A stretch of DNA of 64,000 bases. Source: Vermamoeba vermiformis. Taxonomy: Eukaryota. The notes under the pieces are model-generated. The model had not been told where the DNA came from, made no database searches, and saw nothing but the letters and a program-made list of their open reading frames with translations. The translations under genes and the position numbers were made by a program. This document shows, one piece after another, positions 1 to 64,000 of the stretch (positions are counted from its first letter, which is position 1; each line of letters opens with the position of its first letter). The stretch is taken from positions 434,001 through 498,000 of the forward strand of contig JBEWZL010000202.1 in NCBI GenBank assembly GCA_045837725.1. Direction: 5' to 3'.

Positions 1-400
1 TCTGCTTGCTGCTCCGTTCTTCTGTAATTAAATCTTCAAAAATAATGCAAATTAGATATGTGCCCACTAACAATCACGTTGGGTCACGTGTGCTCGCTGC
101 AGTGTTTGGATAAAAAATAATTGCTGTAATTGAATCAGGTTAAAACCCAACACTGAACAACGACCTGGCTTAGTCTATCAAATTAAAACTATTAGCCAAT
201 ATATAAAGGTAATGCCGCTAGTGCTACATTGGGATTTGGTCGATTTTTTTTTGGTCTTCGAAGTTACAGTAATTCAATTTAATAATTATCGTTACTCTCA
301 TTTACGCGATTGTGAATAAATAACAAATAATAATATGTGCAGAACCGAAATTGAAAATTAATTATTTACTTTCATTTCAGAGTTAGAAGCTACAGCCGCC

Positions 401-1721
401 ATGTATCGTAAGAAGCCGTATTCAATATTCTTTTATTAATAATCTAACGAACTATGATAGAAAAACAATTCAACCCTCATGCCGTGGTGGACGCTCAAAA
501 TGGTATCCCACCGGAAGACACCGAACGCAAAGCCAGGGAGGAGGGGGCCAAGGCGGAGAGAGGAGGCACAACACGGGGCCCGAGCGGCGCGGGGGGCGGA
601 GGGGAGAGGGGGAGGGGCGCCCACCCCCCTACAAACGCCGCCTCCACCAGCCCCCCCCTCCCCCCCCCAACCCGGGCAAACCCACGCGCCCGCGCGCCCC
701 CCCCAAGACCCGCGACGCGCCCCCCCCCCCCCCCCCCAACCCAACCCCCCGCAACACCACAGAGAGACCCACCACAGAACACATAAAAAAGCAAAAGCCA
801 CCCAGACACCCCACCCGGCCCCCCCAAAAAGAGCAAAAGGCAAGAGCCCAGAGCACCACCAACCCCCCACCAGAAGGAAAAAGAAAAAAAGCGAAAAGAG
901 CAGCACACGAAAAGCAAGCCAGAAAGCGAAGACCCCCAAAAAAGCGAGGACCCCAAGCGCAAGAAAGAAAAGAACCACCAACAGAAGACCAAAAAAAGGA
1001 ACCAAAAACAGGCAAGGCAAGCCAGGGGCGGGGGGGGACCGGCACAGCAAATCCACGAAAAAAGGAACACCCACTAACAGAGTAGTTATAACCCAGACCT
1101 CCGGCTCCACTTGTTCCAAACCATCTGGACAGTACCCACGATCTTGCTAGAGAAACTCCCCCCCTCCCCCCCGAAGAAAAACAACAACCGGACCACTTAG
1201 CATAGATAAAAAATAAAAAAGAAAACCCCCCCACCCCCCAACCAAACGCAGTTACACCCAGATCACCGGCAAGACTCAAGAAACGCCAGAAAAAGACACT
1301 ACAAGAAAAGAGCTGGGCCAGCCCAGACCGCGGTCAGGCGACAAGCGGCCCCCAGAGAGCCCCTCAAGACCCCCCCAACCCACAAGAAGCGCTGCAGAGC
1401 CCCGCAAGACCCAACAAAAACAAGCTCCACCGCACCCCCCACGCAGAACACTGTTGGAGAAGACCCCGAACTCACTACACAAAGAACCTAAGAAAAACCA
1501 GAAGCACAACAACCGAAGAAACAACAGCCCCCAGCTCTCCAAAAGCACCACACTCAAAAAACAGAACCACCTAGAGCACCCCCCCCAGACCCCCCCAAAG
1601 AACCCGACCTATCTCAAACAAAGAAAAACAAAGAGAAGACTCACCCCCCCCAACCCCCCCCCCCTCCCCAACTACCACAACCACCAAGAACCCCAAAACC
1701 CCCCCCCCCCCCCACCCCCCG

Positions 1722-1755
<34 letters not shown>

Positions 1756-4700
1756 AACCCCCCACACCCCCCCCCCCCAACAAACCAAGCCCCCACCCTA
1801 GCTCCTCAACGACCACCCCACCTCCAGCCCCCCTCACCCCCGCGCGGCGACCCCCATCTGAGACCCCCCCAAGGCCCCCAACCCATACCTCCCCCAACAC
1901 CCCACCGCCCCACAAGACGACAACAAAAACCGCCCCCCCAAGACCCCTGCTCCCCAAAAGCGCTCAAAACCCAAAAACAACCCCAAACCATGCGACGACA
2001 CCCAAGAAAAACAAAAAGAAAACCCCAGCACCAAAAGCACCCCCAACTCAGACCCACACCCACTCTACCCCCCTCCCCCTCCCCACCACACAACAACTGT
2101 ATATGCAACAGACAGCACACCAAAAACAGCTCACCCCCCCCTCCCAACCCACCAGCAGCAGGCGAGGACAAGACCCAAGGATCTCACTGCCGACAAGTAA
2201 GCGCATCCAGCGCCCCCCCCCCCCCCATCCCACCTGAACTCCACAAAAAAACCCCCCCCACCCCCATACCCAGACCACACCGAGGCTCCCAGAGCTGGAC
2301 AAAGCCGCGGAGAGAAGACGACATCCCTCAACCCCCCCCCACCGAGAGCGCAGGAAAAACAGCAACCTACCAACCTGCGCAGCCGCAGCACACCCGAACG
2401 CCCCCAGCAACCCAACGCTCAAGCCCAGGACGCAAACCCAAAAAAGCAAGAACAGGAAGGAACCAGACCCCCCCCGAGAAATAGCAACCCCCCCCCCCCC
2501 TCTCCACAAAAGTGCAATAAACAAAACACCCAAATCCACCCCCAACCCCCCCTCCCACAAACCACAACCCACAACAAACCCCAACCCTGACCCCACCCCC
2601 CCGCCCATCTGCACACACTCCCCCCCCATCCCCCACCAACGAAGACGCGGCCCCCCCCCCCCCCACCCCCACTCAGAAACGACCTCCCCACTACCCGGAG
2701 GCCCCCGCGAACCCCAGCCCCGACGACGCAAGCACGACGCCCCCCCCCCCCCGCCGACACCGCGGAGCCCGCGCCCCCACACGGCCCCCCCACGCCCCCC
2801 GCACCCAAACCCCCCCCCCAACCCCACCCCCCGCCACCCCCCCCCCACCCCCCCCCCCCCACCCCCCATCCGCCTCACCTACACAATACTCACTAAATCC
2901 TCCACCAACAAGTCTCTCACAACTCTGACCCCGCCAGCAGCTCCAGCAGCACACCCCCCCACACGAAGCAGACTACAACCAGCACCCAGCCCCCCCCTCA
3001 CCCCCCACAGCAGAAACACCCCACCAACCAACAAGAAGAAAAACCCCAACAGCCCACCCCCAAGCAGCCCCGAACGCACCAACAGACGAGCACCAGCAAA
3101 ACCGGGGCCCAGGAAAACCCAGCAGAGAAGAACAGCAACCAAGCAGGCGACACCAAGCACAGCAAACGAACGGCTGTGGAGAACCAATATAACATGACTC
3201 AAATTTGACAAGCTTGGTATGGTATGTAAATTTGAGTTTAATCTGGTGACACTGGAACTTACAGCTATCCTACACTCTGTGGATGCTAAAGGTCGTTTAA
3301 CTGCAGCTAGTTCTAATACTCCAGTTACTTCTTTGAGTCTGATGGTAATGTTACTACAAGTGAGTAATGGATTGTGCTGGCTTTAAGCAACACTGGAGTT
3401 ACAGCTGGTAATTATTCAACTGCTAACATAAAGTGGATGCAAAGTGTATCATAGCATAAGTAATGGACTCTACATTCCCTATTTATACATTAAGTACTAA
3501 TACAGGTAAATTTGTAACAGTAAATCAAACAGGTGATACTAATGAGAGATGGGCTACAGATGTAATGGAATAAATATTTGGTCCTGAACTCTCCTGGAAC
3601 ATTTCCTGAGAGGAGCTTAGGATTGTTGGTGCTAGTAATAATTCTAATGGAAATTGAAGTAAGAATGAGATGCTTATTTAATCCAGGTTATGGAACTAAT
3701 GTAATGTAGCTAGTGGTAGTGGATTTGATTAATTGATGGAAATGAGTAGAGATAGGTATTTTAGTAGAGGATCTCTAGTGATGAAAATGATGGATAGTTA
3801 GTTGGAGTGGGTGGGTGGGAGCTAGAGGGGGGATGATAGGGTTATTGGGGTAGTAGTTAGTGATGGCAGTTGTTGATAGAAGAGGATTAGCTTGTGTATA
3901 GAAGGGGAGAATAGAAATAAGAGTTGCAGTAAATGGGGTGGTTTTATTGGATTAGAGTTTAGTCTGATATATTAAACGGAGAAAATTATATAGGAGTATG
4001 GAGTGCGTTGGATGGGGTATAAATAATTTTAGATATATAGTAAGGAAATGAGCTAATAGAAAATTGTTAGGTATAAGGTGAATCAAAAGTTTGTTTTTTG
4101 TGATGATGGAATGGATTGTATAGGGAGTGTGATTTTCTGAGAGGTTATTTAGGAGAGGAGGGGTAATGGCGGGAGGGCTTGAATGAGTGATGGTAGTTTA
4201 AAGGTGAGGATAATTGCGGAGAGAGAAGTGCTAAGTATAGATGGGTGGCTTATAAGAGAGGAGCGAAAGTGTGGAGAGAATGTTCTGGGGATTTGGGGTG
4301 TCTATAGAATGCGATTGAGAGAGGTAGCAGGTAGATGATGAGTAAAATGGATTGGAGGAGTAATGGTATCTAGTGCTAGGCTCTGGATAGAGAGGAGAGA
4401 GATGAAGTTTATGTGTAGGTGGTTTGTTGGGCTAGTTATGAGCTGGTTGCGTACTATTGTAAATGTTGTGTGCGGCTGTGGGCGTGCTGATTGTAGCTGA
4501 GAAGCGGCGAGGAAGGTCTGAATATAGGTTGGACGGAACTAAATGGCATCTGGAAAGAAAATCGACAACGATTTTTATCTTCATTCTCAGACGACCAAGC
4601 ATTAATTTATCTCGAAGGACGAGGCGAAGAATTTCGTAATGCTGATGTCGAGCATTATTTCAGACAAGACTCTTCATTTCAGTAAGGCAGATCTGATCTC

Positions 4701-7023
4701 ACTACTTTCTCAACTTGCTCATTGCTTATACTTCTATACTAAGGTACCTATGTGGTGCGGATTATCTAGGGGCATCGCTTATTATCGATTTAGAGAATGG
4801 CAAGACAACTCTGTATATTCCTAAGCCTGACGAGCATCACGGAATATGGCACAACGCGATTCAATCCAATGACACTTTAAAGGCTAAATACGACGTAGAT
4901 GACGTGTAAGAAGTACAATATTACTATAATAGAGAAGGGTAGTATACCTAATGATTCTATAGTAAGTACACTAGCGATCTCACAGAAGAGTTGCGAAAGT
5001 TACGAGCCAATCACGTGCGGATCTACTTGCTGAACGAGAAAGTTAAACTGCCGAACAACAACGCGAACAAGTACGAGCTAGACACTACGACAGTCGAGCA
5101 GTATGTGTATCTCAACGTCCATTCATTTTTTAATTGGTTTGAAGAGCACTCAAAGACGCCCGTACAGTGAAGTCTGACAAGGAGTTAGCGATGATGCAGT
5201 ACGCAGCTGATGTGAGCAGTGAGGCCCATATTACATTGATGAAGCAATGCCGACCAGGGCTCTACGAGTATCAACTCGAGAGTGTCTTCAATGGCTTGAC
5301 TTCGTTCTGGGGGTATGTTAATTCAGGCCACTTCCAGCACACCAAAATTTTTGACACGTGTCAAACATCTTACAGATTGCGCCACTCAGCTTATCCAGCG
5401 ATTGTCGGCTCAGGTCTTAATAGTGCTATTCTTCATTACTCAGCGAACAATAGACTCATTGGCGAGAACGATCTTGTGCTCGTGGATGCAGGTGGCGAGT
5501 TCCACTGTTACGCTAGCGATATTACACGTAAGTGTGCATTATCCTATAATATCAATTTCTTCGGTAGTGTTGGCGGGATTGAGCACCTTTTGACTTTTTG
5601 AGGACGTTGGTTCGGATTACGAGGGCACGTCAACAACGGCCGTTTAGCTCAGTTGGTTAGAGCATCGTGCTAATAACGCGAGGGTCCCAGGTTCGATCCC
5701 TGGAATGGCCACTCTTTTTTGTCCTTTCTCGCTACTTCCCTCCGTTCCCACGTTTTCCGCTCCTGGGACCTGAACTCGCTTAGCTGTCACACGTTATGAT
5801 GACGTTGCTTGCCTATACGAGGTATGACACACGAAACACTTGGACCGTGGCCAGTGACAAGTAGTGACCCGAACACGAAATCGCTTTCGGTCTCGGTCAA
5901 TATTAATATGGTTTGTCTTTTTGACGACCTCGTATGACTGGCGCCTTAAATTTCAACTACGGCGCCATAGCTTAGTGGTAGAGCCTCGGTCTCATGAGTC
6001 GATTGTCCAAGTTCGATTCTTGGTGACGCCTATTCTTTTTTTGGTTGTGCCGTCACGTCCCGGCTTGTGGAAGTAGTGACCCGAACAGGAAATCACTATC
6101 GGTCTCGGGCACGACCACACTAACAAGAATGCACCGCTTCCCGTCCGATCAGCGAAGTTAAGCTTGTTCAGGCCTTCTTAGTACTGGGGTAGGAGACTAC
6201 CTGGGAATCGGAGGTGTTGTGCTCTTTTCTTTTTTTGCTTTTGTTCCTGTCCGTAATCACTTGGTTAATGTCCCTTCCTTGTGTGTTGTTCCAGCCTGTT
6301 TTTTTTGTTCCGAAGCCACAAAAAAAATTGATGGCTGGTTGATTGCCACATGTACTTTTACGGAGTTATAATTAACGCCAATTTGTTTAGGAACTTACCC
6401 AGCCAACGGCAAGTTCTCAGCTGATCAAAAACTGATCTACTCGATCGTGCTGGATGCGCAAAAGAAGGCCATTGCAGCGCTGCGACCAGGAGTTAGTTGG
6501 TCCAGTGTCGTCGACACAGCTCTTCATACACTACTTACTGGATTATTAGAACACGGGTTTGTGCAAGGCAAGATGGAAGATCTGATTGAGGATCGCGTGG
6601 CCTACGTGTTCATGCCACACGGTCTGGGACACTTGGCAGGTCTAGACGTGCACGACGCGAACATATTCCCCGACATATTAACTGCTGGCCAAGTGGTCAC
6701 GATTGAACCCGGCCTTTACTTCAACGAGACAGCAATCAATGAAGGACTTAACAAGGCTTCCACTAGCAAGTACTTGGTCAAGCCGAAGATTGACGCGTTC
6801 ATGTAAGTCTCACTTTGACACGTGTCAAATTCCATGTTTTATCCTCACTCGAATGCAATTGCAAATCTATCATCGTCGGAGGCTTCCACTAAACTCACTT
6901 ATAATTAGGTCCTTTGGTGGAGTGCGTATTGAAGATATTTTAGTGGTCACTGAAACCGGAAGCAGATCCCTCTCGAATGTGCCGAAAGAAATCGATGAGA
7001 TTGAAGCTCTCATGGCCAAATAA
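401..7023 (+). CDS. PEPD: Xaa-Pro dipeptidase/aminopeptidase P (prolidase, M24B), multi-exon; exon 2 interrupted by a ~4 kb insert
   Basis: Spliced translation gives MYQKQFNPHAVVDAQNGIPPE/IWKENRQRF...RNADVEHYFRQDSSFQYLCG (AMP_N-like). Catalytic motifs follow: LHY, DAGGE..YASDITRTYPANGKF, FMPHGLGHLAGLDVHD, TIEPGLYF, GGVRIEDILV. Confidence 0.9.
517..4547. other. Low-complexity, probably error-rich or chimeric insert (C/A-rich ~540-3170, AT-rich coding-like ~3190-3790, C-depleted ~3790-4530)
   Basis: Extreme strand-asymmetric composition, long C homopolymers and no coherent ORF or splice signals. The flanks rejoin in frame as prolidase IPPE|IWKENRQRF. Confidence 0.75.
3240..3720 (+). pseudogene. 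Frameshifted phage/virus tail-fibre-like coding fragment
   Basis: Reading across frameshifts gives GDTGTYSYPT..SVDAKGRLTAASSNT and LSNTGVTAGNYSTANI.VDAK. Both resemble the GVTAGxYxxxTVDAKGR tail-fibre repeat. Confidence 0.5.
5350..5365. repeat. Dispersed palindrome TTTGACACGTGTCAAA (12-bp core at 5352, 6816, 34542, 39644, 46660, 49670, 56957)
   Basis: Exact TGACACGTGTCA read at seven positions. Confidence 0.9.
5638..5711 (+). tRNA. tRNA-Ile(AAT), intronic
   Basis: Cloverleaf GGCCGTT...AATGGCCA with A box TAGCTCAGTTGG, anticodon loop CT-AAT-AA and T loop TTCGATC. A T-run terminator follows. Confidence 0.95.
5859..6108 (+). repeat. Direct repeat of a 38-nt element (5859-5896 and 6071-6108; 35/38 identical)
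   Basis: AAGTAGTGACCCGAACACGAAATCGCTTTCGGTCTCGG vs AAGTAGTGACCCGAACAGGAAATCACTATCGGTCTCGG. Confidence 0.9.
5961..6031 (+). tRNA. Atypical tRNA-Met(CAT)-like gene, intronic
   Basis: Cloverleaf with A and B boxes, anticodon loop CT-CAT-GA and T arm CCAAG/TTCGATT/CTTGG, followed by a T7 terminator. It has a C5:A68 mismatch and two G-U pairs in the anticodon stem. Confidence 0.7.
6107..6225 (+). rRNA. 5S rRNA, intronic
   Basis: About 119 nt with terminal helix GGGCAC/GTGCTC. It has the conserved eukaryotic 5S motifs GCACCG..TCCCGTCCGATC, GAAGTTAAGC, TTAGTACT and CTGGGAAT, then poly-T. Confidence 0.95.
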
Positions 7024-7250
7024 AGTTTTTTCTGATGTTAACTGCACATGAATGAGAGTATCGTAACTATAAATTAACTGCGGCCAATAAATTGTGGGCA
7101 CAGACGTACACAACGGCTCGAGCGCCTGTCCCCAAGAATTTCATTCATTGTTTGGCCAAAGTTCCAAAACCAAAAAGTAATCGAAGCTTTGGATCTAATA
7201 AATAATTGTTTATAGTTCTATTATGTACAAATATTTGGTAATATAAAACA

Positions 7251-10200
7251 TTAATGTGACTCCACGGGCATGTCATCGAGCTCGGCAATGACGTCATCAC
7301 CGACACCACCAGTGTTCGTGCCGTCTTGCAGAACAGTGCCAGAAGACTTGCCAGACTTGGTGCGCGATCGCATTGACGAGACCCAAGCTTTCTTCTTATC
7401 GGCACTTTGAGCGAACAACGAGGTCTTCTTGAACAAGAAGATGAAGATGATGGCAGGAGCAATCTCAACAATGTACAAGAAGATGAGCACACCGACAAAA
7501 CTGCGGTCAGAGCCCAATGAGCCGTGCAACAAGTTACCAGCTTGTGCTAGCAAACAAATAGCACAAACAGCCGAGACAATGACGAGCTGTAAAAGAATTG
7601 TTAGGTTCATGTTTGACAGGTGTCAAAAGTGTCAAAATACGTACTCTGATCAAGGCCTTGTTACGCTCAGAGTTACGGGTCCTTCCGGCCATCTTAGCGG
7701 TCTGGTGCATCATCTCAACGATACGACCTCCGTACACGCCAAATGTAATTGCCAAGCCCAAACAAATCAACGCGAAGATAACTTTGTACGCAATGGCTAC
7801 CTTCTCAGCGTCGGTCAGTTCTTGAGTGGCAGGCGTTGAGCAGTTGACGACACGATTGTTCGACAAGTTGTAGAACAGCGCGGCCAACACGATGAAAGCA
7901 GCGCCCAAGAACGCGTTCAAAGAAATGACGACAGGGCGCAACTTGTTGATACCCGTGATACGACCAGTGGTCATGGTGAAGTGATAGATTTCAGCCCTAG
8001 TCGCAGTTAGTCACCTTATAGGCATTATTATAATAGCTAGTCGTACCATCGAATAACAATCAGAGAATAGATCGTCAAATAGAGCAAGGCTGGAAGTTCT
8101 GAGAAGACTACATCCGCTTGACGAGCAGTTTCGAGCACACCGTTGCTCAAGAAGAACAAGTACAACAGACGAACTATATGATATTAGTATAAAGATAGGG
8201 TTACTGATGTGAGCACTTACGGATCAACATAAAGAACAAGATCGTGAGCGCGGATGTGGCCATGTTCCAGAATCCCTTGGCAGAGTCAGCTTGCATAATA
8301 TGGATGATAAAGTGGAAGGCAGTAAAGCCGAGCACGAAGACGTAAATGCCGACACCAATGTAGATCAACGCCAAGTTACCCTGGCTGATGGTCTCGATGA
8401 ACTTGATGTTCTCGTAGTTCTCGATCAAGACAATAGGGAACAAAATACCCTCAGTAGATTGCGACAAATCGAAGCAGTACTCGCTGTTGGGAGTTAATAA
8501 AGTAACCAAGAGGATCTGATCGAACTTACGTTGTGGTGAGTGGCAGTTTCAAGTCGAGCGGGGTAAGGAACGAGTAAGACTCATCAGGATAAGCAAAGTC
8601 TAAATAAGCGGCTGTGCCTAGCGTAGTGTTGGGCTGGAAAAAAGGTTGGTACAAGAACGAGCAAAAAGCAAAAAAGAAACTGGCCTAACTCGGATTCGAA
8701 CCGAGGACCTCCCGCTTACTAGGCGGGCGCAATAACCAACTATGCTATTAGGCCGTTGTTATCCGACTTTTTGGAAAAACGACATCCAGACGACATCGGT
8801 GCAACTTGTTACATACCGTGGGAAGAGGAATGCATGCGTACAATCCAGAGAGTGCGGTTACTGTCAGTTCCAACTTGACACCATCGCTAATCATCTCTCC
8901 AACAGCCGCAACGTTCTTGTTCTTGACATATCTAAATTGATCGCTGAGGCCTGATTGAGGCAATGACGCGGAGATGGAGCTGATAGTGATCTTTTTACGG
9001 GAGTTGAACTGTCTTCGAGGTAGCGAGTAGACCTTCAAATTGATGCAATCCACGTCGGAGTCGGTATTGAAATCAGACTGGCAATATGTTAGCAAAAGGT
9101 GCTCAGCGCGTCACAGAATTAACACTTACGTGAACCTCGATTCTCGTCTTGGTCGCTTGAGAGGTCGTGTTCTCAACGATAGATCTGCAACATTGAACAA
9201 CGGCATCGGTAATAACGCTATACATGTGTCAGAATGACGAACGTATCACAACGATAATGGAACGTACCTGATGTTGGCAACGCATGACTGCGACAGGTCC
9301 AACGTCTTGTCAGTACCGCAGTCACAAGCAATGTTCTCCAAGGCGTCTTGAGATCGACCGTAACGGCACAACACTTCACGAGCCATAATGTTAGCGAAAC
9401 GCTTCGCAATAGCAGCTCTCCAGAAGGTTCTGAACTTTGTGTTGTCAATTGCTGAGCCAAGCGAGTTTGCTTGGGCAAATGCTCTTGGTCGCCATTGTAG
9501 ATCAAACCAAGCGTTGCTGGTCCATTCAGCTCCGGTCCACGAGTAGTACGGCAAAATTTCACCGCCGCACTTGGTACACTCGCTCTCGTTCTTCGCCGAG
9601 TATCCGGGAGGAGGTCTGTTCGGCGCTGCGACAGATTGAGCTGTGGATGGATCGACGCAAGCGTAGCCTTTGTCGAGACATTCTGTTCTTGAAGCTGCTT
9701 TGTTGACCCATTGACCCCTGTTGAGATAGTTAGATTGTTGCCGAGACTAAGCGAGGCTATTTGACGACTTACCCTTGGGTGGAACAATCAGTGATTGTTA
9801 CGTTCGGAAGATAACAACCAACAGGACTCCATTCAGTTTTATCGGGACAGATATTACTGTCAGGCAGTGGTGTTACACAACCTTCAAAATCATCGCAAGT
9901 GCCTAGTGTGCATTAAGTTAACTATTCTATTTGTTTGGTTTGACGAGACTTACCAGCCGTGTCACATCCGGGTTCAGTTTCGCAAATTACGCTGTCGCAA
10001 CCATTGCAATAAGACGTGCTCAAACAAGTGGCCTCGTCGGTGATGTTCTCGTTAGGAATGCAAAGACCAGTGCATGCAAGCTCAGTTTCATATCGTGGTT
10101 CCATCCAATGAGTACCAGGCCTGAGCAAACAATAATTCAGTCTCGATCCCTTCTATTACATCATTATTACGTACCACCAACTTGTGCCGTTACGTAATTT

Positions 10201-13200
10201 GCCTGCAGAGTTTAACAAGCACTTTGCAATTGTCGTGAGATCTGAGGCAACACAAATGCCGTACGGTGTCGCGCCATGATTCCAAGTCACCCTACTAGAT
10301 GTTAGTTTCTGCCTAGATTAATGCACAAACAAACAACGTACCAATTAACTGTAGAGTTTTCAATAATGCCAACGCAATCAGTGTCAACGGTCACGTCCTT
10401 AATGTAACAATACGCGTGACAGTCGCCGTTCTAGTGTAGATGATAAAGGTCAGAAAGTAATTCAAAACCAAGGAATGACATCACTTACGGCTAATTCAGT
10501 GTCGGTACAACGGGTGGGTGGGAAACAATCATTGACGGTTTGAGTGGGACGAATGCATCGTTGGTTATCAGTAGGCAGACCAACGAACACTGCACCACCG
10601 GTCTCTGTGGAGTTGAAGAGGTTGCAAATCGATCCCGTGGCTCCGAATGTTCCCTTGTATTGACAACGAGGGAAAATGGACACTTCAGCGCACGTGTCAC
10701 CGTAGCAAAAGCCGCAAAAGTGATCGCTGCCGAGAGCATTATTTTGCGGCAAACAGTGTTCTGGAGGCAATGTGTTATTAACGCGATAAATGACAGTGGT
10801 AGACACTTACGTTCAGTGCAGAAAGTGTCAGTCAGACTGTCGCATTGACTCCAATTGCACGACTCGACTTGCTCGCAAAGTGTGGGAGAACTTCCGTAGT
10901 TGGAAGAAAGAGGGCCCAAGCACGACTGATTGTTGACCAATGTGTTCAAGAAGGTTGACACGTACGTTGATGGAGGGGCATTATCTGACATCAAGACATT
11001 AGTCTCCGGGTTATATAACCCAACAAGTAAGACTTACATGGCACACCGAGCTCACTTCTGATAAACAAAGCGACGTAGTTGTTCATGTTCTTCTCGATAC
11101 ACTAAATACATTTAATCAGCTATTTGCTCTTATGCACTCGTGCGGTAGTGCACTCACCTTGATCAAGTACGTAGTCTCCTCATCACCCACTTCGTCCAAT
11201 CTGCTGTATGTGACGCAAGTGTCGATGCCAGCAATTGTGGTGCAATTGTTGCTGACACATTCAGTATTGTTCTTGCAAGGCAGAGAGCAATAGCCGTTTG
11301 GCATGCAAAGCGAGTTAATATCGACATTTGTGCACATATCGCTAATTTAAACAACGTGAGTTAACCACCACTCCTTCCACTATCTTATAATGACTTACTT
11401 TGCAGAGCAAGGCTGTGAAAACACTTGCAATTGACAGGTTTGCAATGGCGTCTGTGTATTATTGAACAGAGGATTGTTCAACGCCTTTTGGGTTTCCAAA
11501 GAACAAACATCACGACGGATCAATGCACCCTCGGACAGATTGATATATTGATCCAAAGCATTCTAGCGCACTGTTAGGATCGGTATGTGACTTGATATTA
11601 GTGTACTTACAGTCGTACAAGCAGGCAAGTTGCAAGTTTTGTTGACCGTATCGAAGTTGATCTGGTATGCTGGAGCATTGACAATAACGTCACGAGGAGC
11701 ACAACATTGAGTAGGTTGCAATCTAGGCAAAGAAGATGAGACTTACTATACATATATGGTAAATTAATAGTTGAAGCTTACGAGGGGTTGCAGCACGGAT
11801 CGGTCAAATAGGCCTCACTAGTTGGATCTGTCACGAAACAACTTGCAGTGCTGTTAACAGTTGTGGGCACGCTAGTAGCAGACAACAATGAATTTTCAGT
11901 CAAGCGGACACATCCGAGCCAATCATTGCTGACCGCGTAGGCCAAGGACTAGAAATTTCATCGTTAATAAAATTGATAAAATATTCTCTGAAAGATACTC
12001 ACGCGTAGACGATATTCATAGACGTCATCTTCAGTTGCAAACGATGAACTTTGCAAGTCAGTCAACAACGTAGTAAGTCCTTCGCTGACATCAAAGAAGC
12101 CAGCTGCAGAGCACGTCAACTGGCGTTGCGTGAGTGATGCACTGCCAGTCAAATATTCGCCACCACTGTTTCTCAATGAGCCCGCAAATGATACTTGGCA
12201 CGTGGAGTCGCTGAGAATTGACGCTGAGAACGGGAAGATTGTTCGTGAGACCTAATCGATTTTGAAGTTAGCAAGACTAGTTCAACAAATGCACTTGTAT
12301 TAATCCTTCCTAAATATTTACATCGATTATGTATCTTATTATAAGGTTTAACTTACTTGAGCGCTAGTAAAAACTTGAACGGACGAAGCAAAAGTCCACG
12401 AAATTGTTTTAGAAACGTAATCCAATGACGCTTCCAGATCACTAAAATTAATTAGTATCACCATAATATTATCATTGGACTTATAGACGTACGTTAATGT
12501 GGCAACGAAACTGAACAACGGATCATTTGTTGGCGGCAAGTTTTGACAGTAATCATCGTCCAATACGCAATTTTGGAATATGAAACTTTGATTTGCGCAC
12601 GTTATTTGTGGGACCACTATTTTATAATTAGTAAACAGTCAATTACAGCCTTTTGTTATTTAATTTTACGGGAGAGATTCCCGACGAGATTTTGGGTGTA
12701 AACAGGATTATAATAAATAAGAAGTGCTTACTGTTGAACCATGCATCGGTAATGCTAATAGATTGTGCCGTGTCTAAAAATAAATAAAATCAATACCTTA
12801 AAAATCAAAATTAAAGAAATCAAAAAATATAAATGTATCACTAACACTACTAAATTTAAGACGATCATATATGACCAAAAATGAAATGAATATTAAATAA
12901 TTTTTGTAACAGTTAAAAATTTGATCGTTAAGTAAATTCCGTTATGACTTTTTCTTACCTCGAACTTCGACTTCGAAAGTGGTTGTAGCATATGCGATTA
13001 CTGAAAAATATACTGTTCCATCCCATGAAGGATTCTTCGTGCGGATTGCAGAGCAGCAAAGGACAACGCCGTCAGATCCGGTATTTTGATAATAATAATT
13101 GTTATTTGTTGACGTTGGGGTCTTAATAGTCGATGAAACTGATACTGCAACATCGGGATCGCCGCTTAAGCTTCTAACAAAGATGGGAACGCTATCGCAA

Positions 13201-13559
13201 GTGGATGGATTGGAAGCTTTGAATTCAAAAGTCATGTATGTGTTTGCTTGTAATGACAGATCGCTTCCATAGGCCCCATCTATACAAAAACTCGTTGATT
13301 GAGCTGTATGGCATCCGCTTGTAACAGTTTGTGAACAGCAAGGCAAGATGTCGAGAGCAACCGGATTAGCCGTGCAATTAGCGTCAAAATATAAATCTTG
13401 GTCGAATGTTGCTGTAGCCACGACCAAATTTGCTCTTATGACGCTAGTTTCGTATCTCTTGTTCACGTATTCCACAGATTGGATTTGGGGAGCCGCGCCA
13501 AAAGTACGGTTAATGCAACCGAGAAGGACAATAAAGGATAATAAATATAGTCTATCCAT
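7251..13559 (-). CDS. Large signal-peptide, Cys-rich ectodomain, multi-pass (about 7 TM) receptor-like protein; many exons
   Basis: N-terminal MDRLYLLSFIVLLGC signal peptide, consecutive Cys-rich minus-strand exons bounded by GT/AG, several hydrophobic helices in 7400-8400 and a Ser/Lys-rich tail. Confidence 0.75.
8681..8754 (-). tRNA. tRNA-Thr(AGT), intronic
   Basis: Reverse complement GGCCTAA...TTAGGCCA with anticodon arm CCCGC-CTAGTAA-GCGGG and T loop TTCGAAT. A T-run terminator follows. It lies in intron 8600-8816. Confidence 0.95.
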
Positions 13560-14430
13560 TATTCAAATACAAAGCTTAATAGTATAAGATCATACAAGAG
13601 CTTTGGTTTACGGTTGTAAAATAAAAAATGAAATAAAAACCCGGCGTTGATTTAGTCCCGCGAACAGAAAGTTGTAATCCTTTATTAATTGAGCAATTTC
13701 TAGCATTACAAAGTCTTTTTGGATGGCCTTCTGGCGTTAATAATATTACATAAATATATTTTTACGTGTGTACCTCCCTTTGTTGTAAATTGAAAAGTCG
13801 GCCTTTCTTTCTTTTCAATCTCCATCGGTGTTGCGAAAGGTGGGTTATCATACAACTTCTTACTTAGGGTCGGCCAGTATGCTAATGGGGATTCGCGTAC
13901 ATGCACCTTATCCCAGTCATCAACGCTCTCTTCTTCAAATAAATTCTGCGTATTACACACAGCTGAGGATCCTTTCCAATTATACACACGTGCTATAAAT
14001 TAGTAAATCTCTTCTTCCATTGCGCTACTTAGTTGGTTACAACAACTACTGGTAAATTTTTGCATCCGGATGCGGGAGATATCACTGAAATTCACCAACG
14101 TAACGAACCTCCCAAAATTTCGTGTTTTTCATTACGTACTAGTAACGCATCTACAGGACCAAGGCAAAAAGACACGAAGTTTCAATCAGCAGTTTCGGTC
14201 GAGAAGCTCCTGAAGCTCTTAACAGTTCGGCAGAAGGACATTCCAGTACACGCTGGAAGCGACCCATTACGCCGAGAAGTTCTTATCGCCTTTTAACGTC
14301 TTCATTAACAAGACAAAGGCGAAAGCTTTGCAACAGTAAATGTTTAAATTCGGTAAATGAATCTTCCCTCATTTCATTATAATTATGTACGGGTAAATTT
14401 ATGTATGCGCACCACGCTACAAATGAATGA

Positions 14431-17400
14431 TTAATCTCCCCATTCATCGCTATCAACACCTTGCTTGTCTTGACCGGGCATAATCACCTCACCGGCATTG
14501 GCGTCCTTCCACTCTTGCATTCTCTCGTGGTACTTGTCAATAACCTATACATAGGATTAGTAAGCTGGTTGTCATATAATCCATTGATAATGCGTACCTT
14601 AGCAGCCAATTTCTTGGGGTCGTTCATGTCCTCTTCTTCGGGATTGAAACGACGAACTTTACGAACAAGTTTAGGAGCCTCAGACAACTTCTTCATGTCA
14701 GAAGGTTGCAAGCTGATCACCTTGGGCTCTTTGTTTTGACCTCCGAGCCATGCTGACGAGTCCAAGACAGCTTCACCGCTGTTTGTGGGAGGGAAGACGT
14801 CGTCTTGGAAGAACTCTTTCTATATTAGGAAAACACGTGTCAGATCAGGATCGATATCGGTTATAGAAGGTCTCGAGCCTAGTCCATTGTCAATAAGAAT
14901 AACGTACTCTAGTTCTAGGAACGAAGAAACTGATGACTTCAACAGTGTCCTTTGTGAGCTTGAATGTGCGCATAAACTCGACGTTCTTAACATCGCAAAT
15001 AGTCTTAGGCAACACTGACACTGCAACTTGAGGAATGTTGCTCTTGTAGTCAATGAGGCCGTGGACATAAGGCTCAGCGTTTTGTAACTCGTAGAAACGC
15101 AAAGTGCTGTCACCCTAAGTATTACGAACATTAGTCTAAGCTCTTATAATAACCTTAGCGAGTCATACCTTGCCCCAGAATAAGAGAACACCGGTGTCTT
15201 GATCGTAGACAGGAGTAGGGAAACCAGATCCGCTGTCGACCAAGAAGCTAGTCAACTTCTTGCCGCTGTTTCGGATATCAATCAACTCAATGCGACGCTC
15301 GCTCATCTTGTTGAAACCAGTGCAGATGAGTTGATCTTGCTTGCCCTGCCAAGTCACAGCCGATCCTTGAGCACCACCAACATCATCAAACTCTTGAACA
15401 CATTTCTCTTGACGAGGGTCCCAGAGACGGATCTTCTTGTCCTTAGAGTCAGTAACCATCAAACTGCCGTTGTAGTTCCAGCTAACTGAAGTAGTGGTAT
15501 CAGTGAAGCCCTAATCAATATTAATTAGCAACTTTAAATAATTTTTTTAGTTTTCAACGTACGCGAAGAGTGAGTACGTCAGTGTTCTTGTTCAAGTCCC
15601 AAACTTTAGCAGTCAAATCACCACTAGTAGAAACGAGAATGTTGTTGACGAGAGGATGGAAGTTGACGGTGACAATCTTGTGGTTGTGGTTGAGAAGATC
15701 TGCGTCAGGGACGGTCACGTTGCTCTTGAGACCGACAAGGCCGTCAGCAGGGACCTTCCATAAACGAACACGACCGTTCTCACCACCAGTGGCGAGCAAT
15801 TTGTTGTCGAAAGGACTGAATTCAAAGTCGATTACAGTTGAACCAGTTTCAATAACAGGCACGTTCAAGTCAGTCAATTTTCCAGTTTTCTATTCGCCAC
15901 AATTAGTTACTGTCATATCGGGTGTTGAGTGAGCCTTACCTTGGTTGAGAAAACACCGACACGACCAGCAACACCTTCCCAAGGCACAGCGAAGAAGTCA
16001 GGGTTAGCGCTCAATGATCGCGTGGCCATAGCGTTGTTAGTGACACGCAAGTTGGTGTAGAAAAGGTTCTGATTGACAGGCTTGCCAAAGATGTTCTTGT
16101 ACTTGGACGAACGAGTGATTTGAATGTCTTTGGGGATATAGAACTCGCTGTCAGGATCGTCTTCCTCTAACTCTTCACCGGGCATGTGCTCCACGGTAAT
16201 AACGTTGTTGCTCTCAATCTTGACCTCTTGTTTGATTGTGAATGCAGCACCGTCAGATGTCTTGGCTTGAATGTATTTGTATTCAATCTTTTGACCACCA
16301 GACACAAATTGGCGAGGAGCAGGCGAGTTGTTACCCGAACCAGTACCAGCGCCAGTGCTAGTAGTGTGGGAGACAGACGGTGAGTTGTTGTTGGAAGTGC
16401 TAGCAGGAGTGCTAACATTGGACGAACTCGATTCGTTGGCAATAGTAACACCTTCAGGAGCCAAACTGACCAACTTGGGAACCTTATTTTCACCGGCGAA
16501 CCACTCGTCCTGAGTCTATACCAACACCGTTAATAACGTCCTAAGAGGTCAAATATTGTTTGGAACTTACAAGAGCGGGCTCTCCTCCGCGAGTCTCAGG
16601 GAAGAGATCTGCGTGGAAGTCACTGTAAGTCTAAACAAGACCTGTTAGCATGTGTATTATGGTAATATTTGCCGAGTATAATACCTTGCGAGGTACAGTG
16701 AATCTAACAGGAATGATAGTATTGGCGGTGACCTTGAGCAATCTATCGACTTCAGCGGACATAACATCGAGACCAGCTTTAGGTACCAAGCAAATACCAC
16801 GGTGTTGATCCGGCATTACGAATGGTGTGAGTTCAGAGAAGTAAGGAGCATCGCTCTTCATTTCATACAGCTTGACGGTGCTATCGCCCTATAATAATAA
16901 ATTGTAAATAACCGGTTTAAAGCGAAGGATTAAATAGGCCAATAATTATATATTGCACTTACTCTGCCAGTAACAAATAAGACTTCGGCGTCAGTATCAT
17001 AATTAGCTGTTAATACGGAGGTTCCGCAATCAACGCTTTGAGATTTTAATTTAGTCAAGCCGTTCTTAGTATCCCAAAGAGCAAACTCTCGTTCGCGAAG
17101 CTTGTTCGATCCTTCATAATAAATAAAATGCTTGTCAGATATTTTGATCTCGCCATCCGAATATCGGTTCGAAATTTACCAGTTGTCAAGAATCGTCCTG
17201 ATTGACCCAACCAAACAACTTGAGAGCCCTTAGTGCCATCATGACCGTCCACTTCCTAAAATAAATTTGCGTTAGGCAATTTTACGAAGATTTTTTCTAA
17301 TTTAATCGAAATTAATTTACGCTAATTGAATTTAACTCTAAAAATTATAACACGATGGTAATTCAATTAAACAATTACCTGCACGAAAGATTTTGCTCTA

Positions 17401-18002
17401 GGATCGACGAGTCTGATTTTTTTGTCCTTGCTCGTAACGGCCAGCAAGCTTCCATCGTAATTCCAAGCCAAGCCCCAAATAGCGTCTTTAAAGCCTTCAA
17501 TCACGAGTTTTTCTTGTTCGGACGATGTATCCCAAATACGGACTGTATTATCGCCACCACCAGATGCGAGAACGTTGCAAGCCGCAGGATGCCATTGAAG
17601 AACGTCAACACGCTTTCCGTGGCCCTTCAAGGTAGCATCAGGTACTGTTAAATCGTCAGACAATCCATCCTCTGGTAATTTCCACAATTTGACGGTCGCA
17701 TCAGTGCTAGCAGTAGCAAGATGCCAATCGAAATAAGGGTTCCATTGGAAGTCATTGACGGGCTGAGGGTGAGCATGGATCAAAGGCACGTTTCTCTTGC
17801 GTTTGCCGAACTCGCCGTGACCAAGGATGCCCAAGCTACCGCCTGTAGGAGTGCCCCACAAGACGGAGATCCACAAAGGCGAAGCGGAAATGATAGTACC
17901 CTCAGTAGTGCTGTTGGACACATTGAGGTCAGGGTACCAAGCTTCCCTCTTGAAGGCACTGCCTTTCAAGTTTCTGAACTTGCTTGTGGTCAATCGTGAC
18001 AT
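14431..18002 (-). CDS. CORO7: Coronin-7 (tandem coronin)
   Basis: Two coronin units (SKFRNLKG; SSKYKNIFG), WD40 repeats, VPRK..FHADLFPET and VPRT..FFQDDVFPPT motifs, and an acidic C-terminus GVDSDEWGD. Confidence 0.92.
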
Positions 18003-18154
18003 AATTAAAAGATAATTACGAAAAAAATTCAACGCACCACAAAAAAATCAAGAGGCACGTGATTTTTGATCCCGTATTGAAAGATAAGATCGCAGCGATA
18101 ATTGCGTAGAAAGCACAGGTTAGGTTTATTTATAATTTTTTTTTTGAGTTTTAT

Positions 18155-19108
18155 TTAGAACTTCAACTCGTGAGGGAATTGCTTCTTCTTGAGGGAGAAG
18201 CGAGAGCTCAAGTAGCCAGCAAGCATAGGAGTCTTCTTGACAAGGGGCAACAATTGGCTATCAACAGCCTTTTGGTCAGCCTTTCGGGCGGCGGGCAATT
18301 CCTTCTTCTGTGGATGGAGATTCGATCAATAATTGTCCACAAAAAGATCGTGTGTTTTAAATTCTAAATTACCTCTTTCTTCTCGTTCAAAAAGTCGGCC
18401 TCAGACTTTTGGGTCTTGGCAACCTTGGTCTTTCTGAAATAAGCGTCGTTGATGTGCTCGGGGACTTTAACGGTGGCGATATCGAGCTTAGTGGAGGTAG
18501 CAATAACGTAAGCTTGGTTAACGCGACGGAGAGGAACACCGTTGACCTTGAAGGGACCTTCAAACAATAATTATTAACACGACTGTCGAATCAGCGATCA
18601 ATGACCAAACAATAAATATCCATAATTATTATAATAATTTTCTCCTCGGTCCTAATTAGTCGCCAATAATTACAATAATTTTAAATATTAATTATTACAA
18701 CAAAATAAAATAATTATTTTACTTACCAGTGACGAGGAGCAATCCAGACTCGAGTCTCTTCAAGAAAACGACTCTGTGACCACGGAATCGACCAGCAACC
18801 ATAATCAAAACAGTACCGGGGGTAATGTTTGATCTCAAAGCGGCGGGTCTGTGGTGGCTCTTGCGAGAAGCGATGGGGAGACGAACATCCTCGGTGGGGT
18901 AGTATCTAGGCTCCTTGGGCTTAATAACACGGGTACCCTTGCCCATGGGGACGGTCTTGGGTTGAGCAGCCTTATCAGCGGCCTTCTTTTGGGGACCGCG
19001 AGCCTTGATGGCCCATTGACCGTTCTTGTGGAAGGTCTGGGTTCTGCTGAATTTAGGAACACCCTTAGCGAGTAAAGTATTTCTGGGCTTGTTTCCGTGT
19101 CTAACCAT
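18155..19108 (-). CDS. RPL6: 60S ribosomal protein eL6
   Basis: [61 protein letters not shown]; ends PHELKF; 2 introns. Confidence 0.97.
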
Positions 19109-19282
19109 TGTTGGCTTTCTATAGGCGTTGAGATCGGCACAATTAAATTGAGGACAAAAAGGATTGAAACCAAAGAAGGGTTTTTTTCTTCGCAAAAGTT
19201 TGGGCCGAATTTTTTGGCCGGTATTTTTTAACCAAACAGATCGTCGTTATTTTAGCTTTCCTAAGCCACTGAACGCGTCAAG

Positions 19283-20994
19283 ATGGAGTTCAACGTTCAT
19301 AATAAATATGTAAATAGACCCCGAAAGGATGCATCGGTCAAAGTTATTTTGGATTACGTGATGGAACAGCTCGCGCGATTCGATTACCAAGAAGCTGAAA
19401 AATACGCTCGTCTTGCCCTCCAAAAGGACAATAAAAATACAGAGGCAATGGATCTGCTCGGAGAGATCCTAATGGGCAAAGGAGACTTCGATAGAGCTAA
19501 AGAGGTAAATCCAGATCCATATCAGTTATAATTTTATTATTATGCCTATTAAAATACAATTAAATGTAATGATAAATAATACAATAATAATTTATCCCTC
19601 AATTAGATTTTCCTGAGGAGCATCCACCTAAATCCCAATAGCGGACACAGCAAATACTCGAATATGGGCCAATTAGAGCAAGGAATTATTGCCGTAAAAT
19701 ATTACCGACAAGCAGTTGGCGTCTTGTTGGACGAGAAGGCTGCGATCGAGCAAGGAAAGGTAATTAGCGCAAACTTTTCAGGCATTTTTGCAGGCAACGT
19801 AATCTAATATTGGCACGCATAGGCACAAGGAAATATTAAAGAAATAGACTCGAGTATTGCTTCAGCGTTATGCTCGATCGCTGAGATCTACATGACAGAC
19901 TCCTGGTACGGTCTAATTAGTCAATTAAGATCCAACTGAATACTCTGACGTTAATATGTACTCGATTTTAGTGAGGACGACAATGCTGAGAGCGAATGTC
20001 AAAATATTTTGAACGAGGCATTGAAGGTCGATCCTAACAACGCCGAGACCCTGCAGCTGATGGCAAGCTTCAAAATTAGTCAACAGAAGCCAGATGAGGC
20101 CCTTCAGTGGCTCACTCGAAGTTATGAGACTTGGAAAGGTCTAATTGAAAAAGCAAACGAAGCTGACATTGGTGAACCGAACGAGGAACGTGAAGGTAAG
20201 TGGAAAAATTGAATAGTCATGGGATAATACACGTCGCGAGGCTATCCGTTGTGTTAAATTACCATCGGAGTTGCCGGGCGGCAGTATTGTGCGTGACAGA
20301 TATTAAATTTCCGCAACGATTGTCGGTTTAATTCTTCCATCTTGGTTTGAAACCAAAATTATATCTTTGATAGCCTAATTATCGCGCATATCACCTACCG
20401 TAAATCCTTTGCGCAACAATTAACGCGTACACACGCATTTATTCCGTAAATTGAATGGCGGAGAATTTGGCGTGACACATTTACTAACCTCTGTCTTCTA
20501 GCGGAGCTCGCGGCTATTATGGAAGGCATTCCCATCTTCGAGTTCCGGATCGCCACCGCCAAGTTATTCCTTGAATTAAACAAGCCCGAGACAGCTGCAG
20601 AGATCCTCAAGATTCTGTCGCTCGAACAAGACGATGTTGCGGAGGTGTGGTACTTGCTCGGATTTGCATACAGTAGTAACCCAGACCTTGCGGCAAATGT
20701 CTTGCACTGCTGCTTGACTGCCCGAGATGTGAGTATCCCGCTACGATTTAGCGTATCTTCCATGCATGGATCTGACTCAATCAATTTCATTAGATTCTCG
20801 TAAAAACGGAGTGCGATGTTCCACAAATCTACGAACAAGTTGACACACTGATAGCTAAGGCAAAAACAGAGCTGCAGAAACGAGGCATCGATCCTGAACA
20901 GTACCAGAGCCACATGGTCGATTTGGACGGTGCTGAAGGAGACGGCGAAGATGTAAATAATGACGAAGAAATGGAAGATGTCGATGATAATTAA
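19283..20994 (+). CDS. ACL4: TPR protein, assembly chaperone of uL4 (Acl4-like)
   Basis: Spliced motifs GHSKYSNMGQL, ALCSIAEIYMTD, ALKVDPNNAETLQLMASFKISQQ and FRIATAKLFLEL...EVWYLLG, plus an acidic tail. Confidence 0.75.
20216..20421 (+). ncRNA. Candidate box H/ACA snoRNA in ACL4 intron 20196-20501
   Basis: Hand-folded hairpin 20216-20297, then an ANANNA box (ATATTA, 20300-20305), hairpin 20312-20413 and ACA at 20416-20418. Confidence 0.4.
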
Positions 20995-21103
20995 TAAACG
21001 AAATTGTAATTCTCGAGAAATTTTTCTTTTGGTTGTCATCAAAATCAAACTTTCACTGTGTGTTTATTCTTCGAATGACAACCACATATCTCTTTGCCAA
21101 AGG

Positions 21104-21626
21104 ATGGAGGTAGAAGAAGTTCCGCTCGACCAAGAGCTCAGCGAGGACACAAAAAAATTTATATTAGATTTGGAGTTTGTCCAATCTCTGGCCAATCCAG
21201 AATATTTAAAATGTAATGAAGAGTCTAGCTGGTATTAAAATATTGGTTATTAATTATATATTACAGTTCTGGCCCAGCACGAGAATAGATATCTTCAGGA
21301 CGATAAATTTGTTGCTTATTTAAAATATTTACAATATTGGAAAAGCCCAAAATATGTCAAATACATTGCGTAAGTATAAACAAGTAATTTACGGCATGGA
21401 ATAATTATTAATTAATTTTTTGGACAGCTATCCTCATTGTTTGTATATCCTCGATCTGTTGCTGGACGAAAATTTCAGAAACCAAATATCTCAACCGGGG
21501 CTCAGCGATTACATTTACAAGCAGCAATACTATCAATGGAAGTACTATCGAAACCATAGACTACAACCGAGTGAAGCGCAACCAGCCGGATCGATGGAAG
21601 TCAAATCCGAGGTGCCATCCAAGTAG
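21104..21626 (+). CDS. MED31: Mediator subunit 31 (Soh1)
   Basis: FILDLEFVQSLANPEYL...YLKYLQYWK.P.Y..YI.YPHCLYILDLL..E.FR; 2 introns. Confidence 0.95.
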
Positions 21627-21917
21627 CTACTTAACGTATGTTAAATATGTAAATATTGATTTTGCGAGGGAATAAATTAATGCTTTTACTCCGGACAAAG
21701 CGTATACTTCCCCGTATGAATTAATTAATTTGTTCCGTTTTGCTGGAGGTAGCTCCCGAGATAAACATTCCAAACGCGAGATCTAAATAAGGCAAAATTC
21801 TTCCCTAGAGAAAACAATTTTGAACACGGAACATCAAGGCATTATTTCAAAACTGGTTATTGATTACCACGCGGCAAGTTATTATTTTTTAGTTTATGGC
21901 AACGAACTAGATTTGAC

Positions 21918-24900
21918 ATGCTACAACACGCTCAGCACCCCACACAATTTTTCGGCGCACCCCAGTGCAGCGATAATATGGTCGAAGACATGGATATCGA
22001 CGCCGAAGAGGAATGCAATGTCCCGACTCTCAAGGTAAAATCATAAAATCAATTCAATCGCGAGTTACTCGCAGCATAATTGATTGCTTAAATTATAAAA
22101 AGATTAATAGATGATACAAATCTTGCATTCAATAATTTAATTATGATACTGTGTTTCATTTTCTAACCTGCTTTTGGATATGAATTCCAGAGCTTGTGTC
22201 AGAAGGCTGTTATTCGCCATATATCCCAATTTCGCGAATTAAATTTGCCCAACGAGCTTCTAGAAAAGGTTCTATCGAATCTCCGTCAAGCCGGGAAATT
22301 GGATGATAACAACATTACCTTCTTTGCACCTCTCTCGGAGGTAGATGTGTCCGGAAACCCGATCAGCGACCACGGCATTCGGATATTCGCGCAGAAAGCG
22401 AGCGCAAGGGTATGAATCAAACTCATAAATATCATTTGATTGGAGCTGTCAGTATTTTAAAATTGTGAGCTTTTGTTACGGCCGCCTAGTGATTCAAAAT
22501 ATTTCGTGTGGTGAAATTTCACAGTCTGATTGATTCATTTCTTTAGTTGCGTTCCATCAACTTAGAGGGCCTCACCATTACAGACTCTTCCATCCTTAGT
22601 CTTGCAAAACAATGTGCTTATCTCGAAGGAATATACCTTGGAAGTTGTGCGGAAATAACAGATTCAGCCTTTCGGGATTTGACGAAGCATTGCACAAAAT
22701 TAAGTAATATTAACATTAAGTGTAAGTATATTATATACGTGATCGAAATAACCTATTTTAACGCTTCTCTACAGCTTGCCATCTCATTTCGGACACAACT
22801 GTCGAGCGTTTGGCTACTTTGCCGAATTTAAAACACATGATCTTATCGAACTGCTACAACATTACTGATGCATCTGCGCAGCATATTATTAACAGCCATA
22901 CGATGCGTCAATTGGCCGAGGTTTCGTTCAGCGGTTGCACGAACATTTCAACGGCCGCTATTAAGCGCGTCGTTGCTCATTGCAGTTCAAGCTTGCAGTT
23001 CATCCGACTGGACTATTGCACTCAATTCGTAGACGAGGATATTCGAGATATACTAAGTTGTAAGTATCTTGCTATCAAACATTGCGCGGATTCTAACTCT
23101 CACCAGCCGCACCCAATTTGCGAGCGATCTCTCTTTCGCATTTGCCTCGATTAACCAACGAGGTTTTGACCTATTTGGAGAAGTTTGGAAGCGCCTCGCT
23201 GGAGACCGTGGAGCTCGCTGGAAACGTCGGATTAGATCAGCCTCAAATCAAATCCTTGGCCCAAAAGAGAAACTTTAAGTTATTGGGAGGATTAATATCC
23301 ATCAATATCCTCCGTAACCACTCTCAGCTCAAGGTATGTTGGACATCGAAAATTGTTTGCCAAATTAATTAATGCGAGTCAAAATTGTTCCGGCAATCCA
23401 CGGATTGGTTGGATTAATATCAATGCCAGTTTATACCTTTTGTCAATTGAAGTTATTTAATTCTATTGAATCTCTTAATTATTGGCCCTATTTGGCCCTA
23501 AAATTTATCCTTGCAAAAGTTTTTTCGGCGTGGTGATCCGAAATTTCAGTACTGACCTGGATTATGTAGCCATTGAACGTTAGTGTTGATCGATTTTCAA
23601 CTGCCGAAGAGTTAGCAGCTCGTATCCAAGCTTTAATAGCAAACGAGGAGCCAAGGAGTGACAGGTACGCCAGTAAATCCGCGTGTAGCAGGATCTCTCT
23701 TGGATCCACGTTAATTTTTAATGTTCGTAGATTTGCCATCAGACGAGTGACGTACCGTAAGAACGGAACCCTTCGCCCGTCTACAGCTCTTCAAGCTAGC
23801 GAGAGCCAAGATCTGATCTCGAAATTATTGGGCGAGAAGAAAAAGCACTTGTTTTTGGATCAATCGAAAGCGGATCCACGAGACATTAATGGTCATATAT
23901 TCATCACGATTAAGCAGTGGAATGCAGAGAAGAAGTTGCCTGAATACGTCTGCGGACTGACAGTACCGAGTACAATGCTGTTACGCGAATTGAAGAGTTA
24001 TTTAACCGCGCATTATTTGCCCAAAATTCCAGCCGATCAAATGATTATCGTCGAAGAGGAAACAGAATTGAGAGTTAATATCCTATTAAACGACTCCCTG
24101 CCGTTGTCGATGTACGGGTAAGTAGATCTTGCAAACTATATACATCAAACTCCGTCCCAGGAATGAGAATTTCCATAATTCCTTAAATGTTAAATCCATT
24201 CCAATCAGCGTAATATTTCAAGCATTGAGTTTTACCGGGCACTCCGGAAGATCCAATTTCTAAAAGAAGCTAATTTTAATTCGTTACCATTATTTAGGCT
24301 AATCTCCGGCGACATCTTGCATGCTGAATTGATTTCTCCGCACCACTTTGACAACAATGGTTTCATCGCTCATTCGTTCTGCGCTGATTACTACGTCAAT
24401 CAAAAAGTCAAAATTACTGTGCAAGAAACAGACGAGTCATTTATTCGACGCGCGAAACATTTCCCTTATCTGGCCTCTACGCCTTTGAAATTCGATATTT
24501 CGGTCAAGGTAGGAATTCATTTCAATAATTTGACATAGCGAGGTGGAATTTTTTGAATTTTAACTAATTTGGTAATTTCATGTTTCAGGGAACTGTTAGA
24601 TTAACCAAGCTACAAGAAGAAATTGCAGCATTAACCGGAGTCGAACCGCAATATCAAAGACTTTCCACACGAGTTGAACCTCACATCTGGATCCGCGGTA
24701 GCTCAAAGCGAATCGTGGAAGCATTGAGCGGCAATTTATGGCTCCTGCTTGATGTCGACTCAAATAAGATGGATTCAGATAAAATGGCCATTCCAGTCAC
24801 GTTATTCAAACCAGCTTCGAATCCACAGGCCAACAACGACGCGCAAATGGTCATTATTGAAAGACGAGCGACTTTCTATCAGCTGAAAGAAAAATTGGCG

Positions 24901-25485
24901 AAATTGTACCATATTCCCGTACAGCGACAGCTATTAACTGAAGTGCAACTCGATCCAGTGATGCAGATCACCTATTACAAACGACTGTTCACGAATGATA
25001 ATGCAGTCTTGGGCTTCACAAACATTAAGACCATTAGGCTGTTAGAGCTCGAAAGTTCTGATTTGGTAAGTCAAGAGAATTCAATTCGCGAGCGTAGACA
25101 TTTTATTGACTAAATTTTTTTTTGTTAGAACCCAGCAAGATACCTCCCGAACGAGTTGATCGTAATGCAATTAGCTCGATTTTGGGGCTGGGACATGACG
25201 CGAACGATTCCGTGCATGAAAATGAGCGATCCAGAGTTGATTATTGTGCCGGTGAAGCACGTTAGATTTGTTGATTTTTGGTGTAATGTTGCCAACAAAT
25301 TCAGCGTGCCGAGCCACAGCATGCAATTGACTTGCTCGCCAATCTATCCTGTCTACGACAACCACTTGTTGAAGCTGACACTCGATGGATTGGCTCCCCA
25401 CAACTACCAATATATGATGCTCGATAAGTTCGGATTTGACCATCTCGACTTCATCGTGGCATCAGATATCTCTAGACCCTTGTAA
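21918..25485 (+). CDS. BC-box-like + Cys-containing LRR (AMN1/FBXL type) protein with C-terminal ubiquitin-like repeats
   Basis: VPTLKSLCQKAV motif and LxxLxLxxCxxITD repeats. C-terminal segments resemble Ubl folds: LRELK..L, LQEEIAALTGVEPQYQRL, LKEKLAKLYHIPVQRQLL. Confidence 0.65.
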
Positions 25486-26181
25486 AGTGTAAATTTTTCG
25501 AAATATAAAACTGCGGCGAACTTAAATGTAATAACGGCAGATCTCTAGTCATTCTTTTGAAATTAACCATAGACGATTACAAACAACGGTACTTTTAATT
25601 CCGATATTTTGTCTGATGGCTCGCGTTCATGAAATTATTGCCGAATGATTTAAATTTTAACTGCTTATACTTTAACTAATCGTCCACACTAGTTTTTCCG
25701 AGTTTCGAAAGTTGACATTCGGCTGATGTTAATTAATGAGAGTTACAAATCAAAGCTCGGAAACAAGATACGAAGCTAAAAATATCTATTGAAAGAGCAA
25801 GCCAAGATTAGGTTACCTCTGGTTTTAATCTTTATCTTTTAATTGATGAAGAGTCCCTTTCATAGCTTTTTGCATGCGAGAGGCACCAAGAGTTTACGGC
25901 ACGAGTGATAGAAGCGCTCGCGAAGTGTCAAGGCTAAATCTGCGATTTCGAAACTTTTTAAGGTGATTGAGGCTAGGTTTGGTACGTGAGACAAAGGTAT
26001 GGTTAATTTGCAAATTTATTATTTACCAAAATATTTGAGTTCAACCGTTCGAGTTCCAACTTTCCGAATCCTGCTTTATGAAGATCCAATCGATGCGACG
26101 CCATTGTCGTGGAGGCAGTGCAATTTATTCGAGTCTTGAGCCTAGTCGTGTCGTATTAAGGTCTTAAGGCCGGTGCTTCAC

Positions 26182-27700
26182 CTAAAAAGTACGGCGGATC
26201 CATTCGTCAACTTTCTGTGCCAATTCAATCTCTTTGCCAAAATAAAAGTGATCAATATCGTCAAAGACATAGAATTCTTTTGGGTTCGGAAATTTTGAAA
26301 TTCTGTCGTGGAACTTGGACACGCCCGTAAAGTTATCGTTCGAGCCGATCAGGAACAGTTTTGGCTTGGTTGTTTTGCCTTTATCGAGCAGGTATCCCAA
26401 TAGCATTATAGTAAGTGGCCCTGTGAATAAGAAAATATCAATATGAAATCTATTAGGCCTAATTCAAGTTCAAAAATTGTTCTCAAAATGAACCTTTTCC
26501 TTGGTTTTAAAAAAAGAGCAGATCCTTACAGAGGTCGAATCAGATAAATAATACGATTCTTAGCAATTTAAAAATAAAAAAAAGAGAGGGGGACCAATTA
26601 CGGCCTGTTGTACAATGCACGTCTGATCCGTTCGCAAGTCAAGTTCAAACCAGCAAGCCAATCTGACCTCAAACTCACGCCACGACCCTCTAAGAATAAA
26701 TTGTTCAATCTTCGATGCACAGCGCGGTGGCTGGCAGGCTTAGAGATTAAACTAAGCAGAACAGATACTACACTTCGATCGGAGCCAAGGCTCGGAGAAG
26801 GTACTTCTAAGTTGTCTGCTTAGGCTTCATATAGCTACGTTTGAATTATGAGGGATAATTTACGGGACCAAAGTAAAATTTTTGGTCAAGAAAGGTGTTA
26901 GAAGTTGCGGATGTACTTCTCTAAGAATTCGCGAAGTGCACTTACCAAAAGGATAACTGATCGAGGCATAACCAATGACTTGTTCAATATCATCGGCCAC
27001 TGAACTGGCTATAGCACTGCCGTACGAGTAACCAACAAGCAGAATTCTTTTGATCGCGTGATCTGTTTGGCCGAGTAAGTATTTGCAAATCTAAAGAATA
27101 TTAATATGAGTATAATACAACATGTATTATCAATATTACTCGAAGCAATTACTTACGCTACGCACGTCATCGCGTTCTTTTCCTCCTCTCCAAGATCCTT
27201 TTCCTAAATAAACTAAATTAGTACAAATATTACAAATAATTACTATAGAGGACAAAGTATATTAGGCATATTGAATTGAGATTGTAGAATCACAAATATT
27301 CAATAGCGAATTGAATTTAGGCAAATTTGAATAACAACAAATTTTCCTCACCAAATATCACCGAGAATAATACGAACAATAATTGTATTAGGCAGTATTT
27401 AAATTTGGACGTATTTAGAATACCTTTAGAGTTTCCTACGCCTCGGAAATTGAATCTAATGCAGGTACAGCCCAAGTTTCGGCTTAAATACTGACATAGT
27501 GCCACCACTACGTTGTTTTCCATATCTCCACCAAGCATTGGCATCGGATGCGTTATAACAATCCCGAGATCATCAAATACTGTTGGGACTCGATCAGCGG
27601 GCAGTGTTGTAATTCTAGCTTCGAGTTCGTCTTTGGAATCATTTACAGGCACGAATATCTTGTTTTCGTGATATTTAGTGTTATTATTGTTGCGTTCCAT
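26182..27700 (-). CDS. Alpha/beta hydrolase
   Basis: THPMPMLGGDMENNVV, RFNFRGVGNS, nucleophile elbow GYSYG, GSNDNF and DHFY; 4 exons. Confidence 0.88.
26599..26805 (-). ncRNA. U2: U2 spliceosomal snRNA (divergent), inside hydrolase intron 26421-26945
   Basis: Minus strand GTACCTTCTCCGAGCCTTGGCTCCGATCGAAGTGTAGTATCTGTTCTGCTTAGTTTAATCTCTAAGC... contains the branch-pairing GTGTAGTATCTGTTCT. It also has stem IIa GCTTAG/CTAAGC, stem IIb, IIc complement AGATTGAA, stem III loop GCTTGC and loop IV ATTGTAC. Confidence 0.9.
26860..26867 (-). promoter_or_regulatory. DUSE-like snRNA upstream element TCCCGTAA about 63 nt upstream of U2
   Basis: One mismatch from the Dictyostelium upstream sequence element WCCCAYAA, at the same distance from the RNA start. 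Confidence 0.55.
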
Positions 27701-27777
27701 CGTGTCAGATCAAAATAATTTAAAAAAAGGAAATCAAATTTATTCTGCATCCAACACAGAACGTTAATACAATAATA

Positions 27778-29522
27778 ATGGCAAAAGTTAATAAGTTCAA
27801 AGGAGCGAGTTATTTTAGGCAACGCATTGTTTGCTCAACTTTGTCAGGACAAGCGATCTTGATTCGCGAAATCCGTGAAAGAGAAGAAAAGCCAGGTCTT
27901 ACAGGTACATTCACGATATAATATTTATGTACAAATAATGGTGGCCTTATCATTAATTTTGGAATCAACCATAAAAATTAGTTATGCGATCCACATCGGA
28001 TCGTTTTTAGAATCAGCTTTCTAATTGAGAGAAAAATCAATCCTGGCCACATATTAATAATTTATATCATTTAGAATACGAAGCTAGTTTGTTGCGATTA
28101 ATTGAGAAAGTAACAAATGGATGCGTTATCGAGATCGATCACACAGGTATGTCTATTTTTCTAATCGCCGATCAATAATAATACAAGTGGTGATCATAAT
28201 TGTGTCTTTAAATCTTATAAAGATAGAGTTTGCAGTAAATTACATTGGCAAACACATCTAGTTTAACGCTACCCCTCATTATAGGTACACAAGTCTACTA
28301 CAAGCCCGGCGCTATTGTCGGTGGTCGTGTGACTCATGATTGCGGTCGTGAGCGCGCTATTGGCTATTTCCTCGAAGCACTCGTCTGTCTCGCGCCATTC
28401 GGCAAAGAACCGCTCAAAGCAACTCTCACTGGTATCACTAATCATCACAACAACTTGGACATTTCAGTATGTTACTTATTTTGTCTATTAAGCATCTAGA
28501 CGAATGTCGCGATAGTTGTAGAAAAGTTGCTAACGTTTCTGCTTTACAAAGGTGGATCTGTTCCGTACCGTTACATTGCCTACACTGCGTCATTTTGGCG
28601 TTGAGGATGGATTACAATTCAAAATTGAGAAGCGAGGAGCACCACCAAACGGAGGAGGTCAAGTCTATTTCAATTGCCCCATTGTCAAGGCCTTGAAGCC
28701 TATTCAGTTAATTGCAGACTCGAAAGTCAAACGCATCCGAGGCATTGCTTATTCAGCACGTGTTTCACCTCAGTTTGCTAACAGAATGGTTGAAGCCGCT
28801 AAGGGCACACTACTCAAGTTCTCAGGCGATGTGTTCATATACACCGATCATTACAAAGGTACGTGCAGATCCATGCTGACCCCCATCTTGCAACTATTGA
28901 CTAGCTTCGCATGGTTGCGATATTGTTCATAATTTATGTGTACGCAGTTCTCACCTGTTACTATCAATAGGCAAAGAATCAGGCAGTTCACCGGGTTTTG
29001 GATTGAGTCTCGTGGCCGAAACTACTGCGGGAACGTTGTTTGCAGCGGAAACAATGGGAACAGCGGGAATATTGCCTGAAGACGTTGCAAGTGAAAGCTG
29101 TCAATTATTGATGCAAGAGCTAATGATGGTACGATACGCATGACGATTTATTTTAAGATAATTTTTTAATGGGTCGGATCCTCTTTCTCGATTACGATTT
29201 GCTATTTAGTATAGCCAATATTATGAACGATAATCAAACAAAGTACTTATCGTTAAGGCTTTATACTCACTGTGGTATCATTTAGGGAGGAGCAGTCGAT
29301 ACTATGCACCAGCCAATGACGTTTTTATTGATGACTTTATCGCCCGAAGATATCTCTAAAGTTAGAATAGGCAAATTATCACCATACAGCATTGAGATGT
29401 TGCGAAATATTAGAAAGTTTTTTGGCGTCACGTTTAAAATTGAACCTGACGTTGAATCGAAGACAGTAATGTTAACTTGCTTAGGCATTGGATTTAACAA
29501 TATGTCTAGACGTGTGATTTAA
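27778..29522 (+). CDS. RCL1: RNA 3'-terminal phosphate cyclase-like protein (18S processing)
   Basis: FRQRIVCSTLSG, YEASLLRLIEKVTNG, HDCGRERAIGYFLE, RGAPPNGGG, SPGFGLSLVAET and LTCLGIGFNN. Confidence 0.95.
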
Positions 29523-29620
29523 ATAAAGGCTAAGTTTTACCGAATATTTCAATAGCACATTACAGTAATTTGTTCGTTCAGAGCACCGCTACGGACGGCA
29601 CTGGGTTACTTATTCAATCC

Positions 29621-32440
29621 ATGGCATCGATTAATTATAAGACATTAGGTGACTCAAATGATGAGAGCGAATCTGACGGATCTAACCGTCCACAAGAGCT
29701 GTTAGAACTAGATGCCATTATTTCTGCACTGAAGGCACCTGGAACTTTTGCATGCGGTGGAACGTTGCCTTCAATGTATCCAGGTAGGGCCATCCTAAAT
29801 ATTCCTGATCGGATCCCAATTATCCCTTCCATCAATTAAGCTCTACAATATTCTAGAAAATTCAGCATTTATTTTTCATATTTTTTTGCATTAATTAGGT
29901 AAATATTTATTTAGTATTAGTAATTCGTAATTCTGAGAAAGTTGTTGGCAAAAGGTTAATAATGGCTTACTAGGTCTGCACATTAATGGCTACGGCGATG
30001 TAAGTTTGCCTCTTCGCGATCAAGACGCCAAACAAATCATCTCTCTGTGTCAACGAGCACCATTTGGTCGAGGCGAAGAAACAATTGTCGACGTCACAGT
30101 CAGAAACACTTGGCAGCTAAGTACGAGCATCCATTCATCTCAATCTACTTACCAATTGATGCGAGGCGCCTGCTCCTAACATTTGGTTTGGGTTTAGGTC
30201 CATCAGAAGTGCAAATAAAAAACAAAGAGTTCGTGCAACATGTCAACGCACTCGTGTCAAACACCATCGCAGTCGAGCTGGGTCTTGGCACGTCATCCAC
30301 AATCGGTGCACAGCTGTACAAAGTGTTGTTGTACGAGCCAGGAGGGTTCTTCGTGCCACACAAAGACACGGAGAAACAAGCAGGCATGTTCGGTTCACTG
30401 GTGATCACTCTTCCTTCCACATTCAGCGGTGGAGCACTCGTGGTGCAGCATCAAGACATGTCACACACATTCACAGTCGACAATCCGTCGTTCACCATGT
30501 CGTACGTTGCGTTCTTTGCAGACTGCAAACACGAGATACAACCAGTGACGTCAGGACATCGCTTGGCACTCGTGTACAATCTCATTAGTCTCGACAAGGG
30601 CCCTCTTCCCAGTCCAACGAGCAATGAATCAGTTCATGCGGCCGTAGAGTGCATTAAGAAGTGGAAACAAACGACGTCAAATCCAAGGGTACGTTCTGCA
30701 TTGCCCTAATATTTCGTTAGACCTGACATTGTCTGCAGGTTATGTTCGTACTTCAGCACCAGTATACGCCAGCAGGTCTATCATTTCAAGTGCTAAAGAA
30801 CAAAGATCGAGCGGTCGCGCAGTTGCTGCAAGAGGCACTCAAAGAGGAGCCTGACTTGGAGCTGACATTGGCTCTGTTGAACTTCTCGAAGTACGGCAGT
30901 GGCTCCAGCAAGTACGACATTGATTACGATGACGCAGAGGCGAAGATCGGCACGTTGATCAATTCGAATGGAGAGAAGTTTGATATTGATATTCCCATCG
31001 GCTTAAATGGTATACTAGTTCAACTATAGCTGGGTACTGACTTTACTTAGATTTTTATCCCGCTGATGCGTTCGATAACTGCGATCATAGTGAACGTTCA
31101 GTAGAAGAGGCAACGGGCAATGAAGGTGCAACGGCTACTTTGCGCTATCATAAAGCAGTAGCACTTATTTGGCCCAAGGCTAACTGGTTGGATCTGATGT
31201 GCGGATGCAAGCAAGTCGATGCTGTTGCTCATCTGACAAGACGATTATCAACGTGCTCTGTGATGGAAGAGCGAGATACACCTGATTGGCAACAATGCAA
31301 ACAGATCGCCGAATTGATCATTGAAAAACATGCTGAGATGGAGTTGGATGGACAGTTTTTGGTTGCACTGACGAAGATTGGAGATTTCGAGCTAGTTCAG
31401 AAATACTTTCAAAGAATTAAGAAAACTCGGTGGAGAAATGACGAGGTTAGGGAGAGGCAGTTCTACGCTGCATTTGAGGTGTGCGTCGCTCAGTTTGGAT
31501 GGGATCCGATGCAACCACTAATCGAGCACGTGTTGTACAGTAAGTTCTCCTAGTCTCATTCGAATATAGGTCTAACGTTGCATATATACAGCTTTGAATT
31601 ACAGCGTGTCAATCTTTTTGCATCACTTCGCAGAATCGTTTGAACAGCGAGATCCGCAGACACAGTCACGGATCCAGGTTTACATCCGAAAATACGCAGA
31701 TGGCACGTTGAATAAGAAGGGTAGCTACAATAGTTTATACGAGAGGGAAGCCATAGACCTCGTCGAGTTATCGTGCGCAATTGATCGGACACTATTAACT
31801 CCGGTAAGGCTCTTGATCTAGATCGAGTAGCTTGAGATTAACGCGATTATGTCAGATATTCACTAAAGTGAAGATGAGCTACACTGATATCGACAAGCAG
31901 CTTATTCCGCTGCTGAAAAAACTTCATGAAAACGCACCAAGCGTTGCTCAATCAGACGATTACATCACCCTCGTCAAGTCCTGCATGACTGTATTGCAAC
32001 AGCGCATTACCGATTCATTGGCAGTGCCTGACACGTGGTCATTCGGCACTTTTCAGCCGTGCGAGCCATACTGCCCGGACTGCTCCAAGGTCAGATCTTG
32101 CATCGAACGATTTCCGCGTAGTGTTTCTGACGTCTATTTTTAGCTTAAAGATTTCATGTTAAGTCCGACGCAAATGGAATTCAAACTGAAAGCACAATCG
32201 AAAATTCACAACCATCTCACAAAACACCTGAATGAGCTTTACCCAGGTCAATTTAAATTCGGACAAGAAGGCAATTATCCTTATACTTTTATTGCTACTA
32301 AGATTGGCAAAGAATCTGATGCGGGAAGGAAAAAGGCAGCAGCAGACACCGCAACTTTAAAGCAGTTGGAAGATCTGTTGGAGAAAGATCCGGAGCAGCG
32401 AGCGAACAAGCGACAGAAAATAACTCACGATACTTCTTGA
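29621..32440 (+). CDS. 2OG-Fe(II) oxygenase-domain protein with helical C-terminal region
   Basis: APFGRGEETIVD..VRNTW, LYKVLLYEPGGFFVPHKDTEK (HxD), ADCKHEIQPVTSGHRLALVYNL and EEATGNEGA. Confidence 0.88.
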
Positions 32441-32787
32441 AGATGTTATAAATAGAACTTTTTTTGTGACACTATGTGAATATAATCTCGTTCAATCTGG
32501 ATCATGTTTTCCGTGTACATTTTGACGTGCCATTGCTGCAAAAATAGCACAGCTTGTACGGTGCGGTGCTATGAATTGCTGATTCATTACTGAAAATTTA
32601 AAGCTTGCCGGCCGTATTCTTGATGATTTGAAATAATTCTAACCGATTGTACGAGCAAACGAGTATCAAAGCAAGAAACAAACTCGAACGTCAATTTGAC
32701 ATCAATTGTGTTCGCTGTCTTTTTTGGTTCGCTCTGACAAAATCAACCTAGTTACAGACTAGAAGACACAACACAGCAAACTCAAAG

Positions 32788-34197
32788 ATGATGCGTATTC
32801 TTTTTGTTGCGTGTGCAGGTATGTAGATTGGCGCCATGAATTTACTTTGACAACTTCCTCGCTAAACTAAATCAAATAAAATTTCAATATACGTCGCTGA
32901 ATTAAATTTATGCTGCAAAATTAGTATAAAGCCTGAATACGAAGCTTCGCCAAAGCAGCAAAAACTAAATTTGGCGAATAACTAACCGTTTATTAGTCAT
33001 TGCCGTTGTCCAATCCTTCCACTCTCCTTCCTTGCAAAGGATGCTATGCCCTTTGGTGGTGTCGCTCATTTAACGACAACTGTCATTGGTTCGAAGATTT
33101 ACTTTTTCGGAGGGATGTCAGATGTGGAATATTTGGGCAGTGATTATGCTTATAGCTACGATACAACAACCGACGAATGGAAAAGGCTAACGAATATTCC
33201 GTATGTTCGGTATGGAATGTGCAGTGCAACGGATGGAGAACAGATTTGGATTTTTGGTAAGGAATCGTTCCTTTTTTCTAGATTTGCAACGATTTTATTA
33301 ATCTTATCGTAAAAAATAGGAGGTTATGATGACAGAGTAGCTACGGATGCGGGCTTTGATTTTCGAGGTCGTTACTTTGTTGCCAACGACACCTGGGACT
33401 ATAGTCAGCTGCCTAAATACGTCTATGGGTGCTCCTCTAAGTACATTAACGAGACAAATAAGATTCTCATCGTTTACGGATTAACTCCTGCGTGGATGTT
33501 CGATCCAGCAACAGAGCAGATCACCGACCTTTCTGCTAACTTTCCTGGAAATATTCGAGACCTTGCTGCCGGCTCCGTGCTGTACGATGGCAAGTTATGG
33601 CTCGCTGGTAGTATCCATAACAGCAGTGTCTTCAGAACAGTTACTACTGATGGCTTGGCTTGGGGAGAAAAGGCAACCAATCCGAATGGCTTTGCGTACA
33701 TTGGCATGGTGCAATTAGGCGATGTGATGCTCACGTTCGGTGGTAACAACAACACCGAGGATTCTGGACCTGGCACCAGTATCATCAACCAGTACAACAT
33801 CACGAGTGATACATGGACGACGCTTGACACCGAATTGCCGCTGCCACTCAACGGTGTCGCTGCCGAGCTCGTCGGACCGAGCATTTATCTCTTTGGCGGC
33901 ATATTTTTCAACGGCTCTGCTCTAGAGCTCACTGACAAATGGTGGATCGTGCCTTGCGTTGCTCCTGACGTGTGCGAGTACGGCTGCAATGTGACTAGCG
34001 GGCAGTGCAATGGCCCTCAATTGCCTACTCCACCCATGACACCTGTCGCTGATTCAACGGCTCCATCTGGAAATGCACCATCAGCGACTCAGTCTCCGGT
34101 TACATCACCTCAGTCAAAAACGTCACGTGCTTCTTCCTTCCTCGCGAATGGAGTATTACTTGCGGTGATAGTGTTGGCAATTGAGTTGTTGTGTTGA
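32788..34197 (+). CDS. Secreted or GPI-anchored-like kelch-repeat protein
   Basis: Signal peptide, GG..Y..W kelch repeats, a Pro/Ser/Thr stalk and a hydrophobic C-terminus. Confidence 0.8.
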
Positions 34198-34237
34198 AGC
34201 AAGCAAATAAATGACGTAACAAGTCGCTCGTTCATTT

Positions 34238-35962
34238 TTAATACAACCTGTCAGTAGTCCTCTTTCCGGGCCCTAAGATCAAATGCGGCAATTTCGATGT
34301 GATTTCATATCTGGCGTTGTTACGAGACCAAGGCAGTACGTTCCAATCAGCCCTCTCGCTCACATTGCTTGTCACCGCAATTGACTGAAGACGTGCCAAA
34401 AGTGTCACGTGCAGTGTGTTGCATGTTCGTGTTCGGCAGATCAAGTGCGTCAAGTGCTGCAAGTTCGTCAAGCCAACAAGATCTTCATCCGCGGTGAAAC
34501 AATAATCGAGTGACCGAAGCAGAGTCAATTTTGACACTTGATGACACGTGTCAGTTTGACAGCATGACAGCCGCGTCAGTTTGGTCAAGTTCTGGAACAC
34601 ATCGTCGGTCACGTAAGGCACTTCTAATCGCTCCAAGTTGATAAGGGACCCAAGTCCAATGATGTCTTTGTTCGATGTCATCGGCACGATTAATTCTCGT
34701 AGCTCAGTCAAGGCAGCCAGATTCATGCTTCCGCCATTCTTGGAACTGAACTGAAGATCTATCTCAGTCAAGCCTGGCACCAGATCGAAGTTGAGTGTGA
34801 CATCCGTAGCTCTTCTGATCGTCAACTTTTTGAGCTTGGATAATTCTATTGTAGGCACAACATCAAACGATCGAACTGTCTCTAAATAGAGCTCTTGTAA
34901 GTTGTTCAGTCCAAATATGTAATGTTGAGCTGCATTCGTGGTCAAAGCCTTCACTTTCGTCAAGGTGTTTGGTAGTCGACTGAGATCAAAGCCATGGTGA
35001 CTGTTGTTCTCCCACACCAATTCTTCGAGATGGGGCGGTAAGTCGTGCAAGTAGGGTCCATAATGAGTGCCTAGTATTGTGAGGGCCTTCAAGGACGTCA
35101 ATCGTTTGTGGTCATATGTGAGGCTCTTAAAAACTGAATCTTGCAATGTCAATCGCGTCAATCGTGTGCTTTTGAGGCTGAAGTCCATCAAGACATGAAG
35201 TTCTTCTAAATTAGGCAAGTCCAAGTTCAACGGATCTCGCGGTTCAGATCCGCCAAACGGACCGTCGTACACAGCGTAGTGTGAGTCGATGGCTCTAATG
35301 TTTAATTTCTTCAGCCTCGAGAACTGATTGAACGAGATTTGCTTCGTGTACGCGCTGTCAATATTTTTGACAGTCAAAGATGTCAAAGTGTCAGGATTGA
35401 GCATTGACACTCCGTTCATCGGTCCGATGTAGACTTCTATTTTTGGTAATAAGACTTGACGGGGGTAGGTTATCACGGAGTCTACATCCAAATAGGTCAA
35501 GTGCGGAATTACTTGAATAATGGCTGCGGGAAAAGGAAGGATCAACTTTTGTAGGTTTGTAAAAGGCACCAGATCCAGCGTTGTAGTCATGCCAGATCTC
35601 TTATATAGCCATCTTGTTTCGATACTTGTCAAATTGGAGAGGTTGTTGATGAAATTGTGGAGTTGTTTTTCGGATGCTTGGTCAGATTTGTAAACTGTCA
35701 GGCTGAACTGAGAATATTTTTTGAAATGTTCGATCATTGCTGGTATTTGATACGGCGATAATATTTTGATGATAAAATGATCAACTTTAATTTGATTGAA
35801 CCAATCTTTGCAAACTGATCGAGCAAACAACCGATCTTCATCATTTAAAAAGTCGTGGATCGACTTAACTAGCTCAACGGGCAATAATTCGAATATATTC
35901 AGAATATTCTAAATTAAATAATTAATTTAATTCAACTTCTGAAGGTTTCTTACGGCTTCCAT
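34238..35962 (-). CDS. F-box + leucine-rich repeat protein
   Basis: LPVELVKSIHDFL...ARSVCKDW F-box followed by LxxLxxL repeats; one short 5' intron. Confidence 0.82.
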
Positions 35963-36410
35963 GACATGGTACTATTTTTTTGTTGCTGCGACGTGCAAAT
36001 CTTAACGACAAAAAAAGTAATATAACTAGCCACTGCTTGTAGTTGTGGTGCCGTCAAATGTTTGTCAATAATTAACCGTATCTTCCGTTGAATTCTCTTA
36101 CGATGAACACTGATCAGATTGAACCCAATGTTTCGTTATTAGTTATTACTACCTTAATTTGGTAAAGTCGTAATATGATTCTATGGCTTCTCGTTTCTTC
36201 GTCCGACTTATATAATTTTGGGATCGGGCCGTATGGCTGATCAGAACCTACTTTCTGGCTGTTCGAGGTTTTCATTTTACCTAGCCGGCCGCATTACCCG
36301 GAAAAGTCTTGCAGTAAGATGGACGAAAATTTTACACGCAAGTTTTACGCCGCTGTTTTTGTTCGAACACAAGTTCTTTTCTATTTCTGCCATCAAATCT
36401 ATCCAGCAAC

Positions 36411-37858
36411 ATGGCTTCACATCATAGCCTCGCTTTGTTAGCAATTTTGTTCGCGATCTGTGGTTTGATCGAGTGCCAAACCTTCACTACATTCACTACT
36501 AGTTTGAACTCAACGCATCCGCTGCGTAGTGAAACATTTGGTATTAATTATCCGACCAATACTTCGGTGTCTGACCCCAAAACAAAGTTTGCTTCTGTTT
36601 ATTTCAACGTTTCAGAGGCGACTTTCGTTGATACGTCCGCTTTCTTCCAAATACAAGACACTATTGTATATAAGGTAATTATTATAATAGGGTTTAATTA
36701 TATGATAAACTTAGTAAGATCTTACGCCTGATCACTTAAAAATTTCATTTTAGACCAATTCTTCTTACACAAGCCCTACTCGCGGTCCAATTACTGGTGC
36801 ATTTGGTACTATTGTTCGTAAGTATACTATTAAATATTTATCTTTATAAAGAACATTTATTAATAATTTTCTGGTGCAGCTCCTTGTTTCCCTGCCAACC
36901 GCAGCGAATCTTACTTCTTTTCTAATTTCAATGCCACGACTGATGCCGTTTATGGCGAAGCTACGTATACATATGGCGAGGGTACGTAACTTTTGCTGTC
37001 GCTTAGTACGATCTAAATCTCGATCAGTTTCCATCCCAACCGTAACGAATGGAAGCACATTTGAGGTCAAATGTCGCGTCCTTGGTCTTAGCAAATGCAA
37101 CGACTATTATTCCCTATCTATCAGCTCTACTACCGTTACCGCTGTGTACGCGTTGACCGTCGAATCTACCAACAACCTTACCATCTATTTCTATAATAAG
37201 ACCAATAACAATGAATGTGGTCGCATGCCATACTATATTACTGCCAATAAGCGTAAGTTGAGAACGTTGGTAAAGTACAAAAGCGAATTTTTTTTTGTAA
37301 CGCTCTGCATCCGCCCTTTTAGCAAGATGAGCAGTACTTCGATATGAATACAACCAATTGACTTCTAATAGGTGAGGACATTGGATTGCCCGTGGTTAGG
37401 TTACCTCTTGATTTTTGGTTGGGAATTCAAACCAACGATAATAGTGATTCCGCGCAAGTAAAGATGTCGTGGATACGTAAGTAGTCATATATATATATAT
37501 ATTCATACTACGATACGAAAAGAAAAACAGTTCTTGCGTACCGGATCCTAATCTGCGTACTGGCTGGTTTGTTTATGATTCGTTACATTGCGTTCCGAAA
37601 TCGATTTATGTGTTATATATATGTATTAATATGGATTTATGTTATATATATTAATATGTTTGTATTTTGCCGATAGTTTACGATGCTGACGCACCAATTG
37701 TCGACAACAATACTCCTAGCGGCAACACTAAAGACGACTTGCCTCGCTGGGCATTAGCCTTGTTAATTATCTTCGGTGTTATTATAGCCGTATTGACCAT
37801 CGTCGTGATTGTTTTGTGCGTCAAGAGAAGCAAACGTGCGCAGTATTCGAACATGTAA
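36411..37858 (+). CDS. Type I single-pass membrane glycoprotein
   Basis: Signal peptide, N-glycosylation sequons, C-terminal TM WALALLIIFGVIIAVLTIVVIVLCV and short tail ending YSNM. Confidence 0.75.
37487..37502. repeat. (AT)n microsatellite in intron
   Basis: atatatatatatatat. Confidence 0.8.
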
Positions 37859-38062
37859 CGCAATAAAATCCTTTTAACGCTATTCAAATATTAATAAGTG
37901 TTGTGGCTGATATCTAATAAATAACACTACCTAAGGTTTATTTGTCAAAGAAGGAACTTCATCATTGGAAATGTGGATCACGGGGAAATCACAAACAGGT
38001 TCCGCCTCAAATTAGATTGTTTTCTGATTATTCGGTAATTTGACAACATAACAAGCACACTT

Positions 38063-40006
38063 ATGGATCAAGAAATGTCTTCCGTATTAAACCAAGGCCA
38101 TGCATGTGATTATTGTCAAAAAAGGAGGATCCGCTGCGATAAACAAAAGCCGCAGTGCATAGAATGCATTACACGGAACATTCAATGTAATTATGGTGTG
38201 CGCTTAAAAAGAGGACCGAAGACTAAGAAGCAAGAAATTACGGTCAGCTCAGAAACCCGAATCCGAAAAAAATCAAAATCCAATTCCCGAGTTCAAGCGC
38301 TTCTATTCGAATTGGAATTTAACAAGAAAATGGTAGATATATGGAAAAGTGCTTTTCTTAATGAGAATGACAATTTCAGGAGCGCTAAGCAAAAATGTCG
38401 AGAGTTCGAACCTGCCACGGAGGAATTTATCAGATCGCCCAACGCAATTCAGACAATAATGACAGAATTTAATGAGACGTTTAGATTAATATTTAGTATG
38501 CCAACTTACGCGGCTAATATGGATTTTGCAACGAAGATCTGGCAAGCGATGATAGAGATTTCCGCTGTAGATTTACTTTCAATGCTCAGTACATTTGATT
38601 CGAACCTCCTATTATCAATGCTAGAATATTATATCGCATTCATGCTTTGTAAGTTATTTTGAAATGAAATTGAATCGAGATCTTTATTGAGATCTAATCC
38701 CATTTCATTTCTTGCAGGTCTCAAGCTATCAAAATATAACGACATCGCAGAGTACATATCTATTTTCGTCAATTATATATTCGACACGATAATATACTCC
38801 AGAGAAGATTGCCCCGTGTCACTGGAGCAAGCAGAGCAAATACTTCACAGTTTGGCCTTCGTTGGTCATTATTATAAAATGACGAACAATCGCCATGCAC
38901 TAACGAACAACATATTTATATCCTACGAGATTTACAACAACGGCAAGAAAAAATGGGCTATGCCAAAAGATCTTGAAGCTAGGTAAGAAAATTTCCCAAA
39001 TGGCTCACTATTGCTATAGTAAGACAAAGTTACATATGCGGTGTTTTTTGTTGTGATATAACCTGTTCTGGCAGTCGGATTATGCTGACTTCGTTTGCTC
39101 GAATTCAGGGCGTTGTGTCGAATGATTCTAGCAGCTAAATCAGAAGAAGATCGAAGAGCGTATATTGACTCATTCTACGCGCTTGATCCCGCAGAGGTAA
39201 CGTCAGCAATTTGTTCGGACTGGATCTGTCTGACAAAAATTTTCTCTTCTAGTTGCATGCACTAACGCTTTTCATGGTCAATATATCTGTATCAATAGAG
39301 TCTATTCAAAATAAGAAAACGAATCTCGTGTAAGTTGTTACCGACGTCGATTTCGATCACGTCACTTGATCTAATGGATCCATCCACTAGGGAGGCGAAT
39401 GTGGCGATTGAGAAGGCATCGTATTTTGCTCAAGCATTTGTATCTCAATATGACAGTCGCATGCAAAGTCCAGCCGAGCGCTACTATGATTCTTGGATTG
39501 GCGTTGTTCACTCTGAGGTTGCTTTCAGATCCGGCAATGTTGAGCTTTCACGCAGCAAATTTGGACGATTACTAGAATCATATGCTGTAATGTCATCTCC
39601 TTGCAGAGATTGCTGATGTCTAACATTGAGGCAAGTTTTTGATTGACACGTGTCAAGTGTCATCTTTTGGACTCGTACAGTACGACCGGCTTTGGCTAAC
39701 AGCAACTTTTCTTAGTACTTTGAGCACTCAATGGGAGACCATGCCTTGCTAATCAAAGAGTTCTTGCCGCTATTAACTAATCAGGGCGTCACGATGACAC
39801 AAACATTGCCGCATTCGCTGCTCCTGGCAACAACTTTCCAACACATGAGCGATAGCAAATCGATCAACTACAGTAGCAATAATGTCTACTCGCCTTCTAA
39901 TACCTATGGACCAATGAGTAGTTCGAGTGAGGAAATAAGCACGGTGGCAGAGTTTTACGATGTTAGTGCAGATCCGTTTTTTGAATTTGACTCTATCACC
40001 TTGTAA
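38063..40006 (+). CDS. Zn(II)2Cys6 binuclear-cluster transcription factor
   Basis: CDYCQKRRIRCDKQKPQCIECITRNIQC followed by KRGPK. There is an apparent 1-nt frameshift near 39550. Confidence 0.85.
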
Positions 40007-42576
40007 CAAATATGTAAATAATTAATATTAACATATTTATACCCGACATTCAAGTTCGTTGGATCGGGCCTGCACCATTGATCATTCTCTTTTGTAGCTC
40101 CGCAAATACTGGGTGATGCAAAGCGTTCGTTGCGGTACAAACTAGACTCCACTCTGTACATTAGCTCTGAGGAATTATTATAAGCTTCCAACTGACCTTG
40201 ATTGGTATCAATTAACGCGTGCACTAACTGTGCTAACAACGGATGAACTTCGATGTTGGATCGCGACATGACCGCCACCAAGTTATCATACCCGACATCA
40301 CTGGGTGCTAAGTTGTAGGCCTTAACAAGCAATAGAGTTGGTCGATATGTAAAGAGGCATCGCTGCAGTCACGTACTAGTCTAAACAATATCGCACCAAC
40401 ATTGCACAAGTCATCGCGAAAGCTGATTGGTCCGCTACATTCGGGCAAATAACCTTCTGTGTAGCCTCGTCGCTCCACTCTAAGAATAATTTATACGTTC
40501 AATATGGTTGATATATTCTAATAAATACTTACTCGGTGTTGTCGTGGAGTATTTCCGAGTACGCAAAGTCGAACAATTTGATGCTGTCCGATGCCTTGTC
40601 GTACGCTAAATTTGACAATTTAATGTCACCGTGTACTACGTTGCAGGCATGCAGTGCTTCTACGCTCTATAAAGATTAGATAACGGTACCAACCGACATT
40701 CGTACTCGTTCTAGTACCTGCAATAGTTTGAACGCAAAAGTCACTATATCTTCATTGCTCTTATTGATATGACACTCCTGAACACATTCCAGTAATTCAA
40801 ACACCAAACCTGCGAGCCCAATGTCAACTGTCTGAATAAGCCTCGGTTTGTACGGAAAGTCATTGTCTTATCAGAAAAAGTTAGTATATTATTAACTGAT
40901 CGCTATGATAATACGATCTTACTATTCAGCCAGTCATAAATCTCCTTTTCCGCTTCATAATCTGAATATTTCTTGAATAATTTGACCACGCAAGGACTGT
41001 CTGCATACTTCGCTTTTACAACTAACGAGCGTTGGTTCTATTTGATCATATATTAATGTCTATTCGTTAACTAAGGAAGTACTTACATTTGATATTATTT
41101 CAACGCTGCTAAAGCCATATTCCAGCAAGTTTTTAAACTCTATGAAATATTCGTCTCCTTCAACTTGGCTTTCTGTAGTATTCTTCGATATATTATTGAT
41201 GTTGTTACTTATATGAGCTCCAACAGTATATTTAGTCATCTTGACAGCAGGACGTAATCTTGCCTTTAGGATCCACCGAAGAACCGCATCCTCTCTGAGG
41301 AATTATGTTCAATCAATATTATCATCGTGACCTTTTTTCGTACCTTCTTTCGCGTATACGCCAGAGAATATTTAACAGGCGCACAAACGAGCTGAAGCCA
41401 GTAATCGTTATATTTTCTAAGAAATAGCAATCGTACTGCCACTCGTCGTCGATTAGCTGATTAGGTGCGTTGCTCTGGACGAAAGAGCTTGTTTGTTCTG
41501 TTATTAATTTGTTCGTCGCCTTCAACGCGTAGACTCGCACTTCTGGACCTGCGGTGGTCAAGCCGAAGATGTACGGATTAATTTTTAAGACTTGAATGAA
41601 GCACTGCGACGACACGACCATCTCGCATAACAATTTGGACCTATAATAGGCATGCTTAGTATTATTGTTCGGTAAGGATTGAGCTTTTCAATTACTTGTC
41701 TACAAGTCCCTCTGCATCCGAACCATTAATCTCGACTAACAAATCTTTCATTTTCAATAATTGATCTCCACACGCCATGCAGTCCTTAGGCAAGTCAGCA
41801 ATATAAACAGGCTGCCCATCAATCATCACTTGGTCAGCTAGTCGTTTTCCATCTTTGGTCACTCGAGTTGAACGCACGTGCATCCAACCATCGCAAATAT
41901 CTGGCGCAATACCTGACGATAATATTTTTCGGGTCTCTTTGCTAATATTGATGCTCTCAGCAACTTCATATTTGAGTAGTCTAAAGGAACAATTCAGATC
42001 CGAATAAATTACTTGTCTATCGAGGAAATTAATTGATTATTATTACCCTGAAGGACAGCCATTAAGACATGCGAGTCTAATCAATGGCGCGAATAAGTGC
42101 GCTTGCCACGTTGTTTTAGTGTGGGCTTGATCCTTGAAAATCTTCTCAAACTGCAAAAGACCGCCTTAAGTTCTCAGATACTTATTAGCTATTGACTTAC
42201 TAATTCATAATTTTTTAGCCCTTCCTCTAAATAAGCTTCATATTCAGGATTTTTGAGCGAAGTTAAAGTAGCTCCTATCGAAGAGAAAAGGTTGTTGTGC
42301 TTCTATATTACGTCAAAAAGTATTAGTAAATTACCAACACGATACCATATTATTTTATACTCACTTCATCAAAGAATTCGGTCACAGAAAACGTCTGATA
42401 AATAATCCTCGTTAGATCTTCGTCCAGATCTTGACCTAAATCATGAACGCGAATTCTTTCAGCAAGAACAGCACTATTCAACTCTTTGGTGGCATAGGGC
42501 ACGAGCTCTGCGATTAATAAGCAGGATCCAAGAAAGGATCGAAAGTTTCGTTTGACGTACCGCAGTCTTCATCCAT
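39955..42576 (-). CDS. Divergent protein kinase with N-terminal nuclease-fold-like region
   Basis: Kinase motifs CVVKLFK, HGDIKLSN, KLFDFAYS and RGYTEGY. The upstream region has LLVEING..IFGLTTAGPEVRVY. Confidence 0.65.
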
Positions 42577-43048
42577 TGTGTATCATTTGTGTTTGTTCTT
42601 CTTGCTAAATGATTTTGAGCAGATCTGTCGCAGTGAGAAATTGAGATTTTACAACTATTAAAAATTTCAATTTTGTTGAGCCTCAATTCCAGCCAGTAAT
42701 TATTTGAATATGTGAGAAGGCCTAATAAATAGACGGTTGCTTATAATTATGGTGTTGATATTAGCAGCACTAAAATTTTTGGCGCCGAATTATCACTGCA
42801 GGAAATCGAAGCGATTGGGGTGGCTGATTGCGCATAGCAAATACAACGCGTTGTTATATTTTCAATTGATATTAATAGTAATAAATTATCAGGGCCCTGC
42901 TGTGCTTTTGTTCAGCGAAAATGAAATTAAACTGTCCTTTGTTTGATCAAACGAACACACACACATTTAAAGTGATTTTGAAACGACCAGAATAATATTT
43001 TATTATCATTATTTTGGTTCGTTTCAAATCTAACGCATCGCCTCTCAA

Positions 43049-45305
43049 ATGATAAGTGGATCGAGTTTTTTATTCGGATCTTTTGTCATGGGCTCTTCAT
43101 TGTCCTTCAGAACGGACTTTTCAGTCGACAAATTCACCAGTAGCTCTATGTTGGATCAAATACAATTTTTGAAGAATTTATTGGCAAGCTCAGAAGAGGC
43201 AGATGTCGTGATCACTTATTTAAAGCTGTTCAACCAGCTTTACAAGGACCGTAAAGAAGTTATGATTAGCAATAGCATGTTTAACGACAGAGTATTAATT
43301 GAACGGCTGATGAAGAAGATTGGATTCGTTTCGGGCGATAATTTAGATGCCGATCAATCTCGTAATCGCCTGCAGTTCCAAATTGCAAGCGAAGCCACTC
43401 ACGCACTTGGATTAATAGCACGAGAAGGTAATTAATTAATTTAGACCAACGCTGGATTATTTCTTGGCTAATCCAGAATAATTTTGCGATTTTGCAATCA
43501 CCGAGTAATCCACTAAAAATCATCGCGCCAAAATTATTAAATAACAAATATAATGGATTATGATATGAATCGATAACATTGCAATTAATTAATTAACGCT
43601 GCTGTTTCAGATGTCAATTTTTTTCGATGTACCCATTTTAATTATCGTGTCAGTATTAATACTGTCATATTATTACAGATAGTGCTCGTGAACATATTAT
43701 TAACGTCGGAGGCGTTCAATTAATCATCAGAAACATTCAGCAACACGGAGCCGTCGAACAGTTGACTGAATACAGCTTATTTACGCTTGGAAACCTTAGT
43801 ATTCATGGTAATATATTAGTTTTGTCATTAGTGATTATAATAAGCGTACTGAATCTAGAATATTTGATCTTTTTTACGCATCCGTGTTTTCCGTCAAGCT
43901 TTAATTTTGATTTCAAAATGGGGATTTATCACTAATATTCGTGGAATAATATAGAACAAGGCAAGAGACTTATGGTTGAACAAAATGGAATCAAATTGGT
44001 GACAGATGTGATGCAGAATAGTTTGTCCTCAGCGCAGGTCCTCGCACGCGCTTGTTTTGTTCTAGGAAATCTTGCTTTTCACGGTAAATACTCTAATATA
44101 GTATATTTTATTATAAAATAGCTGACACGTGAGTATTGTACTGATGACTTTTAACGTCCGCAGAGAACTGCAAGAGGGTGATTCAGCAGCACGGCGGCAT
44201 TGAACGTACTGCTCTAGCGATGAGTGCGCACCCTGACCATGCACCACTGGCCCTAGAGGGATGCTTTTTATTGGGCAACATGTCCGTCCTCAAAGGTGAG
44301 TCTCGTGCACATGTCGCGCGATATCGAAGTAAGACGCGTGTCGCTAATTTTTCTTTGCAGAAAGTCGTGAGTTGATCGTGGCCTCTAAAGGTGTTGGACT
44401 GATTCTCAACGCCATTAAATGCACGCGCGCACTGTCTGAGTTGCTTGAGCTCGCTTGCACGGCCTTGTACAACTTGACACTCAGCGGTACGTATTTGACA
44501 CTTTGACATTTTGACACTTGAAGCAGCTACTGTTCAATAGTCTTTCAATATAGCATTGCTATTGTTTGTACTAGCGTACTAATGTCGTTATTGCAGATGA
44601 GGGCAACAAACAAGTGTGCGAGAGTGACGCGGTTGTCGTGCTAGTTGACATGATCAAAACGAGCAACAAAGACGATAACTTCCTAATTGAAGCGATGGGC
44701 GTTATCAACCGTGCCTATCTCTACTCAGAACAGAACAAATTGACGGTCATTACTTCGGGCTTGATCAGCACCGTCATCACGATCATGGGATCTAGCCGCA
44801 ATCCAAACTTGAAGTTGGCCTGCTTCAACCTCCTGAACTTTTTGAGCAATCCTGAGAGCGTCATATACGAGACTAGACCTATGGGTATGTATTGATACTC
44901 TTCTTCTTGCGAGCCACATCCAACTCGCTTTCAATTTCAGCATTAATTTATGGAAATCGACCTTAAAGAGATTCATATATACTAATGGTATTTGCAGGCG
45001 TTTCTAGTCTATTGGAGCTGTCAGCAAGATCAGTGCTGAACAGATCCGAAGGCGCGTTTCCGGATGTGGCTCAGTTAAGCTTGCCCAGCGAGTTGCTCGA
45101 GTACTTGACGCAAAGACCTCGCCAATGTGATCAATGTGGCCGTAATTACTTTGATTACTACCATCAGCTTGTTACGTTCAAGAAGTACGATGGATTTAAC
45201 CAAAAGTTGCCAGCCATGAACAAATTGTGTTCAGAGAATTGCGTTCATGAAATGAAACAACGATCGTATGCCGAAGTAGGGCCCAACAGAGGCACGTTGA
45301 AGTAG
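43049..45305 (+). CDS. Armadillo-repeat protein with C-terminal Cys cluster
   Basis: Repeated GGV/GGI...ACF.LGNL ARM units. The C-terminus reads VSSLLELSARSV...CDQC...CSENC. Confidence 0.8.
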
Positions 45306-45548
45306 AAGACTAAGACATCGAAGAGAATGTTCTCCTGCTCAGATCTGTGATATATTGACCCCGTACCTTGTAAATGTGTAAAAAGGATTCCGCGAATTCA
45401 TTGCCTCATATTTATCGTATTCAATAATATTTGCCGCTCAGTTTGATTGAGGCGGAAAGCTTAATGGAATTTGGTAATTTTTCAGATTTACCTACCTGCT
45501 GAATAGCACCGTTTGCTTGAGTCAAACCTACTTACGAATATTATAATA

Positions 45549-47588
45549 ATGCTAAGTCGAGGATTTCAAGCACTTAGACGAGTTTGTACGCGGGTTGGAT
45601 CTAACCGCAGCTTGGCGAAGGTAATCAAAAACCTACAAATATTATTAATATTTAAATTGTGGTTAGAAAGTTGCAATATTGTTGTTATAATTGCAAAATA
45701 TCTAACTGACTAATTGTTAAAAATTACAGAAAATCAAATTAAATGCTCCAATTCGCAGATCTTATCTCAAAGGTAAATATACAACTCATACTTACTATTA
45801 TTGATATATTTACAGTGATATCGCCTTTAAAACAATCTAGCAAGCTAGTGTTCGGATCTGCTGTTGCATTAGCCATTGTACCATTACAACTGAATGAGAC
45901 GGTATGAATTTCATTTAATTCCAATAATATTAACAATAATGTTCATAGAATACTAGTGAAGAGGCTGATAAACGAGAGAAAGTGCAGCGAACAGAAGATC
46001 TGGTGCGGCTGATCAAGCTCGTCAAAGGAGTGCCTGGTGTCGTGGTAGTGGTGATGAAAGATGGAAAAGTGCAATTTGAACGAGGATTTGGATATGCAGG
46101 TACGGCCCTATTGTAGCTTGTTGACTCAATATTCTGACACTTTCGGATCCAGACGTAGAAAACGGCCTTAAAATGAAGTCAAATCAGTTACTAAGAATAG
46201 CAAGCATATCAAAGGTACATTAAATTTATAACATTAAATCATAGTCTCAATAACTCTTTGTTAGGCAATGACTACCGCTGCGCTAGGTCAAGCGATTGAA
46301 CAGGTAACGATACCTTATTCCCATAAAAGGAAATATTTACTAATATAGTAATACTGATTCTAGGGTTTGATTGACATCGATAAGCCAATCAGCGAATATC
46401 TACCCGATTATCCGCAACAAAAAGACTCCATCACACCACGCATGCTCGCGTCACATTTGAGTGGCACACGACATTACAAGGGCAGAGAGTTCTTGTCGAA
46501 TAGTGAATATGAGACTATTCAAGACGCACTCGAAGTGTTTAAGTAAGTTCTAATCACCATTTACATTCACTTTTCAAATGAAAAAATTGCTTGACACGTA
46601 CAAACACTACCACGATTTCTTGCAATTTTTTCACGTGATTCGTGTTCAAAGGCGTAGTATGACACGTGTCATTACAAACTATTTTGTCAATTTGCTTTGT
46701 GCAGTATCGCGCAATTGTGTCTTTTGAATGACGATTGATGTGTGCAGGAATGATCCGCTCAGCAGTCAGCCAGGCGAGAAATATTTGTACACGAGTCACG
46801 GCTTCACGTTGTTGAGTGCGATCATTGAACGAGTGACCAAACAAGCCTTTGTGGACTATATGAAGCAGAATGTGTTCGATAAAATGGGCCTGGAGGACAC
46901 AACTATAGATGGCAATACTGATTTAATGCTGAACAGATCCAAGTATTATTACAGATCCGGATGTAGCTCCGTCGATCGCGCTAACGAAGAAGAGCGAAAG
47001 AAGAAAGCAGAGAATACTACTAATACTAATAGTGATAATAATAGCGATGGTAAGATAAAGCCGAAGAAAATTCCCGTGGCCAAATGTGCGTTGCAAAATT
47101 CACCTGAAGTCAACAACAGCATGAAATGGGCAGGCGGAGGATTCGTTTCGACAGCGAGGCAAGCATATTAAGCAATATTATAGTGCCTCTAATGACCTAT
47201 GATTATCGATTAGGGATGTTGCCTTATTTGGTCACAATCTCGTGCTCGGAGATTTCTTAAAGTCCAGTACAAAAGAATTGCTGTTCGCACCGCAACAATT
47301 AAAGGACGGAAAATTCACCGAATATGGCCTGGGCTGGCAAGTACAGACGAAAAGAATTCACGGCGTCGAAGAGAAGATTATTGGGCACGCTGGTGGGGCT
47401 GTTGGCGCGAGGTACGTGAACACGATACTTTTCGACATTAGGGCACGTTTATATTGACTTTGTCTAGCTCACATCTGCTTGTCATTCCGTCGAGTCGAGT
47501 AGTAGTTGCCATAATAGGAAATTTAGAAGAAGTCGGATTTTATCAAACGGCGCTGAAGATCGCGAAAGTGTGGCATCAAAAGAAGTAA
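45549..47588 (+). CDS. LACTB: Mitochondrial serine beta-lactamase-like protein
   Basis: Arg-rich targeting peptide, RIASISK (SxxK), HLSGTRHY, YLYTSHG, KWAGGGFVST and GHAGGAVG. Confidence 0.85.
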
Positions 47589-47719
47589 ATCTGCACCACT
47601 CGCTGATTCATTTCCTCATCCTTGGAACTATTATAAAGTACTAATATTGTCGTGTAAATTATTTACCATTATATACACTTTGAGGCTAAGTTTAGTACTT
47701 AAAAGTAAGTTGGATGTGT

Positions 47720-48465
47720 CTAAACCGCTTGTTGTGGTACGAGACTGGTGGTTGCATCGACGGCGCCTGTGTGCGTTGGAGTGTAGCGAGGCTCTTCAGG
47801 ACCCTATTTTATAATCGTAAGTAAGCTGCGTGTATGTCAATTTTGCGATCCACCCGAGAATAGGTACCTTCTTCTTGCGGCTGTTAGAGCAGCAAGTGAA
47901 GCTGAGACAAATGAACGGCAATAAGATCAAGAACAAAGCAATGCCAATTAAGCCGAATAAGAAGCCAAATATGAATGCTGCGGCGAAGATCTAGAAACGA
48001 AATGGAACCTGTCAGATCTGTTTTGACACGTAGGTTACTTTTAGCTTACTAATGAGCGTTTCCAAGCAGCCATAGTTTCTGTTGCCCTAGTGTTGGTGTA
48101 CGGAGAGTAGCCATCGATGAATAGATCGTATTTGTAAAAAAAGAATCGATATTCAACTTTGATCTGATTAAAAATAAAAGTTATTAATTATATATGAATA
48201 TATATATTACTACACATCCTTACTATTAAAACGTGCACTCCAATGGTAATAACTGAAGCGGCGTATGCCTTCTGAGTCAAAATTTCGTTTCCGTTGACTT
48301 TTACCGTGATATTCTGGGGTATAAATTAGTATATAAATAATTGCGCTATTTATCGTTGTTTATTTTCGATAAAATAAAATGCCGTACTCGTAATCTACCG
48401 TGCTCTATTTCGACGGTATACTTTTGACCGTCCAGATACACTGACCAACCTTTCCAAAGAGGCAT
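47720..48465 (-). CDS. Small hypothetical membrane protein
   Basis: Exons with GT/AG boundaries splice in frame (MPLWKGWSVYLDGQKY...). It has a long hydrophobic segment followed by CFTCCS. Confidence 0.65.
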
Positions 48466-48694
48466 TTTGTGTTGTTGACTTTGTTTATGATGTTGATATC
48501 TAAATTAACCGGATATTTTGCAACTGTTTTGAAATCTGTCACACCGATCGCAGAAGTTCAATTTTCAAATAAAATTAGCTTCGAGTGGTTCAGAAGTGAC
48601 AACTGAACAATATGTTAATCACGTATTCTTAATTAGTTTCACAACCACGACCGTCGTCTTATTCTGTATGAGATCACACAACAGACAATTTTAT

Positions 48695-50747
48695 TCACAG
48701 GTACTCGTTCTCCTCCATAATACTCTTTCGGTTAGCCATAAACTGGTCTAATTGAGATTTCTTAAAAGAAAAGCCGAGAATATTTCGCTTATCATACAAT
48801 TCGTCGTTACTATTACTTTTAGTCACATCCAGGGCTTGCACTTGTTCGCTAATATCATCCGCTTCTGAAATATCATTTTCTATAATACTCAGCTTTTCAA
48901 TGCTCTTTTGGAGTTCATTCTTGTTAGCTTGCATCTGTAACGGATCCGATCAGTAAGACGTTTATGCGCGAGACGGCGCCAAAGTCACTTTTGCCGTTCA
49001 TGAATGAAGTGTCAACGAGGAACTTACAGAAAAACTTCGCTGTGAAAATTTAGTCTTCCGTCTCGAAGCGGCAGGACTGTACAATCGCTTCGTATTCGGC
49101 GTGTCATTCTCTTTATCGTCTTGCGGCACACCTTCAAAATATGATGTGTCATATTCACTGTCCAACTTTGGCACGAACAGTGGCTTCATGCCGGGCAAAT
49201 TGGACCAATCTACCGTGCTGAAAAACGAATGTGTCTTAATTTGGTCAATGTTATCAACGCCTATCCGGCTAGCAGATGGACTTAGGAACCTAATATATGC
49301 GAATAAAGTTAGCTAGACTGTTAAAAATGAATGGCAAGTCATACTTTTGGATCAGATCCGACGCTTCTGGACTAAAGTTTGGAGTAATGTATTCTTCGAT
49401 TATTTTTGGTAAGTATTCGCTATGGCTCTTAATATTATCGAAAACTTCGTCTGGTGAATTCGCGTAGAACGGTGTGAAGCCCGTTAACATTTCAAAAAAT
49501 ATACACCCGATGGACCACCAATCCACCTCTTTGCCGTAGCCTTGAGCATTGTTGTCGAATGAGCACAGTACCTCAGGGCTCATGTAGTCGGGACTGCCTA
49601 CAATAGAATGTGCCTAAATGTTCGAAAGATGTCATTAGCAAAGTGTCAATATGTCGGCAATCTAAAGGTTGACACGTGTCAAATATGTCAGTCGAAAGTA
49701 CCTTTTGCCGTTTAGACAGTTTCTTCAAAGGCGAATCAAACTCTATATTGATATTGTTAGAATAAATATACGATGAGTTCGAAGCTTTTTACCTTTTTCG
49801 AGCAAATTCGTCCTGGATTCGGAGCGAGGTACATCAGCTTTTGTATTTACAAGTCCTTGATGTTGATGTACAACTCCTTCTTTTGACAATCCAAAATCAG
49901 CTAGTTTTAGATGTCCTTTTTGGTCAATAAGAAAATTGTCTGGCTTGAGATCCCTGCAAACACACGGTGAGTCTTTTAATGGATCAGATTCGGATCTTAT
50001 GTACCTGTGAATATAACCGAGTTGATGTAGCGAATCTACTGCTACTATCATATCAGCTAAATATACTCGTGCTTCATTTTCGGTTAGTGTTTGAAGATCG
50101 TCTAGTAACCTTCGCAGATCTCCGCCAGGGCAGTATTCCTAAGAGCAGATAAATATCTACGTAAAGTCTATGTATTAAATATAGTGCTTACCATTGCTAA
50201 ATAAAGATTCTCCGTATCTTGAAATGAATAAATAAGCTGCACCATGTAATTTGTTAAACCTCTGGCTAAAACGTCTCGTTCGGTCTTAATCGTTCGAAGC
50301 TTCAATGAAATTGCATTTGTTAATTATTATTCGTAATATTTATAGGAATTAATAACGGCGTACCTTATTCTTTTGCCAGATCAAAGACTTTTTCATGATT
50401 TTTAGGGCCAGTATCTCTGTCGTATCTTCTTTCCGACAAAGATAGACCTCCACAAATAAATTAGTACAGGTATAGTATAAATATACGATATCTTACATCG
50501 CCAAATGCCCCTTTTCCAATTTTTTTCAGCAAAGTAAAATCCGCTAGGCAGATCTTCGAAGCATCAGATAACTTCCGCCCTGCGCCATAAATTGTTAATA
50601 AATTCGTATATTGTAATATGTTATTCAGTGTTTGATTTATTACATACGTTTTGGAGACTGATCCACGCGTACAGATGGATCTTCAACGACCTCACTTCGG
50701 AGCCGTTTCCGGTCGTTCTTCGTGGAAATAAATATCGGGCTACTCAT
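48695..50747 (-). CDS. AGC kinase of the NDR/LATS/Dbf2 family
   Basis: [46 protein letters not shown], an activation-segment insert, [20 protein letters not shown] and [12 protein letters not shown]. Confidence 0.9.
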
Positions 50748-50899
50748 TGTTGATTCATCTATATTGATTACGTCGACAATAACAATAAAAATGGAAATCA
50801 GTTGTGATTTTCAATTCAAATTTTTCAGGCCAACTTTTGGCGCCGAAAAAATAGCCGAGGCGAGACCGTTGGGATACAAGTGATTTAATGATTAATATA

Positions 50900-51874
50900 T
50901 TACAAGGCGTCAATATCTATTTTCTTAACTTCAACGCGTCGTTTGTTCTCTTGGTTCTTCGTCCATCCAGAGCACATAGAGCAGCCGCAACCAGGACGAT
51001 TACGACATTGCGTCAGATCCAGCTTTCTTGACTTTTGCTCGACAATAAGGATTCTTTGTTCTTGGTCTTGGTCTTGTTGTTGGTCAGTTTCTTCGTCACT
51101 GGATGCAGATGAGGATGAAGATTCGTTTCCAGCATCTGAACGCGAGCGAGGGCGTCTATTATTATTCGGGCTTAATGTATCTCTTTTTACGCCCTTTTTG
51201 CCCTTGCGTCGCTTTTCTTTGACGTAGAAGCCCTTTCTATTCTCTCCCGACACGTACTCAATCTCCTCTTCCTTTGGCGGTGTCTTTGAAGGTACGCCGT
51301 AAATCTTATTGTATTCTTTTTGTCTTTCGCCCGGACCGATTCGTGGCTTATCGCCTACCACAGCCACACGCGTCGAGTAGTCAACTTCGAAATCTGAAAA
51401 AAATCGTGTCAACGTCAAATTCTAACAAACGTCGATATGATATTTAATTAATTATGACTACTTTAAGGTGATTATGAGCATGTTTAATCGAATAGTAATC
51501 ATTGTAAATGAGCGGAATTCTAAATTTTAAATATTTGTGGGTAAATTGAATTTTAATTAATTTTAGTACGTACCATCTTGTGACCTTCTTAAATTATTAT
51601 GACCGTCTTGATGGGCCGCTTGTTTTTCGACCCACTCCCAATTTTTGCGAGCGTTCAAACTTATGCCCACGGATCTGTCTGCGCCGCGAACACTAACCTG
51701 CCAGTCATTTGGATCCTCTGGTGCTCTGAGCTCGGTAATTGTTTCAGGGTTCTTTCGACGGTTGTAAGCAGCTGTGGCGTTGTACTTGATGGATTTGTTC
51801 GTCTTGTTGCCGTGACGGCCAGCATTTTGCCTGTTACTTGGCTTGGTGTCGAGACTAATCTCGTCGTGCTCCAT
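50900..51874 (-). CDS. Hypothetical low-complexity protein with C-terminal CxxxxxCxCxxC cluster
   Basis: Two long minus-strand ORFs joined by a GT-AG intron; motif CRNRPGCGCSMC. Confidence 0.6.
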
Positions 51875-52268
51875 TATACATATATGAAATTATTAATGAA
51901 AAAAACCCACAAAAGTTCCGTTTTTATCGATTGATTGCCCTGGTTTGGGATCCACAAGCCACATTTCGTGGTCACGGAATGTCTATGGACATCTTTTGCT
52001 CTTAATTGCTGGTAAAGTAGTTAATTACTGATAACCAACCAAAAAAAGTCTGGCAATTGCATTTACAACCTATTAAGGTACTTTTAAGATAACGCATGGT
52101 TTATTCCTTGGGTGTTGTCTTTCCAGTTTCGAACACGAGGAGGTGATTGAACACTTAAGAGGTCCCCTGGCTCGGTTATTGAGAATTCTCGCTGATTTTA
52201 ACCAGTTCTCAATTTCTTCGCCGTTCCAAAAAGACTCGTGCAGGCTTTCTGCATTTTATCACTTTAAG

Positions 52269-53435
52269 ATGGATAATCGACAACAAGCTCCGCCGAGCAA
52301 TAACCCCGCGACTGGGGGCAATCCTAACCCTAACCAAATGGTAAAGTGACACATCTCGGCCAAGATCTTCTTATTGGCTTATTTTTTCTGAAGAATAATG
52401 CGTTATATTTTATTGTAATATTAACGGCAGCTGAGAAAATATTGACGGAGTATTTTAGCCACCAAATCCAGCCAATCGCCAGATCACTCTTAGCAAAGAA
52501 GAAATCAAGGCTGTAAGTTACTATACAATTTATTTAAGTAATATTACAAATTAATACGGCTCAGGTTGAATTTTAACTCGACGCTGTGTTTAATATTTAA
52601 TTTTCCACCAGATTCAAACCCTTATCGAGCGGTGTCTACAACAATATTTGAGCAAATCGGAAGTAATTGCTGCATTAAAAAATCAAGCACAAATTGAACC
52701 TCAATTCACTGAGTTAGGTAAGCGCGATTAAGCTAGATTCAGAGATGTCAAAGTGCAAATTTGTTACAACCCCACCGAAATAATTTTAAGGCTTAATGAA
52801 TGACTCAATTTGCGAGCTAATTAAGTAATTGGAAATTTTAACTAACAAACATTTTAACTAATTTTCTGCATCGCTTTAGTTTGGAATAAGCTTGAAGAGC
52901 AAAACAAAGACTTTTTCAAAGCTTATCATATGCGCTTGAAAGTGAAGGACCAAATTCAAGCGTTCAACTACTTGGTGCAAGAACAAGCCACGATCCTCAA
53001 TCCTCGTGGTGGCATGTACAATTACAATCAAAATCCACCGTTCAATTCTCCTTCTGCACAAATGAGCCCACACCCTCAGTCACCCCGTAAGTGATTTATC
53101 ACATAATCAAAATATACAATGACTACAGTGCCACCGGAACTGGCTCACTTATCGTGGTCCACATCCGTCACTTGAGCACACATATGCTCTTAGTTTAAGT
53201 TAGATTTATCATATAATCTCACTTTATAGATCAATTTGTTATTGTTTACAGTGGTGCAAAACAATTAGGCTTCATCGGAAATTAAATTTTTGCTCCTCTG
53301 AGCGCGTGACTTTTGGCCTGCTGCTCGTACTTACTTGATGAATTACAGCGTTATTAATGTATATTTATTATAGACCCCATCACCCCTGGCGGAATCAATC
53401 CGCACAGCCCTGCCTTGCATCACTCCATGTCGTAA
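52269..53435 (+). CDS. A_thal_3526 (TIGR01589-type) domain protein
   Basis: Spliced IQTLIERCLQQYLSKSEVIAALKNQAQIEPQFTELVWNKLEEQNKDFFKAYHMRLKVKDQIQAFNYL. Confidence 0.8.
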
Positions 53436-53788
53436 GTACTGGTACCCAACCGGCTGCTGTACGAGGGTTCTAACGGATCCTGTGTTAGAGATAGTAACAT
53501 AATGGACTCTTCGTAAATATTCTCCTCGAGGGTCATGTTGTATTATAGAACGGAGACTAGTATTTATTCTGCAATGTAGCGAATTGTAGTAATTTTTTTG
53601 TACAAATTTGTTTTTACCACGAACATAAATCTACCTGTTTATAGCAATGCGCAAGATGACACCGTATTATGCAATTAATGACTAAGAATAGAATGATATC
53701 CTATAATTCGTGGACGTTGCCCAGTTAAAAATTATTTTATAAATTCGCACGATCCAGGAACACCACAATTCGAAAGATGACGTAAACA

Positions 53789-56700
53789 ATGGAATTGGCT
53801 AACAAAGTTCAAGAAAATGTTAACGATGACTCCATACGGGAGACCTTCCGTGCACTGAAGCCGCTCTGCGTCCAGATCTTGGATCAGAAGGTAAAATTAC
53901 CCAAAATAATTGAATAATATTTTTAATATTATATCCAATGAAATATAAATGGTTTTACGTCAGCCTGAGTCCATTTGAACGCTGTAAATTATTTTACGAA
54001 TTTTTTTGAAAATTATGACGCGGCTTTTCTCCTTGCAAGAGTACCACCGAATTCTTATCAATATATCTATGCAGTTCGAGACGCCCGAAGATTGTGCCCA
54101 GTTGAGCATTAAAATCAACAAATTGACAGAAGTGCTGCCCTCTCTGCCGGAACGAGGTCTGTCAATACTGCGCATATTAATTAATTTCAATATTTTATTA
54201 ATATGAATATTTGTTAATAGGTTTAAAAGCGTGTGCCGATTATTTACTGTTTCCGCTTGCTACCCTGACCAAATTTATCACGATGAAACCTCCCACAAGC
54301 GGATCTGAGTACGCGATTACATCACTTCACGTTACTTATATTAACACGTCTTCAGGGCCCAGGCGAATCCTTCAAATATAATTGGCATTGACAGAGTATT
54401 AGAGTCGCTCTTGTCGTGTCTGGCAATTGTTTTTGCACGGGCCGGACCTTGGTCCAACCGCACATTGATCGACATGTTGCAACTCTTCTTGCGCATTCTT
54501 GACATTGAATCGAGTTTGAACTCGAACAAGACCACAAGTACGTATCATTTTTGTTATATGATGATGATTAATATGCAATCTATCAGGCCTGATGGACGCG
54601 CAAAGGTTCCTATCAGACGATAGCAAAATATCACTGCTCGAATGTCTCACTCAACTATTCACGAACTACGTGAACAAGACACGTGACAACAAAGGTCTAA
54701 CGAAGATATTACCCAGTGATGAGTCTGCCAATGTTCTACGAGCTGATGAGATGCTGCCAACTTTAGGGTATGTAGTAGCAAGAAGCATCGAATTATACTT
54801 AATGAGGTAATAGATACGCGGTATTCAAAGTGCTTGAATTCGCGGCCAAAGAAAAGAACAGAGATCTGCAGCTGAAAGCATTGGAGACTATGCGCGAGAT
54901 TGAATTAGCTATCAATGACATAGGTTCGTAATATCACTATGATAACGTACATATGACTAACGGGTCTCAGATATTATTGCGAGTTTTCTGCCTGGTATTG
55001 TTGGTGCCATGTCGACAATTATCAACGGAGATTTCAAGCAAGGTCAAAAAGTGTTTGTGGCAGCCATTGAAGTGTTGCAGCAGTCAGTGTGCTTCACATT
55101 GAATGACAACGACAACGCGACTTTGATTCAAGAAAACACGCCTCAAAACCCACGTGACTTTTTATCGCAGCTGTTCTTCAAACAAGCAAATGATAAGTCA
55201 ATTGAGGGCGAGGCTTCTGATTCAGTGAAACAATCTGCAAATGACAAGCCGGAAGAAGCCGGTGCCGAGACTAGTCAACGCAAAATCAACAAAGTGAAGC
55301 GTGACTCAGAGTGGTACAACAAGGCTATTCCTAATATAGGCAAGATTTTGTCGAAGATTTTTTCAATATCGAACCAGCCGATCAATCCCAACGGCATGAG
55401 ATCTCAATCGAGTGTTGCGCTGTTGTGGCGACCAATCGCGTATGATAATTGGCAAGTCAGAAAGTCACTCGTCATCTGTGCCACTCAAATTGCAAAAAGC
55501 TGCTCGAAGACTCTGCAGCAGACTCTACCTGCCTTGATCGAGGTAACAACTCTCACAGCGGACATTCCATCGACAACGCCTAATACGTGTTACAGGTCGT
55601 CATCTTGCACTTGGAAGATGATTACCCGCAAGTCTCGAGCACTAGTCGCGAATCATTGCACGTGTTCTTTTCAATGATCTCGAACGAAGCAGGCAAGTTT
55701 TATTCATAAACGGTACTTAGTGTTTGGTATTGACCACGTGGTAGATTCGAATAAGAGTTTCAGTGAACTACTGTCACAAGCCACGGCGAACGCCAAACTT
55801 CGTGAGCTGTTGGAAGAAAATTTCAACAAAGTTATCAACTCGTTGCCACGACTGATCCGAGACCCCGATGACGTGAACAAGTTGCTGACACTTCGTTTGG
55901 CATCGGGGTACATTCAACTGCTGCAAAGGCACTTGAAGTTCATTCTTGGCGCCAACTTGACACGCTTGTCGGTGGCACTCTTCGAGATCTTGGAGTTTGA
56001 TATTTTCGACGTGCGTATTGTAGAACAACGCACAATGACGAACATGCTCGAGCACGTGTCAAATCCACAGTTGACATTCGAATCAGGTGACACGCAGCTG
56101 GCCAAGGCCTCTTCAAACACGAGCACAGAGATCACTTCAGCGAGATTTCGATTGATCAATGCGCAGAGAAACAACTTCAAGCACTTCAGATCAGAAGATG
56201 TCACGAAGCAAATAATCCGTTTGTGTCGTCTACTTGGAAGGTACGGCGATCCAATGGCATTGGCGGATCATTTCGTGACCCTGGCAAAGACGCACGTCAG
56301 TTCCAAAGCACGCAAACAGAGTGTGTTCATTCTCAATCAACTCGCATTGGGCTGTGCAGGACTTGGCTTAGAGAACGTTGATAACGCTAGTATCAATCCA
56401 CAGGACTCAAAAGATCTCGCGACATTCATTCTCGACGAATACTTGAGCAAAGAGCTGTGGAACTCAAACGAGTACTCCGTGAGTGAAAGCAGCGAGAATG
56501 TCATGGCCAAAGAGAATGACTATATTATTCTGTCAAGTTTGTTACTTGAAGGTGTCGGGTACTTCGCGAAGGTAGGGCTAAAACACTAGTATAATCATGT
56601 GTGTCGCGTCCACTGACTCAAAACAGATCGTGGGACCTGGGTTCACGGATCAGTTGCAGAAGTGCTTGTATCCAATCTTAGAGAAACTCGGTGAGTCAAG

Positions 56701-58391
56701 CGATATTATCAGCCAATCAGCATTTGCGACCTTGGAAATGATTGCTGAGACTTGTGGGTAAGTCACGTCAAATCCATTCTTTCGGATCGGATCTCAGATC
56801 TGTCTAGGTACGCCTCGGTGAAAGAGTTGTTACAAAAGAACATTGACTACGTAGTCAATGCAATCAGCAATCAGCTCCGATACGCAGAAATGAACGTGAG
56901 CTCGTTGAAAGTGTTGTTTGGAATCCTCAATTTCTCAGGTACGCTGTAGTTTTCAGTGACACGTGTCAAATCTGAGTGTCAGTATTAATTACATGTCTTT
57001 TGCAGGTCAAGAGATCGTGTTGATGCTCGATGATATTCTCGATGATCTGTTCAAAGGCCTCGTGTCCAGCAAAGCAGTTGAGTTCAGAAAACCACTGCTG
57101 AAGATTCTGCACGGCATTGTGGACATTATTTGCAAAGAGATGATGAATTACTCGAAAGTTGAAAAGACTAACAAAGTCAGTTTGAAAAGTTTTGTACTGG
57201 AAAAGATTCGAGAACGAAGGGAGTACTTGGCTGAGCGACAAAAGACTGCCGAGAATTTTGAAGAGATTAAAGAGTACTTTTCAGAATATCACAAGAAAAA
57301 ACAAGATGAAGAGACGTCACGTGAGGACCAGCTCGAAGAGATCAATGACGGCATGAACAAAGACGACGATGAAGGTACGTAACATTCTCGAGAGCGTTGA
57401 CCAAGTTTGACCAACATTTTTATTGCCGCAGAATCGTTACAACTCGTGAGAGCAGGTCAACAAGTGCTTCTCGACGCAGACAAGATGCGCATCAAGCGAC
57501 AGTTCCAGTTCGTGACCAACATCTTGCTGACAGCCAGCAACTACTTGGCCACAAAGTCCGCTGAGACACGCGTACTCGTGCTTGACATTATGGAGCGCGG
57601 TGTGAAGGCACTTGCGTATGACTCGAGCAACTTGCTGCCAACAGTGCACAAGCTGTGGGAACCAATGAAACCGAGGTAAGTTCAGCGCTCAGTCCTACTT
57701 TCCAAATATGGTAAAGACGTATCATAACCACGTGACTGTTCGTAGGTTCGTAGATGAAGATCCACGTGTGCTCGCCAAGTCAATGAACGTGATGGAAGTG
57801 TTCAGTCAGATCTCACAAGACTTCTTGACACGCAAGTTCTCAGAGGACTTGTGGCCATTCATCAAACGCAAGATTCAACAGTTTGACACGAGCACGCATG
57901 CAGGCAAGAAGTACATTGCGACGCTGAACGAAGCGAGTCAATACACGAACACGTACAGCTTGCACAACACGCTGCAGTACAGCACGCCGATCAAAATGCA
58001 ACACGCCATGCTCGTGTGCTTGACAGCCGCAGCCAAGTTCGTGCCAGTATTTGACAAGGACCTGCACGACATTGTGAACACGTGTCGCTTCTTGCTGAGT
58101 GAGGCACAGCCAAAAGAAGTGCGTGTCAAAGCCATCGAACTGTACGCACAGTTGCGATCACGTGACGAGAACTACGTGTGGTGGACTTTGTCAAGGCTCG
58201 CAAACAACAACTTGCACGAACCACCTGCGAGCAACAACAGCGCTAATAACAGCTGTGGCTTGGAGACGATCAACTTGACGTATTTGCAAAGTGAATCGAG
58301 CGTTGACCCGTTGATGCAACAAGTGCCAATTGGACTGACGCAGAACCTGTACGAGCGATCATACGAGCAAGTGTTCAGTAAATCAATGTAA
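53789..58391 (+). CDS. TTI1: TELO2-interacting protein 1 (TTT complex), HEAT repeats
   Basis: FRALKPLCV, ADYLLFPL, ASFLPGIV, GDFKQG, LYPILEKLG, NIDYVVN and LLPTVHKLW. Confidence 0.88.
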
Positions 58392-58440
58392 ATATTTAAT
58401 GCACCAGAAAGATCTTCCAGGCCTTGTCTTCACTTTATTA

Positions 58441-59916
58441 CTAACTCGTTTGTGGTTTATTTTTCAGCTCAATTTCGTACTTCCAATCAAGGTACGCTTG
58501 GTCATTAGGACACAGTTTGAGAAGTTGTGTGACATCTGCGAGTGCTCTTGTATAGTCCAAGAGATAATACCTGACCTTTGAACGCTGAAACAGATTGAAT
58601 GCGTTGCTAGGATCGAGCTCATCTGCTCTGTTGAAGTCTGCAAGTGCTCCGTTCAAGTCACCCAGCTTTTGTTTTGTTGCGGCTCGGCCCTGAATCGTGA
58701 ATGCATCGTTTGGTTGCAACTGATCGGCTCTGTTGAAATCTTCAAGTGCTCCCTCGTAGTCGCCTAGATATCGTTTTGTTTCTCCTCGGTGACGCAGAGC
58801 GAAAGCATTGTTTGGCTGCAACTCATCGGACTTATTCAAGTCTTCAAGAGCTCCTTCATTATCACCCAGCATTTGTTTTGTTGCGCCTAAGTACCGAAGA
58901 GTGGTTGCATCGTTCGGTTGTAATTCATTAGCTCTGTTCAGGTCTTCAAGTGCTCCTTCATAGTCATCAAGCCTTCGTTTTACGTGTCCCCGTTGTTGAA
59001 GGGTGAGCGCGTTGTTCGGTTCAATTGCATCAGCTCTGTTCAAGTCCTCAAGTGCGCTGTTGTAATCACCAAGCGCTGTTTTCGTTAGTCCTCGAGCCTT
59101 AAGAGTAGCTGCATTATTTGGTTGTAATTCATCGGCTCTGTTTGAATCTGAAAGTGCTCCGGAGTAATCACCAAGTAAATGCCTCGTAATTGCTCGATGA
59201 CGTATCGTGAAGGTATCATTCGGTCGTAATGCATCAGCTCTGTTCAGGTCTTCAAGTGCGCCTTCATGATCATCAAGCATTTGTTTTGTTGCTCCTCGAA
59301 TAGAAAGAGTGTACGCATTGTTTGGTTCTAACTCGTCAGATCTGTTGAAATCTTCAAGTGCTCCTTCCAAGTCTTCGAGCTTTCGTTTTATTTTTCCGCG
59401 AATTTGAAGAGTGGATGCATCCTTTGGATTTAACTGATCAACTCTGTTCAAGTCTTCAAGTGCTCCGTTCAAGTCACCGAGCTTGTTTTTTGTTTCTCCT
59501 CGGCTTTGAAGAGTAAATACGTTGTTAGGCTCAATCTCATCAGATCTGTTGAAATCTTCAAGTGCGCCTTCGTAGTCATCAAGCATTCGTTTTGCTTCTC
59601 CGCGATAACGAAGAGTGAATGCATCATTTGGCTCTAATTCATCAGCTCTATTTAAGTCTTCAAGAGCCCCTTCATCATCTTCAAGCATTTGTTTTGTCGA
59701 TGCTCGAGTCTTTAGAGTGAATGTGTTGTTTGGTTGTAATTCATCAGCTTTGTTCAAGTTTTCGAGTGCTGCGGAATAATCATTTAAACAATACAAAACT
59801 TTGGCGCGCTTTTTGATTACTTGGACGTCGTTTGGTTTTACCGACAGCAACTCGTTCAACGCTACTAGTGCTTCATTGTACTTTTTTTTGTTTATCAATT
59901 CGTTGATCTCATTCAT
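58441..59916 (-). CDS. Intronless TPR-repeat protein (about 13-14 34-aa repeats)
   Basis: 491-aa ORF of repeated RG.TK..LGDYEGALEDLNRADELQPNNAFTL units. Confidence 0.9.
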   Translation of the reverse strand: MNEINELINKKKYNEALVALNELLSVKPNDVQVIKKRAKVLYCLNDYSAALENLNKADELQPNNTFTLKTRASTKQMLEDDEGALEDLNRADELEPNDAFTLRYRGEAKRMLDDYEGALEDFNRSDEIEPNNVFTLQSRGETKNKLGDLNGALEDLNRVDQLNPKDASTLQIRGKIKRKLEDLEGALEDFNRSDELEPNNAYTLSIRGATKQMLDDHEGALEDLNRADALRPNDTFTIRHRAITRHLLGDYSGALSDSNRADELQPNNAATLKARGLTKTALGDYNSALEDLNRADAIEPNNALTLQQRGHVKRRLDDYEGALEDLNRANELQPNDATTLRYLGATKQMLGDNEGALEDLNKSDELQPNNAFALRHRGETKRYLGDYEGALEDFNRADQLQPNDAFTIQGRAATKQKLGDLNGALADFNRADELDPSNAFNLFQRSKVRYYLLDYTRALADVTQLLKLCPNDQAYLDWKYEIELKNKPQTS

Positions 59917-60313
59917 TCCAAGTGCCTGTATAAATGGTTATTAATTCGTTTCCTTTCTCAAACGCAAGAACTATTTTATAATTGCAAAAATATATAATCG
60001 ACCCCGTATTAATACGAAATCGGTTACAAATAGATGTAAATCAGGTCTAAATGGAGAATATTTTTGATGTTTTGGGTGAATTATTTAATTCTTTCTTACC
60101 TACATGAAAAGCTTTGCCTTTTGCTCTTACTTGTGCGCTAACAACTATTATTTAACTAGGAATATTGGCTCGGCAGTCGTGGTCTTCGCTTGCAAGTGTC
60201 AAATACATCTGGCAGAAACTGACATCCCAGATTTTTAGCCCGCGCAACAAAAAACTGCGCCGCGAAAGGCAAAATGAATAAATTACTTGCCTTTCTCTGA
60301 ATTGCAACTAGAT

Positions 60314-62816
60314 TTATTTTTGAATCTTGTGTTGCAATTCAACAGACAACGCAAGTCCGTTCAACACAACGCCATCAAACTGTACGATATTCTTCGCTGT
60401 TAATTCGTTTGTAGTTTGCAACACAATCTGTCGAGCAGTGTGCTTGAGGATCTGAACTTCAGGCAGTCGTTTGATGTCTTTGTTGAGCAGATCCGTCATC
60501 AGCGAAGGAGGACCAATCAGCACGAGCTTTGTTGGCATTGTGAGTGGTACTCGAACGTCAGATTCTTCAGTTGGCTTGAAGACAGCGTCCTTATTCAGAT
60601 TAGATAGTATAATAGTCTTCAGTTTGTTATGTAACAGTGCGTCTTCATTACGAACTGTCTCTTCAAAATACTTCGAGTTACGCAACGCACGATGAAATTG
60701 AGTGCCCTCGAACAAGTTCTCCTAAACAATGATTAGAACAGCTATAATAATATGACTATGGTACGTACCAGCTTGATTTGATTGAACTCGAATGCGTTGT
60801 TCAAGAGTGCGTTGAAGAGCAGCACTTGTTGAAAGCACAAGTAGAACATGGAGCTCATATGCAGACCTCGTGCTGTCGGTAGAGTCACGTGCTTGCGCTC
60901 GTTGTTGTTGCTCCCTTCAGTGTCACGTGACACGCTGACCAAGTGTCGCAATAACACGTCAAACTCGCGTTCAGTGAATGCTTTGATGTACTCGCTTGAC
61001 TTGATGTCCTCGCGACTCGTGCTCATCGAGCTGCTGCTGTCACTGCTGTTCAAGTTGTTGTTGCTGTTGTTCTCGGCGTTGTTATTCTTCGCCTCGTCGT
61101 GCACGTGTGTCCAATGAATTTGGACTTCGAGCAAGTAGCGCAAAGACACGACTGACAGGAACAACTGCGGTGGAATTTCATCGTGTAAAGTGATTATCTC
61201 TGCCGTGAACGTCGTTGTCATATCTAATAGTGCTTCTAGCTTTGCTTGTCGACTCATATTTTGCGTGAAATACTCGCTGAAGTGTGACACTTGTTGCGTG
61301 CCGCTCATCAATGACACGTTCGATTTGACCTGAATAGGACGTCAATACTTAATGTGACTGCCACCTATGATATGTTGTTATGAGTATTACCTTTTTAGGC
61401 TTATGTCCAGTCCCTCTCTCGATAACGATTGCATCAGATCCAAACATCATGCCGTACATTCTTTTTCTTAAGGGTAGTATTACTCGCCATATATCAACAT
61501 CAGTTTTCATCATCGGTACAATTGACAGCCAGTTCTCTTTTTGCAACAGTATGCCTAATAAAGGAACCATGAATTCGCCGGACAAAAATCGACCCTCGAT
61601 CTCCTTCGGACACTTGTCAATGCTGCTAACATCGACTTTCTCGTTCTCCTCGCACTCTAATCGGAACTTTGATACGGCGCGTAAGAAATTTTCGTACGGA
61701 GTCTTTCCGAGGTATTTTAACAGATCGTCTTCGGAGTACTGATTTTGAACGTATTGTATGACTTTCTTAATTGTGTCAAATGAATCTAAATATGACATTT
61801 TTAACTAAGTCCTCGGTCTTAGTTAATTAACATATGACTTACTCTTTTTTAATATCTTCAAGTAGCTGTAAAAGTTGTTCAAGTGCTTCTCTTCCACGTA
61901 ATCGTTGTCCATTAATCCAGCAAATAACGCCAATTTGTCCTCGCTAACATTCAGCGCTATATTTAAATATGCTATTAGGTGATATATATGATATGACGGT
62001 AATTATTGGGTACCTTGAACGACTTTTTGTTTCGTGTAAAGTTGACACACGATGCCAACGCGAGTTTGTTGGTTGTCAGTTGGAAACGAAACAGTGTTCA
62101 ACATGATAAAATCGACTCCCATAATAAAATAATCCGAGTCATTGGCCATCACCGCGAAATGATTGTTGGTCTTGCAGTACTTGGCAATGAACTGATCGGC
62201 CTCACCTACATATGGTTAAATACAACTTCAACAAACTAGTAGAAGTTACCTTGCACGGTCATATGTCTAATAGTAAGCTCGTTGAGGATTTGAATTAGAA
62301 GCAAGCGGTAAATCATCGTTGAAGTTGAGTCCGGATCTCGAGGAACATTATTGGAAGATACAAGCTCTGATCATCATTAGACTAATTATAATAATTAATA
62401 TAAGCTTACTTAAAGCCTCCTTTATCAAATCCCAGCGATCTGCTCTTCTCTGCGTGCGAGTCGAATTTTTGATTGGCTCGAAAACAATCCATCAAATACA
62501 ACAATCAGTTCGATTTCTTGTTGCAAAAACGGTCTTAAAAATGATCTGGTGCTCTCTGCAAATGTTTTAAAGCTCATAGGATGGAGCGAGGTCTGTAAAT
62601 AATAACGTCAGATCCAAAAATTATTTAAAAATCAACAAAATTATTGCTTACTATTTCCTTCTTCTTTATAAAGTGTAGTAATGATAGGCCATCCACTACA
62701 ATAGTTAATCGATCATTTGGATTATTTTGACGCCGAACTACATTCTGCTCGCACAAATCTACCACAATGTAGGCGCCGCAGCGTTGAAGATATGACGTGA
62801 GACCCTTTACACCCAT
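60314..62816 (-). CDS. Asteroid/FAM120-like PIN (XPG-N) domain protein
   Basis: MGVKGLTSYL...IVVDGLSLLH, GEADQ, ANDSDY and ALFAGLMDNDY. Confidence 0.8.
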
Positions 62817-63250
62817 CCCAAACAATAATGGGGATTATTGTGGTCACAGGCGCCATAATTCTTGAAAGAAGAACAAAAATGTCAAGGGTTTTTGGCCTTT
62901 CCTTTGACCACTAATGATTTGCCACAACCAAAGCGTCTCGACTATTAATTAATACTTATCTGCAGCGCCAACTTACCGTACCTTAAGACAAAATTCGATT
63001 CTCAGCTCTACCTACATCAGTTCCGCTTAAGTACGCGCGCAAACTAGTCCTGGGGCTCGTACGTGAGAAAGGTTGCATCGGATAACAACACAACGCTTGT
63101 GTGACCTTAAGGTTCGTCTTGCAATTCCATTGGTTCTCATTGTTGCATAGATTGTAAAGCCAAATTTGCAGCTTTTGGCGTGCCCTTTTTTTTTTGTACG
63201 GACTTCATTTACCATTCAAACGCAACACAAACACCACACGTCTATCAATA

Positions 63251-63925
63251 ATGGCAAACACTCCTAAACTCTACCTACACTACTCGTCTTTTTCGACTTT
63301 TGTGCCAGTGGAAAAAGAAGAGTTCGCATCCAAGAAGTTCGCCGAGCCTGCAGTGCAACGAATATTAACAGAAAGCACGAAAAAAGCACTTAAAAATACT
63401 TGCGGTGTCGAATTGAAGCCTGACGAGACTCTAGTGTTCGAAGTAATGGGGGTTCCACCCCAGATGCAAGCAAAACTTAAAGTCTCGGACATAACGACAC
63501 CAAAGTTCGGGATTCTGGTCTCATGCAAGAAGCAAGAGCGACACGAGTGTCCTATAATTACGTCGTTGAAGCACCATCAGGTACAAAATGCGGAGCTGAT
63601 GAGCGAATCTCTTATACGTGAAGAAGGTAAGCCTTATTCCGTTTGAAGAACTAAACTAAAATAATCCTACAGAATTGAACGCAAAACCAAAAAAAGCAGG
63701 TAAGTGCCGGTTTCTGGCTTTTGCTGCTTCCGAATCTGACAAAATTGTTTTTCAGAATTGCCTGCCGAAGCTATGGACAACAGATCAATCTTGGCCCTTG
63801 TTCACGACCTGGACACTAAATATACCACGCTCAAGGCCGATCACGAGGCACTCAAGGCCAACCACGAGGCACTCAAGCAGAGAGTTTCTGATTTGGAGAA
63901 ATGTGCACTGGCAAATCATAGTTGA
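63251..63925 (+). CDS. Hypothetical protein with C-terminal coiled coil (21-nt tandem repeat at 63830-63877)
   Basis: Exons joined by GT-AG introns; LKADHEALKANHEALK heptads. Confidence 0.55.
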
Positions 63926-64000
63926 AGTGGATTCGCAGCCTGGTTGCTTGTCAAAATTAATGAACAAAACCTTTCTTCTTCTTTTGCATCGCTCATAGTT

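Follow-up and report, generated by a model that had tools for sequence, protein, structure and literature searches.

A palindrome of 12 bases, TGACACGTGTCA, recurs in the 64-kb stretch of DNA analyzed here (hereafter the window), in genes that are functionally unrelated: those of an aminopeptidase P, an F-box/LRR protein, a Zn2Cys6 factor, a protein of the beta-lactamase family, a protein kinase, and TTI1. What kind of element is it, and why does it lie where it does? We found seven exact copies, starting at 5352, 6816, 34542, 39644, 46660, 49670, and 56957, i.e., roughly one per 9 kb. It is the highest-count 12-mer of the window, and the word and its sub-words top the lists of 8-, 10-, 12-, and 14-mers. 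Shuffling gave an expectation of 0.01 copies, and seven copies were reached in none of 100 dinucleotide shuffles. A Markov model of order 5 leads to 0.17 expected sites for the seven found. When both strands are counted, the 14 occurrences compare with 0.007-0.34 expected under Markov orders 0-5. Hence, a background of high order, which the initial annotation of this DNA had named as the explanation to be tried against its claim of over-representation, fails to account for the frequency. The palindrome is not universal, since about 26 kb (8-34 kb, roughly ten genes) lack a full copy.

The architecture of the sites is strict. A search allowing at most one mismatch added a single site, TGACAGGTGTCA at 7614, resulting in a total of 8 sites for 0.13 expected, with a consensus of about TTTGACACGTGTCAAA. 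All eight inverted pairs of half-sites at spacings of 0 to 5 have the form TGACA-N2-TGTCA, and the other spacings have none. The central dinucleotide is CG in seven sites and GG in the one at 7614, which suggests that the centre of the palindrome is read by whatever binds it. We identified 9 clusters of half-sites in the window (2.7 expected), 7 of them at motif sites, and additional half-sites beside six of the eight sites, the exceptions being 5352 and 6816. The frequent extra half-sites reported earlier are thus real, as is the triple tandem of TTGACA with a period of 8 bases, whose intron is confirmed by RNA (Table 1). Since such a direct repeat cannot form a hairpin, it points to the recognition of a linear unit. 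The half-site TTGACAC shows no strand bias in introns (12 sense vs 8 antisense). Among the variants listed in the initial annotation, 7614 is a true one-mismatch copy, while 14833, 44123, and 48021 turned out to be pieces made of a half-site plus the core.

Table 1. Palindromes, partial sites, and half-site clusters in the window, with their genic context.
Feature	Positions	Strand of gene	Context	Remarks
Exact palindrome	5352..5363	+	63-nt intron 5313-5375, aminopeptidase P gene (about 4497-7023)	
Exact palindrome	6816..6827	+	Last intron 6803-6908, same aminopeptidase P gene	Convergent junction 315 nt away
One-mismatch site TGACAGGTGTCA	7614..7625	-	Last intron; donor 7644, acceptor 7587 or 7547	Third TGTCA at 4 nt
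Partial site ACACGTGTCA	14833..14842	-	Intron 14820-14907, coronin-7 gene	
Five half-sites including exact palindrome 34542-34553	34534..34567	-	Coding, F-box/LRR gene, open frame 34238-35908	Palindrome 304 nt from the stop of its own gene and 345 nt past that of the converging kelch gene
Second coding cluster, five TGACA/TGTCA half-sites	35358..35407	-	Same F-box/LRR gene	
Exact palindrome and adjoining TGTCA	39644..39655	+	Putative last intron 39587-39715, Zn2Cys6 gene	Convergent junction at 330 nt
Half-site plus core TGACACGT	44123..44130	+	Intron of RNA-confirmed gene 42960-45305	
Three tandem TTGACA, 8-base period	44495..44517	+	5' end of intron 44486-44595	RNA joint 44485>44596 in three runs
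Exact palindrome	46660..46671	+	Intron 46543-46747, beta-lactamase-family gene	TGACACGT also at 46592
Partial site TGTCA-N9-TGACACGT (TGACACGT at 48024)	48010..48031	-	Intron 47991-48049	Joint 47991>48056 in 15 RNA reads; convergent junction 399 nt off
Exact palindrome	49670..49681	-	Intron splitting protein kinase domain	Three more half-sites within 49632-49688
Exact palindrome and TGTCA	56957..56968	+	67-nt intron 56939-57005, TTI1 gene	
Exonic partial site ACACGTGTC	58078..58086	+	TTI1 gene	TTI1/TPR convergent junction at 337 nt; identical in L002

To place the sites in genes, we used our own annotation of the window, which comprises 54% exon, 22% intron, and 24% intergenic DNA. Six exact copies fall in introns, one in an exon, and none in intergenic DNA; for the 8-mer halves the corresponding numbers are 16, 7, and 0. 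Short GT-AG introns contain the six intronic copies and the 7614 variant, and four of the seven introns are backed by RNA joints, by homology in Pfam or PDB, or by the alignment of an orthologue, in agreement with the earlier count of six intronic copies and one coding copy. The genes labelled A and B are a single aminopeptidase P gene (about 4497-7023), identified by Pfam matches to AMP_N and Peptidase_M24, and intron 5313-5375 corresponds to a gap of 21 residues in the comparison with aminopeptidase P chains of known structure. A Pfam profile is continuous over the gap left by intron 46543-46747 (71-126 and 127-226), where a read pair of a relative connects 46524 with 46762 and has 32 diverged letters in the middle; the RNA libraries are unstranded and sparse, come from a relative that is 90-95% alike, and gave no listed transcript ends at the sites. 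The Pkinase profile continues (152|155) on the exons flanking the 49670 intron, and the alignment of the TTI1 orthologue supports intron 56939-57005. Introns 6803-6908 (signals GTAAGT...TTAG) and 39587-39715, and the intron of the 7614 variant, were drawn from reading-frame continuity and splice signals only. The 3' 1.6 kb of the F-box/LRR gene form one open frame, modelled without an intron, in which the cluster around 34542 translates as CQTDTCHQVSK within an LRR-like stretch.

The copies had been assigned to 3' introns and to the last 1.7 kb or so before the stop codon of the host gene. The distance holds for six of the seven copies in our models and fails for 49670, which is 1874 nt from the stop provided that the kinase gene extends to 47796. 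The bias toward the last intron is weak: this intron holds three of the seven intronic sites (corrected models, P about 0.02-0.05), and the positions of the sites relative to gene length span 0.28-0.92.

One of the sites could be followed in a metagenomic relative, L002 (about 73% DNA identity). In the orthologous TTI1 intron of L002 the 12-mer is unchanged (L002 752-763), at a different offset, and the remainder of intron 56939-57005 cannot be aligned between the two. This evidence of conservation consists of one orthologous intron, and the chance of an independent gain in an intron of roughly 100 nt is about 4% by our own arithmetic, given 0.43 per kb of intron in the window. For the exonic partial site that is also identical in L002, ordinary exon conservation could be enough of an explanation.

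The sites are placed where closely packed transcription units end or adjoin: in our gene models, all eight are at most 2.05 kb from a convergent junction, four of them at less than 500 nt and four at 1-2 kb. The convergent genes have stop codons about 45-230 nt apart, or reading frames that overlap. The mean distance to the nearest of the six convergent junctions is 963 nt, whereas the median of the pool is about 2.5 kb. In permutations, P was 0.0003-0.0005 for the mean and 0.0002-0.004 for the median, values obtained with our own rough gene models on the same 64 kb that prompted the idea. The proposal that the copies are mostly in genes of convergent pairs is sustained with the same restrictions, for six or seven of the seven copies (permutation P about 0.0003-0.004). 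No site accompanies the junction 25485|26182. As introns are almost the only non-coding DNA near the convergent junctions of a compact genome, this may be why the sites are so restricted to introns.

We think that TGACACGTGTCA is probably a selected protein-binding DNA site. The idea of a gene-body DNA element is supported as far as a selected element acting at the level of DNA is concerned (the orthologous 12-mer, the coding copy, the 12 vs 8 half-sites on the two strands, and the lack of intergenic copies), while functions in chromatin boundaries or termination stay conjectural and a role in replication found no support here. Our preferred explanation, which we hold tentatively and somewhat short of an even chance, is that a dimeric protein acts on this site where convergent units meet. 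What this window shows is that the sites are enriched, follow a strict architecture, are placed in introns or coding sequence, are retained in one orthologue, and are close to convergent junctions; from this we infer the binding, the kind of binder, and the function. The protein would bind the double-stranded site in a sequence-specific manner as a symmetric dimer, each subunit reading one TGACAC half-site, and single half-sites nearby would allow cooperative binding. The sites would be kept inside transcribed gene bodies, close to the converging gene ends, and written into coding sequence at spots without introns. The bound protein may then mark or separate the converging transcription units, either by obstructing, in whichever orientation, polymerases that run on from the gene opposite, or by anchoring complexes of the cohesin type. 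That the function is specifically one at convergent junctions is the more doubtful part. A stronger version, which we consider rather unlikely, is a punctuation system for a genome lacking CTCF, in which the palindrome specifies the borders of convergent units and a homodimer serves as a two-way barrier to polymerases entering from the opposite gene and/or as a cohesin-type anchor. The sites would then occupy the introns nearest to the junction, or coding sequence where introns are absent, and would amount to sequence-specified domain borders.

The first alternative to this dimer site at convergent units is that a common transcription factor, either of the bZIP or bHLH type (ACGT core) or a TALE-homeodomain dimer, binds here, with the site working as an intragenic enhancer or silencer of a regulon; introns would merely be where a compact genome has non-coding DNA. 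We regard this as unlikely, even though the sequence matches known factor sites, is palindromic with clustered half-sites, is conserved in one orthologue, and is carried by only some genes, as in a regulon. The initial annotation compared the sequence with G-box and TALE sites, and passages of three papers bear this out: a peach promoter motif is written tGaCACGTGtc and the bZIP motifs given include the 10-mer GACACGTGTC (in a section of PMC8133646), GACACGTGTC is likened to the G-box/ABRE (in a section of PMC4417316), and the SELEX consensus of MEIS3 is TGACAGGTGTCA, the very sequence of the 7614 variant (in a section of PMC5449588). All seven copies contain GACACGTGTC, and the ACGT/CACGTG core is common to both. 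However, the G-box and ABRE are promoter elements of stress-regulated genes of plants, whereas the copies in our gene models lie in introns near convergent ends and none of the seven is intergenic, contrary to the promoter location expected of a G-box. The window sites also have two additional fixed bases per side, and the organism, with its coronin-7 and Zn2Cys6 genes, is not a plant. The TALE dimer site TGACAG(G/C)TGTCA (MEIS, PKNOX, TGIF) shares the 12-bp layout, with inverted TGACA halves 2 bp apart, and isolated and tandem TGACA half-sites are present here too. Its consensus has GC or GG at the centre, whereas seven of the eight window sites have CG and one has GG, as in the MEIS3 consensus, and the genomic placement is unlike that of developmental enhancers. 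More generally, a factor site is at odds with intergenic and promoter DNA, 24% of the window in our models, having 0/7 exact copies and 0/23 8-mer halves, with the unrelated functions of the host genes, and with the clustering near convergent junctions. A ratio of seven exact copies to one with a single mismatch is also unusually strict for a regulatory site.

An element acting in the pre-mRNA is less probable still. It could be a hairpin (6-bp stem, ACGU loop), a protein site, or a decoy branch point, TTGAC fitting the loose branch consensus yUnAy, and it would modulate splicing or mark unspliced RNA. The mostly intronic location of the sites is in line with this, as are TTGAC-type elements at branch-point distance in several confident introns, including TTI1 intron 57375-57431, where they are kept in both species. 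Predicted hairpins reach -4.6 to -8.2 kcal/mol, vs shuffle means of -1.1 to -3.9; they are nevertheless weak, no pairing is possible between the tandem direct repeats, and the sequence is invariant instead of co-varying. A reader of single strands would have no use for a perfect reverse-complement palindrome of 12-16 nt, nor would one expect it to leave sense and antisense half-sites equally frequent, and one copy is retained in the mature mRNA as coding sequence. As for a spliceosomal branch point, only 5352, where 21 nt separate the A of the motif from the 3' splice site, and 7614 (27 nt, with the nearer candidate acceptor) are at a suitable distance of about 10-40 nt, and the intron of the latter also has a separate CTAAC/ACTAA-type site. 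In the other five of the seven introns the motif is at least 46 nt (46-105 nt) away, and four of these five have a separate site of the CTAAC/ACTAA type nearer the 3' end; with one copy coding, we rejected this role.

Very improbable is a functionless by-product, i.e., the relic of a miniature transposon or introner, or a biased insertion or repair that creates the palindrome: many exact copies with few near-variants, a palindrome resembling abutted inverted terminal repeats, and an intronic location like that of introner elements would fit, but none of the 28 pairs of 200-nt flanks matched at E <= 0.01 with the 12-mer masked, shared sequence ends at about 16 bases, no target-site duplications were seen in the flanks, an orthologous intron otherwise diverged past alignment still has the motif, one exact copy is coding, and intergenic DNA, which a mutational process should not avoid, has none. 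Since the flanks of the copies are unrelated, the element is not a transposon, as had been argued from the start, and the introner was discarded on the same grounds.

Returning to the dimeric site near convergent ends, known systems offer partial parallels. In budding yeast, roadblocks to RNA polymerase II by Reb1 and other general regulatory factors limit read-through, with a short specific protein site that stops the polymerase independently of RNA signals among closely packed genes (part of PMC5052057). In yeasts lacking CTCF, cohesin accumulates and domain borders form at convergent genes, together with 3'-end processing (part of bioRxiv 10.1101/2021.05.31.446489). The likeness to the latter is the association with convergent gene ends. 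To our knowledge, no DNA motif is involved there and transcription drives the positioning; a version defined by a motif would be new. Yeast roadblock sites are mainly intergenic or in promoters and have unrelated sequences, whereas those of the window are inside genes, where a roadblock, a role that we infer, would hinder the polymerase of the host gene too. The HIP1 element of cyanobacteria and a phage repeat are similar in being short exact palindromes of high copy number with unshared flanks. HIP1 occurs in coding and non-coding DNA of bacteria. In a family of tailed-phage contigs, TTTTGACACGTGTCAAAA (the same 16-18-mer) precedes nearly every gene, 4-18 nt ahead of start codons, in operons. 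This match is probably a coincidence, since neither sequence homology nor a host connects the phages with this eukaryote.

Short exact motifs that occur at about this density in gene bodies and avoid promoters are, as far as we know, rare in eukaryotes. Known ones recruit machinery working at the scale of chromosomes, such as the X-chromosome recruitment motifs of nematodes and the dosage-compensation entry sites of flies. The element described here shows selection on intron sequence beyond splice signals, and the palindrome could be a simple marker to annotate genes and lineages in metagenomes of a poorly sampled group. If it marks convergent ends, it would make testable how compact genomes with overlapping 3' ends prevent polymerase collisions and antisense read-through, and whether domain borders can be specified by sequence without CTCF.

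The palindromic 12-mer TGACACGTGTCA occurs exactly at seven positions in the whole window (5352, 6816, 34542, 39644, 46660, 49670 and 56957), against a chance expectation of 0.01, and a count of seven was never reached in 100 dinucleotide shuffles. Both strands together hold 14 occurrences, whereas Markov models of orders 0 to 5, fitted to the window's own sequence, predict 0.007-0.34. Such models leave the frequency unexplained, and the over-representation proposed in the initial annotation is upheld. The 12-mer and its sub-words are also the top repeated non-trivial 8-, 10-, 12- and 14-mers of the window, and we confirm that its abundance far exceeds chance. Permitting one mismatch adds a single site in the window, TGACAGGTGTCA at 7614. 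The 8-mers made of a half-site and a piece of the core (TGACACGT/ACGTGTCA) were found 23 times versus about 2-3 expected, TTGACAC 38 times versus 8-17 (both for orders 0-3), and CACGTG at 35 sites versus about 11-16. The positions 14833, 44123 and 48021, previously listed as variants, turned out to be half-site-plus-core fragments, none of them a near-complete copy. CACGTG is found 11 times between 54680 and 58164 in the 4.4-kb TTI1 gene, chiefly in exons and with varied flanks. Among the five exonic occurrences covered by L002, a metagenome contig orthologous to this part of the window, two are conserved, which is not above what exon identity predicts.

The architecture of the site is strict. 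Inverted TGACA...TGTCA pairs occur in the window eight times with a 2-bp spacer and never at spacings of 0, 1, 3, 4 or 5, the spacer being CG in seven pairs and GG in one. Most copies are preceded by T and followed by A, giving a consensus of approximately TTTGACACGTGTCAAA. At least one additional half-site lies within 50 nt in six of the eight sites, most often directly repeated at a distance of 2-8 nt, and clusters of at least three half-sites number nine, versus 2.7 expected under random placement. The triple tandem reported earlier is present in the sequence at 44495-44517. Predicted RNA hairpins at the motif sites are small and weak, and intronic TTGACAC has no strand bias (12 sense, 8 antisense). 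CpG is not depleted (observed/expected 0.96-1.22), for which reason a methylation-decay reading was dropped. When the 12-mer was masked and the 200-nt flanks were compared, no similarity emerged in any of the 28 pairs. An ordinary repeat or transposon family is thereby ruled out; the initial annotation, too, had judged from the unshared flanks that the element does not look like a transposon.

The window is intron-rich and gene-dense, with a GC content of about 41% beyond the first 4 kb. It encodes a fungal-type Zn2Cys6 gene as well as TTI1, TPR, coronin-7, kelch, F-box/LRR, aminopeptidase P, beta-lactamase-family and protein kinase genes, together with one 5S rRNA, three tRNA and one U2 snRNA genes. 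The best named homologues of coronin-7 are animal proteins (37-39% identity), nearer matches being without a name. Pfam profiles show that the models 'A' and 'B' form a single aminopeptidase P gene and that the beta-lactamase-family gene extends to about 47454. The aminopeptidase P intron 5528-6390 is 863 nt long, with a GTAAGT donor at 5528 and its acceptor at 6390, and divides the Peptidase_M24 profile at position 96. Since two tRNA genes and the 5S gene lie within it (table), RNA polymerase III genes are nested here in a polymerase II intron. Positions 1-3300 form a C-/A-rich low-complexity stretch (53% GC, GC skew -0.33, AT skew +0.40) with several open frames of 100-330 codons on both strands and no Pfam match; it may be a mucin-like gene or a repeat.

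Coordinates of introns holding motif sites, convergent gene ends, RNA genes and phage contigs
Feature	Position	Strand	Detail
Intron (copy 5352)	5313-5375		Falls at a 21-residue gap when aligned with solved aminopeptidase P chains
Intron (copy 46660)	46543-46747		Between Pfam beta-lactamase profile positions 126 and 127; reads of a relative skip the intron
Intron	around 49670		Between Pkinase profile positions 152 and 155
Intron (copy 56957)	56939-57005		Exon ends on both sides conserved in a relative
Intron	6803-6908		Frames and splice signals alone
Intron	39587-39715		Frames and splice signals alone
Intron	around 7614		Frames and splice signals alone
Kelch/F-box convergent pair	34197-34238		Ends 41-50 nt apart
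TTI1/TPR convergent pair	58391-58441		Ends 41-50 nt apart
Zn2Cys6 gene and neighbour	39955-40005		Reading frames overlap by ~50 nt
tRNA-Ile	5638-5712	that of the host gene	Inside aminopeptidase P intron 5528-6390
tRNA-Met	5961-6031	that of the host gene	Inside aminopeptidase P intron 5528-6390
5S rRNA gene	6107-6225	that of the host gene	Inside aminopeptidase P intron 5528-6390
U2 snRNA gene	26584-26802	-	Rfam 56 bits; between protein-coding genes
Phage contig L110	1-15389		9 copies of TTTTGACACGTGTCAAAA in 15.4 kb
Phage contig L108	1-6476		8 copies of TTTTGACACGTGTCAAAA in 6.5 kb

A site was assigned to an intron when an intron with good signals restored a long reading frame, and four of the seven introns with motif sites have independent support (table). 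At 34542 the copy is coding, in an unbroken LRR-like frame of the F-box gene; the stretch around it is translated as CQTDTCHQVSK, and four further half-sites are found within 34 nt. These assignments agree with the previous count of six intronic copies and one coding copy. Our own crude gene models, which class the window as 54% exon, 22% intron and 24% intergenic, fuse genes between 7251 and 18002 and break up TTI1. They place the exact 12-mer in introns, exons and intergenic DNA 6, 1 and 0 times, respectively (8-mer halves: 16, 7 and 0; TTGACAC: 20, 16 and 2). As introns make up 48% of the non-coding DNA in these crude models, the chance that all six non-coding copies would be intronic is about 0.012. 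One run yielded RNA contigs that are virtually the same as the window sequence; for the gene at 42960-45305 they confirm GT-AG introns 110-251 nt long, including the one with the triple tandem. The RNA runs that share the species label of the best-matching DNA data set are only 90-95% alike to the window (34000-53999), unstranded and sparse over most host genes; they confirm some introns and are uninformative on transcript ends. Over that interval, contigs from a run labelled as a different organism differ from the window at 0-5 positions per piece. Hence, organism labels do not follow sequence relationships.

Where do the sites lie within genes? With corrected gene models, the last intron holds three of the seven intronic sites (P ~0.02-0.05). 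A stronger 3' bias (P 0.003-0.017) was withdrawn because it came from models in which aminopeptidase P was split in two and the beta-lactamase-family gene ended early. The eight sites are 1671, 207, 363, 304, 361, ~794, ~1874 and 1434 nt from the stop codon of their host. The striking feature is how close they are to the points where two genes meet tail to tail. We modelled six such convergent junctions, whose stop codons either overlap or are separated by 45-700 nt, and the nearest one is 315-2051 nt from the eight sites (mean 963 nt), versus a median of ~2.5-2.8 kb for random genic or intronic positions. In a permutation test, the mean distance has P = 0.0003-0.0005 and the median P = 0.0002-0.004; the test was run on the window that prompted the idea and with junctions from our own gene models. 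A full site lies within 1.5 kb of five of the six junctions, and none is found from 8 to 34 kb, a 26-kb stretch made up mainly of same-strand gene runs. Partial 8-mer sites are not gathered near junctions (2 of 10 within 500 nt). Where convergent ends lie 41-50 nt apart or overlap (table), the 3' untranslated regions must overlap the partner gene.

A metagenome scan gave two short orthologous contigs, of which only L002 covers a motif-bearing intron; in the other, L001, the part of the locus covered bears the motif in neither genome. L002 has 72.5% nucleotide identity to window positions 56266-58169. Its TTI1 intron is about 102 nt long, versus 67 nt in the window, and the two introns are unalignable, yet the exact 12-mer is present in L002 at a different offset. 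Given the intron density in the window (0.43 copies per kb), an independent gain has a chance of about 4%. This retention is real, if single-case, evidence of selection. In the nearby intron 57375-57431, L002 has kept GTTGAC... and TTTGACCA, both TTGAC elements, and the remainder has diverged. Their spacing from the 3' splice site is that of a branch point, which suggests that TTGAC-type branch sites are in use beside CTAAC/ACTAAT.

The initial annotation likened the palindrome to G-box and TALE-homeodomain sites, and published motifs bear this out. Its 10-mer core is identical to a plant bZIP G-box/ABRE motif (PMC8133646, PMC4417316), its layout is that of a TALE-homeodomain dimer site, and the MEIS3 consensus in PMC5449588 equals the variant at 7614. 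Judged by placement and central dinucleotide, membership of either class fails or is open. We searched the full-text literature outside subscription journals for the 12-mer, the 10-mer and the GG variant, as well as for palindromic intronic motifs, convergent genes, last introns and fungi, and found no description of a comparable intronic or convergent-junction element. The 12-mer matched only two Ebola virus papers with unrelated titles, and the 10-mer matched plant G-box papers and unrelated ones. We know of no dedicated motif within genes among the solutions of yeasts at convergent genes. That convergent transcription poses problems in yeasts, and that these have solutions, is known from PMC3504299, PMC5052057 and bioRxiv 10.1101/2021.05.31.446489.

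Viral contigs scanned for TTGACACGTGTCAA gave 118 stretches, most of them single matches whose number is, by a rough estimate, near that expected by chance. One family of tailed-phage contigs has TTTTGACACGTGTCAAAA in almost all intergenic gaps, 4-18 nt upstream of the start codon, and mostly lacks a Shine-Dalgarno sequence there. Its genes include Baseplate_J, P2 GpU and tail proteins, with only 35-38% identity to known phages, as in a distant myovirus-like group. No homology between the phage contigs and the window was found, and the identity of the motifs, though striking, is probably a coincidence.

Taken together, the 12-mer fits a double-stranded DNA site for a putative symmetric dimer, under selection. 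This reading draws on the strict palindrome with its invariant centre, on additional linear half-sites, three of which form a direct repeat unable to pair, on the lack of strand bias and the unrelated flanks, and on the presence of the motif in an orthologous intron and, once, in coding sequence. If the copies were the sites of an ordinary regulon, they would be at odds with promoters that have none and with host genes that are unrelated. An element acting at the RNA level, or a branch-point decoy, accords poorly with a palindrome without strand bias, with the coding copy and with separate branch sites closer to the 3' splice site. Flanks that are not shared, and the motif's conservation in the orthologue, speak against a selfish or mutational relic.

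The evidence supports in part the initial annotation's reading of a DNA element. Beside convergent junctions there is near-zero intergenic DNA, so introns are the sole free sequence, which would account for the restriction to introns. The F-box gene has, in our model, no intron in its final 1.6 kb, and the site there sits in codons. We infer a possible role in separating converging transcription units: a putative bound protein would help to keep them apart, and it may do so as an obstacle to the polymerase or by anchoring cohesin-type complexes.

Follow-up and report, generated by a model that had tools for sequence, protein, structure and literature searches.

An intron-nested U2 snRNA gene whose unusual features appear to reflect lineage divergence

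The window (the whole 64-kb stretch of DNA that was analysed, with a GC content of ∼41%) contains a U2 snRNA gene that lies, together with its putative promoter, wholly inside an intron of a host gene of the same orientation (Table 1). The nesting had been claimed in the first-pass annotation, an earlier reading of the DNA, and it holds: a spliced contig from the RNA run X6 skips the 525 nt of the intron. The host would be an alpha/beta-hydrolase-like gene, a call whose sole basis is the GYSYG-type motif contained in its exon ORFs; Pfam gave no family for the three exon ORFs. A protein atlas yielded no informative taxa, and the named homologues returned by protein searches are all distant, the best being in Capsaspora (66%), Balamuthia (65%), chytrids (64%) and Cavenderia (48%). 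Animals also have independent snRNA genes nested in the introns of protein-coding genes. The present locus resembles these in that a small RNA gene, here with a putative promoter of its own, lies in a host intron, but the host gene and the lineage are unrelated.

The gene matches the whole of the Rfam U2 model RF00004 (positions 1–192) with 56.2 bits (E value 1.9e-8), above the gathering threshold of 46, compared with 117–184 bits for 12 full-length environmental U2s in a comparison panel. With the cutoff relaxed to E ≤ 1, the window still gave no other snRNA. The U2 had earlier been assigned to 26599–26867; a U2 is indeed present there, but this span falls 15 nt short of the RNA's 3' end and, on the other side, reaches as far as the upstream motif.

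Table 1. Positions of the U2 gene, its elements and its surroundings in the window, with the basis of each assignment
Feature	Position	Strand	Basis or remark
Host-gene intron, 525 nt, GT..AG	26421–26945	minus	X6 spliced contig joins 26419/20 to 26945/6
USE/DUSE/PSE-like TCCCGTAA	26867–26860 (−65 to −58 from A26802)	minus	Sequence
TATA-like TATAT	26833–26829 (−31 to −27)	minus	Sequence
U2 snRNA gene, 219 nt	26802–26584 (RNA 5' end ∼26802, 3' end ∼26584)	minus	Rfam RF00004
Stem-loop I	26795–26777	minus	Sequence, centroid fold, Rfam alignment; contains GCU, CC bulge, GAUC
GCU, U6-pairing (helix Ib)	26785–26783	minus	Read from sequence; equals consensus
CC bulge, between GCU and GAUC	26782–26781	minus	Sequence
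GAUC, U6-pairing (helix Ia)	26780–26777	minus	Sequence; equals consensus
GAA spacer	26776–26774	minus	Sequence
Branch-point recognition sequence GUGUAGUA	26773–26766	minus	Sequence
Stem-loop IIa: GCUUAG (26757–26752), 8-nt loop, CUAAGC (26743–26738)	26757–26738	minus	Sequence; MFE and centroid folds
Stem-loop IIb	26735–26717	minus	Centroid fold; Rfam alignment, low posterior
IIc partner AGAUUGAAC	26711–26703	minus	Complementary to IIa loop/strand GUUUAAUCU (26752–26744)
Sm-site position, non-canonical AAUUUAUUCUUAG	26702–26690	minus	Aligned to the model's AUUUUUGG region
Stem-loop III, elongated (∼20 bp, CUUG loop)	∼26679–26632	minus	MFE fold
Stem-loop IV, loop CAUUGUACAAC	26629–26591	minus	Rfam alignment, high posterior
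T8, A, T5 run directly 3' of last U2 base	26583–26570	minus	Sequence

The first-pass annotation described a U2 with an intact branch-pairing sequence, and this is borne out: GUGUAGUA, GCU and GAUC are all present in a gene that scores above the Rfam gathering threshold, GUGUAGUAUCUGUUCU (which contains GUAGUA) at 26773–26758 is identical to the RF00004 consensus and the stretch that follows the branch-pairing box equals the consensus as well. Stem I has been rewritten, as proposed; it is made up of a C8–G23 pair, a C·C mismatch, GAGC/GCUC and a CUUG loop. The bulge is CC, not AA or TA, again as had been stated. Canonical U2 (RF00004) has AA, UU or UA here, and CC is the dinucleotide before GATC in none of the 124 panel U2s listed. 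A scan of metagenome contigs with a 3-nt-spacer pattern gave at least 124 loci; the spacer is AAA in 119 of the 124 listed. One part of the earlier description needs qualifying: the nucleotide called extra before GUGUAGUA is extra relative to the Rfam consensus, but a 3-nt spacer is common in environmental U2s, as the size of this set shows. No close relative of the window's U2 is among the 124 metagenome matches listed, and a window-specific 25-mer had no match in viral_contigs or in genome_contigs (prokaryotes only). The literature on the role of the helix-I bulge yielded nothing usable, and a review of the Entamoeba spliceosome contributed no specifics. What does set the gene apart is the CC bulge, the non-canonical Sm site and the T8 run directly 3' of the gene.

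In stem IIa (GCTTAG/CTAAGC) all six pairs are formed, three of them with both partners different from those of the commonest pair, so that the description of this stem as fully compensated stands. The IIc pairing is kept, as had also been claimed: the duplex has 9 bp and an energy of −9.7 kcal/mol, and none of 500 shuffles was equally good. Unrelated environmental U2s also show compensated IIa/IIc changes of a like kind. Among the changes seen in relatives in the IIc partner, one of three (26711) costs a terminal pair. The Sm region was correctly called non-canonical. A canonical Sm site reads purine-A-U4-6-G-purine, and AAUUUAUUCUUAG, which stands at the aligned position where the model has AUUUUUGG, does not have this form; the relatives have no difference listed within this position. 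Because two panel U2s (L084 and L103) are likewise without a canonical site, its absence does not disqualify the gene as a U2. The Sm site of trypanosomatid U2 is also non-canonical.

The gene has in common with canonical U2 (RF00004) a stem I, the IIa/IIc toggle, stem IIb and the 3' stem-loops III and IV. It differs in the C·C/CUUG stem I, in AAUUUAUUCUUAG for AUUUUUGG, in stem III, where an insert brings the length to 41 nt in place of the 17 nt of the model (in agreement with the earlier note of an elongated stem), and in loop IV, which reads AUUGUA versus the model's AUUGCA, a U2B''-type loop motif. Hairpins III and IV both fold; the fold of the whole molecule is no better than that of shuffles (z = −0.89).

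The first-pass annotation had asked whether the RNA is expressed and conserved in relatives, and it is. X21 and X23 are raw-read RNA runs with the same species label, from a relative that is 5–10% diverged, in exons too. Over 26613–26783 the depth per orientation is 81–122 in X21 and 9–25 in X23, while the host exons reach at most 9.5 and 13.7, respectively, and the flanking intron bins 26442–26498 and 26841–26897 have depths of 0–0.4 (X21/X23). The depth in both runs is restricted to bins 26556–26840, with the reads on the U2 body (∼26600–26800), and in this 5–10% diverged relative the RNA is discrete, small, close to its predicted size and abundant. Fold-back joints of 26768/26771 with 26800–26803 fit an RNA 5' end at 26800–26803. 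X6 gave 151-nt contigs over the U2 with 0–2 differences, in addition to the spliced host mRNA contig; the expression evidence as a whole is that of diverged relatives and near-identical X6 contigs, not of the exact gene in its own strain. A 255-nt contig from a further organism (organism C, run X10) has eight base differences and one gap relative to the window.

All 12 fixed differences listed for X21/X23 inside the U2 lie at 26621–26715, and none is listed for 26727–26802 despite an X21 depth of ∼160-fold. At a threshold of 5% there are no well-supported alternative letters in the 5' half among the rows listed, and low-share variants may occur there among 59 further rows of other letters. The 5' half is thus unchanged at well-supported positions. 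Changes at paired positions in the relatives keep the pair in six of six cases (stem III, 5/5; stem IV, 1/1, a C–G to U–G change), and the U2 body is kept while its flanks diverge. Because the RNA reads in relatives are confined to the body and the 3'-half changes preserve the pairs of stems III and IV, the locus is a genuine U2 gene that is under selection and expressed. The low Rfam score, the non-canonical Sm site and the weak fold z-score are what a decaying U2-like pseudogene might show, but the core elements are all intact, IIa and IIc show compensation, the flanks diverge where the body does not, and in relatives the gene is both conserved and strongly expressed, with substitutions that keep the pairs. 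The pseudogene reading is close to refuted, and we give it next to no probability.

The likeliest reading is that this is a functional U2 gene and probably the main U2 type of its lineage, a protist one whose affinity is Amoebozoa/Opisthokonta-like, with odd features that appear to be lineage divergence and not the marks of a special variant. The first-pass annotation had favoured a U2 variant, possibly one that acts together with a co-varied U6, a proposal that the comparison does not support. The GAUC and GCU that pair with U6 are unchanged versus the consensus; since these bases and the region after the branch box equal the consensus, helix I requires no co-variation of U6. Furthermore, the expressed U2 of the X21/X23 relative, the X10 contig and apparently a second copy, whose divergence begins only beyond 26716, have the same derived versions of stem I, the bulge and IIa. 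Changes shared across the clade had been set down in advance as ordinary lineage divergence, and this is what a derived 5' half common to the relatives and the apparent second copy fits. The apparent second copy is seen as a loose end at 26716 (ten X21 reads), which represents a second transcript that shares the 5' half but continues differently on the 3' side; with the loose ends at 26671/26672, it points to more than one U2 form in the X21 organism.

This plurality of forms would suit a minor or specialised variant existing beside a major U2 of more canonical type, perhaps with a U6 to match, and so would the low Rfam score (56 bits versus 117–184 for typical U2s), a CC bulge with no counterpart among the 124 listed panel U2s and the non-canonical Sm site. 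Dictyostelium reportedly has developmentally regulated U2 variants, if the title of a 2006 report by Hinas et al. is followed. Such a variant is nevertheless unlikely here, as X21 and X23 contain this form (or an orthologue of it) in abundance, no 5'-half alternatives are supported at 5% among the listed rows, the second form has the same 5' half and the unchanged U6-pairing bases call for no dedicated U6.

As the main U2 of its lineage, the RNA would pair with intron branch sites via GUAGUA and with U6 via the unchanged GCU and GAUC, and it would toggle between the stem IIa and IIc pairings, while carrying a lineage-specific stem I, CC helix-I bulge, Sm site and stems III and IV. The main use of the result is in annotation: a U2 that is barely above the Rfam threshold can be real, expressed and conserved. 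It also documents where U2 tolerates change: in the helix-I bulge and upper stem I, at the Sm site, and in how long stem III is. The bases that pair with U6 and with the branch site do not vary.

Transcription of the U2 would most probably be driven by an external promoter of its own, composed of TCCCGTAA and TATAT. A TCCC-containing upstream element with a TATA at about −30 is what the locus has in common with the type-3 snRNA promoters of plants and ciliates; the plant USE is longer than TCCCGTAA. The motif had been placed at −63 and likened to a DUSE. It is present upstream of the U2, but it spans −65 to −58 and is not exactly at −63. As to the DUSE, the position fits the ∼60–63 nt upstream of the start given for this element (PMC7919456, PMC3188802), but the fifth base, G, fails the [AT]CCCA[AT]AA consensus reported for Dictyostelia (PMC3188802). 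The likeness to dictyostelid DUSE ncRNA genes is thus that of a C-rich 8-mer ending in AA at about this distance; their fifth base is A, and among the best named homologues the one from Cavenderia stands at 48%. We regard GGTCCCRYAAAT as a candidate SNAPc-type element of the lineage. TCCCRYAA was rejected as a window-enriched motif: it has nine matches in the 64 kb, where 6.96 are expected, and nine or more in 32 of 100 shuffles. Another GGTCCCACAAAT is found at 12615–12604, and a second gene behind it was rejected as well, with only a weak, sub-threshold C/D snoRNA-like match downstream (E = 1.4).

That the motif is not enriched (9 versus 6.96), and that the U2 has the orientation of its host and lies wholly inside a spliced intron, could also mean that the RNA is cut from the host intron in the manner of intronic snoRNAs, with no independent transcription. 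We consider this very improbable. The U2 of X21 is 10- to 100-fold above the host exons, and the motif and TATA stand at standard snRNA-promoter distances. An X6 contig keeps 126 of 135 bases over 26796–26930 and then diverges, and it may represent a second copy that has retained the upstream region. Nor is any Sm-class snRNA known to arise from a processed intron, the cap being acquired when transcription initiates, and this too speaks against it.

For U2, Pol II is the default polymerase; the T8 run, however, resembles the Pol III terminators of this genome. The run begins at the first base past the Rfam 3' end, and runs of at least eight T number only nine in 128 kb of strand (the window, both strands). 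The 5S gene and the three tRNA genes of the window all end in T6–T7 within 6 nt, a T-run stands at the end of only one of the 12 full-length panel U2s, and the 3' flanks in X6 and X23 differ from that of the window yet are T-rich right after the gene (loose ends 26579 and 26581). The promoter type would allow either enzyme: DUSE-type promoters are described as serving both Pol II and Pol III (PMC7919456), and so are the SNAPc-bound USE plus TATA type-3 promoters of plants and ciliates (PMC8287931). In Arabidopsis the USE–TATA spacing is given as 32–34 for Pol II and 23–24 for Pol III (PMC8287931); here it is 34 bp from start to start, within the Pol II range, or 26 nt from the end of the motif to the TATA, closer to that of Pol III, and it is thus ambiguous between the two classes, depending on how it is measured. 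The 3' part of the intron is, moreover, T-rich in general (further T5, T7 and T5 runs), so that the local chance of such a run is several percent, and some reads extend beyond the T-run, although these may be host pre-mRNA. To our knowledge U2 is made by Pol II in all eukaryotes studied other than kinetoplastids, which weighs against Pol III as well. A functional U2 gene transcribed by Pol III instead of Pol II, as in trypanosomatids, therefore seems doubtful to us, and we think it improbable that the principal U2 is both remodelled at its protein-binding sites (the Sm site, loop IV and the CC bulge) and made by Pol III from a USE/TATA type-3 promoter with termination at the T8. If true, no earlier case of a U2 made by Pol III would exist except in kinetoplastids, and the gene would lie inside an intron of a Pol II gene; were the terminator of Pol III type and the unusual Sm site functional, the locus would bear on the evolution of snRNA polymerase choice and of Sm-core assembly. 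In trypanosomatids all snRNAs are described as being made by Pol III (PMC4950102), and their U2 genes have in common with the present one a T-run directly after the gene. The trypanosomatid U2 needs tRNA-like upstream elements according to the same source (PMC4950102), whereas here the promoter is USE/TATA-like and the branch-pairing box does not depart at all from the canonical form.

A U2 snRNA gene (Rfam RF00004) was identified on the minus strand at 26802..26584 by a cmscan of the whole window, matching model positions 1–192 with 56.2 bits (E 1.9e-8). The score exceeds the gathering score of 46, which bears out the first-pass annotation of a U2 at this place; no further snRNA-like match was found in the window by cmscan, even at E<=1. 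The span originally given (26599–26867) covers the right object and reaches the putative promoter motif, but stops 15 nt short of the RNA's 3' end. The sequence features listed for this U2 are all present on the minus strand.

Features of the U2 gene and of the Pol III gene cluster (window positions; negative positions are counted from A26802)
Feature	Position	Strand	Basis or context
Putative promoter motif TCCCGTAA	-65 to -58	-	sequence
TATAT	-31 to -27	-	sequence
RNA 5' start, reads ACCUUCUCCGAGCCUUGGCUCCGAUCGAAGUGUAGUAUCUGUUCU		-	sequence
U6-pairing GCU	26785-26783	-	sequence
CC bulge	26782-26781	-	sequence
GAUC	26780-26777	-	sequence
GAA spacer, then GUGUAGUA	GUGUAGUA at 26773-26766	-	sequence
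Stem IIa, GCUUAG + CUAAGC	26757-26752 / 26743-26738	-	sequence
IIb hairpin	between IIa and AGAUUGAAC	-	sequence
AGAUUGAAC, IIc partner	26711-26703	-	sequence
AAUUUAUUCUUAG in place of expected Sm site	26702-26690	-	sequence
Stem III, long	about 26679-26632	-	sequence
Stem IV	about 26629-26591	-	sequence
tRNAs, two	5638-5711, 5961-6031	+	Pol III gene cluster
5S rRNA	6107-6225	+	Pol III gene cluster 5638-8754
tRNA, third	8681-8754	-	Pol III gene cluster

Minus-strand ORFs at 27709–27320, 27090–26863 and 26463–26185 resemble exons of a single host gene and bear a GYSYG nucleophile-elbow-like motif; Pfam recognised no family in the separate exons. A 407-nt contig from sequencing run X6 joins 27492–27423, 27090–26945 and 26419–26275; as it is spliced across the host exons, X6 is an RNA run. 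The 525-nt GT..AG intron that it skips (26421–26945, minus strand) wholly contains the U2 gene and 65 nt upstream, in the same orientation as the host, confirming the proposed nesting. The spliced X6 contig also defines a 45-nt micro-exon of the host gene at 27158–27202 (within 27091–27422), flanked by a 67-nt skip and a 220-nt intron; the ends of the skip read CT..CG on the plus strand with one extra contig letter, and are not a clean GT..AG.

Four runs were compared with the window at 80% likeness. X21 and X23 are raw RNA reads that share their species label with the best DNA match; their organism is a relative diverged by 5–10%, with most reads less than 95% alike and exon positions differing in all reads. 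Depth over 26613–26783 is 81–122 reads per orientation in X21 and 9–25 in X23, compared with at most 9.5 and 13.7, respectively, over the host exons, and 0–0.4 in the intron bins on either side (26442–26498 and 26841–26897). Depth confined to the U2 body with a near-empty flanking intron shows that the relative makes a discrete RNA close to the predicted size, in X21 far above the host mRNA in abundance. Fold-back ('opposite strands') joints connecting 26768/26771 with 26800–26803 were attributed to snap-back priming at stem I; on this reading the RNA begins at 26800–26803, in agreement with A26802. X6 has 151-nt contigs across U2 with 0–2 differences from the window; its contig across 26796–26930 has nine differences and then diverges. 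The U2 gene is expressed, as well as real and selected, and is probably independently transcribed.

X21/X23 differ from the window U2 at 12 or more positions, and minor variants are possible beyond those listed. The 12 fixed differences listed all lie within 26621–26715; none of them falls in 26727–26802, where the depth would rank any such difference high. Six are at paired positions of stems III and IV in the MFE fold, and pairing survives in every case (G-U to A-U and back, U-G to C-G, C-G to U-G). Three lie in the IIc partner: two preserve the pairing, and the change at 26711 costs the terminal pair. The claim of a selected U2 is borne out by this conserved 5' half and the pair-keeping changes: the RNA is under purifying selection. 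The run X10 (organism C) yields a 255-nt contig over 26571–26824 with eight differences and one gap. A loose end at 26716 (ten X21 reads) marks a second U2-like transcript that shares the 5' half and then continues differently, and 7–8 reads differ around other X21 loose ends at 26671/26672; together these reads suggest more than one expressed U2 gene copy in the relative, differing in their 3' halves. Relatives and at least one further copy share the 'divergent' 5' half. This, together with U6-pairing bases that match the RF00004 consensus, as do the branch-pairing bases, speaks against a special variant needing a co-varied U6; the data favour ordinary divergence of this lineage's main U2.

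Aligned with 12 full-length environmental U2s from metagenome contigs, stem IIa has 6/6 pairs in the window RNA, three of them altered on both sides of the stem relative to the commonest pair. The IIc alternative, a pairing between the IIa loop and the segment that follows IIb, has 9 bp (-9.7 kcal/mol), a duplex matched by none of 500 shuffles, and the unrelated environmental U2 L044 has the same AAUCU/AGAUU co-variation. The whole-molecule MFE does not beat that of shuffles (z -0.89), which is weak negative evidence; snRNAs folded on their own usually behave this way.

A scan of metagenome contigs for GATCNAA followed by the branch-pairing box gave at least 124 loci, so the extra nucleotide before the box, although present, is commonplace (spacer AAA in 119, GAA in four and CAA in one of the 124 listed). 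GATC is preceded by AA in 115 of these, by TT in five, by TA in two and by CT and AG in one each; CC occurs in none of the 124 listed, a panel that the search pattern biases. Compensated variation of stem IIa is seen in several panel lineages, and two panel U2s likewise have no canonical Sm site. The unusual features left are the CC bulge, the Sm-position sequence, the AUUGUA of loop IV and the long stem III. The 12 full-length panel U2s score 117–184 bits; the low score of the window U2 stems chiefly from its 3' half. Five environmental U2s of only ∼110 nt with a TT bulge seem to form a distinct lineage (L010, L015, L027, L097 and L007; spacer GAA in four, AAA in L007); the three scanned (L015, L007 and L010) score 60–64 bits and, their ends having been read, have a T7–T9 run directly 3' of the gene. 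On the L003 metagenome contig, U6 (683–789), U2 (234–425) and the beginning of a 5S rRNA gene (1–53) are tightly clustered on one strand within 800 bp.

Directly after the last U2 base stand T8, A and T5 (26583–26570, minus strand). Transcription by Pol III is a live but minority possibility: runs of T>=8 are rare (nine in 128 kb of strand), the 5S gene and all three tRNA genes of the window end alike, with a T6–T7 run within 6 nt, and only one of 12 full-length panel U2s ends in such a run, but the 3' part of the host intron is T-rich in general. Spacing of the motif and TATA does not decide the polymerase. According to PMC8287931, Arabidopsis USE–TATA spacing is 32–34 bp in Pol II genes and 23–24 bp in Pol III genes; the value here depends on how it is measured (34 bp between the two starts, 26 nt from the end of the motif to the start of the TATA).

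The DUSE is described as [AT]CCCA[AT]AA about 63 bp upstream (PMC3188802), and as an element ∼60 nt upstream that is conserved across Dictyostelia and serves genes of either polymerase, Pol II or Pol III (PMC7919456). The suggested DUSE-like promoter fits in position, but the fifth base of TCCCGTAA deviates from the consensus and the motif shows no enrichment across the window (nine matches versus 6.96 expected); with a single gene, its promoter role is putative. TCCC[AG][CT]A occurs in three of 109 distinct panel upstream regions (at -65, -59 and -56), a hint that the element at that distance extends beyond dictyostelids. At 12604–12615 (minus strand), GGTCCCACAAAT shares 10/12 bases with the motif before U2, GGTCCCGTAAAT, and a further TCCCGTAA lies 60 nt upstream (12666–12673). 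Some 120 nt downstream (12392–12482, minus strand) is a sub-threshold C/D-snoRNA-like match to snoR21 (22.3 bits, E 1.4) whose terminal stem is AAGUCC/GGACUU. Either chance or a second small-RNA gene driven by a promoter of this type could account for these matches.

The genes nearby are of ordinary eukaryotic types (RCL1, a 2OG oxygenase, a Kelch protein and an F-box protein). An RCL1 exon has 64–66% identity to Capsaspora, Balamuthia and chytrids, and a coronin-7-like fragment is 95% identical to a metagenome protein, the first named eukaryote being Cavenderia (48%). The GC content of the window is ∼41%. Positions 1–4000 have 53–54% GC, a GC skew of -0.3 to -0.37 and an AT skew of +0.3 to +0.5, with long overlapping plus-strand open frames rich in proline runs; these frames and the strong strand asymmetry indicate low-complexity A+C-rich sequence.
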